NCBI RefSeq assembly: GCF_000020385.1 | Contig: NC_010814.1 | Span: forward strand, 1,530,001-1,562,000 | Length of the DNA: 32,000 nt | Direction of reading: 5' to 3' | From: Trichlorobacter lovleyi SZ | GTDB taxonomy: Bacteria > Desulfobacterota > Desulfuromonadia > Geobacterales > Pseudopelobacteraceae | In this document: in pieces, positions 1-32,000 of the stretch | How the letters are laid out: every line of letters starts with the position of its first letter | Numbering within the stretch: the stretch's first letter is position 1 | Position numbers and translations under genes: made by a program | Notes under the pieces: model-generated | What the model was told of the DNA's origin: nothing | The model's database searches: none | The model's input: only the letters and a program-made list of their open reading frames with translations

Positions 1-1280
1 GAGGTGGAGCAACTGATAAGCGTGGCATTGTCGGTTGGTCGCAGGTCTGAACCTCCGCCAGCCACATGGTGGTCAATGGTGGTATGGCACTGCTGGCAGG
101 TCAGATTGGCGCCGGTGGAGGCCATATGGACATCGTAGTTGCGGTCGGTGGTGGTGCCGTTGATCAGGGCCAGATCCCCACGCTTGAGGGCATCGCCGCC
201 GCCGCCCTTGGCATGGCACTGCAGACAGTTTGATTTAACCGGCTTGTGCAGGGTCTGCACGGCCTGATCCATGGAGATGGTCATCTTGGCGGTGTCCGGC
301 TCAAACAGGCCGGTGGTGGCGTTACGTACCCGCTTGTAGGCAACCTGGTGGCAGATCAGGCAGTCGATGTTCTGGGTGGCATCGGCAATGGTGCCCGGCT
401 TGGCACCGGCACCGATATGGCATGAACCGCAGCCGTTCCAGTTGCCCAGGGTGTTGATGCAGTAGGCGTTGACGGCGGTGTTCAGCTTGCCGCCGGTTAC
501 CCCCGGTTTGTTGCTGATCTTGCTATACGGCCCTTCCCATTTGTAGTGGACTGAACCGGCCAGATCGGTGGCCTGTTTGGTGTGGCACTGCAGGCAGGTG
601 GTGCTGCCGGTGTAGGTCAGATTGGCGTGGTTAGCTGCTGCATCTCCTGCCGGGTTGATGACAAAGGTGCTGGTCTTGGCTGCTTCACTGTTTCCGGCAC
701 TGTCTATTGCAAAATAGGTAAGCGTCGTCGTGCTGCTGACCGGAATCAGGCCGGTGTAGGCCGCAGAGGCGGTGGTGGGGGTGCTGCCGTCGGTGGTGTA
801 GTGGATAGTGGCAGCCTCATTAGTGCTCAGCTGGACATTGATCGCTGCCGTAAAGCTGCCGCCGGCGGGGTTGGGCGTTGTTACCGGCGGGGTTAGGTCA
901 CCAGGAGGTGTCGTTGATCCGCCAATGGTAAGGTTGTCAAGGATCAGGGTGCCCTGGCTGATGGTCAGGCTGCTGCCCAATACGGTTGTGCCGGCCTGAG
1001 CGTTGAAGGCGTCATTGAAGCCGCCCTGTATCGTCAGGGTGACGCCGGGGCGGTTAAAGACAACCGGCGTGCTGTCCGGAAGAGGACTGGCGGTCAACAT
1101 GATGGTTGTCAGTGCGTCGGTCAGTGCAGTCGTGAAAAACTGGTTGTAGTAATAGGTTGCATTGTAAAAGGCGTTTGGCCCGGCAACTACCGCTGTGGAG
1201 ACAGTGGAAAAACAGGTCAGATACAGTGCAGTACCGGCCAGAAATGATAGTAGCCAACGATGCATGGTTGCTATACGCAT
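1..1280 (-). CDS. Multiheme c-type cytochrome with one CHB_HEX_C-like module; tandem paralog of 1498..3879. Only the N-terminal ~426 codons are present because the gene runs off the left window edge.
   Basis: My own minus-strand translation from ATG 1280; it is absent from the ORF track because it has no stop in the window. It reads MRIATMHRWLLSFLAGTALYL..., then NEAATIHYTTDGSTPTTASAAY, then CLQCH, CGSCH, CLICH, CLQCH, CQQCH, colinear with the 793-aa neighbour. AAGGAG lies about 9 nt upstream of the ATG. Confidence 0.85.
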   Translation of the reverse strand, partial: MRIATMHRWLLSFLAGTALYLTCFSTVSTAVVAGPNAFYNATYYYNQFFTTALTDALTTIMLTASPLPDSTPVVFNRPGVTLTIQGGFNDAFNAQAGTTVLGSSLTISQGTLILDNLTIGGSTTPPGDLTPPVTTPNPAGGSFTAAINVQLSTNEAATIHYTTDGSTPTTASAAYTGLIPVSSTTTLTYFAIDSAGNSEAAKTSTFVINPAGDAAANHANLTYTGSTTCLQCHTKQATDLAGSVHYKWEGPYSKISNKPGVTGGKLNTAVNAYCINTLGNWNGCGSCHIGAGAKPGTIADATQNIDCLICHQVAYKRVRNATTGLFEPDTAKMTISMDQAVQTLHKPVKSNCLQCHAKGGGGDALKRGDLALINGTTTDRNYDVHMASTGANLTCQQCHTTIDHHVAGGGSDLRPTDNATLISCST

Positions 1281-1440
1281 TGCCTCTGCTCCTTGTGGTG
1301 TGGGCGAGTCCGGTGTGAGATGCTGAAACTTTTGTTTGGTGAAACTTGTCGATATTATTTTAAAATACCATAAACTATACTTGTCTGGTCAAATAAAAAT
1401 ATTTTAATAGTGTAGTTGTTTAATATAAAATATGGTCTTG

Positions 1441-1473
1441 CAAAAGCCCCCCTCGCTGTTTCCGAGGGGGGCT
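1441..1473 (-). terminator. Rho-independent terminator downstream of the 793-aa cytochrome gene
   Basis: An 11-bp GC-rich stem (agcccccctcg 1445-1455 / cgaggggggct 1463-1473) with a 7-nt loop. On the minus strand it is followed by UUUUG (1441-1445). It sits 25 nt after the stop at 1498. Confidence 0.7.
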
Positions 1474-1497
1474 TGTTTGTCTTGCCCGTGTTGCTTG

Positions 1498-3879
1498 CTA
1501 CTTGGTGGTTTTCAGGCCACGCTCGGTTGCACGGCTGAAGCTGTGGCAGAAGGAACAGTCATAGCCCTTGCTGGTGACGTGCTTGCTGTGCAGCGAGGTG
1601 AAGCTCGGCATGCTCTTGTTGCCGTGGCACTGGATGCAGACTACGGACTGGGCAGCCTTCATGGTGTAGCCCATCGACTTCAGGTTCATGTGGGTTGCCG
1701 GTACGCTGGCGGTGCCGTGGCAGGCAGCACACTGCAGGGCGTTGGCCTTGGGTGCCACGGTGTGGTTCAGCATCTGGTACTCGTCGGCCTTGACCATGCT
1801 GTAGGCATCGCCCGGGTTCAGACCCATGTTGGTCAGGCCGGACTGGATGGCACCGGCCACATCGGCGGTCTTGAAGTAGACCGAGGTGTTCAGGGCGATC
1901 AGCTTGCCGCTGGCAGTGTGCATCGGCTGGGTCGAGGTCTTGTACTTGAACGGATACAGCTTGGTGTTGGCGGTGTTGATGCCGCCGTTGGGACGGCTGA
2001 TCTTGTAGTTGCCGGTGGCCGGATCGATCACGGCCACATCATGCAGGTCATAGACCCAGGAGCTGCCGTCATAGAAGGCGTAGACCGGCTTCAGGTTGTT
2101 GGCACGGACAACGGTCGGCTCCCAGCGGTTGTTGGCCACTGACCATTCGGGGGTTACCCAGGTGCGGTCGGTTTCAGTGGACTGGTCACCAAAGCCGGTC
2201 ACGGTGTCCAGTACGGCATCAGCCGCCTTTCTGCCGTAGGAGGGGATATGGCAGGTCTGGCAGGCCACACGCTTCAGGTGGGTGTTGATGGCGGTGGTGG
2301 CATGACCGGCATTCAGGGCAGCCTTGTTGCTGTGGCAGCTGCTGGTTGCACAGCCGACGGTTACGGTGCTGTCGGTGGGGCGCAGGTCTGAGCCGCGACC
2401 GGCCACATGGTGGTTGGTGTAGGTGTGGCACTGCTGACAGGTCAGGTTGGCGCCGGTGGAGGCCATATGGACATCGTAGTTGCGGTCGGTGGTGGTGCCG
2501 TTGATTACTGCCAGGTCGCCACGCTTGAGGGCATCACCGCCGCCGCCCTTGGCATGGCACTGCAGACAGTTTGATTTAACCGGCTTGTGCAGGGTCTGCA
2601 CGGCCTGATCCATGGAGATGGTCATCTTGGCGGTGTCCGGCTCAAACAGGCCGGTGGTGGCGTTACGTACCCGCTTGTAGGCAACCTGGTGGCAGATCAG
2701 ACAGTCGATGTTCTGGGTGGCATCGGCAATGGTGCCCGGCTTGGCACCGGCACCGATATGGCATGAACCGCAGCCGTTCCAGTTGCCCAGGGTGTTGATG
2801 CAGTAGGCGTTGACGGCGGTGTTCAGTTTGCCGCCGGTTACCCCTGGTTTGTTGCTGATGGCGGCGTAGGGGGTCTCCCACTTGTAGTGGACCGAACCGG
2901 CCAGATCGGTGGCCTGTTTGGTGTGGCACTGCAGGCACATGGTGGTGCCGGTGTAGGTCAGACCGGCGTGGGGACCGCTGCCGCCGGTGGAACCGATGGT
3001 GTAGGTGGCAGTCTTTACCGCTTCACTGTTACCGGCTGTGTCGCGGGCGAAGTACTTCAGGGTGGTGGTGGCGCTGATGGTCAGCGGCGTACTGTAGACG
3101 GCAGAGGCGGTGGTGGGGGTGCTGCCGTTGGTGGTGTAGTAGATGGTGGCAGCCTCATTGGCTGTCAGTCTGACCGACTGCGCCGTGGTGTAGCTGCCCC
3201 CTGCCGGGGAAACAGAGGTGACCGGCGCCGTTGTATCAGCTGGTGGTGTTGTGCTGATGGTGTAGGTGGCAGTCTTTACCGCTTCACTGTTACCGGCTGT
3301 GTCGCGGGCGAAATACTTCAGGGTGGTGGTGGCGCTGATGGTCAGTGGTGCGCTGTAGACGGCAGAGGCGGTGGAGGGGGTGCTGCCGTTGGTGGTGTAG
3401 TAGATGGTGGCAGCCTCGTTGGCTGTCAGCCTGACCGACTGCGCCGTGGTGTAGTTGCCCCCTGCCGGGGAGACAGAGGTGACCGGCGCAATGGTGTCGG
3501 CGCTACTGGTTGCTACCTGGGGGTAGCTGTAGGCCGTTCTCTTGTTGCCATTATATTCAAACTCACCGCGAACTTCATACTTGCCGGTCCTGGCTGAACT
3601 GGAGAGTTTGTAGGCATAGGTATATTTTCCGCTGCCGGCGTTGCTCATGCTGGTCTTCACCAGTTCTCTGCCGGACGAGTCCTTGATTCTGACTTCACGT
3701 TTGCTGGGGGAGGTAATGCCGGTGCTGTCTTTTTTGAAGATGGCAGTGATGTTCATGGTCTGACCAGGGGTATAGCTGGTCTTGTCGGTGCTGATGCTCA
3801 GGGTGTAGCTGGCTGCTGAGGCCATTGATGTGACGGCAAGGGTCACGACAAAACAGACCAGGCCGGACAGATTCTTCAT
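1498..3879 (-). CDS. Secreted multiheme c-type cytochrome (9 CXXCH plus one CX4CH) with an N-terminal Ig-like region and two tandem CHB_HEX_C-like modules
   Basis: 793-aa ORF with signal peptide MKNLSGLVCFVVTLAVTSMASA. Heme motifs: CLQCH, CGSCH, CLICH, CLQCH, CQQCH, CATSSCH, CQTCH, CAACH, CIQCH, CSFCH. Two copies of ...NEAATIYYTTNGSTP.TASAVYS.PLTISATTTLKYFARDTAGNSE..., typical of the chitobiase/hexosaminidase C-terminal-like domain. Confidence 0.95.
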   Translation of the reverse strand: MKNLSGLVCFVVTLAVTSMASAASYTLSISTDKTSYTPGQTMNITAIFKKDSTGITSPSKREVRIKDSSGRELVKTSMSNAGSGKYTYAYKLSSSARTGKYEVRGEFEYNGNKRTAYSYPQVATSSADTIAPVTSVSPAGGNYTTAQSVRLTANEAATIYYTTNGSTPSTASAVYSAPLTISATTTLKYFARDTAGNSEAVKTATYTISTTPPADTTAPVTSVSPAGGSYTTAQSVRLTANEAATIYYTTNGSTPTTASAVYSTPLTISATTTLKYFARDTAGNSEAVKTATYTIGSTGGSGPHAGLTYTGTTMCLQCHTKQATDLAGSVHYKWETPYAAISNKPGVTGGKLNTAVNAYCINTLGNWNGCGSCHIGAGAKPGTIADATQNIDCLICHQVAYKRVRNATTGLFEPDTAKMTISMDQAVQTLHKPVKSNCLQCHAKGGGGDALKRGDLAVINGTTTDRNYDVHMASTGANLTCQQCHTYTNHHVAGRGSDLRPTDSTVTVGCATSSCHSNKAALNAGHATTAINTHLKRVACQTCHIPSYGRKAADAVLDTVTGFGDQSTETDRTWVTPEWSVANNRWEPTVVRANNLKPVYAFYDGSSWVYDLHDVAVIDPATGNYKISRPNGGINTANTKLYPFKYKTSTQPMHTASGKLIALNTSVYFKTADVAGAIQSGLTNMGLNPGDAYSMVKADEYQMLNHTVAPKANALQCAACHGTASVPATHMNLKSMGYTMKAAQSVVCIQCHGNKSMPSFTSLHSKHVTSKGYDCSFCHSFSRATERGLKTTK
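2402..2869. repeat. Near-identical segment shared with 61..528 (offset 2341) inside the two cytochrome paralogs
   Basis: Aligned by eye. About 4 mismatches over 181..528 versus 2522..2869. The flanking parts of the two genes are much more diverged or unrelated. Confidence 0.85.
2995..3516. repeat. Intragenic tandem duplication, 2 x 261 bp, encoding the two CHB_HEX_C-like modules
   Basis: gatggtgtaggtggcagtctttacc starts at both 2995 and 3256. The two units differ at only a few positions. The antisense ORF 2887..3597 in the track shows the same duplication. Confidence 0.85.
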
Positions 3880-4068
3880 ACATGTGCTCCTTTGCGGTGC
3901 TTCCGCGTAGATCGAATACCTTGTTGTTCAGGTTCGCTTTCGGCGGTATTTGACTGCACAGTGCAGGAGGATCGTTGTCAAAACCAGGCCAGATTGTGGT
4001 GCTTCATATGTGCTGAAGCAAGACTCCTCTTTTCCTCCTTTCTTTTGGTAGTGGCAGTGAACAGGCAC

Positions 4069-4117
4069 AAAAAAACCAGATCACCCGTATCAATTGCTTG
4101 ACATTTCGGCGACCTGG
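4069..4117 (-). terminator. Leader (attenuator) terminator within the 5' UTR of the 793-aa cytochrome gene
   Basis: On the minus-strand RNA, CCAGGUCGCC (4117-4108) pairs with GGUGAUCUGG (4085-4076): 10 bp including 2 G-U pairs, with a 22-nt loop. It is followed directly by U7 (4075-4069). The 5' arm overlaps the 3' end of the putative aptamer. Confidence 0.6.
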
Positions 4118-4185
4118 CTGTCTCGGTGAGACCCTGTAGGCTTTCCGTCCTATCCTCACGGATAGTTTAGTAGTATCGATATCAT
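4105..4185 (-). ncRNA. Candidate GEMM-I (c-di-GMP-I / cGAMP class) riboswitch aptamer
   Basis: The minus-strand RNA reads CUAAA-[CUAUCC GUGA GGAUAG]-GACGGAAAGCC-UACAGG-[GUCUC ACC GAGAC]-AGCC-AGGUCGCC. The Vc2 aptamer as I recall it reads GCAAA-[CCAUUC GAAA GAGUGG]-GACGCAAAGCC-UCCGG...AGGUAGC. Shared features are a 6-bp hairpin with a GNRA loop, the GACGNAAAGCC core and AGGUNGC. Boundaries are approximate. Confidence 0.55.
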
Positions 4186-4224
4186 CTATTCAGTTGTGGT
4201 CTGTTTACTGACAATCTTATCTTT

Positions 4225-4254
4225 ACACTAAGATACGCGTATCAAACTTGTCAA
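4225..4254 (-). promoter_or_regulatory. Possible sigma-70 promoter for the riboswitch-cytochrome transcript
   Basis: The minus strand reads TTGACA (4254-4249), 18 nt, TAGTGT (4230-4225). The spacer contains the perfect 12-bp palindrome GATACGCGTATC. The -10 element is weak. Confidence 0.3.
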
Positions 4255-4287
4255 GAAAAAGTTGCATGTGCAACGTTGCATGCCGTG

Positions 4288-6675
4288 TTACTGGATGGTA
4301 ATGCTCTTGGAGGTGGCTTTCAGGGGGAGGAATTGCCCTGTGGCTGACAGGATACGTGTCTGGCCGATGGTGAGATTGGCGGTGCCTTTGCCTTTGGACC
4401 TGAAGATAAAACCGGCCAGCGTACCGCTGCCGGTGGCCCCGGTTGCGGTATCGGCTTGTTGCAGGGTGACGGTGACATTGCCTTTGACCGGGTCGTCCGT
4501 GGTGGTAAAGGCGTCCGGGCCGTTATCCTTGCCGAGTAGCGTCCCTTGTGCGGTTGAGAGCAGTTCCAGTAGTGCCGGTGTGTAGTTCAGTGAGAAACTG
4601 CCGCCCTTCATATCGGATACCCCTTCTGCGCTGACCAGCACCTTGAATGACTGACCGGGTACAGTTGAACTGGGAGCATTGATGGTGAGGGTATTCGGGA
4701 TGGCAGCAGGAGCAACGGGAGCACTGCTGACGGGCGGGGGTACTGAAGGGGCTGCCGGGGAAACAACCGGAACTGCCGGTCTGGCGGCAGCCGGAACCGC
4801 AGGTGGGGCTGACGGTTGAATTGCGGGCAGCGGCTGCACTGCAGGGCGGTCCTCCTTACTGCTTGAGAAGGATGTCAGGTTGCCTCGGGGGACGGTCACG
4901 CCCCTGACGAGCCTGGGTGTAATGGCCAGGATCAGCTCGGTCTTGTCGTTGTCGGTCTTGCTGTTTGACAAGAGCGGTCCGATCAGCGGGATGTCACCCA
5001 GCAGGAAGATCTTCTGTTTGCTGTCGCTGTTGCTGTGGGAGATCAGACCGCCGATGACACTGGTCTCACCGTCTTTGAGGCTTAGGACCGTATCCAGGTT
5101 GCGGGTGCCAATGGTGACCACCGTGGTGGCACTGTCCTTGCCCCCCACGGTCTCGCGGGAGATGATCGAGCTGACCTCAAGTCCCAGCTTGATGGAAACC
5201 TCGTTGTTGAGCTGGATGGTGGGCTCGGCATTGACCTTGACCCCCACATCCACGTACTGCACGTTGACCTGCGAGGTGGTGCCGGTGGTGGCCATGGTGG
5301 TGGTGGTGATCGGTACCCTGGTGCCGACATTGAACTTGGCCTTTTCCTTGTTCTTGACCCTGATCTTGGGATTGGAGAGTACCTCGCCGTTGGCCAGGGT
5401 CTTGCCGAAGTTGTACTGGGCATTGGGCACGGTGACATAACCGCCGAAGCTGTTGATGCTGAAGGCCTTGACCAGGTTCTTGATGGTGGCATCGGTGGTG
5501 ACCGTGGTGGATGTCGTGGAGGTGGTGTCCTTGAGCGTGGTTGCCAGCAGTTCGTTGCTGGGGGAGAACGCCCCCAGCTGCACATCGTAGTTGCTCAGCA
5601 GCAGACCGACGTTGTGGGCGTTCTTGTCACTGATCTCGATCACCTCGACATCCAGCACCACCTCTGCCTCCGGCAGGTCATGGGCCTCCAGGATCTTTTC
5701 GATCACATCGGTGACATCACTGGTATCCCGTACCACCAGGGCATTGGCATCCTCGTTGATATACAGCCGCCTGACCTGCAGCATGGTCCTGATCAGGTTG
5801 GCCGCCTTCTTGGCATCCAGGTGGTTCAGGTGGAAGGTGCGCAGCTGCATGTCCTGGTACTGCTTGGTCTTCTCCGCACTCTGCGGGTAGATCAATACCG
5901 TGCTCTCGTTGATAACGGCATAGTCAATCCTGTGCAGGGCGGCCAGCAGATCGAGTGCCTGGCGGAAACCGCTGTTTTCCAGGGTGAGGGTTGCGGGTTG
6001 ATCCTTGAAGTCAGGATCAAAGACAAAGTTGATGCCGGAATGCCGGGTGATGGTGCTGAATAACTCTTTCAGTCTGGTGCCGTTGGCCTTCAGCGTCAAC
6101 GGCTTCACCGATGTAAGCTGCAGATCCCGACCGGCCAGACTGGTCGCGGGGCTGCCTGCTACCCGTTGCAACGCTTCCTGATACAGTTTGGCATCGGGCC
6201 GGAGCTCAAAAGCCTGTTGAAAGGCACTGCGGGCATACTGCGGCTTGTTGGCCTTTTCAAAATCAAGCCCTTCGCGATAGATTTTGTCTGCCTGGTTGAG
6301 GCGTGCGGCCTGGTCAGCCAGCTGTCTGAACCGTTCCTGGGTCGGGTCAAGACTCGCTGCCGTCTGAAACTGTTCCTCAGCAGCGGCATACAGCGCTTTG
6401 GACATCAGCTCGGTACCGGCCTTGAAGCGTTGTTTGGCTGCTGCCTCACGGGCCCTGAAAAAGCTGAGGCGGTAGCTGCTCTCCGCAGCATTTTTGCTGA
6501 AGGCCTCGGCGTAGCGATACATGGCAGCCTCAAAGTTGCCTTCCTGCTCCAGCTCTTCTCCTTTGCTAAACGCCTTTTGGGCTGCGGAACAGCCCGGCAG
6601 GCAGAGTGCAGCCGCAAGCAGTATCCCGCTCAGGAGCCGGAGCGCGTGCTGTATTGTAGGCATCATTCTGGGCAT
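4288..6675 (-). CDS. Outer-membrane secretin lipoprotein with N-terminal TPR region, secretin core, Pro/Ala linker and C-terminal cohesin-like domain (PulQ-like architecture)
   Basis: Lipobox LPGC after MPRMMPTIQHALRLLSGILLAAALC. TPR-like helical repeats. A Secretin_N-like segment (LRTFHLNHLDAKKAANLIRTML). Secretin core (...VLSNPKIRVKNKEKAKFNVG...LLGDIPLIGPLLSN...LILAITPRLV). Tail GGSFSLNYTPALLELL is cohesin-like. The track ORF starts at a TTG (6705); I prefer ATG 6675, though 6666 or 6663 are possible. Confidence 0.9.
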   Translation of the reverse strand: MPRMMPTIQHALRLLSGILLAAALCLPGCSAAQKAFSKGEELEQEGNFEAAMYRYAEAFSKNAAESSYRLSFFRAREAAAKQRFKAGTELMSKALYAAAEEQFQTAASLDPTQERFRQLADQAARLNQADKIYREGLDFEKANKPQYARSAFQQAFELRPDAKLYQEALQRVAGSPATSLAGRDLQLTSVKPLTLKANGTRLKELFSTITRHSGINFVFDPDFKDQPATLTLENSGFRQALDLLAALHRIDYAVINESTVLIYPQSAEKTKQYQDMQLRTFHLNHLDAKKAANLIRTMLQVRRLYINEDANALVVRDTSDVTDVIEKILEAHDLPEAEVVLDVEVIEISDKNAHNVGLLLSNYDVQLGAFSPSNELLATTLKDTTSTTSTTVTTDATIKNLVKAFSINSFGGYVTVPNAQYNFGKTLANGEVLSNPKIRVKNKEKAKFNVGTRVPITTTTMATTGTTSQVNVQYVDVGVKVNAEPTIQLNNEVSIKLGLEVSSIISRETVGGKDSATTVVTIGTRNLDTVLSLKDGETSVIGGLISHSNSDSKQKIFLLGDIPLIGPLLSNSKTDNDKTELILAITPRLVRGVTVPRGNLTSFSSSKEDRPAVQPLPAIQPSAPPAVPAAARPAVPVVSPAAPSVPPPVSSAPVAPAAIPNTLTINAPSSTVPGQSFKVLVSAEGVSDMKGGSFSLNYTPALLELLSTAQGTLLGKDNGPDAFTTTDDPVKGNVTVTLQQADTATGATGSGTLAGFIFRSKGKGTANLTIGQTRILSATGQFLPLKATSKSITIQ

Positions 6676-6721
6676 GGGGCTATCTATAGCGTTTCCGGTT
6701 GCCAAGTAACAAGCGAAAGAT

Positions 6722-6868
6722 GAACAGGGCTTTTAAGAACGTTATGAGGAAGGCCGGATATAAGGCGCGCGGAGCACAGTGGCCGAGACATAACAAACAG
6801 TTAGGCGAGGGAGCGAGCACCGCGCAACGCAGTAGACGGCCTCCGGAATAGTTTTTCAAAGCCCTGTT
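6722..6868. repeat. 147-nt intergenic element bounded by a perfect 11-bp inverted repeat
   Basis: aacagggcttt (6722-6732) is the exact reverse complement of aaagccctgtt (6858-6868). An inner aggccg / cggcct pairing is also present. The element lies between the ABC-operon end and the secretin start. Confidence 0.4.
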
Positions 6869-7865
6869 AACCGCCCAGCCTGAAATTGGCGGTCAGCATC
6901 CGGTAGGAAACAAGGGCGGTGAACAGCAGGTAGCAGGCCAGCGACAGCAGGACCAGCCGTTGTTGCAGGCGGGACAGGTAGGGGGCCAGGCTGGGGCGTC
7001 TCCTGAACGGCATCAGCAGGCCGATGCTGCTGCCGCTGATCATGCCCCCCAAAAGCGTGGCGTAGAGCAGGTAACCGATATAGCCGTACTCTTGCTGCAG
7101 GATACAGAAGGGACAGTGGTGGGTGGGCAGTTCATAGTAATAGAGCCCGATAAATGAGATCAGGGCTGCCACGGAGACCACAAAGGCAAACGCGGAAAGC
7201 GCAGCATAGAGGTAGCCGCCGGTCCCTTTCAGATAGAGCCGGATGCCGCAGCAGGCGAGTACAGCCATGGTGCTGAAAAAGAGCGGCCGCATGATCCGGT
7301 ACGGCAGACCGGCCAGCTCTCCGGCGATGCTCGGCTTGTCGCTGCCGAACAGGCTGCCGCAGCAGGAGGTGATCATGTCCCCTTTAAGGTGCATGAAATA
7401 GTTGAACTGCAGCACGGTCTCAGCCAGTACCAGCAGCACCAGGCCCAGCAACAGAACGTATTTGGGCTTGATCAGCGGGTAGTCATAACCTCTGGTATCG
7501 GCGTGGTTGACAATCAGCCAGCAGCCTGCCAGCAGGCAGTTGATCAGTTTCAGGATCAGGGTCGGATAGCCGTAGCTGTTGACCTGCAGGGTGCCGGCCG
7601 CGCACATGGCGCCGGTAAACAGGATGTGCAGACCATCGGCGGTGTAGAGGTAGAGGAACAGGGAGATGGTCTGAAACAGCAGGGCGTAGCTCATGATCGT
7701 GGCGATCAGGTAAGTTCGCCGTTCAAGATTCAGCTGCAGTTCACTGCCGCTGGCAAGATCCCAGTTCTTCAGGATCCGGATGCCAAACCAGCCGGCATAG
7801 AGCAGCAGGCCGCTGACAATCAGCGAGGCGGTCATCAGCGCCAGTATGGCCGGGTGCTGGATCAC
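6867..7865 (-). CDS. Uncharacterised polytopic membrane protein (~9 predicted TM segments) with conserved-looking Cys motifs; last gene of the TonB/NosL/ABC operon
   Basis: 332-aa hydrophobic ORF. Its start overlaps the upstream stop by 4 nt (ATGA-type coupling at 7862-7865). Motifs: MCAAGT, SCCGS, CCG and HHCPFCILQQEY. Confidence 0.8.
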   Translation of the reverse strand: MIQHPAILALMTASLIVSGLLLYAGWFGIRILKNWDLASGSELQLNLERRTYLIATIMSYALLFQTISLFLYLYTADGLHILFTGAMCAAGTLQVNSYGYPTLILKLINCLLAGCWLIVNHADTRGYDYPLIKPKYVLLLGLVLLVLAETVLQFNYFMHLKGDMITSCCGSLFGSDKPSIAGELAGLPYRIMRPLFFSTMAVLACCGIRLYLKGTGGYLYAALSAFAFVVSVAALISFIGLYYYELPTHHCPFCILQQEYGYIGYLLYATLLGGMISGSSIGLLMPFRRRPSLAPYLSRLQQRLVLLSLACYLLFTALVSYRMLTANFRLGG

Positions 7866-8590
7866 GGCAACAGTTCCTGCCGGACAATCCGGCCATCACG
7901 CATCTCCAGCACCTGGTCTGCCAATGGCGAACTGTAGACAATCGGGTCATGGCTGGCGATCAGTACGGTCTTGCCACTGTCTTTCAGCTGGCCGATGCTC
8001 TCCATGAATGCTTGAGAAAGTTGACTGTCCAGGTGGGCGGTCGGCTCATCGGCAATAATGGCGATCGGGTTGTTGATCAGGGCGCGGGCAATGGCAACCC
8101 GCTGCAGTTCCCCGCCGGAGAGCCATTCCACCGGCGAGTTACGATGACGCAGCAGATCAAACTGTTCCATCAGCCCCAGTGCCCGCTGCTTGACCACCGG
8201 CTGCTGTTCGCCGGTGGGGTAGGCCGGCAGCATGATGTTCTGCAGGGCGCTGATCCCCTTGATCAGGTTAAACTGCTGAAAGATGAAACCAAAGGTGGAA
8301 CGGCGGATCTCGGTCAGGAACCGCTCCGGCAGGCTGGAACTGTCAAACCCCTCAGCTGACTCGCTTGCCTGAAAGAAGCTGGTCTCTACCCCCTGCAGCA
8401 TGATCCGCCCCGAACTTGGTCTGGTCATGCAGCCGATCAAGGCCAGCAGGGTGGTCTTGCCTGATCCGCTGGGGCCTTTCAGGATCGTCATGCTGCTGCG
8501 TGTAATGGTCAGGCTCACGTTATCCACCGCGGTAAAGCTGGTGGCCGGGCCGATGGCGAAGTTTTTGGTGACCTGGTTCAGTGCAATCAT
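7862..8590 (-). CDS. ABC transporter ATP-binding protein (MacB/LolD-like)
   Basis: Walker A GPSGSGKTT, signature LSGGELQR, Walker B IIADEPT, H-loop ASHD. Confidence 0.95.
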   Translation of the reverse strand: MIALNQVTKNFAIGPATSFTAVDNVSLTITRSSMTILKGPSGSGKTTLLALIGCMTRPSSGRIMLQGVETSFFQASESAEGFDSSSLPERFLTEIRRSTFGFIFQQFNLIKGISALQNIMLPAYPTGEQQPVVKQRALGLMEQFDLLRHRNSPVEWLSGGELQRVAIARALINNPIAIIADEPTAHLDSQLSQAFMESIGQLKDSGKTVLIASHDPIVYSSPLADQVLEMRDGRIVRQELLP

Positions 8591-8592
8591 GG

Positions 8593-9729
8593 TTATGACC
8601 TCATGGCTGCATCAGGGGCAATGGTGGCTGCCAGCCAGGCAGGGATAATGGTGGCCGCGGTGTAGGGCAGCACTGCAAGCACAAACAGCACCGAAAGCTG
8701 ATAGCCGTCAACAGCCGGCACCAGTTTGAACTGCGGGTACAGGATGGCCCAGCCTTTCAGGGCATGGGAGAACAGGGCGGCTGAGGAAAAGAAGACATGC
8801 AGGTAGGCCAGCAGTACACCGGCCAGGAAGGCGCTCAGCGAGATCACGGCTCCTTCCCAGAACTTCAGCAGCAGGACATCACCGGTCTCCCAGCCGATTG
8901 ACTTGAGGATGCCGATCTCCTTGCGCTCCTCTGCCGAGAGGCCGCTGGCCTTGTCCCAGGCAAAGATCACAAAGGAGAGCACTGCCGCTGCCAGGATTAC
9001 CACCATCATCCCGCCTCGCCAGTCAAACAGCGAATCATAGGTCCGCAACAGCTCGCTCTTCAGAATCGGGCGGGTGTCGGGAAACTGCTCAACAATCTTA
9101 TTGGCCACGGTCACCAGCTCACGGGGGTTGGCAACGGTCACTGCCAGGTCAGTGGCAACATCCTGCGGCATCCTGAACATGGTATGAAAATCCTCAGCTG
9201 CCATCAACACCAGATCAGCTGCCACCAGCTCCGAATGCTGCGGCAGGATACCGCTGACGGTCAGGAGCAGCGGCTTACCGCTATAGGAACGGAAGGTCAC
9301 CAGATCATCGGTCTTGATCCGCAGGTTTCCGGCAACGCCGCTGCCGATCATGATCGAACCGGGGGGGGGAGGCGCTGTATCCGGCACCAGCAGGGTGTAA
9401 TTGGCCTGAAAGACCGGGTCGTAGTAGTAGCCCCACAGGCGCGGCACCACCGCCGATACCCCGCGGATAGCGCCGATTTTCTCTGCATAGCCGACCGGTA
9501 TCAGGTCGTGGCGGCCGGCAATCATCCGCTGCACCACCATGTCGGGTGCCTCGGCCAGCAGCAGGGCCGCTTCCCGTTTCAGGGCCTGCACAAAAAAGAT
9601 CAGAGATGCAATCACAAAGATGATCAGGGTGTAGACCAGAAACAGGGAGATGTTTTTGGCCTTCCTCCGCATAAGTGAGGAGAGGGCAAAATCAAGGATA
9701 TTGCGGTGGCGGTTAAGGGCGTGGTGCAT
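8593..9729 (-). CDS. ABC transporter permease, FtsX/MacB-type (N-terminal TM, periplasmic domain, three C-terminal TMs)
   Basis: 378 aa. N-terminus ...FALSSLMRRKAKNISLFLV is typical of FtsX-family permeases. The C-terminal three-TM FtsX-like block includes ERKEIGILKSIGW. There is a 2-nt gap to the ATPase gene. Confidence 0.9.
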   Translation of the reverse strand: MHHALNRHRNILDFALSSLMRRKAKNISLFLVYTLIIFVIASLIFFVQALKREAALLLAEAPDMVVQRMIAGRHDLIPVGYAEKIGAIRGVSAVVPRLWGYYYDPVFQANYTLLVPDTAPPPPGSIMIGSGVAGNLRIKTDDLVTFRSYSGKPLLLTVSGILPQHSELVAADLVLMAAEDFHTMFRMPQDVATDLAVTVANPRELVTVANKIVEQFPDTRPILKSELLRTYDSLFDWRGGMMVVILAAAVLSFVIFAWDKASGLSAEERKEIGILKSIGWETGDVLLLKFWEGAVISLSAFLAGVLLAYLHVFFSSAALFSHALKGWAILYPQFKLVPAVDGYQLSVLFVLAVLPYTAATIIPAWLAATIAPDAAMRS

Positions 9730-10036
9730 AGGACCTCTGCAGGGTTGCGGGTGGTGTCACCAGTGAGCCGGATGGAAAATGCTCCAGGGCGGTCGGATGA
9801 TCCTGAAATGGCGCGTGCAGATCAGCCATGGCGGGATGACGGGTATAGCGGGCCTCGGTAAACAGGCAGAGATCGGTCAGGCGTAACCGGCGCACCAGTT
9901 GGGCCCGTTCCTGCAGCTCCGCGTTACGGGCGGTCCTGCTGCTGTGTGAGTGAATTCCCATCAGCAGCAGGACCGCCGTGCCGGTTGCGATCAGCAGTAT
10001 GAAGCCGGTGGAAGGGCGCATGGCTGCTCCGGTCAT
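9713..10036 (-). CDS. Small membrane-anchored hypothetical protein
   Basis: 107-aa ORF with one N-terminal TM (GFILLIATGTAVLLLMG). ATGA overlap with the upstream NosL stop and a 17-nt overlap with the permease start. No family recognised. Confidence 0.5.
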   Translation of the reverse strand: MTGAAMRPSTGFILLIATGTAVLLLMGIHSHSSRTARNAELQERAQLVRRLRLTDLCLFTEARYTRHPAMADLHAPFQDHPTALEHFPSGSLVTPPATLQRSYAPRP

Positions 10037-10503
10037 TCCAGTGTCTTCAGCAGGGCAGGAGTGATCTCATGAAACCTGACAATCCGTTTGCCTGCATGAT
10101 CTTTCAAAAACTCCTGCGCCTCGGCCAGCTTTGCAAGGGGGATCAGCTCATGCCCCATCGGTCCGTACACGTTGCTGCCGGTCACGTAGAAGGCGGTCCT
10201 GCCGTCAATCAGCTTCAGTGAATAGTAGTCCTTCACCTCAATGGCCGAGATCATGGCCGGTTTTCTGTCTGGTGCGTACCGGGACAGGTTGTTGAGGTAG
10301 CTGAACAGATCCTTGGCCCCGTCAAACCAGACTTGCCTACCGTCAGTGAATCTGATTGCAGCAGTCCAGGCCGGATACTTATGGACAAACATGCCGCAGA
10401 CCGGGCACTTGTCCTTTGGCCCCGGAGCTTGTGCTGCCAGAGTGACGGCGCTGTTCAGCCAGATGCAGGCAGTGACAGCAAACAGGAGCAGATAGCGGTT
10501 CAT
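10033..10503 (-). CDS. nosL: NosL-family (copper-chaperone-like) periplasmic/lipoprotein
   Basis: 156 aa with a signal peptide, the CPVCGM motif and NosL-like downstream conservation (FDGAKDLFSY..., GPMGHELIP). The symbol is used in the family sense only; no nosZ is present in the window. Confidence 0.8.
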   Translation of the reverse strand: MNRYLLLFAVTACIWLNSAVTLAAQAPGPKDKCPVCGMFVHKYPAWTAAIRFTDGRQVWFDGAKDLFSYLNNLSRYAPDRKPAMISAIEVKDYYSLKLIDGRTAFYVTGSNVYGPMGHELIPLAKLAEAQEFLKDHAGKRIVRFHEITPALLKTLE

Positions 10504-10571
10504 GGCTTGTTTCCTTTGCGGTGATCAGGACTGGCCGGATATCGTCAGATACCCGGCCAGGTTTATTCCAG

Positions 10572-11084
10572 CTAGTGATGACCGTCGTGCTTCATCTTCA
10601 TCATTTTGCGGCGTTCACGGATCATTCTGGTGTCATTGTACATATCTTCGTAGGCTGCCTTGATGGCGTCATCAAAGCTGCCCAGAGTCCCCTTGTGCGC
10701 CTTTATAAATGCCTCGGCATCCGCCTTGCTGGCAAAGGCCCACTTGGCCCGGGAGGTCATGACCCCCATCCTGTCACCGCCGATTACCCAGTGGGCGGTC
10801 TCTGCATCAATCAGCTTTTGGGTGGTGAAGTCCCCCACCTTGATGGAGGTCGGCATCTTGTCAATATTGTTGGCCAGTTCTACTGCCATGCAATGCAGGC
10901 TGCAGGTGCCGGTTGAACTGCCGTCCTGATAGGTCACCAGCATCCGGCTGTGGCTGAATCTGGTGCGGTCCATGCCGCAGTACTTACAGCTGTCCGGGCC
11001 TTCAACCTTGTCAGTGGCAGTCACCAGGGCAGCCGTTGTCAGTAAAAGGGTCAGGGTAGCCAGAAACTTCAGTAGGTTTTTCAT
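10572..11084 (-). CDS. Second NosL-like protein with His/Met-rich C-terminal tail
   Basis: Start moved to MKNLLKFLATL (ATG 11084), with AGGAGA 7 nt upstream. Contains a CKYCGM motif, CSLHC, and the tail RRKMMKMKHDGHH. Confidence 0.8.
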   Translation of the reverse strand: MKNLLKFLATLTLLLTTAALVTATDKVEGPDSCKYCGMDRTRFSHSRMLVTYQDGSSTGTCSLHCMAVELANNIDKMPTSIKVGDFTTQKLIDAETAHWVIGGDRMGVMTSRAKWAFASKADAEAFIKAHKGTLGSFDDAIKAAYEDMYNDTRMIRERRKMMKMKHDGHH

Positions 11085-11146
11085 TGTCTGTTCTCCTGTC
11101 TGGAATATGTGTAACGCGGTTTTTGCCTGCTGTCCATTGCAGCCCA

Positions 11147-13153
11147 CTAGAATTTATAGGCCATGGTCAGGTAGACGTTCCGTCCGTTTTCCGGAACGCG
11201 GTAGCCGACACCGCTGACAAAGGGGTCACGCAGATAAGACAGGTGGCTGTAGTACTGGGTGTCCAGAATGTTGTTGATGCCGCCGGTCACGGAGAACCCT
11301 TTGTACTGATAGCCTGCCTTCAGGTCAGTGGTTACCCACCCGGCAGTCTTTTGTTCGTTCAGGCTGCTGTCAATGCGATCCTGTTCGCGGCTGAGGGTCT
11401 CAAGCAGTTCGGCAAAGAAGCTGCCGTTGTCATAGCGGATGGAGATGGTGCCTTTCAGGGGCGGCATCTCGGACAGCGGGCGATTGCCGCTGATATTTCG
11501 CCCTTCGGTGTAGGAAAGGGTGCCCCTCAGAAACAGGTCGGCCGGCAATGAAACCTGGCTACCCAGTTCGGCACCCCAGATGCTGGCATGGATATTCTGA
11601 TAGCTCTTCAGGGTAGCGGAGGCCTGGTAGAAGTTCACGTAATCCTGCAGGTCGCTGTAAAAGATCGAGGCATTGACATAAAAACGATCCGTTGCGTACT
11701 TGGCTCCAAGGTCAGCCTGATGGTTGACGGTTGCCTTGAGGCCCTGGTTGCCGCGCCAGGCCGGGTTCCCCGGCAGATCAAGAAACAGTTCCTGCTGGTC
11801 GGGGGTGCGGGTGCCCCGTCCCAGGCCGGTGAAGATCACCAGTTCCTTGAAGGGGGTGTAGTTCAGCTGCAGGTTTGCGCTGATGGTGCTGAATTCCTTT
11901 GAACTGCCGGCAGTCACCATGGTGTTGGCTCTGTCTGCCTTGGCCCGGGTCAGATCGCCACGTACGCCGCCGGTCAGGCTTAGTTTGCCGCCAAGCGGCA
12001 GGGTATACTCACCGAACAGGCCGAAGTTTTCAATCGTCACATCCGGGATCATGGCAAGGTCGCGGTAGTTAAAATACATGGCCCGGCGATTGGTGGCATC
12101 CCAGTTGCGGTTGTAGTAGTCCAGCCCGCTCTTCAGACTGCCCGGTCCGAGCTTCAGCTCTGCCTGCAGTTTTGCTCCATAGGTCTGGGTGGAGGCATCG
12201 GTCTGCATGGAATAGAACCGTGGTGATGTGCTGGAGCTGAAGCGGCTGCGGTCATCCATCAGGTGTTCAACCCGGTCCCAGTAGACCTGCAGCTTCAGAT
12301 CCTGCAGCAGTGCCGAGAGGTTCTGAATCCGGTAGCTCCAGTTCATACGGTCGGTCCTGTCGTAGTCGGCATCCATCTTCAGGTAGGGGTAGAGGACATG
12401 GTCCGCATCCTGATAGGTATAGCTGAGCTCCGTGCGTGAATTGGCAGTCGGGTTAAGCCCCAGCTTGCCCCAGCCGGTGTTGATCTCGTAGGCCTTGGAG
12501 TCAATGGCGGTGTTCTTGTAACGGTTCGGGCTGGTTGCGGGATAGATCTGGGTCAGCAGCTTGCCGTTGCCGGACTGGGGGACATCGGAATATTTGTAGG
12601 CGTAGCCCATCAGGGCATCATAGCGCTCTGTGCCATAGGATGCGGTGGCCGCAGCATTGGTGCCGTGCCAGTCGCCGTATCCCAGGCTGAGCTCACCGCC
12701 AAATCCCTTGCCCGGCCGTTTGGTCTGGGCGTCAATCAGACCCCCCAGGCCACCGGGGTTGGAGAGATCATAGGGGCCCTTGATGATCCTGACCTGCTCA
12801 ATCTCGGCAAAATCATAGTGGAACGACGGCGGGTCCATTCGGGAGGGGCAGGCGCCATGCAGGCGGACGCCATCCACCAGGACGTTGATATTGTCCTTCT
12901 GAAAGCCGCGCAGCACCACATCATTGGCAATTGCCCCCTTGTGGACAATGTTGATTCCTTCCACCTGTTTCAGGGCCTCACCCATATCCCTGGCTGGACT
13001 TTCACGAACTTCCCGGACAGAAAGACTCTCTTCCTTCGGTGATTCCTTGTCGGCGCGGACAATGATTTCATCAAGCAGCAGATGTTCGGCACGGGCTGTC
13101 TGGGCTGTCAGTGTCAGCAGCAGCGCCAGCAGCGAAAGCTGTTGTACGGTCAT
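11147..13153 (-). CDS. TonB-dependent outer-membrane receptor
   Basis: 668 aa. Signal peptide, then a plug region (DEIIVRA...VEGINIV...LRGF), a long beta-barrel, and a C-terminus ending ...YLTMAYKF. GGAGGA RBS. Confidence 0.95.
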   Translation of the reverse strand: MTVQQLSLLALLLTLTAQTARAEHLLLDEIIVRADKESPKEESLSVREVRESPARDMGEALKQVEGINIVHKGAIANDVVLRGFQKDNINVLVDGVRLHGACPSRMDPPSFHYDFAEIEQVRIIKGPYDLSNPGGLGGLIDAQTKRPGKGFGGELSLGYGDWHGTNAAATASYGTERYDALMGYAYKYSDVPQSGNGKLLTQIYPATSPNRYKNTAIDSKAYEINTGWGKLGLNPTANSRTELSYTYQDADHVLYPYLKMDADYDRTDRMNWSYRIQNLSALLQDLKLQVYWDRVEHLMDDRSRFSSSTSPRFYSMQTDASTQTYGAKLQAELKLGPGSLKSGLDYYNRNWDATNRRAMYFNYRDLAMIPDVTIENFGLFGEYTLPLGGKLSLTGGVRGDLTRAKADRANTMVTAGSSKEFSTISANLQLNYTPFKELVIFTGLGRGTRTPDQQELFLDLPGNPAWRGNQGLKATVNHQADLGAKYATDRFYVNASIFYSDLQDYVNFYQASATLKSYQNIHASIWGAELGSQVSLPADLFLRGTLSYTEGRNISGNRPLSEMPPLKGTISIRYDNGSFFAELLETLSREQDRIDSSLNEQKTAGWVTTDLKAGYQYKGFSVTGGINNILDTQYYSHLSYLRDPFVSGVGYRVPENGRNVYLTMAYKF

Positions 13154-13221
13154 GGCAGTAGTCCTCCATAGCGTTGTCAGTCGTAAGGATCAAATGTCGA
13201 TTACGGCGCTGATTGTCTGGA

Positions 13222-13791
13222 TCAGACAGGCTTTGGAGGGGGGAGCAACGGCCTGGATGAGGGCGAGTGCAGAGTGCTGACGGGGGAGGGTGGATAGGGT
13301 GATTTTTCAGGCGGCACAATGACCACCCGGTAGATAAACGGCATGCCTTCATTGCCCTGGCTATTAAGCAGTGCGGACTGGCTGCTGTCACCGCAGGGGC
13401 AGCCGCAGCTGAGAACCGTCTCTGCAGCCTGTGGTGCGGGCAGTTCGGCCTGCCGGGTAGTGATGGTTTCTTCCAGTACGGCGTGGACCGATTCGGCGGA
13501 CAGCGTGGTGTGACAGCAATCAGCCGTGTTGGCGGCAGATTCCGGAGGACGGTTTTCCGGCTGCTTTTTCTTCCAGCAACAGCAGGTGCGATTCAATTGA
13601 CTCTGCAGGGAACAGCCGTCCCGCGTGCAGTCTCCGCTGCAGGCAACCCGGCCGTCGTGGGCATGCTGATGCGGTTGGAGCGCCAGTGAGGGCAACGGTC
13701 CCGCTGCAATCAGCAGGTAGATGGCGGTCATCAGGGCGGCAATGCCCCGTCGCAGCGGTCTCAGAGAGGTATGTGCGGGTGTCGGTGGCAT
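13222..13791 (-). CDS. Cys/His-rich secreted or membrane-anchored hypothetical protein; first gene of the operon
   Basis: I prefer ATG 13791 (MPPTPAHTSL...), with AGGAG 7 nt upstream, over the track's TTG at 13824. One TM/signal segment (IAALMTAIYLLIAAGPL). Motifs HQHAHD, CSGDCTRDGC, CCCW, DCCH and CGCPCG, followed by a Pro-rich tail. Confidence 0.65.
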   Translation of the reverse strand: MPPTPAHTSLRPLRRGIAALMTAIYLLIAAGPLPSLALQPHQHAHDGRVACSGDCTRDGCSLQSQLNRTCCCWKKKQPENRPPESAANTADCCHTTLSAESVHAVLEETITTRQAELPAPQAAETVLSCGCPCGDSSQSALLNSQGNEGMPFIYRVVIVPPEKSPYPPSPVSTLHSPSSRPLLPPPKPV

Positions 13792-13819
13792 AAGGGCTCC
13801 TGATTGCTTGTCTCTCTTT

Positions 13820-13835
13820 ATCAAGAACCGTGCCG
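13820..13835 (-). promoter_or_regulatory. Sigma-54-like -24/-12 element upstream of the Cys-rich/TonB/NosL/ABC operon
   Basis: The minus strand reads CGGCACG-GTTC-TTGAT. The GG-to-TTG spacing matches TGGCACG-N4-TTGCW, but -12 has GA instead of GC. It ends about 28 nt upstream of ATG 13791, leaving room for a short leader with AGGAG. It is part of a 19-mer repeated at 17032..17050. Confidence 0.5.
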
Positions 13836-13897
13836 TTGGTGCTAAGTGTCTGATATTAAACGTTTGTTTAAATGTTGTTGAGTTGGTTGGTTTTTTG

Positions 13898-13917
13898 TTG
13901 TCTTATTTTGAGACAGG
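13898..13917. promoter_or_regulatory. Inverted-repeat motif TGTCTTA-TTT-TGAGACA (candidate activator binding site / UAS) in the divergent intergenic region
   Basis: TTGTCTTATTTTGAGACAGG is 16/20 identical to 16897..16916. It lies about 70 nt upstream of the -24 element at 13835 and about 60 nt upstream of the kinase start. Confidence 0.4.
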
Positions 13918-13973
13918 CGTTATGGTGCTCACACACGTAGCGTATCCTTGCCTTTCATGACAGGTCAGCGACT

Positions 13974-15557
13974 ATGGCACCTCACCGGAAAAAGCTTTGT
14001 GCCCTGCTGGATGACTCGGGCAAAACAGTTGGCAGGGCAGAGATAATCCAGCAATTTCCCGCCCTGATCTGGCACTCGGGCTTTGATGCCCGTTGTGATT
14101 ATTTTAACCAGACCTGGCTGGCGTTTACCGGCCGGACCCTGGCGCAGGAACTGGGGGATGGCTGGGCAGAGGGGGTTCACCCCGATGATCTGCCGGATTG
14201 TCTCACAACCTACCGGGAGGCGTTTGCGGCCCGGCAGCCGTTTACCATGGAATACCGTCTGCGCTACCATGACGGTTCCTATCGCTGGATTGTTGATCAC
14301 GGTGCTCCCCACTATGCCATTGACGGCTGTTTCTGCGGTTATATCGGCAGTTGCTACGACATTACCCCCCAAAAAGAGTCCGAACGGTCACTGCAGATCT
14401 CCCGGGTTGAGCTGGAGCAGCGGATAGAGCAGTGTTCCTGTGATCTGCAAAAAAGCCATGATCTTCTGAACAGTCTCTCCCAGCAGGTTCCCGGCGGGAT
14501 CTACCAGTTTCAGATGTTTTCCGACGGCCGCTACTGCGTCCCCTATGCCAGCCGGACCATGCTTGAGCTTTTCGAGATTACCCCCGAAGATATTCAGTAC
14601 GATGCAACCTGTCTCTTTGATCGGGTCCTGCCGGATGAGCTGCCCGGCGTGATCGACTCGATTCAGGAGTCTGCCGTTACCCAGACCCCCTGGCACCGCG
14701 AATTCCGGGCGGCTATTCCGTCGAAAGGGATACGCTGGTTCCAGGCTGATTCACGCCCCCGCCGGCAGCCGGACAACAGTGTGATCTGGTGTGGTTTTGT
14801 CACTGATATTACCGAACGCAAGGAGCTTGAACGCCAGCTGGTTGAGGCGCAGCGTCTGGAGTACATCGGCCAGCTGGCAGCCGGGGTGGCCCATGAGGTC
14901 AGAAACCCCCTGAATGCCATCCTGACCGTCACCGAGGCGCTTTTCCGGGAGGAGGGGGTCGAGGGCAATCAAACCTTGACTCCCTATATTGAGCATATCC
15001 GTTCCCAGGTTGTCCGGCTTGCCCGGCTGATGAACGATCTGCTCAGCCTGGGACGGCGCCAGCAGGAAGATCAACTGGTGCCGCTGGCACTGGCTGAATT
15101 TTGCCGCCAGACCGCACAGCTCTGGCAGGAGAGTAGTCCGGCGGGCCACCGTCGGCTGGCGCTGGAGATCCCCCCTGAGGCGGAAACCGCGCTGGCCCGT
15201 GCGGACAAAGATCGTTTGCAGCAGGTGTTGTTTAACCTCCTGGATAACGCCGGGCAGCACAGTCCGCCGGAGAGCAGCATCAGCCTGGTACTTGACCAGC
15301 CTCACGTCTCTGCCGGGGAGCGACACCTGCGGTTGCGGGTGATTGATCAGGGCAGCGGGGTGGCGCCTGGCCTGTATGAAAGGGCTTTTGAACCGTTTTT
15401 TACCACCCGCAAGGGGGGCACCGGATTGGGGCTTGCCCTGGTGAAACAGTTTGTCGATCAGATGGGAGGGATGGTGCAGATCTGTAATAATGATCCTGAA
15501 CCGGGCTGCACGGTTACGTTGCAGTTACAGCCGGCGCCGGAGGAATGCCTGTCATGA
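13974..15557 (+). CDS. Soluble sensor histidine kinase with two PAS domains
   Basis: 527 aa with no TM segment. PAS-like blocks (WIVDHGAP..., GIRWFQADSRP...VTDITERKE). H-box AAGVAHEVRNPLNAI. N/G boxes NLLDNAGQH and GTGLGLALV. Confidence 0.95.
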   Translation: MAPHRKKLCALLDDSGKTVGRAEIIQQFPALIWHSGFDARCDYFNQTWLAFTGRTLAQELGDGWAEGVHPDDLPDCLTTYREAFAARQPFTMEYRLRYHDGSYRWIVDHGAPHYAIDGCFCGYIGSCYDITPQKESERSLQISRVELEQRIEQCSCDLQKSHDLLNSLSQQVPGGIYQFQMFSDGRYCVPYASRTMLELFEITPEDIQYDATCLFDRVLPDELPGVIDSIQESAVTQTPWHREFRAAIPSKGIRWFQADSRPRRQPDNSVIWCGFVTDITERKELERQLVEAQRLEYIGQLAAGVAHEVRNPLNAILTVTEALFREEGVEGNQTLTPYIEHIRSQVVRLARLMNDLLSLGRRQQEDQLVPLALAEFCRQTAQLWQESSPAGHRRLALEIPPEAETALARADKDRLQQVLFNLLDNAGQHSPPESSISLVLDQPHVSAGERHLRLRVIDQGSGVAPGLYERAFEPFFTTRKGGTGLGLALVKQFVDQMGGMVQICNNDPEPGCTVTLQLQPAPEECLS

Positions 15558-16891
15558 AACCGCAGATTTTGCTGATTGAAGACTGTGCCGTAACCCGCTT
15601 CGGAGTGGTCCGTTATTTTTCAAAGGACGGCTATCAGATCAGTGAAGCCGGATCACTGGCCGAGGCCACCAGGTTGATGGCTGAGCGACGTTTTGACCTG
15701 ATTATCATTGATGTCAACCTGCCCGACGGTAACGGCCTTGACTTGATCAGAGCCGAACGGGAGGCCCAGAATCTGGTGCCGATTATTGTGGTTACCGGCG
15801 CCGGAGATATCCCCCTGGCGGTTGAGGCGATGCAGTGCGGCGCCGACAACTTTCTGACCAAACCGCTTGATATGCCGGCCCTTTCGATTTCGCTGGCCAA
15901 ATCCCTTGAGCTGGGAACGCTTAAACGGCAGTCAATGGCCCGCAAGCGGATGGAAAAACAGCTGGGCATCTTTTTTGGCGCCACACCGGCCATGCAGGAG
16001 GTGCAACAGGTTGCCCGGATGGCTGTTGACAACGCCCATCCGGTGCTGATCACCGGTGAAACCGGTACCGGCAAGGGGATGCTGGCCAAGTGGATTCACC
16101 AGCAGGGCTGCCGTGCCCAGTACGAGTTTGTTGAGTTGAACTGCTCAAGTCTGCGGGGGGAGATGCTCTCCCGCGAGCTGTTCGGTGCCCAGCGGGGGGC
16201 CTACACCTCGGCCGATCAGGACCGTCGCGGGCTGGTTGATGTTGCTGACCGCGGCAGTCTGTTTCTGGACGAGATCGGCGATATGAGCAGTGAAGTGCAG
16301 GCCCAGTTTCTCAAACTGCTTGAAGACAAGACTTACCGGCGGCTGGGGGATGTCAAACTGCTGAAAAGCGACTTCCGGCTGATCTGCGCCACCCACCGCG
16401 ACCTGCATGCCTTCTGTGCCGATGGTCAGTTTCGGCAGGATCTGTTCTACCGGATCAACCTGATCCATATCCATCTTCCACCTCTCAGGGAGCGCCGGGA
16501 GGACTTGCCGGCCATTACCTCCTACCTGCTCAACCTGCTGGGGGCAACTGATCAGGTGCTGACTGACGAGGTGCGAGGGCTGCTGTTCTCCTATGACTGG
16601 CCCGGCAATATCCGTGAAATGCGCAACGTGCTGGAGCGGGCCCTGCTGCTGACCCCGCCGGGCGGCACCCTGCGGCACTCACTGTTTTCCTGTATAAACG
16701 GTGGGCAGCGGCCCTGTCCAATCCATCTGTCTGCAGAGCCTCAGACCGTGCAGCAGGTTGAAACGGCCCATATTCAGGCCGTCCTTGCCCAGCATGGCGG
16801 TAATGTGGATAAGGCCGCCAAGGCATTAAACCTTTCCCGCGCCACCCTCTATCGCCGCCTCAAGCAACTCAGAGATGAGGGAGGCTGCTGA
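15554..16891 (+). CDS. NtrC-family sigma-54-dependent response regulator (REC, AAA+, Fis-type HTH)
   Basis: REC domain (ILLIEDC...DLIIIDVNLPDGNG). Walker A GETGTGKG, Walker B LFLDEIGDM, sigma-54 contact loop variant GAYTSA, HTH ...AAKALNLSRATLYRRLK. ATG 15554 makes an ATGA overlap with the kinase stop and sits 9 nt after GGAGGA; the in-frame ATG 15545 is an alternative. Confidence 0.95.
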   Translation: MKPQILLIEDCAVTRFGVVRYFSKDGYQISEAGSLAEATRLMAERRFDLIIIDVNLPDGNGLDLIRAEREAQNLVPIIVVTGAGDIPLAVEAMQCGADNFLTKPLDMPALSISLAKSLELGTLKRQSMARKRMEKQLGIFFGATPAMQEVQQVARMAVDNAHPVLITGETGTGKGMLAKWIHQQGCRAQYEFVELNCSSLRGEMLSRELFGAQRGAYTSADQDRRGLVDVADRGSLFLDEIGDMSSEVQAQFLKLLEDKTYRRLGDVKLLKSDFRLICATHRDLHAFCADGQFRQDLFYRINLIHIHLPPLRERREDLPAITSYLLNLLGATDQVLTDEVRGLLFSYDWPGNIREMRNVLERALLLTPPGGTLRHSLFSCINGGQRPCPIHLSAEPQTVQQVETAHIQAVLAQHGGNVDKAAKALNLSRATLYRRLKQLRDEGGC

Positions 16892-16916
16892 GACAGCTGT
16901 CTCATCTTGAGATAGG
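16889..16916. promoter_or_regulatory. Perfect 16-bp palindrome TGAGACAGCTGTCTCA overlapping the regulator stop codon, extended by TCTTGAGATAGG (candidate UAS and/or terminator hairpin)
   Basis: Read directly from the sequence. 16897..16916 (CTGTCTCATCTTGAGATAGG) matches 13898..13917 at 16/20 positions. It lies about 130 nt upstream of the 17035 element. Confidence 0.45.
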
Positions 16917-17034
16917 CCGTATCATCCCGCCCCCTGTCTATGGGGCAACGGGGGGCTGTTGAAAGGCCTCAACATACGTCTGTAGCAGTATTGTCCGCGG
17001 TCTTGTGCATGCTGCAGGTGTATCGTTTGCACAA

Positions 17035-17050
17035 CGGCACGGTTCTTGAT
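17035..17050 (+). promoter_or_regulatory. Second copy of the sigma-54-like element CGGCACG-GTTC-TTGAT
   Basis: The same 16-mer as at 13820..13835; the full 19-mer caacggcacggttcttgat spans 17032..17050. It ends 12 nt before ATG 17063, which would imply a nearly leaderless transcript or a different role such as an operator. Confidence 0.4.
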
Positions 17051-17062
17051 TGTGATGCCGGT

Positions 17063-17515
17063 ATGTCCAGTCCCGCATCACATACCTGTTGCCGCCCCGA
17101 TTGCCTCTGTGACCGGGTCCTGATCGTCGATGACGAGCCGGGCATCCTGTTTGCCTATCGCAAACTGCTGGAACAGAAGGGGCTGGTTGTTGATAGCTGT
17201 GACTGTCTCTGCGAGGCGCTCGACTATCTGGAAAAGCATCATTATCTGGCCGTGGTCGCCGATATGCGCTTGCAGGGTACCGATACCATGGACGGCCTGG
17301 ATCTGGTTCGGGAGGTACGCCGGCGTCAGCCCGCAGCCGGAATTATTGTCGCATCCGGCACCAGCGACCAGAAGACACGTCAGTCCGCGTCCGAGCTGGG
17401 GGTTGATCACTACCTTGAAAAACCGATCCATCCCTCCCGTATCCTTGATCTGTTGATTCAACTTCGAAATACCGTTCATGGCGAAGAGCTGCTGCCCGCC
17501 CCTGAAACAGGGTAG
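17063..17515 (+). CDS. Single-domain (REC-only, CheY-like) response regulator with a short Cys-rich N-terminal extension
   Basis: RVLIVDDEPGILFAYRKLLE...AVVADMRLQG...IIVASG...HYLEKP. N-terminus MSSPASHTCCRPDCLCD. The start is uncertain: ATGs at 16940 and 17009 are in frame but would place the 19-mer inside the CDS. Confidence 0.75.
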   Translation: MSSPASHTCCRPDCLCDRVLIVDDEPGILFAYRKLLEQKGLVVDSCDCLCEALDYLEKHHYLAVVADMRLQGTDTMDGLDLVREVRRRQPAAGIIVASGTSDQKTRQSASELGVDHYLEKPIHPSRILDLLIQLRNTVHGEELLPAPETG

Positions 17516-17531
17516 ATCGTTATGCTGAATT

Positions 17532-17639
17532 TTCCTTCTCCCTGTGGGGGAAGGTGGCCGAAGACCGGTTGAAGGGGCAGCAACGGCTTGAAATGAGCCT
17601 CTTTCTCCTCACCCTGGCCCTCTCCCCAGGAAGAAGGAA
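17532..17639. repeat. Imperfect inverted repeat (~18-nt arms) flanking ~70 nt in the leader of the FKBP gene
   Basis: The left arm is ttccttctccctgtggggg. The reverse complement of the right arm (17622-17639) is ttccttcttcctggggag. An inner ggggaaggtggcc / ggccctctcccc pairing is also present. Confidence 0.35.
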
Positions 17640-17668
17640 TTTACTACCTCCGGAAAGGATGACCCGTT

Positions 17669-18331
17669 ATGAGACCGTTGCTTGTCCTGGCTGTTCTGGC
17701 CGTTGCTACCCAGGCCTGTGCCCTTGAGCCACCCAAAACTGAAGAACAAAAGACCCTGTATGCCATTGGCCAGACCGTGTCACGCCAGTTGTCGGTCTTT
17801 AATCTGAGCGCGGATGAATTCCAGTATGTGCTGCTGGGCCTGACCGATGCCCAATCCGGCAATAAGGCGGCGGCAGAGCCTGCCCAGTACAACCGTAAGA
17901 TTCAGGAACTGGCCCGGTCCCGCCGGGCTGCCCATGCCCAGAAGCTTGGCCCGGCCAACAAAGAAGCCCTTGAAAAAGCTGCCAAGGAGCAGGGGGCCGT
18001 CAAGAGCGCCTCAGGGCTGATCTACCTTCCGGTGAAGGAGGGGAACGGCGCGCAACCGAAGCTGACCGATACGGTACGGGTCAATTACCGCGGTATCCTC
18101 GTTGATGGCAAAGAGTTTGACAGTTCCTACAAACGGGGCAATCCACTCGAGTTTAAGCTGGATAGCGTCATTAAATGCTGGACTGAAGGGGTACAGAAGA
18201 TGAAGGTGGGGGGGAAGGCAAAGCTGACCTGCCCTGCCGCACTGGCCTATGGTGAACAGGGAGCCGGCGACCTTATTCTGCCGGGTGCTACCCTCCAGTT
18301 TGAGGTTGAATTGCTTGATATCAAAAAATAA
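17669..18331 (+). CDS. Periplasmic FKBP-type peptidyl-prolyl cis-trans isomerase (FkpA/Mip-like, with N-terminal dimerisation helix region)
   Basis: Signal peptide MRPLLVLAVLAVATQACA. FKBP core VRVNYRGILVDGKEFDSSY...FKLDSVIKCWTEGVQKMKVGGKAKLTCPAALAYG...LQFEVELLDI. Confidence 0.95.
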   Translation: MRPLLVLAVLAVATQACALEPPKTEEQKTLYAIGQTVSRQLSVFNLSADEFQYVLLGLTDAQSGNKAAAEPAQYNRKIQELARSRRAAHAQKLGPANKEALEKAAKEQGAVKSASGLIYLPVKEGNGAQPKLTDTVRVNYRGILVDGKEFDSSYKRGNPLEFKLDSVIKCWTEGVQKMKVGGKAKLTCPAALAYGEQGAGDLILPGATLQFEVELLDIKK

Positions 18332-18355
18332 CCGTTGTCCGAACGGAGTGTCCCC

Positions 18356-18937
18356 ATGAAACGTCATCTGTCCCGGTTGATCTGTCTGCTGCTGTTTCTG
18401 CCGGTTTTAATGGTTTGTGCTGCATCCCCTGCCATGGCTGCACCGGTTACCTACAAGCGAACCGTTGAAAAGTATCAGGTGCCGGATGTGATTCTGACCA
18501 ACCAATTCGGCAAAAAGGTCCGGCTGAAGACGTTGCTGGAGTCCGGGCGTCCGGTGGCCGTTGATTTTATCTATGCCACCTGTACCACCATCTGTCCGGT
18601 GCTTTCCGCCGGGTATACCAATCTGCAACGAAAACTGGGGGCGGACAGTGTCAAAGTGCAACTGGTCTCCATCACCATTGACCCGGAAAATGATAATCCG
18701 AAGGTTCTCAAGGAGTATCTGCAACGCTACCAGGCCAAACCGGGGTGGGATTTTCTGACCGGTAGCCGGAAGGATATTGACCGGGTCATGCATGCCTTTG
18801 ACGCCTATTTCCGCGACAAGATGGACCATAAGCCGCTCACCTTCATACGGGGGGCGGATGGCTCCTGGATCAGGCTTTACGGTCTGATCAGCAGTAGTGA
18901 ATTTCTGGCAGAATACAAAAAAGCGGGGCTCCTATGA
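18356..18937 (+). CDS. SCO1/SenC-family thioredoxin-fold copper chaperone
   Basis: Start moved to MKRHLSRLI (GGAG 8 nt upstream). CxxxCP motif (ATCTTICPV), SITIDPENDNP, WDFLTG, and a downstream His (MDHKPL). Confidence 0.9.
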   Translation: MKRHLSRLICLLLFLPVLMVCAASPAMAAPVTYKRTVEKYQVPDVILTNQFGKKVRLKTLLESGRPVAVDFIYATCTTICPVLSAGYTNLQRKLGADSVKVQLVSITIDPENDNPKVLKEYLQRYQAKPGWDFLTGSRKDIDRVMHAFDAYFRDKMDHKPLTFIRGADGSWIRLYGLISSSEFLAEYKKAGLL

Positions 18938-20625
18938 CACTACGTACGAAACTGCCGGCAGAACAGGTCTTAATGGTGCTGTTGAGTATAGCTCTCTGTC
19001 TTGCCCTGGGCGCAGCTGCCTGGGCTGCCCCTTCAGACGAAACCATGCGGTTCGGGGAGCAGATGTACCGCAAAGGGCTGCTCCCCTCCGGGGCTCCCAT
19101 CAAGGCCTATGTCAGCGGCGATGTGCCGGTGGACGGCACATCGTTCACCTGCGTCAGTTGCCATCTGCGCAGCGGACTCGGCTCTATTGAAGGGGAGGTC
19201 ATCACGCTACCGACCAACGGGAGGATCCTGTATCAGCCGAGAAGGCCGTTTATCCCCGGCTCCGAGTTTGTTCCTTCCTACTCCAACTATGCAAAATACC
19301 TGCCGGAGCGTCCTGCCTATACCGACGATTCGCTGGCTGCGCTGATCCTGACCGGTATTGACCCCACCGGCCGGTCGGTTCTGAAGGTCATGCCCCGTTA
19401 CGACCTGGGCGACAAGGATATGGCGATTATGATCAGCTATCTGAAATCACTTTCTGATCAGCCGCCTCCCGGCGTGACCAAAGAAGAGATCAGGTTTGCC
19501 ACGGTCATTGTTGAAGGGACTGACCCGGTTGCGGTGCAGTCGATGCTGGCCCCCCTGCAGTTCAGTATTGACCGCAAGAACAGCCTGGCTACCGCCGCAG
19601 TGAAAAATCATCGTGTGGCGCGGATGGGCTACAACATGCTGGGAGATCTTTCCGCCCTCAAATTTTCACTGTCACGCTGGACGCTCAAGGGGGCTCCGGC
19701 AACCTGGCTGTCTCAGCTGGAAGAATACTACCGCAAGGAGCCGGTCTTTGCCTTGCTGGGTGGTATCTCGGAAGGGGAGTGGGAGCCGGTGCACCGCTTC
19801 TGCGAAGAGAAAAAGATCCCCAACCTGTTTCCGGTTGTAGACTACCCGGTACTCTCGGATACAGACTGGTATACCCTCTATTTCTCGCGTGGGGTCCGCC
19901 AGGAGGGCGAAGCTGCGGCCCGCTATCTGCACGGCATGGCCGAGCTGTTTAAAGGCAGGCCGGTACTGCAGCTGTACCGGGCCGGTCGCAAAGGGCAGGC
20001 CCTGGCAGCAGGATTCAGGGAGTCCTGGAAGACTGCCGGTGGTGGTGCGATAACAGAGGTCCGTCTGCCTGCCAATGAAAAGCTGACGGCAAAAAAGGTA
20101 CGGCAACTGGTTAACCGGAAAAATCCGGCAGCCCTGGTTCTTTGGGATGATGCAGCGTCACTGCCGGCACTGTCAGGGCTGGCAGCGCAGAAAAAGCGGC
20201 CCGGTCTGGTCCTTGCCTCCGGCACCTATCTGGGCAAGGCGCTGTGGACGATCCCGGAAGAATTGCGAGCTCTGCTCTATCTGACCTACCCCTATCGCCT
20301 GCCCCAGGAGGACAGCCGCTTTGACGTCAATGTCAAGCGGGTGCTGCAGGGTAGACCACTTGAACTGTATGAACAGAGGATCGTCAGGCAGTCCTATCTT
20401 ACCGGCGAAGTGCTTGGCAAGGCGTTGATGATGATGCGCGGCGAATATTACCGCGATTACCTGTATGATGTGATCGGTATGATGTCGGACATGCACTACC
20501 CCCTGTATGAACGGGTCAGTTTCGGGCCGGGCCAGCGCTATGCCTCCAAGGGCTCCTATATTGTGCAGTTGGGCAGTGGCAGGAATCCCGTGCTCGAACG
20601 CCGCAGTGAATGGGTAATACCGTGA
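18934..20625 (+). CDS. Fusion protein: monoheme cytochrome c domain plus type-1 periplasmic solute-binding (LivK-like) domain
   Basis: ATGA overlap with the SCO1 stop. Signal peptide. A single CVSCH heme motif with a candidate axial Met (KVMPRY). The C-terminal ~380 aa resemble branched-chain amino-acid type binding proteins (alternating beta-alpha pattern, KKIPNLFPV...). Confidence 0.8.
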   Translation: MTLRTKLPAEQVLMVLLSIALCLALGAAAWAAPSDETMRFGEQMYRKGLLPSGAPIKAYVSGDVPVDGTSFTCVSCHLRSGLGSIEGEVITLPTNGRILYQPRRPFIPGSEFVPSYSNYAKYLPERPAYTDDSLAALILTGIDPTGRSVLKVMPRYDLGDKDMAIMISYLKSLSDQPPPGVTKEEIRFATVIVEGTDPVAVQSMLAPLQFSIDRKNSLATAAVKNHRVARMGYNMLGDLSALKFSLSRWTLKGAPATWLSQLEEYYRKEPVFALLGGISEGEWEPVHRFCEEKKIPNLFPVVDYPVLSDTDWYTLYFSRGVRQEGEAAARYLHGMAELFKGRPVLQLYRAGRKGQALAAGFRESWKTAGGGAITEVRLPANEKLTAKKVRQLVNRKNPAALVLWDDAASLPALSGLAAQKKRPGLVLASGTYLGKALWTIPEELRALLYLTYPYRLPQEDSRFDVNVKRVLQGRPLELYEQRIVRQSYLTGEVLGKALMMMRGEYYRDYLYDVIGMMSDMHYPLYERVSFGPGQRYASKGSYIVQLGSGRNPVLERRSEWVIP

Positions 20626-20642
20626 AAAGAAAAGAGGATATT

Positions 20643-20993
20643 ATGATCAGACAAGGCATCCTGGCACTGTTGGCTCTGTTTCTGTTGCTGGCGCCTGCTG
20701 CAGATCTGTTGGCTGCCGCTGCAGATGTGACGATCTACATCGTGAGCGATTATCGTTATCTGCCGGGTAAGGCAAAAGGCGACCCGGTAATGGGACAGTC
20801 TCTGTGCGGTACCCGCTGTAATGCCCTTTCAACCAATTATCTGAATATTGTCGAGCCTGGCGGTTGGCGTCTGATCAAAGTTGCCGGCGGACGCGTATTG
20901 ACCGTACCACTCAATAATCCTTTCATGGGGGGGGATTGCGTCTGTGTCGTGGACGAATACATGGTGAAGGTCGATCATCTCAACAAACCGTAG
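20643..20993 (+). CDS. Small secreted hypothetical protein with four Cys
   Basis: Start moved to MIRQGILALLALFLLLAPA (AGAGGA RBS). 116 aa. Cys positions: CGTRC and GGDCVCV. No family recognised. Confidence 0.6.
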   Translation: MIRQGILALLALFLLLAPAADLLAAAADVTIYIVSDYRYLPGKAKGDPVMGQSLCGTRCNALSTNYLNIVEPGGWRLIKVAGGRVLTVPLNNPFMGGDCVCVVDEYMVKVDHLNKP

Positions 20994-21040
20994 TTTTTTC
21001 TCAGTCCTTCCGGATTTCCCACCCCAGTCTCACCTCCGTC

Positions 21041-21081
21041 GCACTATGAGACAGATACAAATCGTATCTGTCTCATAGTGC
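21041..21081. promoter_or_regulatory. 41-nt perfect hairpin/palindrome (18-bp arms, 5-nt loop) carrying TGAGACA...TGTCTCA; terminator of the upstream operon and/or UAS for the downstream sigma-54 promoter
   Basis: gcactatgagacagatac (21041-21058) is the exact reverse complement of gtatctgtctcatagtgc (21064-21081). Its centre lies about 90 nt upstream of the GG of the 21151 element. Confidence 0.6.
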
Positions 21082-21150
21082 ATCTACATCCCCCTTTTTA
21101 AGCCGGTCAATTTTGCAAAGTTTTGAGTTGTTTCGGGCTGTTTCGCGTGT

Positions 21151-21166
21151 CGGCATGCTCTTTGCT
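21151..21166 (+). promoter_or_regulatory. Sigma-54 promoter candidate upstream of the small-protein / multicopper-oxidase pair
   Basis: CGGCATG-CTCT-TTGCT shows the correct GG-N10-GC geometry against TGGCACG-N4-TTGCW. It lies about 125 nt upstream of ATG 21292. Confidence 0.6.
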
Positions 21167-21291
21167 CGGTAGTAAATAAGTCAAGTTCTATGCTGCTGAA
21201 ACCGTTGGTAAAATAATAATTTTTTAATGTTGTTTGAAAGGCTGCCTGAACCGGATACCCATCGCTCGGATCAATGAAAGGAGCATGCATC

Positions 21292-21555
21292 ATGAAAATC
21301 CCGACAACACTCGTAACTGGAGTACTGATGGCCGCGCTGCTCGCTGTGACGGCATCGGCAGAAGCCCAGCTGCAAAAGCGTCAGCCGGTGCAGTTGAATC
21401 CGGCGGTAAACAGCAAGGTGCCGCAGGCCCAGAAGGCCACCGTGCAAAAGCGTGAGCTGGCACGACAACAGCGTGACAAGAAGCTGAAGGTGAGGGCAGC
21501 TAACACGCAGAGAAAAGGCGGTCCGACCTCGCTTCCGAAACCTGTGCATCGGTAG
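21292..21555 (+). CDS. Small secreted, highly basic Lys/Gln/Arg-rich hypothetical protein
   Basis: Start moved to MKIPTTLVTGVLMAALLAVTASAEA (AAGGAG 8 nt upstream). The mature part is low-complexity (QKRQPVQ...KKLKVRAANTQRKGG). No family recognised. Confidence 0.55.
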   Translation: MKIPTTLVTGVLMAALLAVTASAEAQLQKRQPVQLNPAVNSKVPQAQKATVQKRELARQQRDKKLKVRAANTQRKGGPTSLPKPVHR

Positions 21556-21623
21556 CGGAACACATGATTCGAGGAGATGGTAACGACATTTGAACAAACT
21601 GTAGTAGTCAACTGGAGGCGCGT

Positions 21624-24600
21624 ATGAACAAGCGAACATTACGAAGTCGAATGACAGCCCTGCTGTCCGGCTTGGCCCTGATTATGGGGCTGGGTACGGC
21701 GCAGGCCTACCTGAGCCCGGATTATTCGAATCCGGCCTATGCTCCGGGAGGGGCAACGCCCTTTGTGATCGGGCCGGGAAATACCCCGGATTACCTGACC
21801 ACCCCCAACTGGGCCTACACCCCCCCGATCCGCAAGTTTGTCGATACCCTGCCGGGACTGGGTGCCGCAAACGTCAACAACCTGGGACAGTATATCCCGG
21901 TTGCAGTGCCGGATATCGTGACCTATCCCGGTTCCGACTACTACGAGATAGAGCTGCGTGAGTTTTCGGAGAAGGTGCATTCCGATCTGCCACCTACCAC
22001 CATGCGGGCCTATCGTCAGGTAAATGCCGGTACGGTCACGACATCCTGTACCGATCCGGCACTCAGTCAGCCCAATCCCTGTACCGAGGCCAACAACACC
22101 GCACAGGTTGAAGCCAACCCGCGCCAGTTCGGACCGGTCATCGTTGCCCAGAAAGACCGGCCGGTACGGATCAAGTTCATCAACAGCCTGCCGACCGGTT
22201 CCGGGGGTGACCTGTTCATCCCGGTCGACCAGACCATCATGGGGGCAGGCCCCTTCCAGATTGATTACGATCCGGTCACTAAGCAGCCGATTCAGGTTAC
22301 CTCCGGCACCTTTAGCCAGAACCGTGCAGAACTGCACCTGCATGGTGGTCGCACTCCCTGGATCAGTGACGGTACCCCCCACCAGTGGATTACCCCTGCG
22401 GGGGAGGTAACCAGTTATCCCACCGGTGTCAGTATGACCAACGTGCCGGATATGCCTGACCCCGGTCCAGGCGCCCAGACCTACTACTATACCAACCAGC
22501 AAAGTTCCCGCCTGATGTTCTACCACGACCACAGCTGGGGTATTACCCGACTTAACGTCTATGTGGGCGGCGCTGCCGGCTATGTTATCCGTGATGCTGT
22601 AGAACAGCAGCTGATTGCCGACGGCAAAATCCCTGCTGAAGAGATTCCGTTGATCATTCAGGACAAGACCTTTGTGGATGGCGACCCGGCATCGCCGACC
22701 TATGTGCTGAAGACCGACCCGACCTGGAAATGGGGCACCGGTACTATCGGCAGTAACGGCTTCCGTATCCCCCAGAGCGGTGATCTGTGGTGGCCTCATA
22801 TCTATATGCCGGCCCAGAACCCCTTTGATATCACCGGTATCGCTCCGATGGGGCGTTGGGCCTATGGTCCCTATTTCTGGCCGGCCACCCCTAACCCGTA
22901 TCAACCGATTCCCAACCCCTACTATAGCCCGGACTGCGTGCCCGGCGGTGATCCTGCAACAACCCCCGGACTTTTGGGTGGCCCCTATGGCGACTTCTGC
23001 CAACCACCTGAAATTCCTGCAACGCCTAACCCTTCCTGGGGCGCTGAAGCCTTTATGGATACCCCGACGATTAACGGTACCGCCTATCCGGTGCTGACGG
23101 TTGAGCCGAAGGCCTACCGCTTCCGCATTCTGAATGCGGCCCATGACCGTTTTGTAAACCTGCAGTTGTATAAAGCGGACCCGGCCCCGGCGCCTCTGGA
23201 TTACAGCGGTGCATTTCCCCCCTCCTGTACAAGCTATACGGCACCGGGCTATGGTGGATTCAGCGGCATCTGTGCCAGCAATACAGAAGTCAAAATGGTA
23301 CCTGCTCAACCGGGTGGTGTCGGCAAACCAGCCACCTGGCCGGAAGACGGCCGTCCTGGTGGCGTGCCTGACTGGAACACCGCCGGTCCCAACTGGATCA
23401 TGATCGGCAGTGAAGGCGGTTTCCTGCCCAGGCCGGTAGTGTTGCCGCCGCAACCGCTTAACTGGAATGCCGATGTGACCACCTTTAACGCAGGTAACGT
23501 CAACACCGGTTCACTGATCCTTGCCCCGGCAGAGCGGGCAGATGTTATTGTTGATTTTTCCGGTATCCCTTCGGGTACCACCCTGATCCTGTATAACGAT
23601 GCCCCGGCACCATGGCCGGCCCTTGACCCCCACTATGATTACTATACCGGTGCCCCGGACAACCGTGCCATGGGTGGTGCTGATACCACGCCGATCGGTT
23701 TTGGTCCCAACACCCGTACCCTGATGCAGATCAAGGTGCAGGGCACCCCTGCAGCTACCTTTAACGTGGCAGCACTGAACGCCGCCTTTACACCGTCTAC
23801 CCCCGCTCTTGGCGTATTCCGGCAGTCGCAGGAGTCTCTGGTTGTGGGGCAGGGCAACATGAACCCCACCGGCGATCCTGCCTACTATGAGGCCTTTGCC
23901 TTTGACGGCGTTGCCTATGACGCGCTTAACACCATTTACGGTACCGCCTTTGCCACCACCTTCCCCAACTGGGGGGTGTCGCGGATCAATGACAAGGAGA
24001 TCAGCTTCAAGACCATCAACCCTGACGGCACTGTCAACCCGACGGTTCAGACGGTTACCATGAAGCTTAAGGCCATTCAGGATGAACAGGGTGAAACCTT
24101 TGACGACTACGGCAGGATGCGGGCCGCCCTGGGGCTGACCCTGTCCAACCCGGCCGCCGGCCAGGTGAACTTCATTGTCCAGACCTACAGCGACCCCTCA
24201 ACAGAGGTGCTGGCCGAGGAAGGTATTCAGGTCTGGAAGATTACCCACAACGGTGTGGACACTCACCCGATTCACTTCCACCTGTTTGATGTGCAGATCC
24301 TGAACCGGGTAGGCTGGGACGGCTTCATCCGTCTGCCCGACCCAACCGAACTGGGCTGGAAAGAAACCGTCCGGGTCAGCCCGCTGGAAGACACCATCGT
24401 TGCCGTGCGCCCGGTCAAACCAATGCTGCCGTTCGGTATTCCGAACAGTGTACGTCCACTTAATCCGGCCACCCCGCTGGGCGATGCGACCGAGCTTTCC
24501 ATGATAGATCCAACCACCGGTCAAGCCTGGGGCACCCCCAACGTTAACAGGATTCTCAACCTCGGTTGGGAGTATGTCTGGCATTGTCACATCCTGAGTC

Positions 24601-26429
24601 ACGAAGAAAACGACATGATGCGGCCGATTTCGTACAATCCGGGGGTCACCATTCCGGATGCACCCACCGCTCTGGCAACCAACGCCTTATTCATTGACGG
24701 TAATGTTACCCTGACCTGGGTTGACCCGACTCCCAAGGCTGCCTCTACAACCATGGGCAACCCCAAGAACGAGATCAACTTCATTATTGAACGTTGTTCC
24801 GGTCTTGACTGCAGCAACTTCGTAGCGGTCGGCACGGCCCTGGCCAATGCCACCAGCTTTACAGACACAACCGTAACAGCTGGTACGCAGTATCGCTATG
24901 CCGTTGCAGCCTACAACGCAGCAGGCACCTCAACTCGATCAAATATTATTAGTGTAACCGCAGTGCAGGCCCCAACCGTAGACTTGACAAGCCCAACAAA
25001 CGGCACCGTGTATTGGCCGGGAACAACTATCCCCTTGGCTGCCACTGCTACAGCGCCAAATGGATCAACCATTACCAAGGTTGAGTTTTATGACGGCACG
25101 ACACTGCTGAGTACAGATACCAGTTCCCCTTATTCGTACAACTGGGCAACAGCAACCTCAGGCAGCCATAGCTTGACCGCCAAGGCCTATGCAAGTAACG
25201 GGGCGGTGGTAACGTCAAGTGCGGTTGCTATATCGTTAACAGCTCCTGTTAGTAGTGCTACGCTTAGTGCTACCCCTTCTAGTCCTCAGACAGTTGGCGT
25301 TGCCCAGGTAGTCTTTAATGCGACAGCCAGCGGTGGAAGTGGTTCGTATGAGTACAAATTTATGCAGAAGATTGCAGGTGTTTGGACAACAGTGCAGGAT
25401 TATGGTGCGGCTTCTTCGTATACTTGGAATTCGTCTTTACAACCCACAGGTACATATGGTTTCCAAGTTTATGTACGCAATGCTGGTGCAACTAATGCCT
25501 ATGATGTGGCAAAAGCGATGGGCTATACCATTAATGCAACAGCAGTTAGTGGTGCTACGCTTAGTGCTACCCCTTCTAGTCCTCAGACAGTTGGCGTTGC
25601 CCAGGTAGTCTTTAATGCGACAGCCAGCGGTGGAAGTGGTTCGTATGAGTACAAATTTATGCAGAAGATTGCAGGTGTTTGGACAACAGTGCAGGATTAT
25701 GGTGCGGCTTCTTCGTATACTTGGAATTCGTCTTTACAACCCACAGGTACATATGGTTTCCAAGTTTATGTACGCAATGCTGGTGCAACTAATGCCTATG
25801 ATGTGGCAAAAGCGATGGGCTATACCATTAATGCAACAGCAGTTAGTGGTGCTACGCTTAGTGCTACCCCTTCTAGTCCTCAGACAGTTGGCGTTGCCCA
25901 GGTAGTCTTTAATGCGACAGCCAGCGGTGGAAGTGGTTCGTATGAGTACAAATTTATGCAGAAGATTGCAGGTGTTTGGACAACAGTGCAGGATTATGGT
26001 GCGGCTTCTTCGTATACTTGGAATTCGTCTTTACAACCCACAGGTACATATGGTTTCCAAGTTTATGTACGCAATGCTGGTGCAACTAATGCCTATGATG
26101 TGGCAAAAGCGATGGGCTATACCATTAATGCAACAGCAGTTAGTGGTGCTACGCTTAGTGCTACCCCTTCTAGTCCTCAGACAGTTGGCGTTGCCCAGGT
26201 AGTCTTTAATGCGACAGCCAGCGGTGGAAGTGGTTCGTATGAGTACAAATTTATGCAGAAGATTGCAGGTGTTTGGACAACAGTGCAGGATTATGGTGCG
26301 GCTTCTTCGTATACTTGGAATTCGTCTTTACAACCCACAGGTACATATGGTTTCCAAGTTTATGTACGCAATGCTGGTGCAACTAATGCCTATGATGTGG
26401 CAAAAGCGATGGGCTATACCATTCAATAA
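21624..26429 (+). CDS. Giant secreted multicopper oxidase (Geobacter OmpB-like) with FN3, Ig-like and four identical C-terminal Y_Y_Y-like repeat domains
   Basis: GGAGG RBS and a signal peptide. The four canonical MCO copper motifs are present: HLHGG, YHDHSWG, HPIHFHLFD, WHCHILSHEENDMM. An FN3-like block (LTWVDPTP...TQYRYAVAAYNAAGTS), an Ig-like block (KVEFYDGTTLLSTDTSSPYSYNW), then 4 x 99 aa repeats (SGSYEYKFMQKIAGVWTTVQDY...). Confidence 0.95.
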   Translation: MNKRTLRSRMTALLSGLALIMGLGTAQAYLSPDYSNPAYAPGGATPFVIGPGNTPDYLTTPNWAYTPPIRKFVDTLPGLGAANVNNLGQYIPVAVPDIVTYPGSDYYEIELREFSEKVHSDLPPTTMRAYRQVNAGTVTTSCTDPALSQPNPCTEANNTAQVEANPRQFGPVIVAQKDRPVRIKFINSLPTGSGGDLFIPVDQTIMGAGPFQIDYDPVTKQPIQVTSGTFSQNRAELHLHGGRTPWISDGTPHQWITPAGEVTSYPTGVSMTNVPDMPDPGPGAQTYYYTNQQSSRLMFYHDHSWGITRLNVYVGGAAGYVIRDAVEQQLIADGKIPAEEIPLIIQDKTFVDGDPASPTYVLKTDPTWKWGTGTIGSNGFRIPQSGDLWWPHIYMPAQNPFDITGIAPMGRWAYGPYFWPATPNPYQPIPNPYYSPDCVPGGDPATTPGLLGGPYGDFCQPPEIPATPNPSWGAEAFMDTPTINGTAYPVLTVEPKAYRFRILNAAHDRFVNLQLYKADPAPAPLDYSGAFPPSCTSYTAPGYGGFSGICASNTEVKMVPAQPGGVGKPATWPEDGRPGGVPDWNTAGPNWIMIGSEGGFLPRPVVLPPQPLNWNADVTTFNAGNVNTGSLILAPAERADVIVDFSGIPSGTTLILYNDAPAPWPALDPHYDYYTGAPDNRAMGGADTTPIGFGPNTRTLMQIKVQGTPAATFNVAALNAAFTPSTPALGVFRQSQESLVVGQGNMNPTGDPAYYEAFAFDGVAYDALNTIYGTAFATTFPNWGVSRINDKEISFKTINPDGTVNPTVQTVTMKLKAIQDEQGETFDDYGRMRAALGLTLSNPAAGQVNFIVQTYSDPSTEVLAEEGIQVWKITHNGVDTHPIHFHLFDVQILNRVGWDGFIRLPDPTELGWKETVRVSPLEDTIVAVRPVKPMLPFGIPNSVRPLNPATPLGDATELSMIDPTTGQAWGTPNVNRILNLGWEYVWHCHILSHEENDMMRPISYNPGVTIPDAPTALATNALFIDGNVTLTWVDPTPKAASTTMGNPKNEINFIIERCSGLDCSNFVAVGTALANATSFTDTTVTAGTQYRYAVAAYNAAGTSTRSNIISVTAVQAPTVDLTSPTNGTVYWPGTTIPLAATATAPNGSTITKVEFYDGTTLLSTDTSSPYSYNWATATSGSHSLTAKAYASNGAVVTSSAVAISLTAPVSSATLSATPSSPQTVGVAQVVFNATASGGSGSYEYKFMQKIAGVWTTVQDYGAASSYTWNSSLQPTGTYGFQVYVRNAGATNAYDVAKAMGYTINATAVSGATLSATPSSPQTVGVAQVVFNATASGGSGSYEYKFMQKIAGVWTTVQDYGAASSYTWNSSLQPTGTYGFQVYVRNAGATNAYDVAKAMGYTINATAVSGATLSATPSSPQTVGVAQVVFNATASGGSGSYEYKFMQKIAGVWTTVQDYGAASSYTWNSSLQPTGTYGFQVYVRNAGATNAYDVAKAMGYTINATAVSGATLSATPSSPQTVGVAQVVFNATASGGSGSYEYKFMQKIAGVWTTVQDYGAASSYTWNSSLQPTGTYGFQVYVRNAGATNAYDVAKAMGYTIQ
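25248..26424 (+). repeat. Tandem repeat, ~3.96 copies of a 297-bp unit, nucleotide-identical between copies apart from the first few bases of copy 1
   Basis: gttagt(a/g)gtgctacgcttagtgc recurs at 25248, 25545, 25842 and 26139. I compared copies 1 and 2 base by base and found them identical. The four identical out-of-frame 96/82-aa ORFs in the track at 297-bp spacing confirm copies 3 and 4. Confidence 0.95.
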
Positions 26430-26453
26430 TGCAATAAAATCGAGTTTTTCATG

Positions 26454-26484
26454 GTGAGTGGCCTTTGGGCCACTCACGATTTTT
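26454..26484 (+). terminator. Rho-independent terminator after the multicopper oxidase gene (shared convergent gene end)
   Basis: A 10-bp stem (gtgagtggcc / ggccactcac) with loop tttg, followed by gaTTTTT. The stop codon of the convergent sugar-transferase gene lies inside the 3' arm. Confidence 0.75.
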
Positions 26485-27082
26485 CGTCAAAAAAGATTGT
26501 TTTAAATGTTGCTAAAATCAGTTTGAAATCTATCCAAAGTGATCGGCTTGTCGTATAACGTTGATAGTATGCAAGTTTGACTGGTAAAATTTCCTCAATG
26601 TATGCTTTGTCTGGATCTTTAGCCCGTCCTAGAATCGCGTTTTCGTCTTTGTATTCAATTGATGCATAATCGGTAATGCCGGGGGGGACAGACAACACGA
26701 GATCGCGAACTTCGGGAGGGTACATTGCAACATAGCGGGGAACTTCGGGACGCGGACCGACCAAGCTCATTTCTCCCCAAATGACATTCAGCAGTTGTGG
26801 AAGTTCATCCAGCTTATAATGCCTGAGAAATCGGCCAGAGCGGGTGATGCGTGGGTCTTCGCCGACTGTAATCTGCCTGCCTTTGGCCTCTGCATCCAGA
26901 CACATGGTTCTGAATTTGAATATACGAAAGGGCTTGCCAAACCTGCCGACCCGCTCTTGTCGGAAAAATACCGGCCCATGGCTATCAGACTTTATCCAAA
27001 AACTTATGAATAAAAAAAGAGGAGCTAACAAGACCACCCCAAGGAAGGAAAAGAAAAGGTCAAAGAGACGTTTTAGTAGCAT
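26474..27082 (-). CDS. Small monotopic phosphoglycosyl (undecaprenyl-phosphate sugar-1-phosphate) transferase, PglC/WbaP C-terminal-domain type
   Basis: MLLKRLFDLFFSFLGVVLLAPLF..., PVFFRQERVG..GKPF.IFKFRTM, DELPQLLNVIWGEMSLVGPRP: the bacterial sugar transferase signature. Confidence 0.9.
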   Translation of the reverse strand: MLLKRLFDLFFSFLGVVLLAPLFLFISFWIKSDSHGPVFFRQERVGRFGKPFRIFKFRTMCLDAEAKGRQITVGEDPRITRSGRFLRHYKLDELPQLLNVIWGEMSLVGPRPEVPRYVAMYPPEVRDLVLSVPPGITDYASIEYKDENAILGRAKDPDKAYIEEILPVKLAYYQRYTTSRSLWIDFKLILATFKTIFFDEKS

Positions 27083-27214
27083 GTTGTATACTCACCGAGA
27101 TACGCTTAGCCATAATGGCTGCCAGTTGAAATAAGTAGACCTGTCCCTTGCAAACGTGGGTTAAGCTGGGAACGAGAGATTCACAGCACAGAGCCACATC
27201 CAAGGAGGCAGGTC

Positions 27215-27403
27215 ATGGAAAAGTCTATCACGTATGTTGGGCTTGATGTTCACAAAAACTCTATTGATGTCGCTTTGGCCGATGAAGGCCGTGACAAGGA
27301 AGTCCGTTACATTGTGGTTGCCCCTTCTCTGATTCCCAAGAAGAGCGGCAGCCGAATAAAGAATGATCGTCGTGATGCTGACGTTAACCCAGAATCTCCT
27401 TGA
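27215..27403 (+). mobile_element. IS110-family transposase remnant (internally deleted and 3'-truncated)
   Basis: The 62-aa ORF joins the IS110 N-terminal motif (ITYVGLDVHKNSIDVALADEGRDKEVRY) directly to a mid-protein motif (VVAPSLIPKKSGSRIKNDRRDA), then ends. A full-length protein would be about 340 aa or more. It overlaps the 3' end of the aminotransferase gene. Confidence 0.7.
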
Positions 27404-28535
27404 CTGTCCGAATTACTCGGTTCTGGTCATCATCAGACATTTTTGTGTAGAGCGGCAGGCTCACTGCCTGCTCATAGGTGTGAAGCGCACAAGGGAAATC
27501 CTCCGGTTGCAGGTTGTAACGGTCACGCCAGTAGGGATGCAGATGCAGCGGAATAAAATGGACGCTGCAGCCGATCCCTTTTTCAGCCATCAGCTCGATG
27601 AAGCGGTCGCGGCTAACCGGGGCGTCGTCTGTTAAACGGATAACATACAGGTGCCATGCGTGGGTATCACCGGACGGCGCATGGGGTGGTAGCAGCAGTG
27701 GCAACCCCTGTAATGCCTCGTCATATCCTGCTGCCATGGTCTGACGTTTTTGCTGAAACAGATGTGCCTTGTGCAACTGGTGAATACCCAATGAGGCCGC
27801 AATATCAGTCATATTATACTTATAACCGGGGGCTATTACCTCGTAATGCCATGAGGGTTTGGTGGAGGTATACCGATCAAAGGCATCTCGGCTGATGCCA
27901 TGCAGGCGCATCACCCGGCAGCGCTTTGCCAACTCAGGATTTCTTGTAACGATCATCCCTCCCTCGCCAGTGGTGATGGTCTTGGTGGCATAAAAGCTGT
28001 ATACGGTGACATCGCTCGCTAGTGTACCAATCAGCTGACCGTTACAGGTGGTAGGTAGGGCATGGGCTGCGTCCTCAACCACCTTTAGGTTATGCCTGCA
28101 GGCAATGGACAGGAGTACATTCATATCACAGGAAAGCCCTGCAAAATGCACCGGGACAATCGCCTTGGTGCGGGGTGTAATAGCTGCCTCGATCTTGGTC
28201 GGATCGATGTTATACGTGTTCGGATCACTATCCACAAACACCGGGTCAGCACCCAGATAGCGGATAACCTCTGCCGTGGAAGTAAAGGTGTAGGGGGTGG
28301 TGATTACCTCATCCCCGGGCCCAATACCAACCGCTTCCAGCGCCAGATGCAGACCGGCAGTGGCCGAGTTGACCGCAATCGCCTCTACCCCGTTGCCCAC
28401 AAAAGCTGCAAACTCTTCTTCAAAGCGCTTTGTCTTGGGGCCGGTCGTCAGCCAGCCGGAGCGAAGCGAATCAAGGGCTTCGTTAATTTCTTCCTCGCCG
28501 ATATCAGGGAGAGCAAAGGGGAGAAATGTATTCAT
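27384..28535 (-). CDS. DegT/DnrJ/EryC1/StrS-family nucleotide-sugar aminotransferase (PLP-dependent)
   Basis: Start moved to [16 protein letters not shown] (GGAGG 7 nt upstream). Motifs: [25 protein letters not shown], and the catalytic-Lys region [14 protein letters not shown]. Confidence 0.9.
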
Positions 28536-28555
28536 AAAATTACCTCCGATATCAG

Positions 28556-28744
28556 TAGTGGCTTGGATGAACTTTGTACTCGCTGGCAAGCTCTGCCAGC
28601 GCCTTGGATTCGGTCAAAGCTGCCAAAAGGCTGCCTTGGCTTTGAATTCTAAACTGTAACGGTTGCGGTGCCGCATGGGACCTCTCCTTTCAAAGGGATC
28701 GGTTCATTGCTTATACTCATGTCTCAAAAACCGCAACCACTTCA
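28556..28744 (-). mobile_element. IS3-family left-end remnant: terminal inverted repeat plus the frameshifted first ~40 codons of orfA
   Basis: The minus strand begins TGAAGTGGTTGCGG... (IS3/IS911-like TG... terminus) at 28744. After a GGAGAGG RBS comes ATG 28676, encoding MRHRNRYSLEFKAKAAF. After a -1 slip in a T-run it continues [21 protein letters not shown] (HTH_Tnp_1-like). It ends abruptly at about 28556. Confidence 0.55.
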
Positions 28745-29011
28745 GTTTTGGATTGCCAGGTTGGTGTAGATGAACTCAGCCGGATAGGTGTTGTTGGCGT
28801 GGATGCCCCTCACCTTGGCCGCTGCCAGAAAGACATACTCCGGTTTTTCTTGGGCAAAGAATTTTGCCACTGCCTGCTGGTTGGTAAGGTCCAGTTTATC
28901 CATTTCAGGGGTAAGCAGGTTCAAGTAGCTGGCCGCTTGCAGGCACCGTACAAGAGCAGAGCCTACCAGCCCTTTGGAACCGGCGATGAATATTTTTGTA
29001 GTCTTATTCAT
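28742..29011 (-). pseudogene. fcl: Truncated GDP-L-fucose synthase (fcl/wcaG), N-terminal ~89 codons only
   Basis: [22 protein letters not shown]...[30 protein letters not shown] matches the Rossmann N-terminus of Fcl, which is about 320 aa full length. The reading frame stops at the TGA that is also the first triplet of the IS3-like end. The start overlaps the gmd stop by 8 nt. Confidence 0.75.
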
Positions 29012-30086
29012 TATAGTCAAACGCCCGGTAGCCGTGCTTTTTGACCAGTTCATCCCGTTCAGCCGCCTTCAGATCTTCACGAACCATTTCGGCAACCAGT
29101 TCCTTAAAGCTGATCTTCGGCGTCCAGCCCAGTTTCTCACGGGCCTTGCCCGGATCTCCCAGCAGGGTTTCGACTTCAGTGGGACGGAAGTAACGGGGAT
29201 CAACCCTGACAATCACTCTACCGCTCTGGTCGGTACCGGTTTCATCGACGCCGCTGCCCTGCCAGCTGATTTTCATCCCAAGTTCTTCAGCGGCGGTATT
29301 GACGAACTCTCTGACGCTGTGCTGGATACCGGTGGCAATGACCCAGTCTTCAGGGTGCTCCTGTTGCATCAGCAGCCATTGCATTTCGACATAGTCTTTG
29401 GCATGGCCCCAGTCCCGCAGGGAGTCAAGGTTGCCCAGGTAGAGGCAGTCCTGAAGCCCCAGTTTGATCCGGGCCAGGGCACGGGTGATCTTGCGGGTGA
29501 CAAAGGTTTCTCCCCGTAACGGTGATTCGTGGTTGAAGAGGATGCCGTTGCAGCCGTAGATGCCGTAGGCTTCGCGGTAGTTGACGGTGATCCAGTAGGC
29601 GTAGAGTTTGGCTACGGCATAGGGGGACCGGGGGTAGAAGGGGGTGGTTTCCTTCTGGGGGATTTCCTGGACCAGGCCGTAGAGTTCGGAGGTGGAGGCC
29701 TGGTAGAAGCGGGTCTTTTTCTCAAGCCCCAAGATCCGGATCGCCTCCAGAATCCGCAAGGGACCGATGGCGTCGGCATTGGCGGTGTATTCAGGGGTCT
29801 CAAAGGAGACGGCAACATGGGACTGGGCTGCCAGGTTGTAGATCTCGTCCGGTTGCACGGCCTGAATGATCCGGATCAGGTTGGTGGAGTCGGTCATGTC
29901 ACCGTAGTGCAGGACCAACCGGCGCCCCTTTTCATGGGGGTCCTGGTAGAGGTGGTCAATCCGGTCGGTGTTGAACAGGGAGGCACGCCGCTTGATGCCG
30001 TGGACCTCATACCCCTTCTCAAGCAGCAGTTCGGCCAGATAGGCCCCATCCTGCCCGGTGATGCCGGTGATTAATGCCTTTTTCAT
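29004..30086 (-). CDS. gmd: GDP-mannose 4,6-dehydratase
   Basis: Start at [30 protein letters not shown] (GGAG upstream). Classic Gmd blocks: [50 protein letters not shown]. Confidence 0.95.
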
Positions 30087-30111
30087 AGCAGCTCCATTTT
30101 CAAAATACAGG

Positions 30112-30732
30112 CTAAAGACCATCAGTAAGCTGTATCCAATACTCGTTCATACGACGACCCTCAGGCGTTTCGTATTGGCGCTCAATTGTAAAACCTAGTT
30201 TTTGGTAAAAAATATTAACAGATTCATTGTTGTCGCGGTCGGTTGTCAAGAAGACCCGCTTACAGCCACGTCTTTTAGCTGTCTCAAGAAAGGCATTGAC
30301 CAGAATTTTTCCGGCACCTGTGCCTTGTAGTTCGGGGCTTACGCCGATTGAAAAAAGTCCGGCTACATCGTTGCCAACCGGGTTTCCGGAGGGGTGTAAC
30401 AAGCCGCGAGCTATTCGTCTCATCGCAGACGGCCTGGTTATGACAGTACCAAGCGAAGCAAAAGCAAATTTCAACCAGTCTCGCTTTAAAAGGCGTGAAT
30501 AAAACCCTCTTGGGTTTGTTGACCCTGCAACAAACCCAAGAGGCATCCCTGAGTCGTTCAAATATACGAAAGCAATGCTCTCTGTCGCAGTGCAGATACC
30601 CGAATAATATAGAGCTAGAAAACGAGGACCAAGTGAGGAAAGAAAAAAACTGGGAAAACTCGTCAGATGAGTTTGAACCACTGCCGGAATATGTTTACGA
30701 CTCATGACAAGCAGCTTATCAGTATTCATCAT
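30112..30732 (-). CDS. GNAT-family N-acetyltransferase
   Basis: 206 aa. Acetyl-CoA binding block [30 protein letters not shown]...NIFYQKLGF. Confidence 0.8.
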
Positions 30733-30735
30733 GCA

Positions 30736-31986
30736 TCACCATAAGTTAATTCTGCCTGCAGCGGACATGATTGCGTCAGCAAGGCGTCGCACTCCTTTCT
30801 GCTTAGAATAGAAGTTTTTAGCAAAAATCTGGCCGTTTGCCCCTAAGGTAACTAGCTCACACTGCGGAGTTATGATAACCTCTTGCATCTTTTTAGCCAA
30901 CCAACAAATATCCTCAGGGGGGCCGACCCAGCCACATTTGGCCTGTCTGATAAGAGAAGCTGTATCGCTTTCTTCATCTACTGTTGCCAATACAGGTTTT
31001 CCAGAGAAGAGATAAGCTGGAAGTTTGGAAGGAATAGAGCTCATAGCAGAACCATGCTTCATGGGTAACATAAAAATATCAGCCATGCTCTGCAGCAAGG
31101 GAACGTTAGCGGCATCGGGATCCTGAATAAAGTGTATATTTTGAGCGCCGAGATTAAGGCTAAACTCAATACATCTAATACGTTCAGATCCATCTCCTAC
31201 AATTATCAGTTGAGCCTCCTTAAGGCCGGATTCATAAAAGGCTCGAATCAAAAAATCAACCCCAGCAACGGGACCTATGTTGCCAAGATACAGAAAAGTA
31301 AAAAGATCATCTCGCATTGTATATTGCCGACAGGCCAGCGTACGGTTATTGGATACATTGAACAACGAATCATCCTGCCAAGTTGGGATGAGCTTTACAA
31401 CTTCACCAGGCAGCTTTCTTGTCTGAGTATAACTGCGTCGCATGTTTTCAGAAATTACAACTACTGATTTTGCACATTTGGCAATCTGAGTATCCAGATA
31501 CAGAAGAGATCCCGCCACAACTGTTTGCGCCCAAACCGGAAGTTTATGAACAAGCGATTCAGGGTAAATATCCATAATCTGCAGGACTGTCGGTATTCCG
31601 ACTTTATATGTGTACCGCATGATAAGTGCTTGTGCAAGCAATGGCCAACTGTTTAGATATATGGCATCAGGCTTCTCATCGCACTTTTTTAGATAACAAC
31701 ATACATGACGGCCAAAGCTCCAACTTTCAGCAAGCCTTGGTAACAAGCGAGATGTGGGACAGCGATACGAGGGTAAACGGACTACCTCAACGCCAGCTTC
31801 AAGAGTCGTTACATTATCTGGAGATTGTAGAGTTTGATAGTCTGCTGTAACTGGACGTGAAGGCTGTGGCGCAAGCACGGTCACGCTTGTTCCCTGTTGA
31901 ATAAGACCTAAAGCAAGATCTTGGGCCATTCTAGCAGAGACCACCGGCTCGGGGGGATAGACTGCGGTGATAATAACAATGTGCAT
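30736..31986 (-). CDS. Family-4 (GT-B, WcaI-like) glycosyltransferase
   Basis: 416 aa. N-terminus MHIVIITAVYPPEPVVSARMAQDLA is typical of WcaI-like GT4 enzymes. C-terminal half has the nucleotide-sugar binding pattern (LGNIGPVAG..., IVGDGSE..., SKLPAYLFSGKPVLA). Confidence 0.85.
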   Translation of the reverse strand: MHIVIITAVYPPEPVVSARMAQDLALGLIQQGTSVTVLAPQPSRPVTADYQTLQSPDNVTTLEAGVEVVRLPSYRCPTSRLLPRLAESWSFGRHVCCYLKKCDEKPDAIYLNSWPLLAQALIMRYTYKVGIPTVLQIMDIYPESLVHKLPVWAQTVVAGSLLYLDTQIAKCAKSVVVISENMRRSYTQTRKLPGEVVKLIPTWQDDSLFNVSNNRTLACRQYTMRDDLFTFLYLGNIGPVAGVDFLIRAFYESGLKEAQLIIVGDGSERIRCIEFSLNLGAQNIHFIQDPDAANVPLLQSMADIFMLPMKHGSAMSSIPSKLPAYLFSGKPVLATVDEESDTASLIRQAKCGWVGPPEDICWLAKKMQEVIITPQCELVTLGANGQIFAKNFYSKQKGVRRLADAIMSAAGRINLW

Positions 31987-32000
31987 CGTTATTGTTCCGT

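Follow-up and report, generated by a model that had tools for sequence, protein, structure and literature searches.

The locus

The window analysed here, a 32-kb stretch of Trichlorobacter DNA from the Geobacter family, places a predicted outer-membrane copper importer operon beside a known OmpB-type multicopper-oxidase cluster. The five metal-related gene groups that the earlier note had claimed within 20 kb are all present where it put them, and every family call was correct. No nosZ or cox genes were found in the window. Its right flank is devoted to polysaccharide synthesis.

The uptake operon

The operon runs on the minus strand from 13824 to 6867 and has eight genes that overlap or are closely spaced. 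The first (13222–13824) encodes a membrane-anchored Cys/His-rich leader protein of an unannotated family, whose probable ATG at 13791 gives 189 aa. It has no match in Pfam or NCBIfam and no resemblance to anything characterised. In 29 related loci a homolog precedes the receptor gene, with eight invariant Cys as C-x3-C-x4-C-x9-CCC-x19-CC.

The 668-aa TonB-dependent receptor (11147–13153, minus strand) is of the OprC/NosA type with plug and barrel. Its top match among solved structures is OprC (6fok, E 2.6e-40), and its top NCBIfam model is TonB-copper, at 254.7 bits under the cutoff of 472. Residues C102, M106, H297 and M299 align with the OprC copper ligands (CxxxM and HxM) as defined in PMC8610252, and all four are kept in 52 of 52 receptor homologs. 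The proposed copper type of this receptor is thus borne out by a complete OprC site, and the protein is predicted to be an OprC/NosA-type copper importer.

Two NosL-like proteins are encoded downstream on the same strand. One is a 191-aa ORF (10572–11147) with a probable start at M22 (position 11084), and it bears a TRASH-like CxxC...CxxxC pattern; a TRASH-like treble-clef is common to NosL and MerB (PMC10114901). The other (156 aa, 10033–10503) has a signal peptide and a CPVCGM motif and aligns to the solved NosL 7og7 and 7osf, the CxxCGM motif included. Both calls withstood the HMM search that had been named as their check, with Pfam NosL scores of 54.5 and 102 bits against a cutoff of 24.

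A 107-aa single-pass protein (9713–10036, minus strand) without a Pfam match is conserved at 48–85% identity in related loci, where its gene always separates those for NosL and FtsX. The 378-aa ABC permease (8593–9729, minus strand) has a large periplasmic loop and is of the FtsX/MacB/LolC type, scoring 28.5 bits with Pfam FtsX (cutoff 25.5) but only 42.5 with the LolCE model (cutoff 362); its orthologs also match MacB_PCD. The 242-aa ATPase (7862–8590, minus strand; Pfam ABC_tran) is of the FtsE/LolD/MacB type, its top NCBIfam models being FtsE, MacB and LolD, all under cutoff. We know of no metal role for FtsX-type ABC systems.

The last gene (6867–7865, minus strand), which shares its first 4 bp with the end of the ATPase gene, encodes a 332-aa membrane protein with eight helices and Cys motifs. 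Neither a Pfam search nor a PDB fold search with its AlphaFold model (pLDDT 82) gave a match, and it resembles nothing characterised. Its unannotated family has more than 4000 homologs, every one 'hypothetical', in 931 clusters at 50% identity, with M87-C88, C168-C169 and H249-H250-C251-xx-C254 invariant. By the positive-inside rule, the Cys loops would lie on the periplasmic side.

The OmpB/MofABC-type cluster

The oxidase cluster is on the plus strand. A periplasmic FKBP-type prolyl isomerase (17669–18331; FKBP_N and FKBP_C) is MofB-like, MofB having been described as a prolyl isomerase (PMC5566968); the earlier inventory was right in its calls but overlooked this gene. The SCO1/SenC copper chaperone (18335–18937) passes its HMM check at 81.2 bits in Pfam, with a CTTICP motif at residue 83, and is 68% identical to its counterpart from the G. 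sulfurreducens ompB cluster. Its gene overlaps by 4 bp the start of the next (18934–20625), in agreement with the claimed coupling to a cytochrome c/binding-protein fusion. The 563-aa fusion is MofC-like (MofC is described in PMC5566968), combines one heme-binding site (CVSCH at residue 73) with a periplasmic binding domain (Peripla_BP_6) and is 72% identical to the ompB neighbour of G. sulfurreducens.

Two small conserved genes before the oxidase correct the earlier note. One encodes a secreted 4-Cys protein conserved in OmpB clusters (20610–20993), with 60–66% identical copies in L001, L136 and L140. The other, directly before the oxidase, encodes a basic secreted protein (21274–21555, or 21292–21555 from its probable ATG), and a gene for 85–98 aa takes the same position in L001, L135, L136 and L138.

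The 1601-aa multicopper oxidase (21624–26429) has the full set of four copper motifs that its assignment called for (HLHG at 238, YHDH at 299, HPIHFH at 881 and HCHILSHEENDM at 987), Y_Y_Y and Big_7 domains and C-terminal Ig-like repeats. Its C-terminal Y_Y_Y domains are encoded by four near-identical 297-bp tandem repeats (25248–26423, 99% matches). After the gene comes a terminator-like hairpin of a 10-pair stem and then a T-run (26454–26477, plus strand). The protein is 70% identical to the 1303-aa G. sulfurreducens OmpB, covering 99% of the catalytic part, and is its ortholog. It carries a Sec-type signal peptide and therefore must fold and acquire four coppers in the periplasm before secretion.

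Regulators and promoters

The middle of the locus holds the regulators, a soluble PAS kinase and an NtrC-type activator as had been noted. The histidine kinase (13974–15557, plus strand) has two copies of PAS_3, HisKA and HATPase_c, and no membrane segment; it is cytoplasmic, and the PAS domains suggest a redox or small-molecule signal. It differs from the 626–632-aa kinases paired with orthologous activators. The activator (15545–16891, plus strand) consists of REC, Sigma54_activat and HTH_8. The usual sigma-54 contact loop is GAFTGA, from which it deviates with GAYTSA, and 119 of 120 orthologs have GAYTSA or GAFTSA.

A single-domain response regulator follows (REC, plus strand, Response_reg 83.8 bits). 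Its ORF was listed from 16940, but conservation places the start at the ATG at 17063, giving 17063–17515. This ATG is 12–15 nt past the -12 element in eight loci, so a leaderless message is implied. The N-terminal tail, HTCCRPDCLC, keeps its Cys only in Trichlorobacter and L004.

The palindrome GTCTCA-N3-TGAGAC, with one mismatch allowed, has exactly three matches in the 32 kb (mean 0.01 in shuffled sequence), at 13900, 16899 and 21038. Each is 73–130 bp upstream of a -24/-12 element, and the three pairs precede, in this order, the uptake operon, the REC gene and the oxidase. The first predicted activator site, GTCTTATTTTGAGAC (13900–13914), is located 73 bp upstream of the -24 element of the operon, and the kinase gene starts 60 bp after the site. 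The second, GTCTCATCTTGAGAT (16899–16913), overlaps another, inverted copy at 16889–16904, and the third, GTCGCACTATGAGAC (21038–21052), is inside a perfect palindrome with 18-nt arms (21041–21081).

The promoter pattern GGCAYGNTNNTTGMT likewise has exactly three matches (mean 0.01 in shuffles). The element GGCACGGTTCTTGAT before the uptake operon (13834–13820, minus strand) is conserved in L003, L004, L135 and L137, and the identical element before the REC gene (17036–17050, plus strand) in these and in L143, L144 and L145. The third, GGCATGCTCTTTGCT, precedes the small gene and the oxidase (21152–21166, plus strand), and GG-N10-GC elements take the equivalent place in L137, L003 and L004. 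All three palindrome and -24/-12 pairs are correctly spaced and oriented. The intergenic regions showed no sigma-70-like promoters.

Both motifs are kept in L135, T. lovleyi (L137), T. thiogenes (L003) and L004 despite diverged flanking DNA, and stand before the REC gene in L143, L144 and L145, where the activators are 62–64% identical. The palindrome is found in all eight other examined loci with an activator ortholog and in none of 11 loci without the activator. The shared promoter pattern and upstream motif of the earlier note are real, far above chance, conserved between lineages and tied to the activator's presence, but the -12 reading of TTGC fails at two of the three promoters, which have TTGA. 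GC at -12 is near-invariant, so this counts against the proposed regulation, as do the variant contact loop of the activator and the implied leaderless message.

Distribution across loci

In most of the sampled genomes the modules occur apart. The synteny of operon, kinase/activator and oxidase envisaged across Geobacteraceae shrinks to Trichlorobacter and one other lineage, which alone have the full 20-kb arrangement. The oxidase cluster is alone in G. sulfurreducens and in the metagenomic loci L136 and L140. The uptake operon is alone in at least nine loci (L005, L008, L010, L026, L028, L029, L051, L141 and L142 lack the oxidase), and in L027 it lies among housekeeping genes.

The claimed linkage of copper-handling genes to OmpB-type oxidases recurs in four further, differently arranged loci. 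In L138 and L139, NosL-99 aa-FtsX-ABC-338 aa is followed by a different two-component system, of the NarL type, and then SCO1-MofC-like-129 aa-95 aa-oxidase, with module proteins just 42–59% identical to those of the window. Elusimicrobia L041 has receptor-ExbB-ExbD-TonB-oxidase as a single string, and in L024 the receptor gene lies close to genes for a MofC-like protein and an oxidase.

Ancestrally, the activator is partnered with the REC-FKBP(-SCO1/oxidase) block rather than with the uptake operon. In L145, REC-FKBP-two small genes-oxidase comes directly after the activator block. Between the window and T. lovleyi, identity is 94% for the receptor, 91% for the kinase, 94% for the activator and 86% for REC, and 68% for FKBP, 60% for SCO1, 43% for the MofC-like protein and 49% for the oxidase. 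The oxidase module has been exchanged within Trichlorobacter with its slot kept.

Discussion

The same predicted activator site at the importer operon and the oxidase cluster suggests that the secreted copper enzyme has a copper supply line of its own. We think it probable that three modules, the copper uptake operon, the OmpB/MofABC-type cluster and the regulators, are under one sigma-54 activator in the Trichlorobacter lineage, so that the oxidase and its copper supply are co-regulated. The analysis established the gene identities, the conserved copper ligands, where the motifs lie and how far they are conserved, and the patterns of linkage. Delivery of copper to the oxidase is a prediction of the scheme and a response to copper purely so, as are the activator's binding to its sites, the dependence on sigma-54, the way in which copper flows, what the ABC machine does and which signal is sensed.

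In this proposal, the OprC-type receptor would move ionic copper over the outer membrane, and the two periplasmic NosL-type chaperones would then bind it. The MacB/LolC-type ABC machine would work with the 107-aa protein and the eight-helix protein, whose Cys/His/Met cluster would face the periplasm, and together they would most likely spend cytoplasmic ATP on passing Cu(I) on within the periplasm. The recipient would be the OmpB cluster of FKBP foldase, SCO1 chaperone, MofC-like protein, two small proteins and oxidase. The soluble kinase, the activator and the REC-only protein would form the regulatory module. The activator would bind GTCTCA-N3-TGAGAC and fire the promoters of the uptake operon, the oxidase and the REC gene, whose transcript probably continues into FKBP-SCO1-MofC. 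The supply of copper would therefore rise along with oxidase production.

An unlikely but serious alternative is that the receptor/NosL/ABC operon supplies every periplasmic and membrane cuproenzyme of the cell, while the kinase and activator sense a redox, oxygen or electron-acceptor signal and control OmpB in extracellular electron transfer, the operon having joined the regulon only in this lineage. The free-standing uptake operons fit this, as do the activator's conserved partners, which are not the receptor but REC-FKBP-SCO1 or the oxidase, or else, as in L143 and L144, cohesin proteins and genes for type II secretion. So does the cytoplasmic double-PAS sensor of a kinase that differs from those paired with orthologous activators. 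However, the shared predicted site and promoter still link copper uptake with the oxidase here, the linkages in L138, L139, L041 and L024 are independent, and the REC Cys-rich tail occurs only where copper modules belong to the regulon.

Copper detoxification is improbable. The oxidase would be a cuprous oxidase like CueO/PcoA, the ABC system would expel or sequester periplasmic copper, Cys-rich proteins would buffer it and the two-component system would answer copper excess. Resistance loci of the pco/cop/cus kind typically combine multicopper oxidases with periplasmic chaperones and two-component control; MacB-type ABC systems are exporters or extractors, and the abundance of Cys-rich proteins would allow Cu(I) to be sequestered. 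However, the receptor bears the import site of OprC and depends on TonB for the energy to transport inward, and TonB or an ExbBD-TonB set is built into the operon in L027 and L041. The window has no CopA-type ATPase, CusCBA or PcoB/C/D genes, and its regulators are an NtrC-type activator and a soluble PAS kinase rather than a periplasm-sensing CusS/CopS kinase. Moreover, the oxidase is of the OmpB type, which G. sulfurreducens requires to reduce Fe(III) oxide (PMC5566968). What OmpB itself does in vivo is unsettled (PMC5566968), which weighs against the main proposal.

That the cargo of the operon is some other thiophilic metal (Zn, Ni, Co, Ag or Hg) or a metal-chelate complex instead of ionic copper is also improbable: the receptor's score under the copper-receptor equivalog cutoff, the treble-clef in common with MerB (PMC10114901) and a leader protein that could bind many soft metals would allow it, but the complete CxxxM-HxM site is invariant, SCO1 and multicopper oxidases are neighbours in several independent arrangements, and the window has no metallophore synthesis genes.

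Overall, the family calls, the shared promoter and upstream motif and the copper gene-oxidase linkage of the earlier note stand, but the wide synteny that it proposed to test and the novelty of the oxidase part do not. The SCO1, cytochrome/binding-protein and oxidase part, which it had counted in a combination not known to be characterised, is already known as the OmpB/MofABC-type cluster of G. sulfurreducens (GSU1394-1398) and metal oxidisers (PMC5566968). The NosL/FtsX-ABC/Cys-membrane-protein module is widespread and unannotated, and no description of it was found in the literature searched.

G. sulfurreducens has the same five-gene order, SCO1/MofC-like/117 aa/85 aa/OmpB, corresponding to GSU1398-1394 (PMC5566968). 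The relay from NosL to NosD/NosFY is known, and its NosZ-less versions have been proposed to serve other cuproenzymes (PMC13068155); NosL-NosDFY is the model for the ATP-driven Cu(I) hand-over proposed in the window.

A putative copper uptake operon

The eight tightly packed genes of the uptake operon run along the minus strand from 13824 to 6867, as the earlier note had them. They encode a Cys-rich leader protein, a TonB-dependent receptor, the proteins NosL191 and NosL156, a 107-aa protein, an FtsX permease, an ABC ATPase and a 332-aa membrane protein. The NosL and SCO1 assignments of that note hold in the HMM check against Pfam, with 102 bits for NosL156 and 54.5 bits for NosL191 (cutoff 24) and 81.2 bits for SCO1. 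The multicopper oxidase that it proposed has its four motifs, the soluble double-PAS kinase and the NtrC-type activator are present, and the window holds no nosZ or cox genes, again as claimed.

The receptor matches Pfam Plug (54.5 bits) and TonB_dep_Rec_b-barrel (134.9 bits) in keeping with the plug and 22-strand barrel of OprC and NosA. Its closest solved relative is Pseudomonas aeruginosa OprC (E 2.6e-40, 141.8 bits), aligned over the full length at low identity. The best-scoring NCBIfam model is TonB-dependent copper receptor TIGR01778, its 254.7 bits lying below the equivalog cutoff of 472.45 bits. The CPSRM and HLM sequences align onto CPNRM and HIM of OprC, namely the CxxxM of the plug and the HxM of the barrel, which provide the four crystallographically defined copper ligands (PMC8610252).

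These ligands, C102, M106, H297 and M299, are kept in 52/52 receptors when the window protein is aligned with 51 homologs from the species-genome scan. Their conservation and the best match to OprC are strong evidence for a predicted ionic-copper importer akin to OprC and NosA, shared by Geobacterales and a few other phyla. Between the window receptor and its Trichlorobacter thiogenes counterpart the identity is 91%, and with that of the T. lovleyi comparison locus (L137) it is 94%.

The leader protein (13222–13791, minus strand) gave no family match and belongs to an unannotated family found in 29 related loci. The family has eight invariant cysteines arranged as C-x3-C-x4-C-x9-CCC-x19-CC, an N-terminal membrane anchor and a proline-rich tail. 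Its gene is nearly always directly upstream of an OprC-like receptor.

The NosL–ABC core and its spread

The CPVCGM of NosL156 aligns to CHLCGM and CHVCGM of the solved NosL structures 7og7 and 7osf, respectively. NosL191 carries CKYCGM and a TRASH-like CxxC...CxxxC pattern, in line with the treble-clef core established for NosL (PMC10114901). The window and every related locus examined lack both nosZ and nosDFY.

The permease scores 28.5 bits for FtsX (cutoff 25.5) and the ATPase 90.7 bits for ABC_tran, a type VII domain composition. MacB_PCD is matched by the permease orthologs of three loci (L138, L139 and L142). The pair stays far below the equivalog cutoffs of LolCE (42.5/362 bits), FtsE (155.8/264.85) and MacB (152/966), and the permease sequence matched no solved structure.

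The 332-aa protein has more than 4000 homologs, all unnamed, in 931 clusters at 50% identity. The family invariants are M87-C88, C168-C169 and H249-H250-C251-xx-C254, and the confident model has eight helices (pLDDT 82). Its three Cys-bearing loops alternate with Arg/Lys-rich loops, so by the positive-inside rule the Cys loops would face the periplasm. A fold search of the model against the PDB found no structural neighbour (best E 0.31, TM 0.3 or lower), which leaves a DsbB-, VKOR-, CcdA- or CopD-like nature unsupported.

Anchored on the receptor, the complete uptake operon recurs in eleven loci (L002–L005, L008, L010, L026–L029 and L051). It lies among housekeeping genes and has an inserted TonB gene in L027. 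Anchoring on the 332-aa protein instead yields the order 133 aa, NosL, NosL, 100 aa, FtsX, ABC and 330 aa, with the receptor missing or 5 kb off. The arrangements from both scans give an invariant core of NosL(-NosL), the ~100-aa protein, FtsX, ABC and the ~330-aa protein. A second common unit consists of the Cys-rich protein and the receptor, in some cases plus one NosL.

The oxidase cluster

The 1601-aa oxidase has the motifs HxHG, HxH, HxxHxH and HCHxxxHxxxxM at residues 238, 299, 881 and 987. Its catalytic 1060 residues are 70% identical (99% coverage) to the 1303-aa OmpB of Geobacter sulfurreducens, whose locus (L001) reads SCO1, 567 aa, 117 aa, 85 aa and oxidase. This five-gene cluster is conserved in the window, where SCO1, the 563-aa protein and the 127-aa protein are 68%, 72% and 60% identical to their G. 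sulfurreducens counterparts. The cluster matches GSU1394–1398 of He et al., related there to Leptothrix MofA/MofB/MofC (PMC5566968). By sequence, then, the oxidase half of the locus is the already described OmpB/MofABC-type cluster. Two metagenomic loci carry this five-gene unit by itself.

SCO1 has a thioredoxin-like domain with CTTICP at residues 83–88, and His153 and His165 read as candidate distal ligands. The 563-aa MofC-like protein combines one CVSCH heme site with a periplasmic binding domain. An FKBP isomerase gene, overlooked by the earlier note, is also on the plus strand, where the order is kinase, activator, REC-only gene, FKBP, SCO1, 563-aa gene, two genes for small secreted proteins and oxidase. 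The signal peptide of the oxidase contains no twin-arginine motif, so folding and copper insertion must occur in the periplasm.

The C-terminal Y_Y_Y domains of the oxidase are encoded by four 297-bp tandem repeats with 99% DNA identity (25248–26423). Two oxidase homologs of 96% identity (P0001 and P0002) end in Flg_new-type domains instead. From this exchange of ends, the C-terminal display region would be hypervariable and recently amplified, or else the repeat number reflects assembly uncertainty.

Linkage between copper genes and oxidases

The earlier note asked whether the eight-gene operon, the kinase–activator pair and the oxidase stay syntenic across Geobacteraceae. The full composite proved to be limited to the window, its metagenomic near-copy (L135), T. 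lovleyi, T. thiogenes and a locus of another lineage (L004). The near-copy is 99% identical to the window over the left half.

Copper genes and oxidases are also joined in other ways. In L138 and L139, NosL, 99-aa, FtsX, ABC and 338-aa genes lie upstream of those for SCO1, a MofC-like protein, 129 aa, 95 aa and the oxidase. A NarL-type two-component system sits between the two modules there, the receptor is missing, and the module proteins are 42–59% identical to those of the window. In the Elusimicrobia locus L041, an OprC-like receptor, ExbB, ExbD, TonB and a 1072-aa OmpB-like oxidase form one co-directional string (9977–16765); this receptor is 56% identical to the window's and retains the copper ligands. 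In L024, the receptor is at most 10 kb from MofC-like and oxidase genes.

Within Trichlorobacter, the identity to T. lovleyi drops after the REC-only gene, from 94, 91, 94 and 86% on the left to 68, 60, 43 and 49% on the right. The right-hand genes are closer to G. sulfurreducens (68–72%) and include the 127-aa gene, which T. lovleyi lacks. Judging from this break, the oxidase module (17516–26429) is replaced by another allele, its position beside the regulator and the uptake operon being retained. A phage or mobile-element origin was considered for the swap, and no integrase or transposase is in the window. The several independent arrangements, together with the oxidase slot retained after the swap, argue for a functional link between copper handling and the oxidase.

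Predicted activator site and promoters

The 19-nt sequence CAACGGCACGGTTCTTGAT is identical before the uptake operon and before the REC gene. The pattern GGCAYGNTNNTTGMT has 3 matches against 0.01 expected, the third lying ahead of the small gene and the oxidase. With up to one mismatch, GTCTCA-N3-TGAGAC likewise matches exactly 3 times against 0.01 expected; the distances from these palindrome copies down to the three -24 elements are 73, 130 and 107 bp. The three sigma-54-like promoter elements and the shared upstream motif of the earlier note are thus real as sequence patterns, with the amendment that two of the elements read TTGA, not TTGC.

Specifically, GGCA occurs at -24 in 3/3 elements (13820–13834, minus; 17036–17050 and 21152–21166, plus), and at -12 GC occurs only in the last and GA in the other two. 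All three elements and the GA variants are conserved across lineages. The generic sigma-54 consensus (TGGCAC-N5-TTGC, two mismatches) gave 51 matches against 47 expected and is uninformative, so only the shared specific pattern is significant. No sigma-70-like promoter was found in the intergenic regions concerned. A terminator at the 21041–21081 palindrome was rejected in favour of a binding-site role, since the T-run is 14 nt from the stem and the arms hold activator half-sites.

Palindrome and -24/-12 element are kept at all three places in the near-copy L135, T. lovleyi, T. thiogenes and L004, with the flanking DNA diverged. Three further loci with activator orthologs (L143–L145; 62–64% identity) have a perfect or near-perfect palindrome, then GGCAYGATTCTTGA and, 12–15 nt on, the REC ATG. 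The palindrome is missing from eleven loci that do not have the activator. From this correlation, the palindrome is the probable binding site of the activator and the REC gene probably its ancestral target. Upstream of G. sulfurreducens ompB there is neither the palindrome nor the -24/-12 element, which bars any extension of the regulon to this model organism.

Directly after the REC gene, L145 has an FKBP, two small genes, an OmpB-type oxidase and another FKBP gene; in L143, FKBP and SCO1 come next. By this gene order, the regulator would belong primarily with the oxidase-maturation genes. For OmpB-type oxidases in several lineages of the Desulfuromonadales, the activator is the likely regulator. 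Recruitment of the uptake operon into the regulon seems to have taken place in Trichlorobacter and L004.

The REC gene starts 12–15 nt after the -12 element in every lineage (window, L137, L003, L004 and L143–L145), and this short distance implies a leaderless or near-leaderless sigma-54 transcript. The N-terminal REC tail HTCCRPDCLC (HxCCxxxCxC) is found only in lineages whose regulon includes copper modules; we speculate that it is a candidate Cu(I)-binding element.

The activator has the NtrC-type domains, REC, sigma-54 AAA+ and HTH_8. The orthologs come from a protein search; a metagenome scan with generic AAA+ peptide seeds gave paralogs of 31–52% identity. The GAFTGA contact loop is found neither in the window activator, which has GAYTSA at residues 218–223, nor in any of 120 orthologs, which carry GAYTSA (29/120) or GAFTSA (90/120). 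Variant sigma-54 contact loops can be functional (PMC6615313; PMC3105312). The variant loop goes together with the conserved GA at -12 in the family promoters, so the two may co-vary.

A canonical-looking sigma-54 element, AGGCATCATATTTGCT, lies ~150 bp upstream of the Cys-rich gene in L026–L028 and L051, which are without the window's activator. The uptake operon of these loci may by this element also depend on sigma-54, under another activator.

Flanking genes

Polysaccharide synthesis genes make the right flank, and a secretin and a multiheme cytochrome the left. The secretin gene (4288–6705, minus) follows the uptake operon immediately downstream, a placement kept in L002–L004, and encodes a C-terminal cohesin and an STN domain. 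The 793-aa multiheme cytochrome gene (3879–1498, minus) encodes MG2, Fn3_assoc and CHB_HEX_C_1 domains; upstream of it is a c-di-GMP-I (GEMM-I) riboswitch aptamer (4105–4181, minus; 42.4 bits, gathering score 35).

In L143 (13750–15039) and L144 (12522–13775), the activator orthologs adjoin genes for cohesin-domain proteins, a secretin and the ATPase of type II secretion. Upstream of the uptake operon, L027 encodes a surface protein with a dockerin. Together with the window secretin, these neighbours hint at a cohesin–dockerin system for surface display or secretion that is tied to the activator regulon.

Discussion

We observe the components and their linkages, and infer a copper flow along the receptor–NosL–ABC–SCO1–oxidase route. 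The OprC-type receptor would admit copper and the periplasmic NosL proteins would take up Cu(I). The MacB-type ABC pair with the 107-aa and 332-aa proteins would be an ATP-driven device handing Cu(I) on to SCO1 and the apo-oxidase, by analogy with the nitrous oxide reductase pathway, where NosFY powers NosD (PMC13068155). FKBP would help the oxidase fold, the MofC-like protein would supply or remove electrons, and the loaded oxidase would then be exported.

The main alternative is a general copper supply with a redox-type signal, which most of the data would fit. Detoxification of copper is improbable, as the receptor is of the import type with TonB partners and efflux genes are missing. Another metal as cargo is also unlikely against an invariant copper site and neighbours that are copper proteins.

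A bolder reading seems to us possible, if rather doubtful. The NosL/100-aa/MacB-ABC/330-aa module would be an unrecognised and widespread ATP-driven periplasmic Cu(I) relay, functionally analogous to NosL–NosDFY but assembled from unrelated components, and it would metallate secreted OmpB/MofA-type oxidases. The Trichlorobacter version would share a sigma-54 regulon with an OprC-type importer, and the Cys tail gained by the REC-only protein of that regulon would serve as a cytoplasmic Cu(I) sensor tuning the phosphorelay.

The copper circuit of the earlier note is thus confirmed in its observations, considerably strengthened in its regulation, and narrowed in that its oxidase half is known, its synteny is lineage-restricted and every functional step is inferred. 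What is new is the module of NosL, MacB-type ABC and Cys membrane protein, its recurring linkage to OmpB-type oxidases and the predicted activator regulon with unusual promoter features. They also give a first plausible context to two unannotated families, the 332-aa membrane protein with its many clusters and the Cys-rich leader.

How Gram-negatives acquire copper and load it into periplasmic or secreted enzymes is little understood. For a full route, with importer, chaperones, ATP-driven machine, SCO1, foldase and client oxidase, this locus is a candidate amenable to genetics. It also yields an exact regulatory prediction that can be put to the test, namely one binding site and three promoters. 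The hosts matter for metal cycling and bioelectrochemistry.

Comparison with known systems

The outer-membrane copper importers studied in detail are OprC and CrtA only (PMC8610252, PMC12914433). The window receptor resembles OprC of P. aeruginosa and NosA of P. stutzeri in its fully kept CxxxM–HxM site. OprC is partnered in its operon by the PepSY-type reductase-like PA3789, whereas the window receptor is partnered by the Cys-rich protein, two NosL and the MacB-type ABC, and its host, unlike theirs, is an anaerobic member of Geobacterales.

For G. sulfurreducens OmpB, a need in Fe(III) oxide reduction (PMC5566968) and export by type II secretion (PMC5566968, PMC3543383) are reported; surface location, type II secretion and a role with Fe(III)/Mn(IV) oxides are known for that species only (PMC3543383, PMC5566968). 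Its locus lacks the FKBP, the kinase and activator, the receptor–NosL operon and both regulatory motifs, whereas the window has all of them. The C-terminus of the window oxidase consists of four tandem Y_Y_Y repeats, and that of G. sulfurreducens of other domains. In the mof cluster of Leptothrix discophora, MofB is a prolyl isomerase (PMC5566968), so the corresponding FKBP gene of the window completes a MofABC-like set.

The activator is like the NtrC family in its REC, AAA+ and Fis-type HTH, cognate kinase, upstream palindrome and putative -24/-12 promoter. It differs in having GAYTSA or GAFTSA in place of GAFTGA and TTGA at -12 in 2/3 promoters. The conserved REC-only target gene that begins so close to the -12 element is also unusual for the family.

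Like MacB, LolCDE and FtsEX, the ABC system combines an ATPase of the FtsE/LolD/MacB kind with an FtsX-domain permease whose periplasmic loop is large. It differs from them in lacking an adaptor, an outer-membrane partner and any lipoprotein or cell-division context. The searched literature contains no account of an ABC system of this type associated with metal chaperones, nor of NosL combined with an FtsX-type ABC or with TonB. The earlier note's view of an uncharacterised system accordingly stands for the NosL/FtsX-ABC part and falls for the OmpB/MofABC-type half (PMC5566968).

The window module has a NosL gene adjoining an ABC system, with the ATPase in the cytoplasm and, presumably, the work in the periplasm and a periplasmic multi-copper enzyme to serve, as in the NosL–NosDFY relay (PMC13068155). 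The module is without NosD, NosY, NosF and NosZ, and its permease is of the FtsX/MacB type, not the NosY type. To our knowledge, NosL–NosDFY is the sole periplasmic copper relay worked out. The window adds to such a scheme the 107-aa protein and the 332-aa Cys/His membrane protein, absent from NosL–NosDFY, and its presumed client is an OmpB-type oxidase in place of nitrous oxide reductase.

Follow-up and report, generated by a model that had tools for sequence, protein, structure and literature searches.

A candidate copper acquisition and periplasmic delivery operon built around a conserved NosL and type VII ABC module

To our knowledge, how anaerobes of sulfidic, copper-poor sediments feed copper to their exported cuproenzymes is largely unknown. 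A 32,000-nt stretch of the Trichlorobacter lovleyi SZ genome (the window; all coordinates refer to it) bears on this question, with an operon that combines a TonB-dependent receptor, two NosL-family proteins and an ABC transporter. What does this combination carry, and in which direction? We give a probability of about 0.5 to the locus being a sigma-54-controlled copper acquisition and periplasmic copper delivery system that serves a multicopper oxidase.

The operon and its component families

ORF analysis of the window shows that positions 6867-13791 of the minus strand are filled by eight co-directional genes, designated g1 to g8. Their coordinates confirm the arrangement, including the junction gaps and overlaps, that the original prediction had described. 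The gaps between g1 and g2, g2 and g3, and g3 and g4 are 68, 62 and 68 nt, g4/g5 and g7/g8 each overlap by 4 nt, g5/g6 overlap by 17 nt, and g6 and g7 are separated by 2 nt. Within 6867-13791, no sigma-70-like promoter was found (2.6 expected) and terminator-like matches are no more frequent than chance predicts (4 against 4.9 expected). The eight genes form an operon. Profile HMM searches matched the families that had been proposed for its members (NosL twice, Plug/TonB_dep_Rec and FtsX), and returned no match in Pfam or NCBIfam for g1, g5 and g8.

The first gene, g1 (13222-13791), encodes a Cys-rich protein of 189 aa that is predicted to be exported or anchored, with the motifs CxGxC..GC, CCCW and CC and a Pro-rich C-terminus. 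Its start is the ATG at 13791, which has an AGGAG ribosome-binding site; a longer ORF that begins with TTG and extends to 13824 is unlikely.

The product of g2 (11147-13153) is an OprC/NosA-like TonB-dependent copper receptor. It contains the Plug domain (PF07715, E 1.9e-14) and the TonB_dep_Rec barrel (PF00593, E 9.8e-39), and in the PDB it matches OprC best (E 2.6e-40). The best NCBIfam model is TonB-copper (TIGR01778), at 254.7 bits, below the equivalog cut-off of 472.45. The sequences GACPSRM and EHLMD of g2 align with GACPNRM and DHIMD of OprC, and all four OprC copper ligands (CxxxM/HxM) are kept: C102-PSR-M106 in the plug and H297-L-M299 in the barrel align with Cys143, Met147, His323 and Met325. 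CPSRM and HLMD are invariant in 7/7 receptor orthologs. The likeness to OprC/NosA (PDB 6FOK, 6Z8Q) extends over plug, barrel and the complete copper site, whereas the score stays under the equivalog cut-off and the genomic setting differs, OprC adjoining the FoxB-like PA3789 and g2 being encoded with NosL and ABC genes.

Both NosL-like proteins, when tested against PF05573, score above the gathering cut-off of 24: g3 (NosL-a, 10572-11084) with 54.5 bits (E 2e-14) and g4 (NosL-b, 10033-10503) with 102 bits (E 4e-29). They share 30% identity. The family consensus of g3 from 17 loci has the motif CxxCGM...CSxHC; g3 itself reads CKYCGM, and its start MKNLL is common to its orthologs. In g4, KCPVCGM and GPMG align with ECHLCGM and GAMG of 7OG7 and with ECHVCGM and GAMG of 7OSF. 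Most orthologs of both proteins carry plain signal peptides; a lipobox-like motif was found in only 7 of 37 NosL-b and in none of 17 NosL-a orthologs. A relay between the two proteins had been suggested with reference to the His/Met-rich tail of g3, a feature that shows no conservation across the 17 NosL-a orthologs.

The transporter is encoded by g6 (8593-9729) and g7 (7862-8590). The permease g6 matches FtsX (PF02687) with 28.5 bits (cut-off 25.5), and its AlphaFold2 model (pLDDT 78.5) has four transmembrane helices (23-59, 224-261, 282-320 and 342-368) with a beta-rich, LolC/MacB-like periplasmic domain (64-223) between the first and second. Foldseek matched the model to LolE, LolC, MacB, HrtB, YtrF, YbbP, BceB and FtsX, best to LolE (E 2.8e-15), with E 9e-13 and TM 0.64 for MacB and TM 0.52-0.61, normalised to target length, for the periplasmic domains of LolC and LolE. 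Judged by this model, g6 is a type VII ABC permease of MacB/LolC/FtsX fold, and the MacB/FtsX-type assignment made originally is borne out by both the Pfam and the Foldseek matches. The ATPase g7 matches ABC_tran (E 1.6e-25) and has intact Walker A, signature, Walker B and H-loop motifs.

A five-gene core and an uncharacterised membrane protein

The permease has more than 5000 homologs in homology searches. Across 80 loci in genomes of several anaerobic lineages, with titles naming Geobacterales, Holophagaceae, Nitrospirota, Syntrophaceae and Desulfobulbaceae, the conserved unit consists of NosL-b, g5, the permease, the ATPase and g8. The g5 gene adjoins the permease in 78/78 loci; g7 is present in 75/78, g8 in 70/73, and in 65/73 NosL-b is encoded upstream of the permease at a distance of no more than 1.3 kb. 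Because g5, g6, g7 and g8 are adjacent in essentially all 80 loci, this arrangement is not due to chance. What is kept across loci is the core and not the octet that was originally proposed as the unit. The receptor occurs in only 5 of the 62 loci with sufficient upstream sequence (about 7 in total when L002 and the window are counted) and is an accessory of Trichlorobacter and a few Geobacteraceae; g1 never occurs without the receptor (cluster c17, 8 loci), and the likewise accessory NosL-a lies upstream of the core in 25/71 loci. No description of the five-gene module was found in the searchable literature.

Two core components lack a family assignment and had not been singled out by the original prediction. 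One, g5 (9713-10036), is a 107-aa protein with a single N-terminal hydrophobic segment and the conserved region LTDLxLFTEARYTRHP...FQDHP...EHFPSGS. The other, g8 (6867-7865), is a 332-aa protein with eight transmembrane segments, whose topology was taken from the positive-inside count only (9.1 K+R in the odd loops versus 5.1 on the other side). Its homologs number more than 4000, every one of them unnamed or annotated as 'hypothetical' and without a Pfam domain, and they form 1132 clusters at 50% identity. The motifs GAMCAAG (85-91), SCC (167-169) and HHCPFC (249-254) are invariant, and five Cys and one His are retained at 29-37% identity. The predicted model of g8 has a pLDDT of 88 and a pTM of 0.85, and neither its sequence nor its fold has a match in the PDB. 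We conclude that g8 represents a new protein family with a confidently predicted fold and no solved relative.

The cysteines of g8 suggest one alternative to a role in copper transfer. As a membrane thiol-disulfide oxidoreductase comparable to DsbD, CcdA or ScsB, g8 might keep the cysteines of NosL, SCO1 and g1 reduced, with the ABC complex supplying or coupling the reducing power. Three loops of g8 that carry an invariant CxxC (CPFC), a CC pair and a lone Cys would suit this function, thioredoxin-fold partners (SCO1, TlpA-like) recur nearby, and ABC-coupled reducing power has been proposed for FetBCD-FetEF of Campylobacter jejuni. We nevertheless regard such a relay as unlikely. No similarity of g8 to DsbD, CcdA, DsbB or VKOR is detectable, and neither g8 nor 10 distant homologs match DUF2318 or YHS even at E values up to 10. 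Its HH-C-P-x-C arrangement is presumably similar to Cu(I) sites within membranes, for instance the CPC of copper P-type ATPases, and we know of no type VII ABC protein that moves reductants.

The genes around the core also bear on its substrate. Within 8 kb, SCO1 is encoded in 17/80 loci, an FKBP isomerase in 16/80 and a large oxidase in 6-7/80; in L081-L083, L010, L031, L054 and L073 the core comes immediately after SCO1 and MofC-like genes. Since most loci have no oxidase within 8 kb, the client may differ there or be encoded elsewhere. Kinase and regulator genes recur beside the module in other loci. In distant loci the copper-related neighbours include a CusA-type RND pump, CusB with a YHS domain, a YtkA-like protein, a TlpA-like redoxin and TonB, and the variant in L086 has a TolC-like OEP gene.

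Could the core handle a different thiophilic metal (Zn, Ni, Co, Hg or Cd) or a metallophore, the copper context of the window being a local recruitment? The NosL/TRASH fold is a general scaffold for binding heavy metals, most core loci have neither oxidase nor receptor nearby, and the receptor scores under the TonB-copper cut-off. Against this, genes for SCO1, CusAB and YtkA repeatedly lie near the core in distant lineages, the receptor has the exact OprC ligand set, and metallophore biosynthesis genes were not found in the window. We consider this reading very improbable. The original prediction had left the substrate open. It is no longer fully so, because the OprC ligands are kept and gene order and promoters link the module to SCO1 and to MofB-, MofC- and MofA/OmpB-like genes; for the core, copper is still what we infer.

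Promoters and a neighbouring multicopper oxidase

A PAS histidine kinase gene (13974-15557, plus strand), identified by family scan, diverges from the g1-g8 operon and is followed by a gene for an NtrC-type sigma-54 activator (15545-16891, plus), which adjoins the regulated units. A second, divergent operon (17063-20993, plus) begins with a receiver protein and encodes a MofB-like FKBP isomerase (17669-18331, plus; FKBP_C match), SCO1/SenC (18335-18937, plus; SCO1-SenC match, CTTIC), a MofC-like cytochrome c with a binding-protein domain (18934-20625, plus; Peripla_BP_6, CVSCH) and, as its last gene, a 127-aa exported protein (20610-20993, plus). Beyond it, a small ORF (21292-21555, plus) precedes the gene of a 1601-aa MofA/OmpB-type multicopper oxidase (21624-26429, plus; Cu-oxidase_2 match). 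All four copper-ligand blocks of the oxidase are present: HLH, HDH, HPIHFH and HCHILSHEENDMM (HCHxxxHxxxxM). SCO1, the oxidase and the MofC-like protein all carry signal peptides.

The three units are preceded by similar elements. Upstream of g1 lies the sigma-54-like promoter CAACGGCACGGTTCTTGAT (GGCAC-N5-TTGA; 13820-13838, minus), of which a second copy with perfect 19-nt identity precedes the divergent operon (17032-17050, plus); a further sigma-54-like promoter, CGGCATGCTCTTTGCT (21151-21166, plus), precedes the small ORF and the oxidase. About 75 nt upstream of the g1-g8 promoter is a candidate activator-binding site, CTGTCTCA within TGTCT-N7-AGACA (13899-13916, minus). The palindrome TGAGACAGCTGTCTCA (16889-16904, plus) lies upstream of the divergent promoter, and an 18-nt inverted repeat with the shared upstream motif (21041-21081, plus) lies upstream of the oxidase unit. 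CTGTCTCA elements precede all three promoters; the window contains 7 of them where 1.0 would be expected, and 5 of these fall within the three regulatory regions. The block with the candidate activator site and the CAACGGCACGGTTCTTGAT promoter are conserved in L003 and L001, and sigma-54-like sites are also found upstream of the operon in L015, L037, L042 and L044. The -12 element of two of the promoters is TTGA and not TTGC, which counts against the sigma-54 reading. From these shared elements, the core module appears to be co-regulated with the large secreted oxidase.

By gene content and motifs, the divergent operon and the oxidase correspond to MofABC of Leptothrix and OmpB (GSU1394-1398) of Geobacter sulfurreducens, with which they have the FKBP isomerase, SCO1, the MofC-like protein and the large oxidase in common (PMC5566968). 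The oxidase in the window has Ig/Fn-type domains, as do the MofABC/OmpB-type oxidases. The published descriptions of these clusters mention neither a TonB-dependent receptor nor a module of NosL, type VII ABC and g8.

This setting also bears on whether the module removes copper. The ABC complex, g8 and NosL might expel or sequester Cu(I) in copper or silver detoxification, with the oxidase oxidising Cu(I) like CueO/PcoA. The Cus-type efflux and YtkA-like neighbours in several distant loci and the TolC-like gene in one variant fit copper export equally well, and known type VII systems work outward or within the periplasm (PMC5985334). In the window, however, the module shares an operon with an OprC-type importer, and OprC of Pseudomonas aeruginosa is down-regulated under copper stress; SCO1, the FKBP isomerase and the MofC-like protein accompany MofA/OmpB oxidase clusters and not resistance operons (PMC5566968), and a MacA-type adaptor is absent from the window. 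Detoxification is unlikely to be the role of this locus.

Proposed copper delivery and comparison with known systems

Most likely, the operon takes up copper into the cell envelope and passes it on within this compartment, which agrees with the periplasmic extraction and hand-off that the original prediction had listed as one option. In a step accessory to the core, g2 would carry ionic copper across the outer membrane; the periplasmic g3 and g4 would then take up Cu(I) on their CxxCGM sites. NosL-b, g5, a homodimer of g6, g7 and g8 would form the core, in which cytoplasmic ATP hydrolysis would power conformational work on the other side, within the periplasm or at the membrane's outer face. 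This work may load copper on, or unload it from, NosL and g8 and then pass it to acceptors, probably SCO1 and the Sec-exported MofA/OmpB-type oxidase, which may fold with the help of the MofB-like isomerase. That copper is the substrate of the core, that it flows in this direction, that g5 and g8 associate with the ABC complex, the part given to g8, and the oxidase as client are inferred.

The same components might instead complete a route from the outer membrane to the cytoplasm, NosL giving Cu(I) to g8 as an inner-membrane permease that is gated or energised by the ABC complex. A TonB-dependent importer is encoded upstream, and the Cys/His loops of the predicted eight-helix g8 could line a metal path. 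According to a published view, metallation of cuproenzymes depends on a cytosolic copper pool (PMC7558416). However, type VII ABC systems are not known to include an importer, the apparent clients (SCO1, the oxidase and the MofC-like protein) have signal peptides and act in the periplasm, and the receptor is missing from most loci. Cytoplasmic import is quite improbable.

More tentatively than delivery by the locus as a whole, the core may be a previously unrecognised ATP-driven metallation machine, in which Cu(I) would pass between the membrane and chaperones of the periplasm through the joint action of a type VII mechanotransducer and the new-fold, Cys/His-lined g8. If true, this machine would share no homology with NosDFY and would be spread widely among anaerobic lineages, a candidate copper supply line with thousands of homologs. 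No type VII ABC system before it would have had a metal ion as its dedicated substrate. Type VII ABC systems extract lipoproteins, drugs, haem and lipids or activate hydrolases, and metal trafficking would be a new role for them.

Among these systems, g6 matches all of LolCDE, MacAB-TolC, FtsEX, HrtBA, YbbAP and BceAB with a Foldseek probability of 1.0 and has the same four-helix permease with a large periplasmic domain between the first two helices. All specific equivalog models fail, however: the best NCBIfam models of g7 are FtsE (155.8 bits, cut-off 264.85), MacB (152, cut-off 966) and LolD (151.5, cut-off 307.75), and g6 scores 42.5 against the lolCE cut-off of 362. There is a single permease gene, and a family scan of the window found no cognate partner (LolA/LolE, MacA/TolC, a fused ATPase domain or EnvC). 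The pair is encoded with NosL, g5 and g8 instead.

The closest functional analogy is NosDFYL (NosL structures 7OG7, 7OSF-7OSJ and 7ZNQ), in which an ABC complex powers NosL-dependent copper delivery (PMC7558416). Both systems place a NosL with CxxCGM/GxMG beside an ABC ATPase and permease, and by analogy their common task would be ATP-assisted metallation of an exported cuproenzyme. The motors differ, g6 having the type VII LolC/MacB fold and not that of NosY. Canonical NosL has a lipoprotein anchor, whereas NosL-b lacks a conserved lipobox and NosL-a has none; nothing in the Nos system corresponds to g5 and g8. No NosZ, NosD or NosY family member was found among the window genes scanned, and the associated enzyme here is the MofA/OmpB-type oxidase.

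The FetMP-FetABCDEF system of C. jejuni, for which the reducing-power model was proposed, has similar parts: an eight-helix Cys-rich protein, a TRASH/YHS-type metal domain, thioredoxin-fold proteins, and the permease and ATPase of an ABC transporter. FetB and FetC are probably FtsX-type. FetA contains DUF2318 and YHS, neither of which g8 matches. There are two permease genes in the Fet system, which functions in the uptake of iron, whereas the present module has one. The Fet parts adjoin the copper-dependent periplasmic protein P19. If the core is a metallation machine, it might also account for FetABCD-type modules, which lie beside copper-dependent proteins. The parallel between the two systems can be tested and gives an approach to FetABCD, a part of Campylobacter iron uptake that still lacks an explanation.

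The operon and its conserved core

Eight consecutive ORFs fill the minus strand from 6867 to 13791, bearing out the operon of the original prediction, and the measured junctions agree with the overlaps and gaps described there (gaps of 2-68 nt and overlaps of 4-17 nt; from g1 to g8, gaps of 68, 62 and 68 nt, overlaps of 4 and 17 nt, a gap of 2 nt and an overlap of 4 nt). The first gene, g1 (13222-13791), begins with an ATG at 13791 that is preceded by AGGAG. It is followed by g2 (11147-13153), a receptor with Plug and TonB-dependent barrel domains, and by two NosL genes, g3 (10572-11084, NosL-a; the MKNLL start was chosen as the one common to orthologs) and g4 (10033-10503, NosL-b). The remaining genes are g5 (9713-10036), encoding a small protein, g6 (8593-9729), an ABC permease with an FtsX domain, g7 (7862-8590), its ABC_tran ATPase, and g8 (6867-7865), an eight-TM protein. 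Pfam searches agree with the families previously assigned to g2, g3, g4, g6 and g7. No match to g1, g5 or g8 was found in Pfam or NCBIfam.

Within the operon region no sigma-70-like promoters were found, against 2.6 expected, and terminator-like matches were no more frequent than chance. Riboswitch control of the operon was rejected: an Rfam scan of the window found no cobalamin or other metal-related riboswitch, and returned only a c-di-GMP-I (GEMM-I) element at 4105-4181 on the minus strand (42.4 bits, above the gathering score), downstream of the operon and unrelated to it. This element lies upstream of a gene for a 793-aa multiheme cytochrome (1498-3879, minus strand) with MG2, Fn3_assoc and CHB_HEX_C domains. 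In Geobacter, many GEMM-I elements respond to cGAMP and regulate genes for extracellular electron transfer.

A genome scan with the g6 permease retrieved 409 relatives, of which the best 80 loci were analyzed. Going by their record titles, these 80 come from Trichlorobacter and further Geobacterales, Holophagaceae, Nitrospirota, Syntrophaceae, Desulfobulbaceae and others; the permeases nearest to that of the window are from Trichlorobacter (92-93% identity). We counted genes by their position relative to the permease, as loci with the gene out of loci with room for it. Among the best 80 of 409 loci, g5 adjoins the permease in 78/78, g7 adjoins it on the same strand in 75/78 (three more are inverted nearby) and g8 is adjacent on the same strand in 70/73 (again with three more inverted nearby). 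NosL-b lies at most 1.3 kb upstream in 65/73. NosL-a is upstream of the permease in 25/71 and the receptor in 5/62, the latter occurring in about seven loci in total including L002 and the window. A distant variant, locus L086, retains a g8 homolog (E 1e-54), has its NosL gene shifted downstream and has gained a TolC-like gene. Therefore, the gene order is not specific to one strain, and the conserved unit is a five-gene core of NosL-b, g5, g6, g7 and g8, to which the receptor is accessory, rather than the octet first proposed. The L086 genes (5609-11110) encode, in order, the small protein, permease, ATPase, g8 homolog, a 173-aa protein, NosL and a TolC-like outer-membrane protein, which hints that some versions of the module connect to an outer-membrane duct.

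Properties of the encoded proteins

Both NosL proteins score above the Pfam cut-off of 24 bits (g3, 54.5 bits; g4, 102 bits). NosL-b aligns with the solved NosL structures of Shewanella and Pseudomonas over the CxxCGM and GxMG motifs. NosL-a is only 30% identical to it and forms a separate subfamily with an additional CSxHC pair. The His/Met-rich tail of g3, from which a relay had been argued, varies among NosL-a orthologs, and we dropped it as a relay feature. Of 37 NosL-b orthologs, 7 have a lipobox-like motif, and the NosL-a orthologs all lack one; plain signal peptides predominate, in contrast to the NosL of nos clusters, which is a lipoprotein. We also considered a mercury (MerB/NosL) connection and set it aside, as the literature gives structural homology only and nothing on the module.

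In the predicted model of g6 (pLDDT 78.5), which has four TM helices, TM1 and TM2 are separated by a beta-rich periplasmic domain; Foldseek matches the model to LolE, LolC, MacB, HrtB, YtrF, YbbP, BceB and FtsX with E values down to 2.8e-15. Based on this modeled topology and these matches, g6 is therefore classified as a type VII ABC permease. Every specific NCBIfam equivalog model (LolCE, LolD, FtsE, MacB) failed for the permease and ATPase. The ATPase motifs of g7 are intact. The small protein g5 (107 aa) has a single hydrophobic segment, at its N-terminus, and a His-containing region that is highly conserved.

The best solved relative of the g2 receptor is OprC of P. aeruginosa (E 2.6e-40). 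The copper ligands of OprC form a CxxxM-HxM arrangement of Cys143, Met147, His323 and Met325 (PMC8610252). The GACPSRM and EHLMD segments of g2 align onto GACPNRM and DHIMD of OprC, respectively, and both copper-ligand motifs are invariant among the seven orthologous receptors recovered. That the system serves another metal or a metallophore instead is very unlikely. The top NCBIfam model for g2 is 'TonB-dependent copper receptor', with a score of 254.7 that is below the equivalog cut-off of 472, and we therefore refer to g2 as OprC-like and not as an OprC ortholog. A TonB gene additionally follows the receptor in three Geobacteraceae loci. Among the best 80 of 409 relatives, g1 is seen solely beside the receptor (8 loci); its product is Cys-rich and exported or anchored, with about nine conserved Cys, including CCCW and CC, and a Pro-rich tail.

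The 332-aa g8 protein has more than 4000 homologs (1132 clusters at 50% identity), every one unnamed or 'hypothetical'. Membership in a known family was ruled out: g8 has no match in Pfam even at E 10, none in NCBIfam, none in the PDB by sequence even with a 40-sequence profile, and none in the PDB by fold with Foldseek (best E 0.22, TM below 0.33), and its model is confident (pLDDT 88, pTM 0.85). Domain fusions gave no functional hints, since the top 150 representatives are proteins of ~320-346 aa or fragments, none of them fused to another domain, and an internal 4+4 TM duplication was rejected (hhalign probability between halves 0.7%). The invariant GAMCAAG, SCC and HHCPFC motifs sit in three short loops, and five Cys and one His persist at 29-37% identity. 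The odd loops have a K+R count of 9.1 versus 5.1 on the other side, which suggests that the Cys loops may face the periplasm. An eight-TM protein with these residues might also be read as a route for copper import into the cytoplasm, which we judge improbable.

Multicopper oxidase genes and shared putative regulatory signals

The core directly follows genes for SCO1/SenC and a ~560-aa 'Peripla_BP_6' protein in many further genomes (L081-L083, L010, L031, L054 and L073). Within 8 kb of the core, among the best 80 of 409 loci, we found SCO1 in 17/80, the 560-aa gene in 16/80, an FKBP isomerase in 16/80 and a large multicopper oxidase in 6-7/80. The window has these genes on its plus strand, reading away from the operon: a PAS histidine kinase (13974-15557), an NtrC-type sigma-54 activator (15545-16891), a receiver protein (~17063-17515), an FKBP isomerase (17669-18331), SCO1 with CTTIC (18335-18937), a binding-protein-like protein with a CVSCH heme motif (18934-20625), a 127-aa exported protein (20610-20993) and a 1601-aa multicopper oxidase with HLH, HDH, HPIHFH and HCHxxxHxxxxM motifs (21624-26429). 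This set has the composition described for the MofABC cluster of Leptothrix and the OmpB cluster of Geobacter (GSU1394-1398), whose products include the isomerase MofB, the SCO1 copper chaperone GSU1398 and MofC, which combines a cytochrome c with a periplasmic binding domain (PMC5566968). The gene context thus points to copper and a multicopper oxidase, and the substrate, originally left open, is likely copper. Further neighbors of the core in distant loci are CusA-type RND, CusB-YHS, YtkA-like and TlpA-like genes; detoxification or export of copper, as an alternative to its delivery, seems unlikely to us.

A 19-nt sequence, CAACGGCACGGTTCTTGAT, fits the sigma-54 promoter form GGCAC-N5-TTGA and is present in the window as two perfect, inverted copies. 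One is 29 nt upstream of the g1 ATG (13820-13838, minus strand) and the other is upstream of the receiver, FKBP, SCO1 and MofC-like genes (17032-17050, plus strand). A third sigma-54-like site, CGGCATGCTCTTTGCT at 21151, precedes a small ORF and the oxidase. About 75-135 nt upstream of each site is a CTGTCTCA/TGAGACAG element, as a single copy at 13909-13916, in a perfect 16-nt palindrome at 16889-16904 (plus strand) that overlaps the stop codon of the sigma-54 activator gene, and in a perfect 18-nt inverted repeat at 21041-21081 (plus strand). The window contains 7 copies of the octamer versus 1.0 expected, a count reached in no shuffle. The promoter and upstream block are kept in two other Trichlorobacter loci, in one of which the promoter directly precedes NosL-a because g1 and the receptor are missing. 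Sigma-54-like sites are also upstream of the operon in L015, L037, L042 and L044. From these putative promoters and binding sites we infer one regulon under the adjacent sigma-54 activator.

Several other features of the window were recorded. The receiver (17063-17515, plus strand) is a single-domain response regulator. If its translation starts at the ATG at 17063, its N-terminus is Cys-rich, MSSPASHTCCRPDCLCDR; this ATG directly follows the sigma-54-like promoter, and a longer ORF from 16940 would span the promoter copy. The Cys-rich segment could be an extension that senses metals or redox state. At the 3' end of the oxidase gene (25248-26423, plus strand), a 297-bp unit is repeated in tandem 4.0 times at 99% identity, encoding four near-identical 99-aa Y_Y_Y-type domains, which suggests a recent expansion or an assembly-prone region. 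Directly downstream of g8 is a secretin gene (4288-6705, minus strand), whose product has an STN/FecR_C-like N-terminus and ends in a cohesin domain; the gene is also found 3' of the operon in L002, L003, L004 and L007. Because secretion of OmpB reportedly relies on an atypical type II system, the secretin could be the exit route of the oxidase. The region 26474-31986 (minus strand; GC 0.45-0.52 versus ~0.58) contains polysaccharide genes (sugar transferase, DegT aminotransferase, GDP-mannose dehydratase, GNAT and GT4 glycosyltransferase) and is unrelated to the operon.

A proposed copper hand-off and its relation to known systems

We favor copper acquisition and periplasmic hand-off by way of the ABC complex, with a probability of about 0.5. 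The OprC-like receptor, where present, would admit ionic copper, which NosL-a and NosL-b would capture in the periplasm. The type VII ABC complex, together with g5 and g8, would then convert ATP hydrolysis into conformational work on the periplasmic side; mechanotransmission is the working principle given for this superfamily in a review (PMC5985334). The outcome may be loading or release of copper between NosL and the Cys/His site of g8, after which copper would pass to SCO1 and to the Sec-exported oxidase while the latter folds with the isomerase. The original prediction is partly supported: its component genes and its notion of a hand-off stand, and its unit, likely substrate and relay argument call for correction.

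Known families account for the receptor, both NosL proteins and the ABC fold. The five-gene combination is new, as are two uncharacterized families, for one of which the fold is predicted with confidence and lacks a solved relative, and the tie to MofA/OmpB-type oxidases through gene order and common putative sigma-54-type signals. Searches of the accessible literature for NosL with FtsX, MacB, TonB-dependent, SCO1 or type VII ABC returned no description of the module, and it is not part of the published MofABC (PMC5566968) and OmpB cluster descriptions.

The Fet system of C. jejuni is a notable architectural parallel, with an eight-TM Cys-rich protein bearing a YHS domain, an ABC transporter and thioredoxins beside the copper-dependent P19. 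A thiol redox relay through g8 would be akin to the model proposed for FetABCDEF; searches of g8 found no DUF2318 or YHS similarity, and we consider such a relay doubtful. For copper hand-off, the nearest functional analogy is NosDFYL, whose ABC complex drives the delivery of copper to NosZ in dependence on NosL (NosL-related PDB entries include 7OSF and its relatives). We rate the module as probable ABC-assisted periplasmic metallochaperone machinery, differing from NosDFYL in using another ABC type as its motor, in the absence of NosD and in its new partners, g5 and g8.

What the first reader, a model, noticed from the sequence alone, without database searches (positions are those of the whole stretch)
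13820..17050. Identical 19-mer with sigma-54 -24/-12 geometry flanks the two-component system in outward-facing orientation
caacggcacggttcttgat occurs on the minus strand at 13820..13838 and on the plus strand at 17032..17050. An exact 19-nt match is unexpected by chance in 32 kb. Both copies contain CGGCACG-N4-TTGA and point away from the HK/RR genes toward ORFs whose products begin with Cys-rich segments. The -12 element has GA rather than the canonical GC. The second copy ends only 12 nt before the ATG, which would give a near-leaderless transcript. So the motif could be a non-canonical RpoN promoter or a shared operator.
Basis: seen in the sequence. Interest (0 to 1): 0.7.

Follow-up and report, generated by a model that had tools for sequence, protein, structure and literature searches.

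The report
Paired sigma-54 promoters, copper-enzyme regulon
The repeated 19-mer is the core of two sigma-54 promoters through which the activator encoded between them most likely switches on copper-import genes and a giant copper-oxidase cluster; this is an ordinary arrangement with two conserved oddities, an A where nearly all such promoters have a C, and a start codion placed so close that the message should have no leader.

Summary
CAACGGCACGGTTCTTGAT occurs exactly twice, at 13820-13838(-) and 17032-17050(+), facing outward from a PAS histidine kinase and an NtrC-type sigma-54 activator (EBP).

It is not a dispersed repeat. A 19-mer scan of JGI metagenomes found this locus plus seven unrelated singletons.

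Orthologous loci from 12 Desulfuromonadales species give 19 sites at the same two positions. All keep a 16-bp core, C-GGCAYG-N-TTY-TTGAT, while the flanks drift. The -12 base is A in 17, T in 2 and never the canonical C.

A GTCTC-N5-GAGAC dyad lies 71-189 bp upstream of every site. In the window this dyad occurs three times only. The third copy precedes a third, canonical (TTGC) sigma-54 promoter at 21152-21166.

The three promoters drive:
- a copper-uptake operon (TonB copper receptor, two NosL, ABC transporter);
- an operon of a receiver protein, FKBP, SCO1 and a MofC-like protein;
- a 1601-aa OmpB/MofA-like multicopper oxidase.

In 12 of 12 species the receiver's ATG lies 12-15 nt after the -12 base with no Shine-Dalgarno, which predicts a leaderless mRNA.

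Verdict: sigma-54 promoters of one regulon, a variant of a known kind. No experimental evidence is available.

The parts
13820..13838 (-). Left sigma-54-type core promoter. GG is at 13834-13833 and the -12 base (A) at 13821. The predicted start is near 13809, giving an ~18-nt leader with AGGAG before the ATG at 13791.
   Evidence: The same element sits at the same place in 7 species that have the NosL operon here. It is absent in L094 and L106, which lack that operon. In L107 a NosL operon abuts the kinase gene across a 50-nt gap with no recognisable -24/-12 element.
17032..17050 (+). Right sigma-54-type core promoter. GG is at 17036-17037 and the -12 base (A) at 17049. The predicted start is near 17061, 0-3 nt before the ATG at 17063.
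   Evidence: Present in 12 of 12 species examined, always 12-15 nt before the receiver's ATG.
13899..13915 (.). Left enhancer (UAS) dyad TGTCTT-ATTTT-GAGACA. Its centre is 73 bp upstream of the left GG.
   Evidence: (invariant block).
16890..16914 (.). Right enhancer. The dyad TGTCTC-ATCTT-GAGATA is at 16898-16914, with an extra GAGACA half-site at 16890-16895 that overlaps the activator's TGA stop codon. Its centre is 130 bp upstream of the right GG.
13843..13855 (-). IHF-like site TATCAGACACTTA (1 mismatch to WATCAANNNNTTR) between the left enhancer and promoter.
   Evidence: The block is partly conserved in alignment A1. This is a weak, consensus-only inference.
13898..13926 (+). Candidate sigma-70 promoter of the kinase-activator operon, TTGTCT-17 nt-TATGGT. 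Its -35 is the left half of the enhancer dyad.
   Evidence: TATGGT (read as ACCATA in A1) is conserved in 6 of 7 species and 4 of its 6 positions are invariant. The tool's stricter sigma-70 scan found nothing in this region. This is inference only.
13974..15557 (+). Soluble histidine kinase with two PAS domains, HisKA and HATPase_c.
   Evidence: No hydrophobic N-terminal segment is visible in the translation.
15554..16891 (+). NtrC-type sigma-54 enhancer-binding protein (receiver, AAA+ Sigma54_activat, Fis-type HTH). Its L1 loop reads GAYTSA instead of GAFTGA.
13222..13791 (-). First gene of the left operon, a 189-aa Cys/His-rich protein with an N-terminal hydrophobic segment and no family match.
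6867..13153 (-). Rest of the left operon: TonB-dependent receptor (best match is the copper receptor family), two NosL genes, a 102-aa ORF, an FtsX-type permease, an ABC ATPase and a 332-aa unknown.
17063..17515 (+). 150-aa single-domain response regulator with an N-terminal H-x-C-[CS]-x3-4-C tag and no Shine-Dalgarno. It is the predicted leaderless first gene of the right operon.
   Evidence: T. thiogenes and four other species have no upstream in-frame start codon. The 168-aa gene call swallows the promoter.
17669..20993 (+). FKBP prolyl isomerase (MofB-like), SCO1 copper chaperone, cytochrome c fused to a periplasmic-binding domain (MofC-like), and a 116-aa ORF.
   Evidence: The cluster type is described in PMC5566968.
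21027..21080 (.). Third enhancer region. The dyad GTCGC-ACTAT-GAGAC is at 21038-21052, with GTCTC/GAGAC half-sites set in a 17-nt inverted repeat.
   Evidence: L095, L105 and L093 carry a clean GTCTC-N5-GAGAC or GAGAT dyad at the equivalent place.
21152..21166 (+). Third sigma-54 promoter, GGCATG-CTCT-TTGCT, with the canonical -12 GC. It is the top PWM hit of the window.
21292..26429 (+). 87-aa ORF followed by a 1601-aa OmpB/MofA-like multicopper oxidase. The oxidase carries four 297-bp tandem repeats at its 3' end (25248-26423).
   Evidence: (HxH and HCHxxxH copper motifs visible).

Best explanation
The two 19-mers are the -24/-12 cores of two sigma-54 (RpoN) promoters belonging to one small regulon.

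Proposed mechanism, with each step marked as shown or inferred:

1. The soluble PAS kinase (13974-15557) phosphorylates the NtrC-type activator (15554-16891). This is inferred from the domain architecture.
2. The activator binds the 17-bp dyads TGTCTC-N5-GAGACA, which lie 71-189 bp upstream of each promoter. The dyads and their positions are shown. Binding is inferred.
3. By DNA looping, possibly helped by IHF on the left side, the activator uses ATP to open the closed sigma-54 holoenzyme complex. This rests on established knowledge of the family.
4. The left promoter then transcribes a copper-acquisition operon: a Cys-rich membrane protein, a TonB copper-type receptor, two NosL genes and an ABC transporter.
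5. The right promoter transcribes a Cys-tagged stand-alone receiver followed by FKBP/MofB, SCO1 and MofC-like genes.
6. A third promoter of the same kind, but with the canonical -12 GC, drives the giant OmpB/MofA-type multicopper oxidase at 21152-21166.

Both 19-mer promoters deviate from consensus in the same conserved way, with C instead of T before GG and A instead of C at -12. From published work on the -12 C, this should loosen the 'lock' on the closed complex and change basal or induced output. That consequence is inferred.

At the right promoter the predicted start falls 0-3 nt before the receiver's ATG, and there is no Shine-Dalgarno. The receiver would then be made from a leaderless mRNA, and only from transcripts that begin at this promoter, not from read-through out of the activator gene. 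This is also inferred. The receiver would plausibly act as a phosphate sink or feedback element.
For: Repeat and context
- The exact repeat is real and above chance.
- The gene between the copies has Sigma54_activat (3e-57), a receiver domain and HTH_8.

Conservation
- There are 19 sites in 12 species whose activators share 62-100% identity with the window's.
- The conserved positions are G after GGCAY in 17 of 19, TT in 17-18 of 19, the -12 base (A 17, T 2, C 0) and a following T in 18 of 19. Information content drops to background outside the 16-bp core.
- The core closely resembles the G. sulfurreducens RpoN consensus TTGGCACGGTTTTTGCT (PMC2725144), matching 13 of 17 positions.

PWM scan
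- A PWM built from that paper's promoter list ranks the two copies 3rd and 4th in the window, at 13.0 bits against a training median of 14.1. An intergenic third site ranks 1st.

Enhancer dyads
- Every site has a GTCTC-N5-GAGAC dyad with at most 1 mismatch 71-189 bp upstream.
- In the whole 32-kb window that dyad occurs only three times, once upstream of each promoter, against 0.55 expected by chance.

Controls
- L094 and L106, which lack the left operon, also lack the left promoter and dyad.
- 80 loci fetched with the activator as query (78 of them around distant activators of at most 44% identity, about 650 kb) contain no CGGCACG-N4-TTGAT.
- The 19-mer scan of JGI metagenomes returned this locus plus 7 unrelated singletons.

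Leaderless geometry
- The ATG lies 12-15 nt after the -12 base in 12 of 12 species and the start codon is always ATG.
- Five species have no alternative in-frame start, and three have an in-frame stop 12-15 nt upstream.
- The receiver has no Shine-Dalgarno, whereas most neighbouring genes do.

Literature
- The -12 C is conserved in 96% of sigma-54 promoters and keeps basal transcription in check (PMC4551910).
Against: - There is no transcription-start, RpoN-binding or expression data for this organism or its relatives.
- The rpoN gene itself could not be looked for, because only this window and its flanks are available.
- The PWM score alone is not significant: 0.82 sites of at least 13.0 bits are expected per 32 kb.
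- The -12 C, a hallmark of the family, is missing.
- The activator's sigma-54-contacting loop is GAYTSA, not GAFTGA. Some EBP-like proteins with altered loops work with sigma-70 instead (VpsR, abstract of PMC6158489).
- The conservation table selected sites with a regex that fixes GGCA[CT] and TTG, so only the other columns are independent evidence.
- The leaderless claim depends on the usual 11-12 nt distance between -12 and the start, which can vary by a few nt.
Confidence: 0.85

Rival explanations
1. The 19-mer is an operator for a DNA-binding regulator, either a repressor or the activator itself. It would be shared by the two divergent units and would not be a promoter.
For: It is an exact shared sequence close to two gene starts. 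At the right site it would overlap any transcription start.
Against: The element is asymmetric and always oriented toward the gene. The conserved bases are those of the -24/-12 elements at the canonical spacing. A separate, truly palindromic conserved site exists upstream of each copy and fits a dimeric Fis-type HTH far better. The stand-alone receiver has no DNA-binding domain.
Confidence: 0.05
2. The right copy merely sits inside a sigma-70 promoter, TTGCAC (17027-17032), an 18-nt spacer, then TGTGAT (17051-17056). That promoter would also start transcription at about the ATG.
For: These hexamers can be read in the window sequence. The predicted start would again be near 17063.
Against: The tool's sigma-70 scan finds no site anywhere in 13000-18000. 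The putative -10 lacks the A at position 2. The equivalent positions in L104, L106, L107 and L108 (GCAGTT, GGGAGC, GACAAC, GAATAA) are not -10-like, while GGCAYG/TTGA is kept in all. This reading also does not explain the left copy.
Confidence: 0.05
3. The 19-mer is a copy of a dispersed repeat or mobile-element end, or a product of chance or gene conversion, with no regulatory role.
For: Exact identity extends over about 6 positions that vary between species (caa, and the spacer g..c). Some convergence or conversion in this lineage is therefore possible.
Against: The arms are exactly 19 nt and the flanks are unrelated. Only this locus carries the 19-mer among contigs of the same organism in JGI metagenomes, and the 7 other hits are unrelated singletons in other organisms. 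The two positions are conserved in 12 species with diverged flanks.
Confidence: 0.02

Closest known systems
Classical NtrC-type sigma-54 regulons (glnAp2/NtrBC, ZraSR, AtoSC): a kinase and activator operon flanked by the sigma-54 promoters it controls
   Same: The activator has the same receiver, AAA+ and Fis-HTH architecture. The GG-N10-G(C) core geometry is the same. A 17-bp dyad enhancer lies at variable distance upstream, and the target operons are adjacent. The possible overlap of an enhancer with the regulator operon's own sigma-70 promoter recalls glnAp1/NtrC (own knowledge).
   Different: The -12 C is replaced by A or T in 19 of 19 sites, and the T before GG by C in 15 of 19. The L1 loop is GA(Y/F)TSA rather than GAFTGA in all 120 best homologs. 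One target gene starts 12-15 nt after the -12 base. The best NCBIfam matches (NtrC, AtoC, LuxO, ZraR) are all far below their cut-offs, so it is not an equivalog of any named regulator.
Geobacter sulfurreducens RpoN promoters (consensus TTGGCACGGTTTTTGCT; Leang et al. 2009, PMC2725144)
   Same: 13 of 17 positions are identical, including the G+T-rich spacer. The PWM score is close to the training median.
   Different: In that list the -12 position is C in 81 of 90 and A in 3 of 90. Here it is never C. The G. sulfurreducens ompB-cluster genes GSU1394, GSU1397 and GSU1398, and their neighbours GSU1399-1400, are not in that paper's predicted RpoN regulon.
OmpB/MofA multicopper-oxidase gene clusters (mofABC of Leptothrix; GSU1394-1398 of G. 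sulfurreducens), as described in PMC5566968
   Same: The gene set is the same: a giant secreted multicopper oxidase, an FKBP-type isomerase (MofB), a cytochrome c plus periplasmic-binding-domain protein (MofC) and a SCO1 chaperone.
   Different: Here the cluster is joined to a dedicated kinase, activator and receiver module and to a TonB/NosL/ABC copper-uptake operon, all behind sigma-54 promoters. I found no description of such regulation. Direct sequence comparison with OmpB or MofA was not done.
Leaderless bacterial mRNAs
   Same: There is an AUG start codon in 12 of 12 species, no Shine-Dalgarno, and the promoter abuts the start codon.
   Different: Leaderless transcripts are, to my knowledge, usually described for sigma-70-type promoters. 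Only 9 papers in the library mention both sigma-54 and leaderless, and none of them do so in the title or abstract. The start site here is predicted, not mapped.

Membership tests
sigma-54 (RpoN) -24/-12 promoter | GG doublet within a TGGCAC-like -24 element | tested here: met
   CGGCACG in both copies. GGCA[CT] is present at all 19 orthologous sites. This is partly imposed by the search regex, but the following G occurs in 17 of 19 and was not imposed. The base before GG is C rather than the usual T.
sigma-54 (RpoN) -24/-12 promoter | GC doublet within a TTGCW -12 element | tested here: not met
   TTGAT in both copies. Across 19 sites the base is A in 17, T in 2 and C in 0. C is reported in 96% of known promoters (PMC4551910). 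The G, the two preceding Ts and the following W are present.
sigma-54 (RpoN) -24/-12 promoter | Fixed spacing, with ten bases between GG and the -12 G(C) | tested here: met
   GGCACG-N4-TTGA matches TGGCACG-N4-TTGC exactly, without indels, at all 19 sites.
sigma-54 (RpoN) -24/-12 promoter | Cognate enhancer-binding protein and an upstream activating sequence | tested here: met
   An adjacent gene has PF00158 at 3e-57. Dyads lie 71-189 bp upstream of every site and nowhere else in the window.
sigma-54 (RpoN) -24/-12 promoter | Transcription depends on sigma-54 holoenzyme and starts about 12 nt downstream of the -12 element | not testable with these tools
   This needs 5'-end mapping and rpoN or activator mutants. 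The rpoN gene could not be searched for in the source genome. RpoN is essential in G. sulfurreducens (PMC2725144).
NtrC-family bacterial enhancer-binding protein | Receiver, AAA+ sigma-54 interaction domain and Fis-type HTH | tested here: met
   Response_reg 4e-25, Sigma54_activat 3e-57, HTH_8 7e-14.
NtrC-family bacterial enhancer-binding protein | GAFTGA loop that contacts sigma-54 | tested here: inconclusive
   The loop is GAYTSA here and in 29 of the 120 best homologs, including all 20 that share at least 72% identity. It is GAFTSA in the other 91, and never GAFTGA. Neither variant appears in the searchable literature. The functional consequence is unknown.
Leaderless mRNA | 5' end at or within a few nt of an AUG start codon, with no Shine-Dalgarno | tested here: inconclusive
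   The geometry is conserved (12-15 nt from -12 to ATG in 12 of 12), the start is always ATG, and there is no Shine-Dalgarno. The 5' end itself is only predicted.
OmpB/MofA multicopper-oxidase cluster | Giant secreted multicopper oxidase together with MofB-like isomerase, MofC-like cytochrome/PBP protein and SCO1 | tested here: met
   Domain matches, and copper-binding His motifs in the translation. The cluster definition is from PMC5566968. Direct homology to OmpB or MofA sequences was not tested.
Dispersed repeat (REP/MITE-like) | Many copies per genome, with a repeat unit longer than the match | tested here: not met
   There are two copies in 32 kb and the arms are exactly 19 nt. The metagenome scan shows no further copy in contigs of this organism.

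The most novel reading that the evidence does not exclude
This would be a distinct, deliberately sub-consensus class of sigma-54 promoter (C-GGCAYG-N-TTY-TTGAT, lacking both the -26 T and the -12 C). It would be served by an activator subfamily with an undescribed sigma-54-contacting loop, GA(Y/F)TSA. Its right-hand copy would fire a truly leaderless mRNA, so that a Cys-tagged, possibly metal-binding, stand-alone receiver is made only from sigma-54-initiated transcripts and never from read-through. That would be a built-in feedback device for a copper-supply and multicopper-oxidase regulon in Geobacter relatives.
Probability: 0.25. Interest if true: 0.65.

Novelty: new variant of a known kind. 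Interest (0 to 1): 0.42.

Why it matters
- It assigns a regulator, three promoters and an enhancer motif to the OmpB/MofA-type multicopper-oxidase clusters of Geobacter relatives. G. sulfurreducens needs OmpB to reduce insoluble Fe(III) oxides (PMC5566968), and I found no description of how such clusters are regulated.
- It links that oxidase to a dedicated copper-import operon.
- It provides a natural, evolutionarily conserved set of sigma-54 promoters without the -12 C. These could test, in a native setting, the in vitro idea that this base locks the closed complex.
- If the start sites are confirmed, it would be an example of sigma-54-dependent leaderless expression.
- On the practical side, automatic gene calls for the receiver (168 aa) run through the promoter and should be shortened to 150 aa.

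Tried and rejected
- The genome-contig scan with the activator as query was swamped by generic activator motifs (WPGNIREM, FLDEIGDM). It returned mostly distant paralogs, of which only L013 and L015 were relevant. Its one use was as a negative control.
- My first promoter regex had a wrong spacer (N6) and missed sites. This was corrected.
- Counting the -12 base in the 78 distant-activator loci was uninformative because there were too few matches (A4, C4, G6, T3).
- The Barrios 1999 and Wang/Guo/Gralla 1999 papers are not held. I relied on their citation in PMC4551910.
- A strict co-variation between the variant GA(Y/F)TSA loop and the non-C -12 base was considered and downgraded. The third promoter carries the same enhancer dyad yet has a canonical TTGC.
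- Rfam found no RNA family in 9000-23000. The only hits were spurious miRNA-hairpin matches to the 21035-21088 inverted repeat.
- The G. sulfurreducens RpoN promoter list does not include the ompB-cluster genes searched for, GSU1394 and GSU1397-1400.
- The 168-aa gene call for the receiver was rejected, because relatives have in-frame stops and no upstream start.

Full report
**1. The observation**

CAACGGCACGGTTCTTGAT occurs exactly twice in the 32-kb window, at 13820-13838 on the minus strand and 17032-17050 on the plus strand. There is no further match at up to three mismatches, and none of 100 dinucleotide-preserving shuffles gave two matches. The repeat finder reports the pair as inverted arms of exactly 19 nt at 100% complementarity, with unrelated flanks. 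Both copies read CGGCACG-N4-TTGA and face outward. In several strains of the same species the left copy begins cTAACGG, so the identity there is 18 nt.

**2. Surroundings**

Two genes lie between the copies. One is a soluble histidine kinase with two PAS domains (13974-15557). The other is an NtrC-type sigma-54 enhancer-binding protein with receiver, Sigma54_activat (3e-57) and Fis-type HTH domains. Its start on public record is the ATG at 15554.

To the left, on the minus strand, the operon contains:
- a 189-aa Cys/His-rich protein with no family match;
- a TonB-dependent receptor whose best NCBIfam match is the copper receptor family;
- two NosL genes;
- a 102-aa ORF;
- an FtsX-type permease;
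- an ABC ATPase;
- a 332-aa unknown.

To the right the genes are:
- a single-domain response regulator;
- an FKBP prolyl isomerase;
- a SCO1 copper chaperone;
- a cytochrome c fused to a periplasmic-binding domain;
- a 116-aa ORF;
- an 87-aa ORF;
- a 1601-aa multicopper oxidase.

This right-hand set is the OmpB/MofA cluster type. That type comprises a giant extracellular multicopper oxidase, a MofB isomerase, a MofC cytochrome/PBP protein and SCO1, as described for G. sulfurreducens GSU1394-1398 and Leptothrix mofABC (PMC5566968). The organism is a Trichlorobacter-like member of the Geobacter group: the T. thiogenes activator is 88% identical.

**3. Not a dispersed repeat**

An exact 19-mer scan of the JGI metagenome contigs returned eight stretches. 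That collection includes samples that hold this organism. One stretch is this locus (98.8% identical over 11.3 kb). The other seven are singletons in unrelated sequence with G+C from 46 to 66% and no similarity to the window. The motif CGGCACG-N4-TTGAT is absent from 80 loci fetched with the activator as query. Of these, 78 surround distant activators of at most 44% identity and total about 650 kb. The limit is that no complete genome of the species could be scanned.

**4. Comparative evidence**

I fetched orthologous loci whose activators are 62-88% identical: L011 (T. thiogenes), L012, L093, L094, L095, L104, L105, L106, L107, L108 and L015.

- *Right site.* It is present in 12 of 12 species, between the activator gene and the stand-alone receiver.
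- *Left site.* It is present in the 7 species that have the NosL operon there.
- *Internal control.* The left site is absent in L094 and L106, which have other genes on that side.
- *L107.* There a NosL operon abuts the kinase gene across a 50-nt gap, and I found no recognisable promoter.

Aligning the 19 sites shows a sharply bounded 16-bp element, C-GGCAYG-N-TTY-TTGAT. My regex imposed GGCA[CT] and TTG, so the independent evidence comes from the other positions:

| Position | Result |
|---|---|
| Base before GG | C in 15 of 19 |
| Base after GGCAY | G in 17 of 19 |
| TT in the spacer | 17-18 of 19 |
| -12 base | A 17, T 2, C 0 |
| Base after -12 | T in 18 of 19 |

Information content is at background on both sides of the element. 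The spacing is invariant and equals that of the canonical TGGCACG-N4-TTGCW. The core matches 13 of 17 positions of the G. sulfurreducens RpoN consensus TTGGCACGGTTTTTGCT (PMC2725144).

**5. PWM scan**

I built a matrix from the 90 seventeen-mers of that paper's predicted promoter list and scanned the window. The two copies rank 3rd and 4th at 13.0 bits, against a training median of 14.1, despite the penalty for A at -12. Rank 1 (15.5 bits) is an intergenic site at 21150-21166. The score alone is not significant, since 0.82 sites of at least 13.0 bits are expected per 32 kb. The case rests on context and conservation.

**6. The real operator is a separate palindrome**

Alignments of both intergenic regions show a second invariant block, the dyad TGTCTC-N5-GAGACA. 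With at most one mismatch it lies 71-189 bp upstream of all 19 sites. The distance is a fixed 73-74 bp on the left and variable on the right, where it is sometimes present as two dyads about 19 bp apart.

In the whole window this dyad occurs only three times, against 0.55 expected by chance:
- 13900-13914;
- 16899-13913;
- 21038-21052.

Each copy lies upstream of one of the three sigma-54-like promoters. A 17-bp dyad at variable distance is what a dimeric Fis-type HTH of an NtrC-family activator is expected to bind (own knowledge of the family). The 19-mer is therefore the polymerase site and the dyad is the enhancer.

**7. A third promoter**

GGCATG-CTCT-TTGCT at 21152-21166 precedes the 87-aa ORF and the multicopper oxidase. 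It is conserved in L012, L095 and L093, and has the canonical -12 GC. Relatives carry a clean GTCTC-N5-GAGAC or GAGAT dyad upstream of it (L095, L105, L093). The same activator therefore probably drives three units: copper uptake, the accessory and chaperone genes, and the oxidase.

**8. The two conserved oddities**

*(a) The -12 base.* It is never C. Published work states that this C is conserved in 96% of sigma-54 promoters and keeps basal, activator-independent transcription in check. Non-consensus -12 sequences correlate with bypass transcription (PMC4551910, citing Barrios 1999 and Wang, Guo & Gralla 1999). In the G. sulfurreducens list the position is C in 81 of 90 and A in 3 of 90. My inference is that these are deliberately sub-consensus promoters with a looser closed-complex lock. 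The direction of the effect on output is not known.

*(b) The receiver's start codon.* The ATG lies 12-15 nt (mostly 13) after the -12 base in 12 of 12 species, and the start codon is always ATG.
- Five species have no alternative in-frame start upstream.
- Three species have an in-frame stop 12-15 nt upstream.
- There is no Shine-Dalgarno, whereas most other genes in the window have one.

With the usual 11-12 nt between -12 and +1, the transcript would start 0-3 nt before the AUG, making it a leaderless mRNA. The scan found no terminator-like site between the activator gene and this promoter. Read-through transcripts would therefore carry the receiver's AUG internally without a ribosome-binding site. 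The leaderless design would tie receiver synthesis to firing of this promoter. This is inference and no start site has been mapped. Only 9 papers in the library mention both sigma-54 and leaderless, and none of them do so in the title or abstract.

**9. Rival explanations**

- *A shared operator.* This is unlikely. The element is asymmetric and gene-directed, its conserved bases are the -24/-12 bases, and a true palindrome exists separately.
- *A sigma-70 promoter in the window.* TTGCAC-18-TGTGAT can be read at the right site, but it fails the tool's criteria. The corresponding hexamers are not conserved in L104, L106, L107 or L108.
- *Repeat element or chance.* These are excluded by sections 1, 3 and 4.
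- *Residual question.* It is not explained why this species has identity over all 19 nt, including about six positions that vary between species. Constraint explains 12-13 positions. The rest may be chance, convergence or local conversion.

**10. Comparison with known systems**

The system works like a classical NtrC-type two-component sigma-54 regulon. It is not an equivalog of any named regulator, because all NCBIfam matches are far below their cut-offs.

As a sigma-54 promoter it meets the GG, spacing, activator and enhancer criteria. It fails the -12 C criterion. Dependence on RpoN cannot be tested here.

The activator's sigma-54-contacting loop is GAYTSA in 29 of the 120 best homologs, including all 20 that share at least 72% identity. 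It is GAFTSA in the other 91, and never GAFTGA. Neither variant appears in the searchable literature. A strict link between this loop and the non-C -12 base is not supported, because the third promoter has TTGC.

**11. Verdict**

The 19-mer pair is real and is best explained as two sigma-54 promoters of a copper-supply and multicopper-oxidase regulon controlled by the activator encoded between them (confidence about 0.85). The arrangement is a known kind. The conserved A at -12, the C before GG, the predicted leaderless receiver mRNA and the variant activator loop make it a variant worth a few experiments rather than a new type of system. Interest is 0.42.

Noticed in passing
window 21027-21166: A third sigma-54-type promoter, GGCATGCTCTTTGCT, has the canonical -12 GC and is the top PWM hit of the window. 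It is preceded by the same GTC(G/T)C-N5-GAGAC dyad, set inside a 17-nt inverted repeat, and lies upstream of an 87-aa ORF and the 1601-aa multicopper oxidase.
   Followed up: partly
window 15554-16891 (activator residues about 205-217): The sigma-54-contacting L1 loop reads GAYTSA instead of GAFTGA. All 120 best homologs have GAYTSA (29) or GAFTSA (91). Neither string occurs in the searchable literature.
   Followed up: partly
window 13898-13926 (+): TTGTCT-17 nt-TATGGT is a candidate sigma-70 promoter for the kinase-activator operon. Its -35 is the left half of the enhancer dyad, and TATGGT is conserved in 6 of 7 species. This suggests autorepression when the activator binds, as at glnAp1.
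   Followed up: partly
window 17063-17120 (receiver residues 1-19): The stand-alone receiver carries an N-terminal H-x-C-[CS]-x3-4-C(-x-C) tag. The tag is conserved in the eight closest species examined (activator identity 66-100%; window, L011, L012, L093, L095, L104, L105) and absent in L094, L015, L106, L107 and L108. It is a possible metal-binding site on a receiver domain.
   Followed up: partly
window 17009-17515; L001-L010: Public gene calls give the receiver 168 aa, starting at the ATG at 17009, which places the promoter inside the CDS. Relatives show that the true start is the ATG at 17063 (150 aa). In L107 the call is too short and starts at VDDE.
   Followed up: yes
window 25248-26423: Four near-identical (99%) tandem copies of a 297-bp unit (99 aa) lie at the 3' end of the multicopper-oxidase gene. 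Orthologs differ in length (1485-2764 aa), so the copy number probably varies.
   Followed up: no
window 29-328 vs 2370-2669, and 657-902 vs 2995-3240 and 3256-3501: Long direct repeats (68-94% identity) link the 793-aa multihaem cytochrome gene with sequence at the left edge of the window. This suggests a paralogous gene or an internal domain duplication.
   Followed up: no
window 4288-6705 (-); L106 7522-10656: A secretin with a C-terminal cohesin domain lies near the regulon in the window. In L106 the homologous kinase, activator and receiver module is followed by a cohesin-domain protein and an MshE/T2SS ATPase instead of copper genes. The module may control secretion-linked surface proteins in other lineages.
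   Followed up: no
window 17516-17668: There is a 153-nt gap between the receiver and FKBP genes with a terminator-like hairpin at 17585-17599. T. thiogenes has only 35 nt at this position. Possible attenuation or a separate transcript boundary in this species was not examined.
   Followed up: no

Follow-up and report, generated by a model that had tools for sequence, protein, structure and literature searches.

A 41-nucleotide palindrome as the probable core of a two-site sigma-54 enhancer upstream of an OmpB/MofA-like multicopper oxidase operon

The perfect palindrome that lies between an SCO1-containing operon and a multicopper oxidase operon in the window (the whole stretch of 32,000 nucleotides that was analysed) probably forms the heart of an upstream activating sequence, i.e., an enhancer, with two sites, at which the NtrC-family sigma-54 activator from the gene at 15545-16891 would act. 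The sites, the dependence on sigma-54 and the start of the transcript are predictions from sequence throughout. The enhancer proposed is of an ordinary bacterial kind and the mechanism itself is standard bacterial enhancer biology; it is newly predicted for an unstudied regulator. The palindrome and the genes around it are the following.

13974..15557, + strand: gene for a PAS histidine kinase, presumably paired with the activator
15545..16891, + strand: gene for the NtrC-family activator (REC, sigma-54 AAA+, HTH_8) with a GAYTSA loop, the proposed binder
17063..20993, + strand: upstream co-directional operon for a single-domain RR, an FKBP (MofB-like), SCO1, a PBP with one CxxCH (MofC-like) and a 127-aa protein
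21041..21081, unstranded: palindrome of 41 nt, with 18-bp arms, loop AAATC and perfect pairing
21292..21555, + strand: gene for an 87-aa signal-peptide protein, K/R/Q-rich, the predicted first gene of the oxidase operon
21624..26429, + strand: gene for a 1601-aa OmpB/MofA-like multicopper oxidase with four Y_Y_Y repeats (PMC5566968)
26454..26477, + strand: canonical intrinsic terminator just past the oxidase stop, a 10-bp GC-rich stem followed by GATTTTTCGT

The arms, 21041-21058 (GCACTATGAGACAGATAC) and 21064-21081 (GTATCTGTCTCATAGTGC), are 18 nt each and 100% complementary on either side of the 5-nt loop, and they carry the half-sites TGAGACA (21047-21053) and TGTCTCA (21069-21075). A preliminary description had reported just such a palindrome with these two half-sites, about 90 nt 5′ of a -24/-12 element, and it was right on both counts: both arms and both half-sites were found, and from the palindrome centre (21061) to the promoter GG is 91 nt. 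On the other side, 48 nt separate the palindrome from the end of the upstream operon (the stop codon of g20610, 20610-20993).

What might bind there? A 17-bp motif of 7-3-7 form, TGTCTCA-N3-TGAGACA, recurs at three conserved positions next to the NtrC-type activator gene of this locus. With up to 2 mismatches allowed, the window holds 4 matches to it against 0.07 expected, a number reached in 0 of 100 shuffles, and 3 of the 4 precede sigma-54-type promoters. The predicted sites, and one additional half-site, are these.

13899..13915, unstranded: predicted TonB/NosL site TGTCTTA-ttt-TGAGACA, upstream of the promoter of the g13222/TonB-receptor/NosL operon
16898..16914, unstranded: predicted RR-operon site TGTCTCA-tct-TGAGATA, which overlaps a TGAGACAGCTGTCTCA palindrome at 16889-16904
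21027..21033, + strand: extra half-site AGTCTCA, 10 bp 5′ of the next half-site
21037..21053, unstranded: predicted distal site CGTCGCA-cta-TGAGACA, centre 21045, about -132, 2 mismatches
21069..21085, unstranded: predicted proximal site TGTCTCA-tag-TGCATCT, centre 21077, about -100

The palindrome unites the inner halves of the two oxidase-promoter sites, the right half and spacer of the distal site being those of the left palindrome arm. It had been suggested that the palindrome with its flanks can be read as two degenerate 7-3-7 sites some 33 nt, or three helical turns, apart. For the left site this holds, given the excess of motif matches in the window, and in one haplotype (L001/L038) its outer half is TGTCGCA, which leaves 1 mismatch; the right site is weaker, with 4 mismatches, all of them within an outer half that is degenerate and variable. 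The spacing is indeed about three turns, at a measured 32 bp, the centres standing 107 and 75 nt before the GG; in NtrC-family enhancers the dyads commonly lie some 70-150 bp upstream of the promoter, generally as a pair or larger set on a single helical face. With the extra half-site, whose GTCTCA is unchanged in every haplotype, the half-site centres at the oxidase enhancer are successively 10, 10, 22 and 10 bp apart.

The promoters concerned, and the stretches on either side of that for the oxidase operon, are as follows.

13820..13835, - strand: predicted promoter of the g13222/TonB/NosL/ABC operon, a 16-mer identical to that at 17035 (CGGCACGGTTCTTGAT)
17035..17050, + strand: predicted RR-operon promoter CGGCACGGTTCTTGAT, with -12 TTGA
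21086..21150, unstranded: enhancer-promoter spacer, poorly conserved and rich in T-tracts
21151..21166, + strand: sigma-54-type -24/-12 element CGGCATGCTCTTTGCT, with a predicted start near 21177
21167..21291, + strand: predicted 5′ UTR of about 115 nt, with the RBS AAAGGAG at 21277-21283

The element at 21151-21166, CGGCATG-CTCT-TTGCT, has the GG-N10-GC that a -24/-12 element needs and agrees at 10 of the 12 specified positions scored with TGGCACG-N4-TTGCW, GG and GC being held exactly 10 nt apart. It is not, though it had been called so, the best such match in the window: 5127-5142 has only 1 mismatch to TGGCAC-N5-TTGCW, and the score of 10/12 is shared with six others, several chance matches in coding DNA equalling that of the oxidase promoter. 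Because of that tie, and because TGGCAC-N5-TTGCW at up to 2 mismatches gives 27 matches in the window against 24.8 expected, match quality alone is no evidence for a promoter. The evidence for the predicted oxidase promoter is instead its conservation and its geometry. GG and GC are invariant across all 4 haplotypes, two relatives treated below (L032 and L033) keep TGGYATGGT..TTGCT, and each copy of the motif stands at a fixed distance, near -98 or near -130, 5′ of a sigma-54-type promoter. Of 26 distant loci, 6 have a sense-strand match of at least 10/12 5′ of the oxidase (shuffles: mean 0.45, maximum 3; reverse-strand control: 1). That the promoter serves the multicopper oxidase was correct in so far as the oxidase is downstream, at 21624, but the first gene downstream is the 87-aa ORF at 21292-21555; nine related loci have an 86-87-aa gene called there as well, and more distant ones have small ORFs of a similar kind, with a signal peptide. 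The predicted 5′ UTR folds no better than its shuffles (z = +0.8). Within it an extended -10-like sequence, TGGTAAAAT at 21206-21214, was spotted by eye and is unscored; it could give a sigma-70 start. An IHF-like match in the spacer (ACTCAAAACTTTG, 21116-21128, - strand, 1 mismatch) was set aside as evidence, the pattern being too common (25 in the window against 14 expected).

On the enhancer reading, the phosphorylated activator would bind the two sites as dimers and so form an active oligomer, which would then touch the closed sigma-54 RNA polymerase at the promoter via DNA looping, possibly helped by the T-tract-rich spacer or by IHF. A transcript from near 21177 would span the gene for the 87-aa secreted protein and that for the OmpB/MofA-like oxidase. 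The same activator would drive both the RR-FKBP-SCO1-MofC-like operon and the g13222/TonB-receptor/NosL/ABC operon, and with one activator for all three operons, induction of the genes for copper delivery would coincide with that of the copper enzyme. As to the activator itself, its domains are PF00072, PF00158 (3e-57) and PF02954, i.e., REC, Sigma54_activat and HTH_8. Its sigma-54 contact loop is GAYTSA versus the canonical GAFTGA, and GA[FY]TSA is present in all 120 homologues listed, among which the best 40 keep the HTH helix LN[LI]SRATLYRRLKQ. A literature search found no functional data on a GAYTSA-type loop, and it likewise gave nothing on ‘GAFTSA’ and nothing on the motif. Among the points that weigh against an enhancer are the degeneracy of both sites, with 2 and 4 mismatches, the GAYTSA loop, and a promoter match of chance-level quality.

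How far does the arrangement extend? About 15 related loci from Trichlorobacter and Geobacteraceae, with activator identity from 96 down to 63%, were compared. In the nine with activator orthologues, 23 of 25 motif matches fall in three shared intergenic places, and from motif centre to GG the distances are 71-74 for NosL/TonB, 104-106 for RR (130 in this window and in L041) and, for the oxidase, 105-108 plus 73-76. The earlier proposal that a single regulator serves both the oxidase and the TonB/NosL promoters is thus favoured by phylogenetic footprinting, which places the motif at three conserved sigma-54-type promoter positions. Where an activator orthologue is 63% identical and the gene order unchanged, an exact TGTCTCAtttTGAGACA precedes the RR promoter, and the RR-promoter site of L002, CTGTCTCACTATGAGACAG (CTGTCTCA-CTA-TGAGACAG), has the 13-mer CACTATGAGACAG in common with the palindrome arm. 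Two relatives at 72% activator identity retain two sites 32-33 bp apart, and a promoter, with no long palindrome: in L032, TGTCTCA-ttc-TGAGATG stands at 107 with another TGTCTCA 33 nt downstream of it, and the promoter is TGGTATGGTCTTTGCT; in L033 the sites are those at 115 and 83, and the promoter is TGGCATGGTAGTTGCT. Because these relatives keep sites and promoter without it, the long palindrome appears to be a lineage-specific elaboration of an older two-site enhancer and no separate device; it would have become long and perfect through symmetry acquired, in this Trichlorobacter lineage, by the bases around two strong inner half-sites that point towards each other. T. thiogenes (L029) has, in the same gap, two TGTCTCA 30 nt apart and no hairpin, and in L031 the 150 nt upstream of a promoter-like element are free of the motif. 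The enhancer is not universal, since in L034 the gap is 32 nt with no internal promoter and the upstream and downstream operons are fused. The order SCO1-PBP-g20610-gap-MCO is kept in 25 of 28 genome-scan loci; the distant oxidase loci L003-L028 all lack the motif at up to 1 mismatch, and only some of these have activator-like genes nearby, 29-44% identical. The motif therefore tracks the activator clade and not the oxidase.

Within the palindrome, the 15-nt arm cores (CACTATGAGACAGAT and ATCTGTCTCATAGTG) are identical in all four haplotypes. Variable positions number 0 of 30 in the cores versus 59 of 108 (55%) in the flanking non-coding DNA (Fisher p = 5e-9), an invariance amid diverged flanks that points to purifying selection on the cores. 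The loop and the outer half of site 2 vary among haplotypes. A metagenome scan with a promoter/UTR anchor, made in an attempt to find more variants, gave two contigs, both identical to L030, and no added palindrome diversity. Could the palindrome be a functionless product of chance or a selfish REP/MITE-like repeat? L003 and L004 do have repeat-like GC-rich inverted repeats in the equivalent gap, yet this is scarcely credible for the palindrome here: the arm pair has a chance expectation of 0.01, no second copy of an arm is present in the window at up to 3 mismatches (0.01 expected by chance), and the 15-mer core occurs once in the window and, among 42 loci (~0.6 Mb by our own estimate), at the orthologous place only, in contrast to the many dispersed copies of a REP or MITE. 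The invariance of the cores tells against it too.

The spacers CTA/TAG, and GAT/ATC, are also invariant. Because this is more than a 7-3-7 motif requires, some extra constraint, e.g., a hairpin, is likely. Copper gene clusters often have dedicated repressors, and with both 15-bp arms invariant, bases outside the 7-3-7 included, another dimeric regulator, for instance a metal-responsive repressor, might be thought to read the arms as one long palindrome. This is most improbable. The conserved cluster was found to have no further gene for a DNA-binding regulator, the 15-mer is confined to that one orthologous place, the half-site is common to three promoters beside the activator gene, and a position of about -115 would be unusual for a repressor.

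More has to be said of the hairpin. As RNA it is worth -31.9 kcal/mol (z about -11), and the palindrome region folds at -36.9 kcal/mol (z = -8.9); a comparison of this region and the predicted 5′ UTR with Rfam gave no relevant match at gathering or permissive thresholds, generic hairpins falling far below threshold (mir-5615, 32.9 bits against 82). A stable stem-loop 48 nt past a stop codon is what a Rho-independent terminator would offer, and inverted repeats are seen at the same place in unrelated taxa. It had been suggested that the hairpin may simply terminate the SCO1 operon, in which case TGAGACA/TGTCTCA would be incidental and the oxidase operon activated elsewhere or by read-through. 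As the sole function this fails: the terminator scanner did not call it, the tail after the stem reads ATCTACATCCCCC with no T-run, and hence no U-tract, in any haplotype, and the stem has neither the shortness nor the GC-richness of a terminator but is long and AT-rich, quite a contrast to the canonical terminators elsewhere in the genome (26454-26477 and 1444-1474). Furthermore, L032, L033 and L029 cannot form the long hairpin yet keep the motif and its promoter spacing, the arm has its 13-mer in common with another regulon site, and the arm cores are fully invariant in sequence, with no compensatory drift. A hairpin and nothing else is accordingly very improbable.

A hairpin as well as an enhancer is a different matter, and possible, though it is the less expected reading. 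The same element would be enhancer as DNA and, as + strand RNA, a hairpin serving the RR-FKBP-SCO1-MofC-like-g20610 transcript as 3′-end mark, stabiliser or partial terminator, and this additional role would account for a palindrome that exceeds in length and perfection what binding demands. The stability and position of the hairpin fit such a role, as does the invariance of the spacers and GAT/ATC past what the motif needs. All three sequence variants of the arms (A-U to G.U; G-C to G.U; inner AC/GT replaced by GC/GC with a bulge) keep the 18 pairs as + strand RNA. The RR-promoter sites, too, are 3′ of a co-directional stop, and in Trichlorobacter relatives their arms reach 12-13 bp, with compensatory change at two pairs (GCCC/GGGC against TTCC/GGAA); no such arm extension is seen at the NosL site, whose gap is divergent and untranscribed, and long inverted repeats lie 40-100 nt past the g20610 homologue in other taxa (L003, L004, L012, L017). 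All this needs to be balanced by the lack of a U-tract after the stem, by a stem G+C of 44%, and by L032, L033 and L029, which do without a long hairpin. Insulation seems unnecessary, because both operons appear to be co-regulated and in L034 are fused. Wobble and compensatory events are small in number and not independent in the phylogeny, and because the wobble changes amount to two or three such events only, they give no significant discrimination between RNA and DNA; template-switch mutation, moreover, can yield perfect quasi-palindromes without selection. More speculatively, enhancers in co-directional gaps may in this lineage have been recruited for double duty, the 41 nt being docking DNA for the activator and, when transcription from the co-regulated upstream operon runs through them, an RNA hairpin by which the 3′ end of its transcript is fixed or shielded, so that read-through and activator occupancy could interact. 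Together with the family-wide GA[FY]TSA loop and conserved promoters with -12 TTGA, this would mark a distinct subfamily of sigma-54 activators for the copper supply of OmpB-type oxidases across Geobacteraceae.

Returning to the two-site enhancer, why should it matter? OmpB-type multicopper oxidases are implicated in extracellular metal-oxide reduction in Geobacter, and homologues have been proposed for metal oxidation in other bacteria; on their regulation nothing was found in the literature searched. The predicted regulon is testable, comprising one pair of PAS kinase and NtrC-type activator, a 17-bp motif and three sigma-54 promoters, and it would tie the oxidase to its presumed copper supply (TonB receptor, NosL, ABC transporter, SCO1, FKBP and MofC-like protein). 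The motif can be used to find further targets in Geobacteraceae genomes, and the palindrome is a clean system for asking whether an enhancer doubles as an RNA 3′-end hairpin.

Among the closest known arrangements is that of glnAp2 in enteric bacteria, whose NtrC enhancer has two 17-bp 7-3-7 dyads, TGCACCA-N3-TGGTGCA, about three helical turns apart and centred near -140 and -108, 5′ of a sigma-54 promoter, and bound by a REC-AAA+-HTH_8 response regulator. The window resembles it in its 7-3-7 sites with centres near -132 and -100, 32 bp apart, and differs in the sequence of the half-sites, in having strong inner and weak outer halves that make up a 41-nt perfect palindrome, in an activator loop that is GAYTSA and not GAFTGA, and in targets concerned with copper handling, not nitrogen. 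GlrR binds three TGTCN10GACA sites 5′ of sigma-54 promoters; in the case of GlrR/QseF at glmY and glmZ there are IHF sites between dyads and promoters and a two-component activator encoded nearby (PMC3045617). The window motif is TGTC-N9-GACA, a spacing one base shorter, and its targets are protein operons, those of GlrR being small RNAs; the window activator was considered as a GlrR equivalog and rejected, at 259.8 bits against a cut-off of 763.

With the OmpB/MofA clusters (G. sulfurreducens GSU1394-1398 and Leptothrix mofABC), for which the literature covers the genes and not their regulation, the window has in common the oxidase, a MofB-like FKBP isomerase, a MofC-like protein with periplasmic-binding and haem c parts, and an SCO1 chaperone (PMC5566968). 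The main text of the paper on the G. sulfurreducens RpoN regulon makes no mention of ompB, GSU1394, GSU1395, GSU1398 or copper (PMC2725144), and the literature search found no paper linking Geobacter ompB to RpoN. In Myxococcus xanthus, CorR (a response regulator with PF00072, PF00158 and PF02954) and sigma-54 control an operon including the oxidase CuoA, the CorSR-curA copper cluster having several internal sigma-54 promoters, with the binding sites of CorR left undefined in that paper (PMC3707914). The likeness to the window lies in a sigma-54-type response regulator and a cluster of copper genes, a multicopper oxidase among them. CorS has a periplasmic sensor domain whereas the window kinase has PAS domains, and the window oxidase is of the large OmpB/MofA type with SCO1, FKBP and MofC-like partners.

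The perfect inverted repeat upstream of the multicopper oxidase gene is probably part of a predicted enhancer for the local sigma-54 activator, one of two sites plus a half-site, in which the inner half-sites of the two form the palindrome. On re-reading of the sequence, the preliminary description had the coordinates and nature of palindrome, half-sites and -24/-12 element right. The RNA fold of the region is -36.9 kcal/mol (z = -8.9), the promoter's GG lies 91 nt downstream of the middle of the palindrome, and no other copy of an arm, allowing up to three mismatches, occurs in the window (0.01 expected by chance). The features concerned are as follows.

1498-3879, minus strand: nine-haem cytochrome gene, behind a c-di-GMP-I riboswitch
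Minus strand: secretin gene
Minus strand: operon of g13222, TonB-dependent receptor, two NosL, small protein, FtsX-like protein, ABC ATPase and g6867
15545-16891, plus strand: activator, NtrC family, with REC, sigma-54 AAA+ and HTH_8 domains
21041-21058 and 21064-21081: left (GCACTATGAGACAGATAC) and right arms of the perfect inverted repeat, loop AAATC
21047-21053 and 21069-21075: half-sites TGAGACA and TGTCTCA within it
21151-21166, plus strand: sigma-54-type element CGGCATGCTCTTTGCT, with the obligatory GG-N10-GC spacing
21292-21555: signal-peptide ORF, 87 aa, directly 3′ of the promoter
From 21624: multicopper oxidase, 1601 aa, after the 87-aa ORF
26454-26477: canonical terminator

A PAS histidine kinase gene (13974-15557, plus strand) diverges from the minus-strand g13222/TonB/NosL operon, and after the activator the plus strand encodes a single-domain response regulator (RR), FKBP, SCO1, a periplasmic-binding-like protein (PBP) with one CxxCH and a 127-aa protein, whose gene (g20610) stops at 20993 and is followed by palindrome, promoter, small ORF and oxidase. 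The first gene after the promoter is the signal-peptide ORF and not, as had been supposed, the oxidase, which comes second. FKBP, PBP-cytochrome, SCO1 and oxidase make up the OmpB/MofA cluster of Geobacter and metal oxidisers (PMC5566968), and the single haem c motif of the PBP (18934-20625), CVSCH at residue 73, agrees with the description of MofC in the OmpB/MofA literature. Scanning genomes with the N-terminal part of the oxidase yielded 28 loci, including two Trichlorobacter MAGs (92-94% identity), and SCO1-PBP-g20610-gap-oxidase synteny holds in 25, from Desulfuromonadales, Desulfobulbales, Nitrospiraceae and Chromatiales. Throughout a second set, reached via activator homologues (L029-L035 and L038-L043, 96% to 63% identity), the order kinase, activator, RR, FKBP, SCO1, PBP onwards is kept, FKBP being missing only in L031, and the NosL operon is divergent wherever the contig reaches upstream of the kinase, L034 excepted.

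What ties the palindrome to a regulator? The dyad TGTCTCA-N3-TGAGACA, allowing up to two mismatches, is matched four times in the window (13899, 16898, 21037 and once within the oxidase gene) against 0.07 expected, and the same three intergenic places account for 23 of the 25 matches of this kind across nine loci whose activators are orthologues. Every one of these places precedes a sigma-54-type element, and the interval between the centre of the site and the first G of GG is characteristic for each.

NosL/TonB promoter: 71-74 nt
RR promoter: 104-106 nt; 130 in the window and in its relative L041
Oxidase promoter: 105-108 and 73-76 nt, both present

Taking GG as -25/-24, the oxidase-promoter sites are at about -132 and -100, and with sites at both distances this promoter unites two positions used singly at the NosL/TonB and RR promoters. 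That there are two 7-3-7 sites about three turns apart stands, the spacing being 32 bp instead of about 33, and the earlier main reading, of sites for the local regulator at enhancer distance from a sigma-54 promoter, is supported by the three conserved places and fixed spacings. The activator would bind there, with DNA looping, sigma-54 dependence and the transcript ends likewise predicted. A conserved extra half-site, AGTCTCA (21027-21033), precedes the distal dyad by 10 bp (one helical turn) and falls beyond the 21041-21166 of the original observation, and a third half-site is present at RR sites too. The RR site of the related locus L002 is a perfect CTGTCTCA-CTA-TGAGACAG, which has the 13-mer CACTATGAGACAG in common with the arm of the palindrome, and an exact TGTCTCAtttTGAGACA precedes the RR promoter of an orthologue at 63% activator identity.

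Motif-like TGTCACAtccTGAG(T/C)CA within the oxidase coding region (24585-24601), found at the orthologous place in L002 (8598-8614; two genomes), is probably coding conservation, not a regulatory site. Overlapping the activator stop codon is a 16-bp palindrome, TGAGACAGCTGTCTCA (16889-16904), joining half-sites 7-2-7 in the orientation opposite to that of the regulon dyad; only in the window is it perfect (L041 has TGAGACGgcTGTCTCA, one mismatch), and in these two the RR dyad is 130, not ~105, nt from its promoter.

The sigma-54 pattern with up to two mismatches occurs in the window at chance frequency (27 matches, 24.8 expected), and 21151-21166 is not the best -24/-12 match there, as had been claimed, since 5127-5142, with one mismatch, is better. 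GG and GC of the oxidase promoter are invariant across haplotypes (L041 has CGGCACGTTCTTTGCT), and, independently of this, 6 loci among 26 distant ones score 10/12 or higher on the sense strand within the gap before the oxidase (shuffles: mean 0.45, maximum 3; reverse strand: 1). The RR (17035-17050, plus strand) and NosL/TonB (13835-13820, minus strand) promoters are identical 16-mers, CGGCACGGTTCTTGAT, whose -12 element is TTGA, not TTGC, down to 63% activator identity; as the RR start codon (17063) is only ~13 nt past it, the predicted RR mRNA is nearly leaderless. The predicted 5′ UTR of the oxidase transcript (21167-21291) matches no Rfam family, does not fold significantly and includes an extended -10-like TGGTAAAAT (21206-21214). 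Among close relatives it is better conserved than the enhancer-promoter spacer, with 38 of 125 positions variable against 39 of 65.

Across four haplotypes of the palindrome region (window, L041, L042; L002; L030, L040, L036, L037; L001, L038, L039) the 15-nt arm cores CACTATGAGACAGAT and ATCTGTCTCATAGTG are invariant while 59 of 108 flanking non-coding positions vary (Fisher p = 5e-9), as do 7 of 9 in the loop and 3 of 7 in the outer half of the proximal site. Farther off the designs differ. L032 and L033 (72%) are without the long palindrome and keep a well-formed dyad distally, with TGTCTCA 32-33 bp away as its proximal counterpart, and promoter TGGTATGGTCTTTGCT or TGGCATGGTAGTTGCT at nearly unchanged spacing; T. 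thiogenes (L029), from which g20610 has been lost, shows no hairpin but has two TGTCTCA 30 nt apart; in L034 (66%) the gap from g20610 to the small ORF is 32 nt, with neither promoter nor hairpin, and its oxidase is predicted to belong to a long operon transcribed from the RR promoter, where there are two dyads. Comparison of these designs puts the oxidase under the same predicted control in each; by sequence comparison, the palindrome appears as a lineage-specific elaboration and the internal enhancer-promoter as a later addition in some lineages.

Might the hairpin instead terminate the upstream SCO1 operon, as was proposed? A canonical intrinsic terminator is ruled out, because the stem is 44% G+C and followed by ATCTACATCCCCC, the T-run is absent in all haplotypes, a terminator scan does not call it, and the canonical GC-rich, T-tailed terminators of this genome (26454-26477 and 1444-1474) differ. 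A second role, at the RNA level and besides the enhancer, is a tentative proposal. For it are the invariance of spacers CTA/TAG and of GAT/ATC, the keeping of all 18 pairs by every variant as plus-strand RNA, via G.U or replacement pairs, and the RR-promoter dyads of Trichlorobacter relatives (L002:752-786, L029:11341-11375, L030:10431-10465, L031:11351-11385), which are inside perfect arms of 12-13 bp that show two compensatory pairs (GCCC/GGGC vs TTCC/GGAA), a hint that these enhancers too are selected for pairing. RR sites, like the palindrome, come after a co-directional stop codon, and such arm extension is absent at the NosL site, in a divergent gap. This is some evidence that pairing may be constrained beyond the needs of the motif, but the pairing-preserving events are few and non-independent, so that an RNA role is rated possible only. 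In the same gap of distant oxidase loci, L003 (2913-2988) and L004 (9117-9158 and 9857-9911) have long inverted repeats, rich in GC and based on CATGCCCGCGAT, which, with two copies in L004, look like dispersed REP-like elements.

Elsewhere in the window, the oxidase C-terminus (25318-26457) contains, in tandem, four nearly identical repeats of 297 nt (Y_Y_Y domains), with one 16-mer at 25476, 25773, 26070 and 26367. The c-di-GMP-I aptamer at 4105-4181 (minus strand) scores 42.4 bits against a gathering score of 35, and its place in front of the nine-haem cytochrome gene fits Geobacter-type usage, where GEMM-I riboswitches precede cytochrome genes. Identical 16-mers and hairpin-like stretches at ~400-600 and ~2740-2920, offset by 2341 nt (407/2748, 492/2833, 558/2899), indicate a segment duplicated between that gene and the one at the left edge.

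The enhancer reading has its use in predicting a regulon for OmpB-type oxidases, and a possible enhancer/hairpin duality of one element is mildly interesting. The activator is an equivalog of none of the named NCBIfam regulators, all matches being far under cut-offs. Its sigma-54 contact loop is GAYTSA (residues ELFGAQRGAYTSA); the best 120 homologues all have GAFTSA or GAYTSA, never canonical GAFTGA, and the HTH helix LN[LI]SRATLYRRLKQ is kept in the best 40 of the 120. A literature search found nothing on the loop variant, the motif or sigma-54 control of ompB. The NtrC enhancer at glnAp2 has a pair of 7-3-7 dyads, at about -140 and -108 and separated by some three turns, and the two-site layout here is of that NtrC-type design. 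In M. xanthus, CorSR is a sigma-54 activator system controlling a cluster of copper genes that includes a multicopper oxidase (PMC3707914). GlrR has three TGTCN10GACA sites, plus IHF, at sigma-54 promoters (PMC3045617); in that notation the present motif is TGTC-N9-GACA, and the overall layout resembles that of GlrR.

Follow-up and report, generated by a model that had tools for sequence, protein, structure and literature searches.

OmpB of Geobacter sulfurreducens, a multicopper oxidase, is secreted, loosely held on the outer cell surface, and needed for the reduction of insoluble Fe(III) oxide. It has also been proposed to aid attachment to Fe(III) oxide by means of its FN3 domain (PMC5566968). 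The gene clusters of OmpB and its relative MofA include a copper chaperone, a MofC-like cytochrome c/periplasmic-binding protein, and a MofB-like isomerase (He et al. 2017, PMC5566968).

Surface proteins built from repeated domains are the other group of systems to which the locus described here can be compared. The classic proteins with identical repeats are alpha C and Rib of group B streptococci. Their repeats measure ~240 to 300 bp and encode one Ig-like domain each, and their variation in size arises through homologous recombination between the repeats. More recently, Periscope Proteins have been described, with SasG, Rib, Sgo_0707, CdrA, and the inverse autotransporters as examples (Whelan et al. 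2021, PMC8201768; review PMC9704523). In these proteins, tandem folded domains that are highly alike in DNA go together with a variable repeat number (PMC8201768, PMC9704523). Short linkers, with the termini of a domain at opposite ends, make the stalk rod-like, and the end opposite the functional domain is attached to the cell surface by an LPXTG motif, a beta-barrel, or the like. The operational screen used to find them asks for repeats of >50 residues and an identity of >=80% (PMC8201768, methods). There is also a subset that bears enzymes and lacks an anchor, the repeat variability of which is, in the words of the review, "not yet defined" (PMC9704523).

The window, meaning the whole 32,000-nucleotide stretch of Trichlorobacter lovleyi SZ DNA that was analyzed, holds an oxidase gene in which these two themes meet (Table 1). 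This gene ends in a recently homogenized tail, presumably variable in length, for which bacterial surface proteins already offer precedents; no new principle is involved. The reading preferred here, to which a probability of roughly 65% is attached, is that a homogenized array of four Y_Y_Y units closes a secreted OmpB/MofA-type oxidase, that it is the last module of a swapped tail and was amplified or converted in situ, and that it would act as a stalk or an anchor.

Table 1. Features of the oxidase locus, with positions counted from the first letter of the window
Feature	Position	Strand	Basis or remark
FKBP peptidyl-prolyl isomerase, MofB-like	17669-18331	+	Pfam
SCO1/SenC copper chaperone	18335-18937	+	Pfam
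MofC-like protein, one CXXCH plus Peripla_BP_6 periplasmic-binding domain	18934-20625	+	Pfam; CVSCH at aa 73
OmpB/MofA-family multicopper oxidase gene, 1601 aa	21624..26429	+	ORF with Cu-oxidase_2, Big_7, and Y_Y_Y Pfam matches
Catalytic core and first half of FN3-like domain	21624..24839	+	"Native" part of the gene; DNA identity to L001/L002, GC3 0.67
Recombination junction in FN3-like domain, codons L1073-A-N-A-T-S1078 (CTGGCCAATGCCACCAGC)	24840..24857	+	Four-way DNA alignment
FN3-like second half, Big_7, and linker	24858..25247	+	Resembles tail of Trichlorobacter lovleyi JBNLSA010000027
Y_Y_Y unit 1	25248..25544	+	aa 1209-1307; internally unlike the other units at 25254 only (A, Ser; others G, Gly)
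Y_Y_Y unit 2	25545..25841	+	Same sequence as unit 3
Y_Y_Y unit 3	25842..26138	+	Repeat calling, copy alignment, periodicity test
Y_Y_Y unit 4 and stop codon	26139..26429	+	Same as units 2 and 3 through 26423; ends in ...TIQ-stop, NATA linker absent
Terminator-like hairpin, 10-bp stem with 7 G-C pairs, then T-run	26454..26477	+	Between oxidase gene and convergent sugar-transferase gene
Surface-polysaccharide gene block	26474..31986	-	Pfam; part of the variable region that starts inside the oxidase gene
Bac_transf	26474-27082	-	Pfam
DegT aminotransferase	27384-28589	-	Pfam
GDP-mannose-dehydratase-like gene	29004-30122	-	Pfam
GNAT	30112-30732	-	Pfam
GT4 glycosyltransferase	30736-31986	-	Pfam

That the gene encodes a multicopper oxidase, as the initial annotation had it, is borne out by several results. 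The Cu-oxidase_2 model matches with 37.6 bits (cut-off 20.4), and all four histidine motifs of the three-domain multicopper oxidases (HxH, HxH, HxxHxH, and HCHxxxH...M) are present, here as HLH238, HDH301, HPIHFH (HFH884), and HCHILSHEENDMM (HCH987). BLASTP gives 64% identity over 76% of the query to P0010, a G. sulfurreducens cluster that includes AAR34770.1 of strain PCA, and within the core of ~1070 aa the identity is 0.70. From the published description (PMC5566968), AAR34770.1 is taken to be OmpB itself (GSU1394). The oxidase begins with a segment like a signal peptide (MNKRTLRSRMTALLSGLALIMGLGTAQA/Y), and its gene lies in an operon with MofB-, SCO1-, and MofC-like genes upstream (17669..20625, +), the same cluster make-up as for OmpB/MofA. 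A location on the cell surface is plausible by transfer from G. sulfurreducens OmpB, whose tail differs in being of the choice-of-anchor D type. Behind the core follows an FN3-like segment (LANATS...YNAAGTS) that is conserved in all relatives, many of which carry a precomputed PF00041 match; in the window, the fn3 Pfam match at aa 1075-1111 falls short of the cut-off (16.8 bits against 25).

The array itself is exceptionally regular. Tandem Repeats Finder reports it as a single array at 25248..26423 with a period of 297, 4.0 copies, 99% matches, 0 indels, and a score of 2345. In a direct periodicity test, each letter equals the one 297 positions downstream for 872 unbroken positions (25255-26126), and the stretch of perfect period 297 covers 1169 bp (25255-26423), a degree of perfection that cannot be due to chance. 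When the four copies are aligned, the sole internal mismatch is in column 7, where the A of copy 1 is replaced by G at 25551, 25848, and 26145 and serine by glycine. Copy 4 departs from the others from column 286 onward, ending in ...TIQ-stop instead of ...TINATA, and differs in the final 12 nt preceding the stop codon. The C terminus of the oxidase thereby coincides exactly with the end of the fourth domain (...GYTIQ-stop). The initial annotation had placed the starts of the copies at 25248, 25545, 25842, and 26139, had described them as identical in DNA except for one base early in copy 1 and the end of copy 4, and had remarked that the unit length is divisible by 3. Repeat calling and alignment show the starts to be exact and the odd base to be 25254, and the array is in frame within the ORF (297 = 3 x 99). 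Four out-of-frame ORFs (25318-25608, 25615-25905, 25912-26202, and 26209-26457) were considered and set aside as by-products of the repeat, not genes.

What kind of domain is repeated? The resemblance to the Ig-like Y_Y_Y domain that had been pointed out is upheld by Pfam: a single unit matches Y_Y_Y (PF07495) with 33.5 bits against a gathering threshold of 26.6 (E 4e-8), and the full oxidase matches in four stretches with 89.9 bits (E 1e-25). The unit is predicted to fold as an Ig/FN3-like beta-sandwich of 7 strands. An AlphaFold2 model of two units (pLDDT 95.9, pTM 0.77) consists of two 7-stranded sandwiches, with a linker of ~5 residues (NATAV) between the last strand of unit 1 and the first strand of unit 2. 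Foldseek against the PDB finds tandem FN3/Ig pairs as the best matches of this model; these are generic and offer no clue to function or ligand. Set against the Periscope screen, the array lies well beyond both thresholds, with units of 99 aa, an identity of 99-100%, and discrete predicted sandwiches.

Tails of this type are common in the oxidase family. Between 1 and 12 C-terminal Y_Y_Y units were found in 46 of 121 homologues, and the end of the protein is the end of a unit in 36 of these 46. In most of the 38 proteins with several units, the nearest neighbor of each unit is another unit of the same protein. Identity within an array ranges from 0.36 to 1.00 across the family, and the array described here stands at the top. 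DNA arrays that are nearly identical also occur in four other lineages (L083, 99%; L084, 97%; L085, 93%; L003, 93%), and in a T. lovleyi assembly the array is interrupted by a scaffold gap of 100 N, with nearly identical sequence (58 nt, one mismatch) to either side of the gap. Because units cluster by protein and arrays of 93-99% identity recur in four other lineages, amplification or homogenization in situ appears to be a recurrent process. The same family comparison backs the earlier proposal of a recent expansion or continuous homogenization in the window; all parts of the initial interpretation that could be checked were upheld. At least two units must have existed before homogenization, since duplication of one terminal unit could not have yielded the interior junction (...TINATA|VSG...).

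The unit has few relatives in the sequence collections. Nearest are the four diverged units of P0073, with 56-64% BLASTP identity (0.54-0.62 in the unit alignment). A one-unit search of 5.8 billion proteins returned 6 word-sharing candidates, none of them significant, and with Big_7 plus one unit as the query, the only matches were short pieces of Big_7 in proteins of other kinds, which was uninformative. In the JGI metagenome contigs, none of the 600 pattern matches listed for the back-translated unit peptide was confirmed, and a degenerate 57-nt pattern for YEYKFMxKxxxxWTTVQDY had 0 matches. No other copy number of the 99-aa unit was found in either the protein collection or the JGI contigs. 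The GTDB species representatives, whose loci were used for the repeat survey of the family, do not include the source species, and the best core identity among them is 55-68%. The variation seen in unit number (1-12), and in the tails attached to near-identical cores, is variation between lineages rather than between strains that share one unit.

Where did the tail come from? The core is 97.1% identical in DNA to L001 and 93.9% identical to L002, both alignments end at 24858, and downstream of this position there is no DNA similarity to either locus. In protein, the core identity to P0001 and P0002 is 96%. A four-way DNA alignment shows the switch directly: left of the junction, the gene is ~93-94% identical to L001/L002 and 61-69% identical to L086, while right of it the identity to L086 is 84% and there is no relationship to L001/L002. 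The 84% patch extends over 24859-25205, and the proteins are very similar across the end of the FN3-like domain and Big_7 (aa 1117-1186, nt 24972-25181; 65 bits, cut-off 24.1, Pfam). GC3, which is 0.67 for the core, drops to 0.47 across the Big_7 patch and reaches 0.33 within the array; in L001 and L002, the InlB tails have a GC3 in line with their own cores. A GC3 deficit marks the Y_Y_Y tail in 9 of 9 genes. Of the 5 polysaccharide genes that follow the oxidase gene in the window, 3 have a GC3 of 0.38-0.44. The initial annotation had missed that the array is the final module of a tail cassette that is recombined and foreign in composition, delimited by a mosaic junction and a compositional break. 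Other members of the family show the same independence of core and tail. The oxidase of the window and P0001 share 96% in the core and 27% in the tail, and the corresponding values are 49% and 55% with P0038 and, between P0001 and P0098, 51% and 72%; P0008, P0009, and P0011 have cores of 98% and tails of 37-52% identity. The LANATS motif at the junction is conserved throughout the family, and 12 of 12 members examined can be split there.

A sequence of events can be proposed from these observations. A cassette made up of the second half of the FN3-like domain, Big_7, and Y_Y_Y units would have taken the place of the InlB-repeat tail that all closest core relatives bear, with the crossover in the family-wide LANATS motif. 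The copies would then have become identical by in situ amplification or gene conversion, through unequal homologous recombination or replication slippage between the 297-bp direct repeats. Since the array is a multiple of whole domains, recombination alters the copy number in frame, as in Periscope Proteins, and the same events may keep yielding gains and losses of whole domains. This mechanism, and ongoing variation in copy number, we infer. As for function, the array may be a beads-on-a-string stalk or a multivalent anchor. By analogy with Periscope Proteins, the placement of the oxidase head, whether within the glycan/EPS layer of the cell surface, beyond it, or on minerals, would depend on the length or valency of the array.

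A bolder version of this proposal also takes in the neighboring genes. Conceivably, the tails of OmpB/MofA oxidases form a horizontally circulating pool of low-GC cassettes (Y_Y_Y, Big_7, InlB, and others) that are swapped at a LANATS hotspot beside a variable glycan locus, with the length of Y_Y_Y tails tuned in situ, fitting the redox enzyme to the surface layer or mineral substrate of each strain. This is a speculation, and an improbable one as it stands. If true, however, cassette pool and length tuning would together make up a contingency system for the hardware of extracellular electron transfer. Joint transfer of tail and glycan genes is not supported by the comparison with L086: Bac_transf, DegT, and GT4 have just 23-41% protein identity to their L086 counterparts, despite the Big_7 patch being 84% identical in DNA. 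The glycan genes thus did not travel with the Big_7 patch, which weakens the link between tail and glycan without refuting it.

Could the array bind rather than reach? Each Y_Y_Y domain might bind a repeating ligand, be it the O-antigen or EPS of the cell itself or a mineral, so that the array would be a multivalent binding module and not a spacer, and copy number would tune avidity. The array lies at a free C terminus with no anchor beyond it: neither before nor after it was an LPXTG, PEP-CTERM, T9SS CTD, or barrel anchor recognized with Pfam and NCBIfam. The polysaccharide-synthesis locus that adjoins the oxidase gene in 6 of the 7 homologous loci with neighbors listed, the attachment role proposed for the FN3 domain of OmpB (PMC5566968), and the statement of the Periscope authors that some array domains also bind ligands (PMC8201768) all speak for binding as well. 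On the other hand, neither a ligand-binding site nor a likeness to carbohydrate-binding modules was detected in the units, the Foldseek matches being generic FN3 pairs, and tail type and glycan genes were not inherited together when the oxidase locus is compared with L086. As a replacement for the stalk, ligand binding is doubtful; it is compatible with the preferred explanation, from which it differs merely in what copy number tunes. A possible sorting motif at the C terminus was discarded: of the 36 Y_Y_Y-terminated proteins, 13 end in Gln and 11 in Pro, too weak a pattern for a signal.

Is the copy number of any consequence at all? The array could be a neutral, transient duplication that unequal recombination produced by accident very recently; the length of the tail would then be indifferent, and the copy number would be nonadaptive and would drift or decay. 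The continuum of within-array identity from 1.00 down to 0.36 is what arrays left to diverge after their origin would show, the role of Y_Y_Y tails is putative throughout, and the unit is otherwise unsampled among proteins. Several points nevertheless make mere accident unlikely. (i) Two or more units predated homogenization, as the interior junction indicates. (ii) Intact, in-frame arrays of 1 to 12 units have been kept in 46 of 121 family members. (iii) High identity recurs independently in at least five lineages; points i to iii together look like a property that is maintained. (iv) Highly identical adjacent domains are generally disfavored in multidomain proteins (PMC8201768).

Finally, are the four copies real? 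Two Logan contigs from independent sequencing runs of the same strain bear on this; a further run, SRR29904083, also contains the strain. L089 (SRR253106) covers 11084-25284 with one difference, a 1-bp indel in a G homopolymer at ~23971-23976, and L088 (SRR13429082) covers 26146-27381 with 100% identity. L089 stops 30 nt past the A that is specific to copy 1 (25284 = 25254 + 30), and the boundary of L088 falls one position (1 nt) rightward of the matching base in copy 4. A de Bruijn graph with k=31 must branch at exactly these ends if the intervening copies are identical. The contigs end precisely where perfect periodicity does, so that a polishing artifact does not account for the copies being identical. 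The repeat is thereby confirmed as real, with four being the copy number as assembled. That an assembler or short-read polisher made four perfect copies out of fewer, more, or diverged units is very improbable: although 1.2 kb of identical 297-bp units is beyond short-read resolution, so that contigs cannot confirm the number four, although the related T. lovleyi assembly has its gap at the very same place, and although the oxidase lacks an exact record in the protein collection and hence a second full-length assembly to back the number, both contigs match the flanks nearly perfectly and end as expected only of copies that are identical in the raw reads and have two or more contexts there. Several unrelated assemblies, Mb-scale records (5.25 and 4.2 Mb) among them, contain near-identical arrays of their own, and the oxidase gene itself has an intact reading frame with a terminator behind it.

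The preferred reading of a homogenized stalk or anchor matters for several reasons. Geobacter requires oxidases of the OmpB type to reduce insoluble Fe(III) oxide, and related enzymes are candidates for the oxidation of Mn or Fe. In these enzymes, what follows the FN3-like domain can be exchanged as a module and evolves separately from the core; one of its common types is a homogenized domain array that is presumably labile in copy number. Tail length and type consequently become testable variables in enzyme positioning, in attachment to minerals or EPS, and in strain differences in extracellular electron transfer. There is a practical side as well: when genomes or MAGs are built from short reads, oxidase genes with Y_Y_Y arrays will come out truncated, with gaps, or collapsed, and both the T. 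lovleyi assembly and the Logan contigs are cases in point.

How, then, does the locus compare with the systems already described? With OmpB it shares a core that is 70% identical, the four copper motifs, and an FN3-like segment behind the core, and with the OmpB/MofA clusters it shares the SCO1/SenC gene, the MofC-like cytochrome/binding protein, and an FKBP isomerase as in mofB (PMC5566968). The tails differ: that of OmpB is a 244-aa module of the choice-of-anchor-D type without Y_Y_Y, whereas that of the oxidase described here is Big_7 plus four Y_Y_Y units. Reduction of Fe(III) oxide and oxidation of Mn are functions of OmpB and of MofA (Leptothrix discophora), both giant extracellular multicopper oxidases, and are candidate functions of the present enzyme. 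The Y_Y_Y domains of hybrid two-component sensors and "triple tyrosine motif" proteins (NCBIfam PRK14081) have the Pfam-level match and the Ig-like sandwich in common with the units; here, however, no beta-propeller sensor is attached, and a homogeneous tandem array closes an oxidase. As in alpha C and Rib, the tandem repeats are identical in DNA and each is one Ig-like domain, although those proteins come from Gram-positive bacteria, carry LPXTG anchors, and face immune selection, and none of these three points holds for the oxidase.

The likeness to Periscope Proteins goes further. Both are secreted single chains with a functional N-terminal part followed by tandem folded domains (~50-165 residues in Periscope Proteins, mostly E-set beta-sandwiches) that are joined by short linkers and almost identical in DNA. 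The oxidase would thus extend a Periscope-type architecture from the adhesins of pathogens to an environmental redox enzyme. The head is such an enzyme rather than an adhesin, and the host is an environmental, metal-respiring diderm rather than a pathogen. Repeat number in Periscope Proteins varies between close strains, whereas this array is known in one full-length sequence. The array also forms the extreme C terminus, and no wall or membrane anchor opposite the functional domain is recognized by Pfam or NCBIfam. The oxidase is therefore best described as "working like" a Periscope Protein, in the manner of the anchor-less enzyme subset (PMC9704523), and not as a canonical member.

The multicopper oxidase ends in a run of four 297-bp (99-aa) units, which Tandem Repeats Finder reports as the sole array (period 297, 4.0 copies, 99% matches, 0 indels). 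On alignment, the single internal difference lies in column 7, where copy 1 has an A (position 25254) and the others a G (25551, 25848, and 26145), exchanging Ser for Gly. Copy 4 differs in its final 12 nt only, reading ...ACC ATT CAA TAA (...TIQ-stop) instead of ...TINATA. A direct periodicity test (w[i]=w[i+297] at 872 positions running) gives a perfect period-297 stretch of 1169 bp, at 25255-26423. The initial annotation had described four tandem copies of near-identical DNA, with one differing base near the start of copy 1 and an altered end of copy 4, in frame at the C terminus of a multicopper oxidase. The array is real and that interpretation essentially right; the open reading frame, its Cu-oxidase_2 match, and its copper motifs confirm the reading frame and the enzyme. 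Four out-of-frame ORFs on the forward strand (25318-25608, 25615-25905, 25912-26202, and 26209-26457; 82-96 aa) are mechanical by-products of the repeat and were rejected as genes.

Coordinates of features in the window, in order of position
Feature	Position	Strand	Remark
Multiheme cytochrome protein	1498-3879	-	793 aa
Tandem duplication within the cytochrome gene	2995-3489		261 bp x 1.9 copies, 95% identity
Secretin	4288-6705	-	805 aa
ABC ATPase, FtsX permease, two NosL copper-chaperone-like genes, TonB-dependent receptor	7862-13153	-	5' of oxidase operon
Oxidase ORF with array in frame	21624-26429	+	1601 aa
Repeat array	25248-26423
Terminator-like hairpin	26454-26477		3' of oxidase gene

Pfam finds Cu-oxidase_2, Big_7 (aa 1117-1186), a weak fn3 (aa 1075-1111), and four Y_Y_Y stretches in the oxidase, and one unit alone exceeds the Y_Y_Y gathering score. 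All four copper motifs are found (HLH238, HDH301, HFH884, and HCH987). The homologues are giant multicopper oxidases from Geobacter, Desulfuromonadales, and many further anaerobes. The core, meaning the catalytic part plus the first half of the FN3-like domain, is 70% identical to the Geobacter sulfurreducens protein whose cluster holds AAR34770.1 (strain PCA). We take this to be OmpB (GSU1394), an outer-surface oxidase that is needed for Fe(III)-oxide reduction and is a homologue of Leptothrix MofA (PMC5566968). The oxidase belongs to the OmpB/MofA oxidase family and its units to Pfam Y_Y_Y. One G. sulfurreducens genome in the P0010 cluster has its OmpB homologue recorded as two proteins (P0149 and P0150, 1080 and 212 aa), the split falling roughly at the boundary between core and tail.

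Directly upstream of the oxidase lies the accessory set described for OmpB/MofA clusters (PMC5566968), made up here of a MofB-like FKBP isomerase, SCO1/SenC, and a MofC-like protein that has a periplasmic-binding domain and a single CXXCH. Beyond this set lie an ABC/FtsX pair, two NosL genes, and a TonB-dependent receptor, which together may form a module supplying copper to the oxidase; a PAS kinase with its sigma-54 regulator is found there as well. At locus L084, too, the oxidase homologue has NosL and FtsX as neighbors. At the far end of the window, the 793-aa protein (MG2, two CHB_HEX_C_1 plus Fn3_assoc pairs, and multiheme cytochrome c domains) carries a second in-gene tandem duplication and appears to be a further surface redox protein in which Ig-like modules have been duplicated. 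The adjoining secretin has an unusual combination of Secretin, Secretin_N, and FecR_C with a C-terminal cohesin domain.

Is the identity of the copies genuine? Logan short-read contigs from two different runs carry the window strain. L089 (SRR253106) equals 11084-25284 except for one homopolymer (14.2 kb compared) and terminates 30 nt past the copy-1-specific A, while L088 (SRR13429082) equals 26146-27381 at 100% identity and terminates 1 nt rightward of the corresponding copy-4 site. Logan contigs come from a de Bruijn graph with k=31. Such a graph must branch exactly at these two ends if the unit is present in several contexts and its copies are otherwise identical. Copy identity, the transition from Big_7 to unit 1, and the 3' end thus have independent support from the contig ends. 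The initial annotation had raised the prospect of an assembly artifact; copy identity and both array ends stand on the two contigs, and the copy number of four, being beyond the reach of short reads, has no such backing. The homopolymer, at ~23971-23976, is G6 in the window (ORF intact) and G5 in contig SRR253106_373, where the frameshift splits the oxidase into 812 plus 408 aa; either an error in sequencing or a genuine frameshift could explain the difference.

Where did the array come from? At the DNA level, the window matches two homologous oxidase loci, L001 at 97.1% identity (over 13.2 kb) and L002 at 93.9%, and both matches end at 24858. The cores encoded there (P0001 and P0002) are 96% identical to the window core, and their tails are nonhomologous InlB-B-repeat/Flg_new modules with 27% and 25% identity to the window tail. 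Because an InlB-type tail is found on all five closest cores (P0001-P0005), the Y_Y_Y tail is the derived state in this lineage. A four-way DNA alignment places the switch in ancestry within the codons of the conserved junction motif LANATS (24840-24857). Left of the motif, identity of the window to L001 is 93-94%, and identity to L086, the Trichlorobacter lovleyi locus JBNLSA010000027, is 61-69%; on the other side (24859-25205), the window aligns with L086 gaplessly at 84% identity and is unrelated to L001. Beyond ~25205, where the Y_Y_Y units start, it diverges from L086 too. Cores and tails are decoupled elsewhere as well: P0001-P0098 (core 51%, tail 72%), P0008/P0009/P0011 (cores 98%, tails 37-52%), and P0098-P0099 (core 87%, tail 50%). 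The array is thus the last part of a swapped tail, a cassette exchanged at LANATS where a variable glycan locus begins. Composition agrees with the swap: GC3 is 0.67 for the core, drops to 0.47 over the Big_7 patch, and reaches 0.33 within the array. Each of the nine Big_7/Y_Y_Y tails examined (including the window, L003, L008, and L083 to L087) has a GC3 0.18-0.34 below that of its own core, whatever the host GC, whereas L001 and L002 show no such gap between InlB tail and core.

The regulator genes share their order with L086, at 88% DNA identity and 97% and 91% protein identity. Regulators flanking 17669-24857 are 81-97% identical to those of L086 as proteins, compared to 62% for FKBP, 60% for SCO1, 43% for the MofC-like protein, and 49% for the oxidase core between them; one lineage seems to have exchanged the whole accessory-plus-core operon en bloc.

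Y_Y_Y units were extracted from the best 120 homologues plus the window protein. Of these 121 proteins, 46 carry 1-12 units, every time as the last module, and in 36 of the 46 the protein end coincides exactly with a unit end. In most of the 38 multi-unit proteins, each unit has its nearest neighbor within its own protein. Mean within-array identity spans 0.36-0.99, the window being highest, and at the DNA level other arrays reach 99% (L083; 297 bp x 2.9, 5.25-Mb contig), 97% (L084), and 93% (L085, a 4.2-Mb chromosome record, and L003). Same-protein neighbors and high DNA identity in several arrays argue that repeated in situ amplification or homogenization is a property of this tail type, with the window as the most extreme case sampled. 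The family comparison therefore upholds the proposed "recent expansion or continuous homogenisation." How such tails break short-read assemblies is illustrated at L086, where a 100-N scaffold gap (12260-12359; GCA_050171295.1, JBNLSA010000027.1) interrupts the Y_Y_Y array in the orthologous oxidase gene; the flanks of the gap are near-identical (58 nt, one mismatch), and the protein is annotated "partial." A terminal Gln is found in 13 of the 36 unit-terminated proteins, including the window protein (...GYTIQ), and internal units have Asn, Thr, or Pro at this position, then a linker; this is possibly a preference, too weak for a motif.

How might the copies have become identical? Interior junctions read ...TINATA|VSGATLS..., and a lone terminal unit would end ...TIQ-stop. 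As duplicating the latter could not yield the former, we infer that at least two units preexisted and were later homogenized. Array edges participate least in unequal crossing-over and gene conversion, and differences confined to the outermost 7 nt (5') and 12 nt (3') would be the pattern expected of either. From what is known of direct-repeat recombination and from the Periscope literature, identical 297-bp repeats should recombine by RecA-dependent unequal exchange or slippage, and at an appreciable rate. Each such event would add or remove one ~4-nm domain in frame, so a population would hold tail-length variants.

In an AlphaFold2 model of two units, for which 28 unit pairs were aligned, each unit forms a 7-stranded beta-sandwich and a ~5-residue connector links the two (pLDDT 95.9, pTM 0.77). 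With the Pfam profile match, this bears out the earlier likening of the unit to the Ig-like Y_Y_Y domain. The best Foldseek PDB matches are tandem FN3 pairs of contactins, neogenin and DCC, cytokine receptors, and phage tail-tip proteins; the architecture is generic beads-on-a-string, and no ligand hint emerged among these matches. As modeled, the homogenized array consists of whole domains predicted to fold independently, at the free C terminus of a putatively secreted oxidase. The tail could be a spacer that sets where the head of the oxidase sits with respect to the O-antigen/EPS layer, or it could be a multivalent anchor to glycan or mineral. A relation to glycan is favored by the surface-polysaccharide locus downstream of and convergent with the oxidase (Bac_transf, DegT, a GDP-mannose-dehydratase-like gene, GNAT, and GT4), which adjoins the gene in the window and at 6/7 homologous loci with neighbors listed, but the glycan genes are not co-inherited with the Big_7 patch between the window and L086.

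A limited search of the OmpB literature found no description of tail modularity or identical-repeat tails in OmpB-type oxidases. The observations bring no new principle but should be of use to workers on extracellular electron transfer and surface-protein evolution. The closest known system is the Periscope Proteins, surface proteins with near-identical tandem folded domains (PMC8201768). The array would work alike and is picked out by the operational screen for that class, but the oxidase has no anchor and is therefore not a canonical member. By analogy, it fits the enzyme-bearing, anchor-less Periscope subset, whose repeat variability is described as undefined (PMC9704523).
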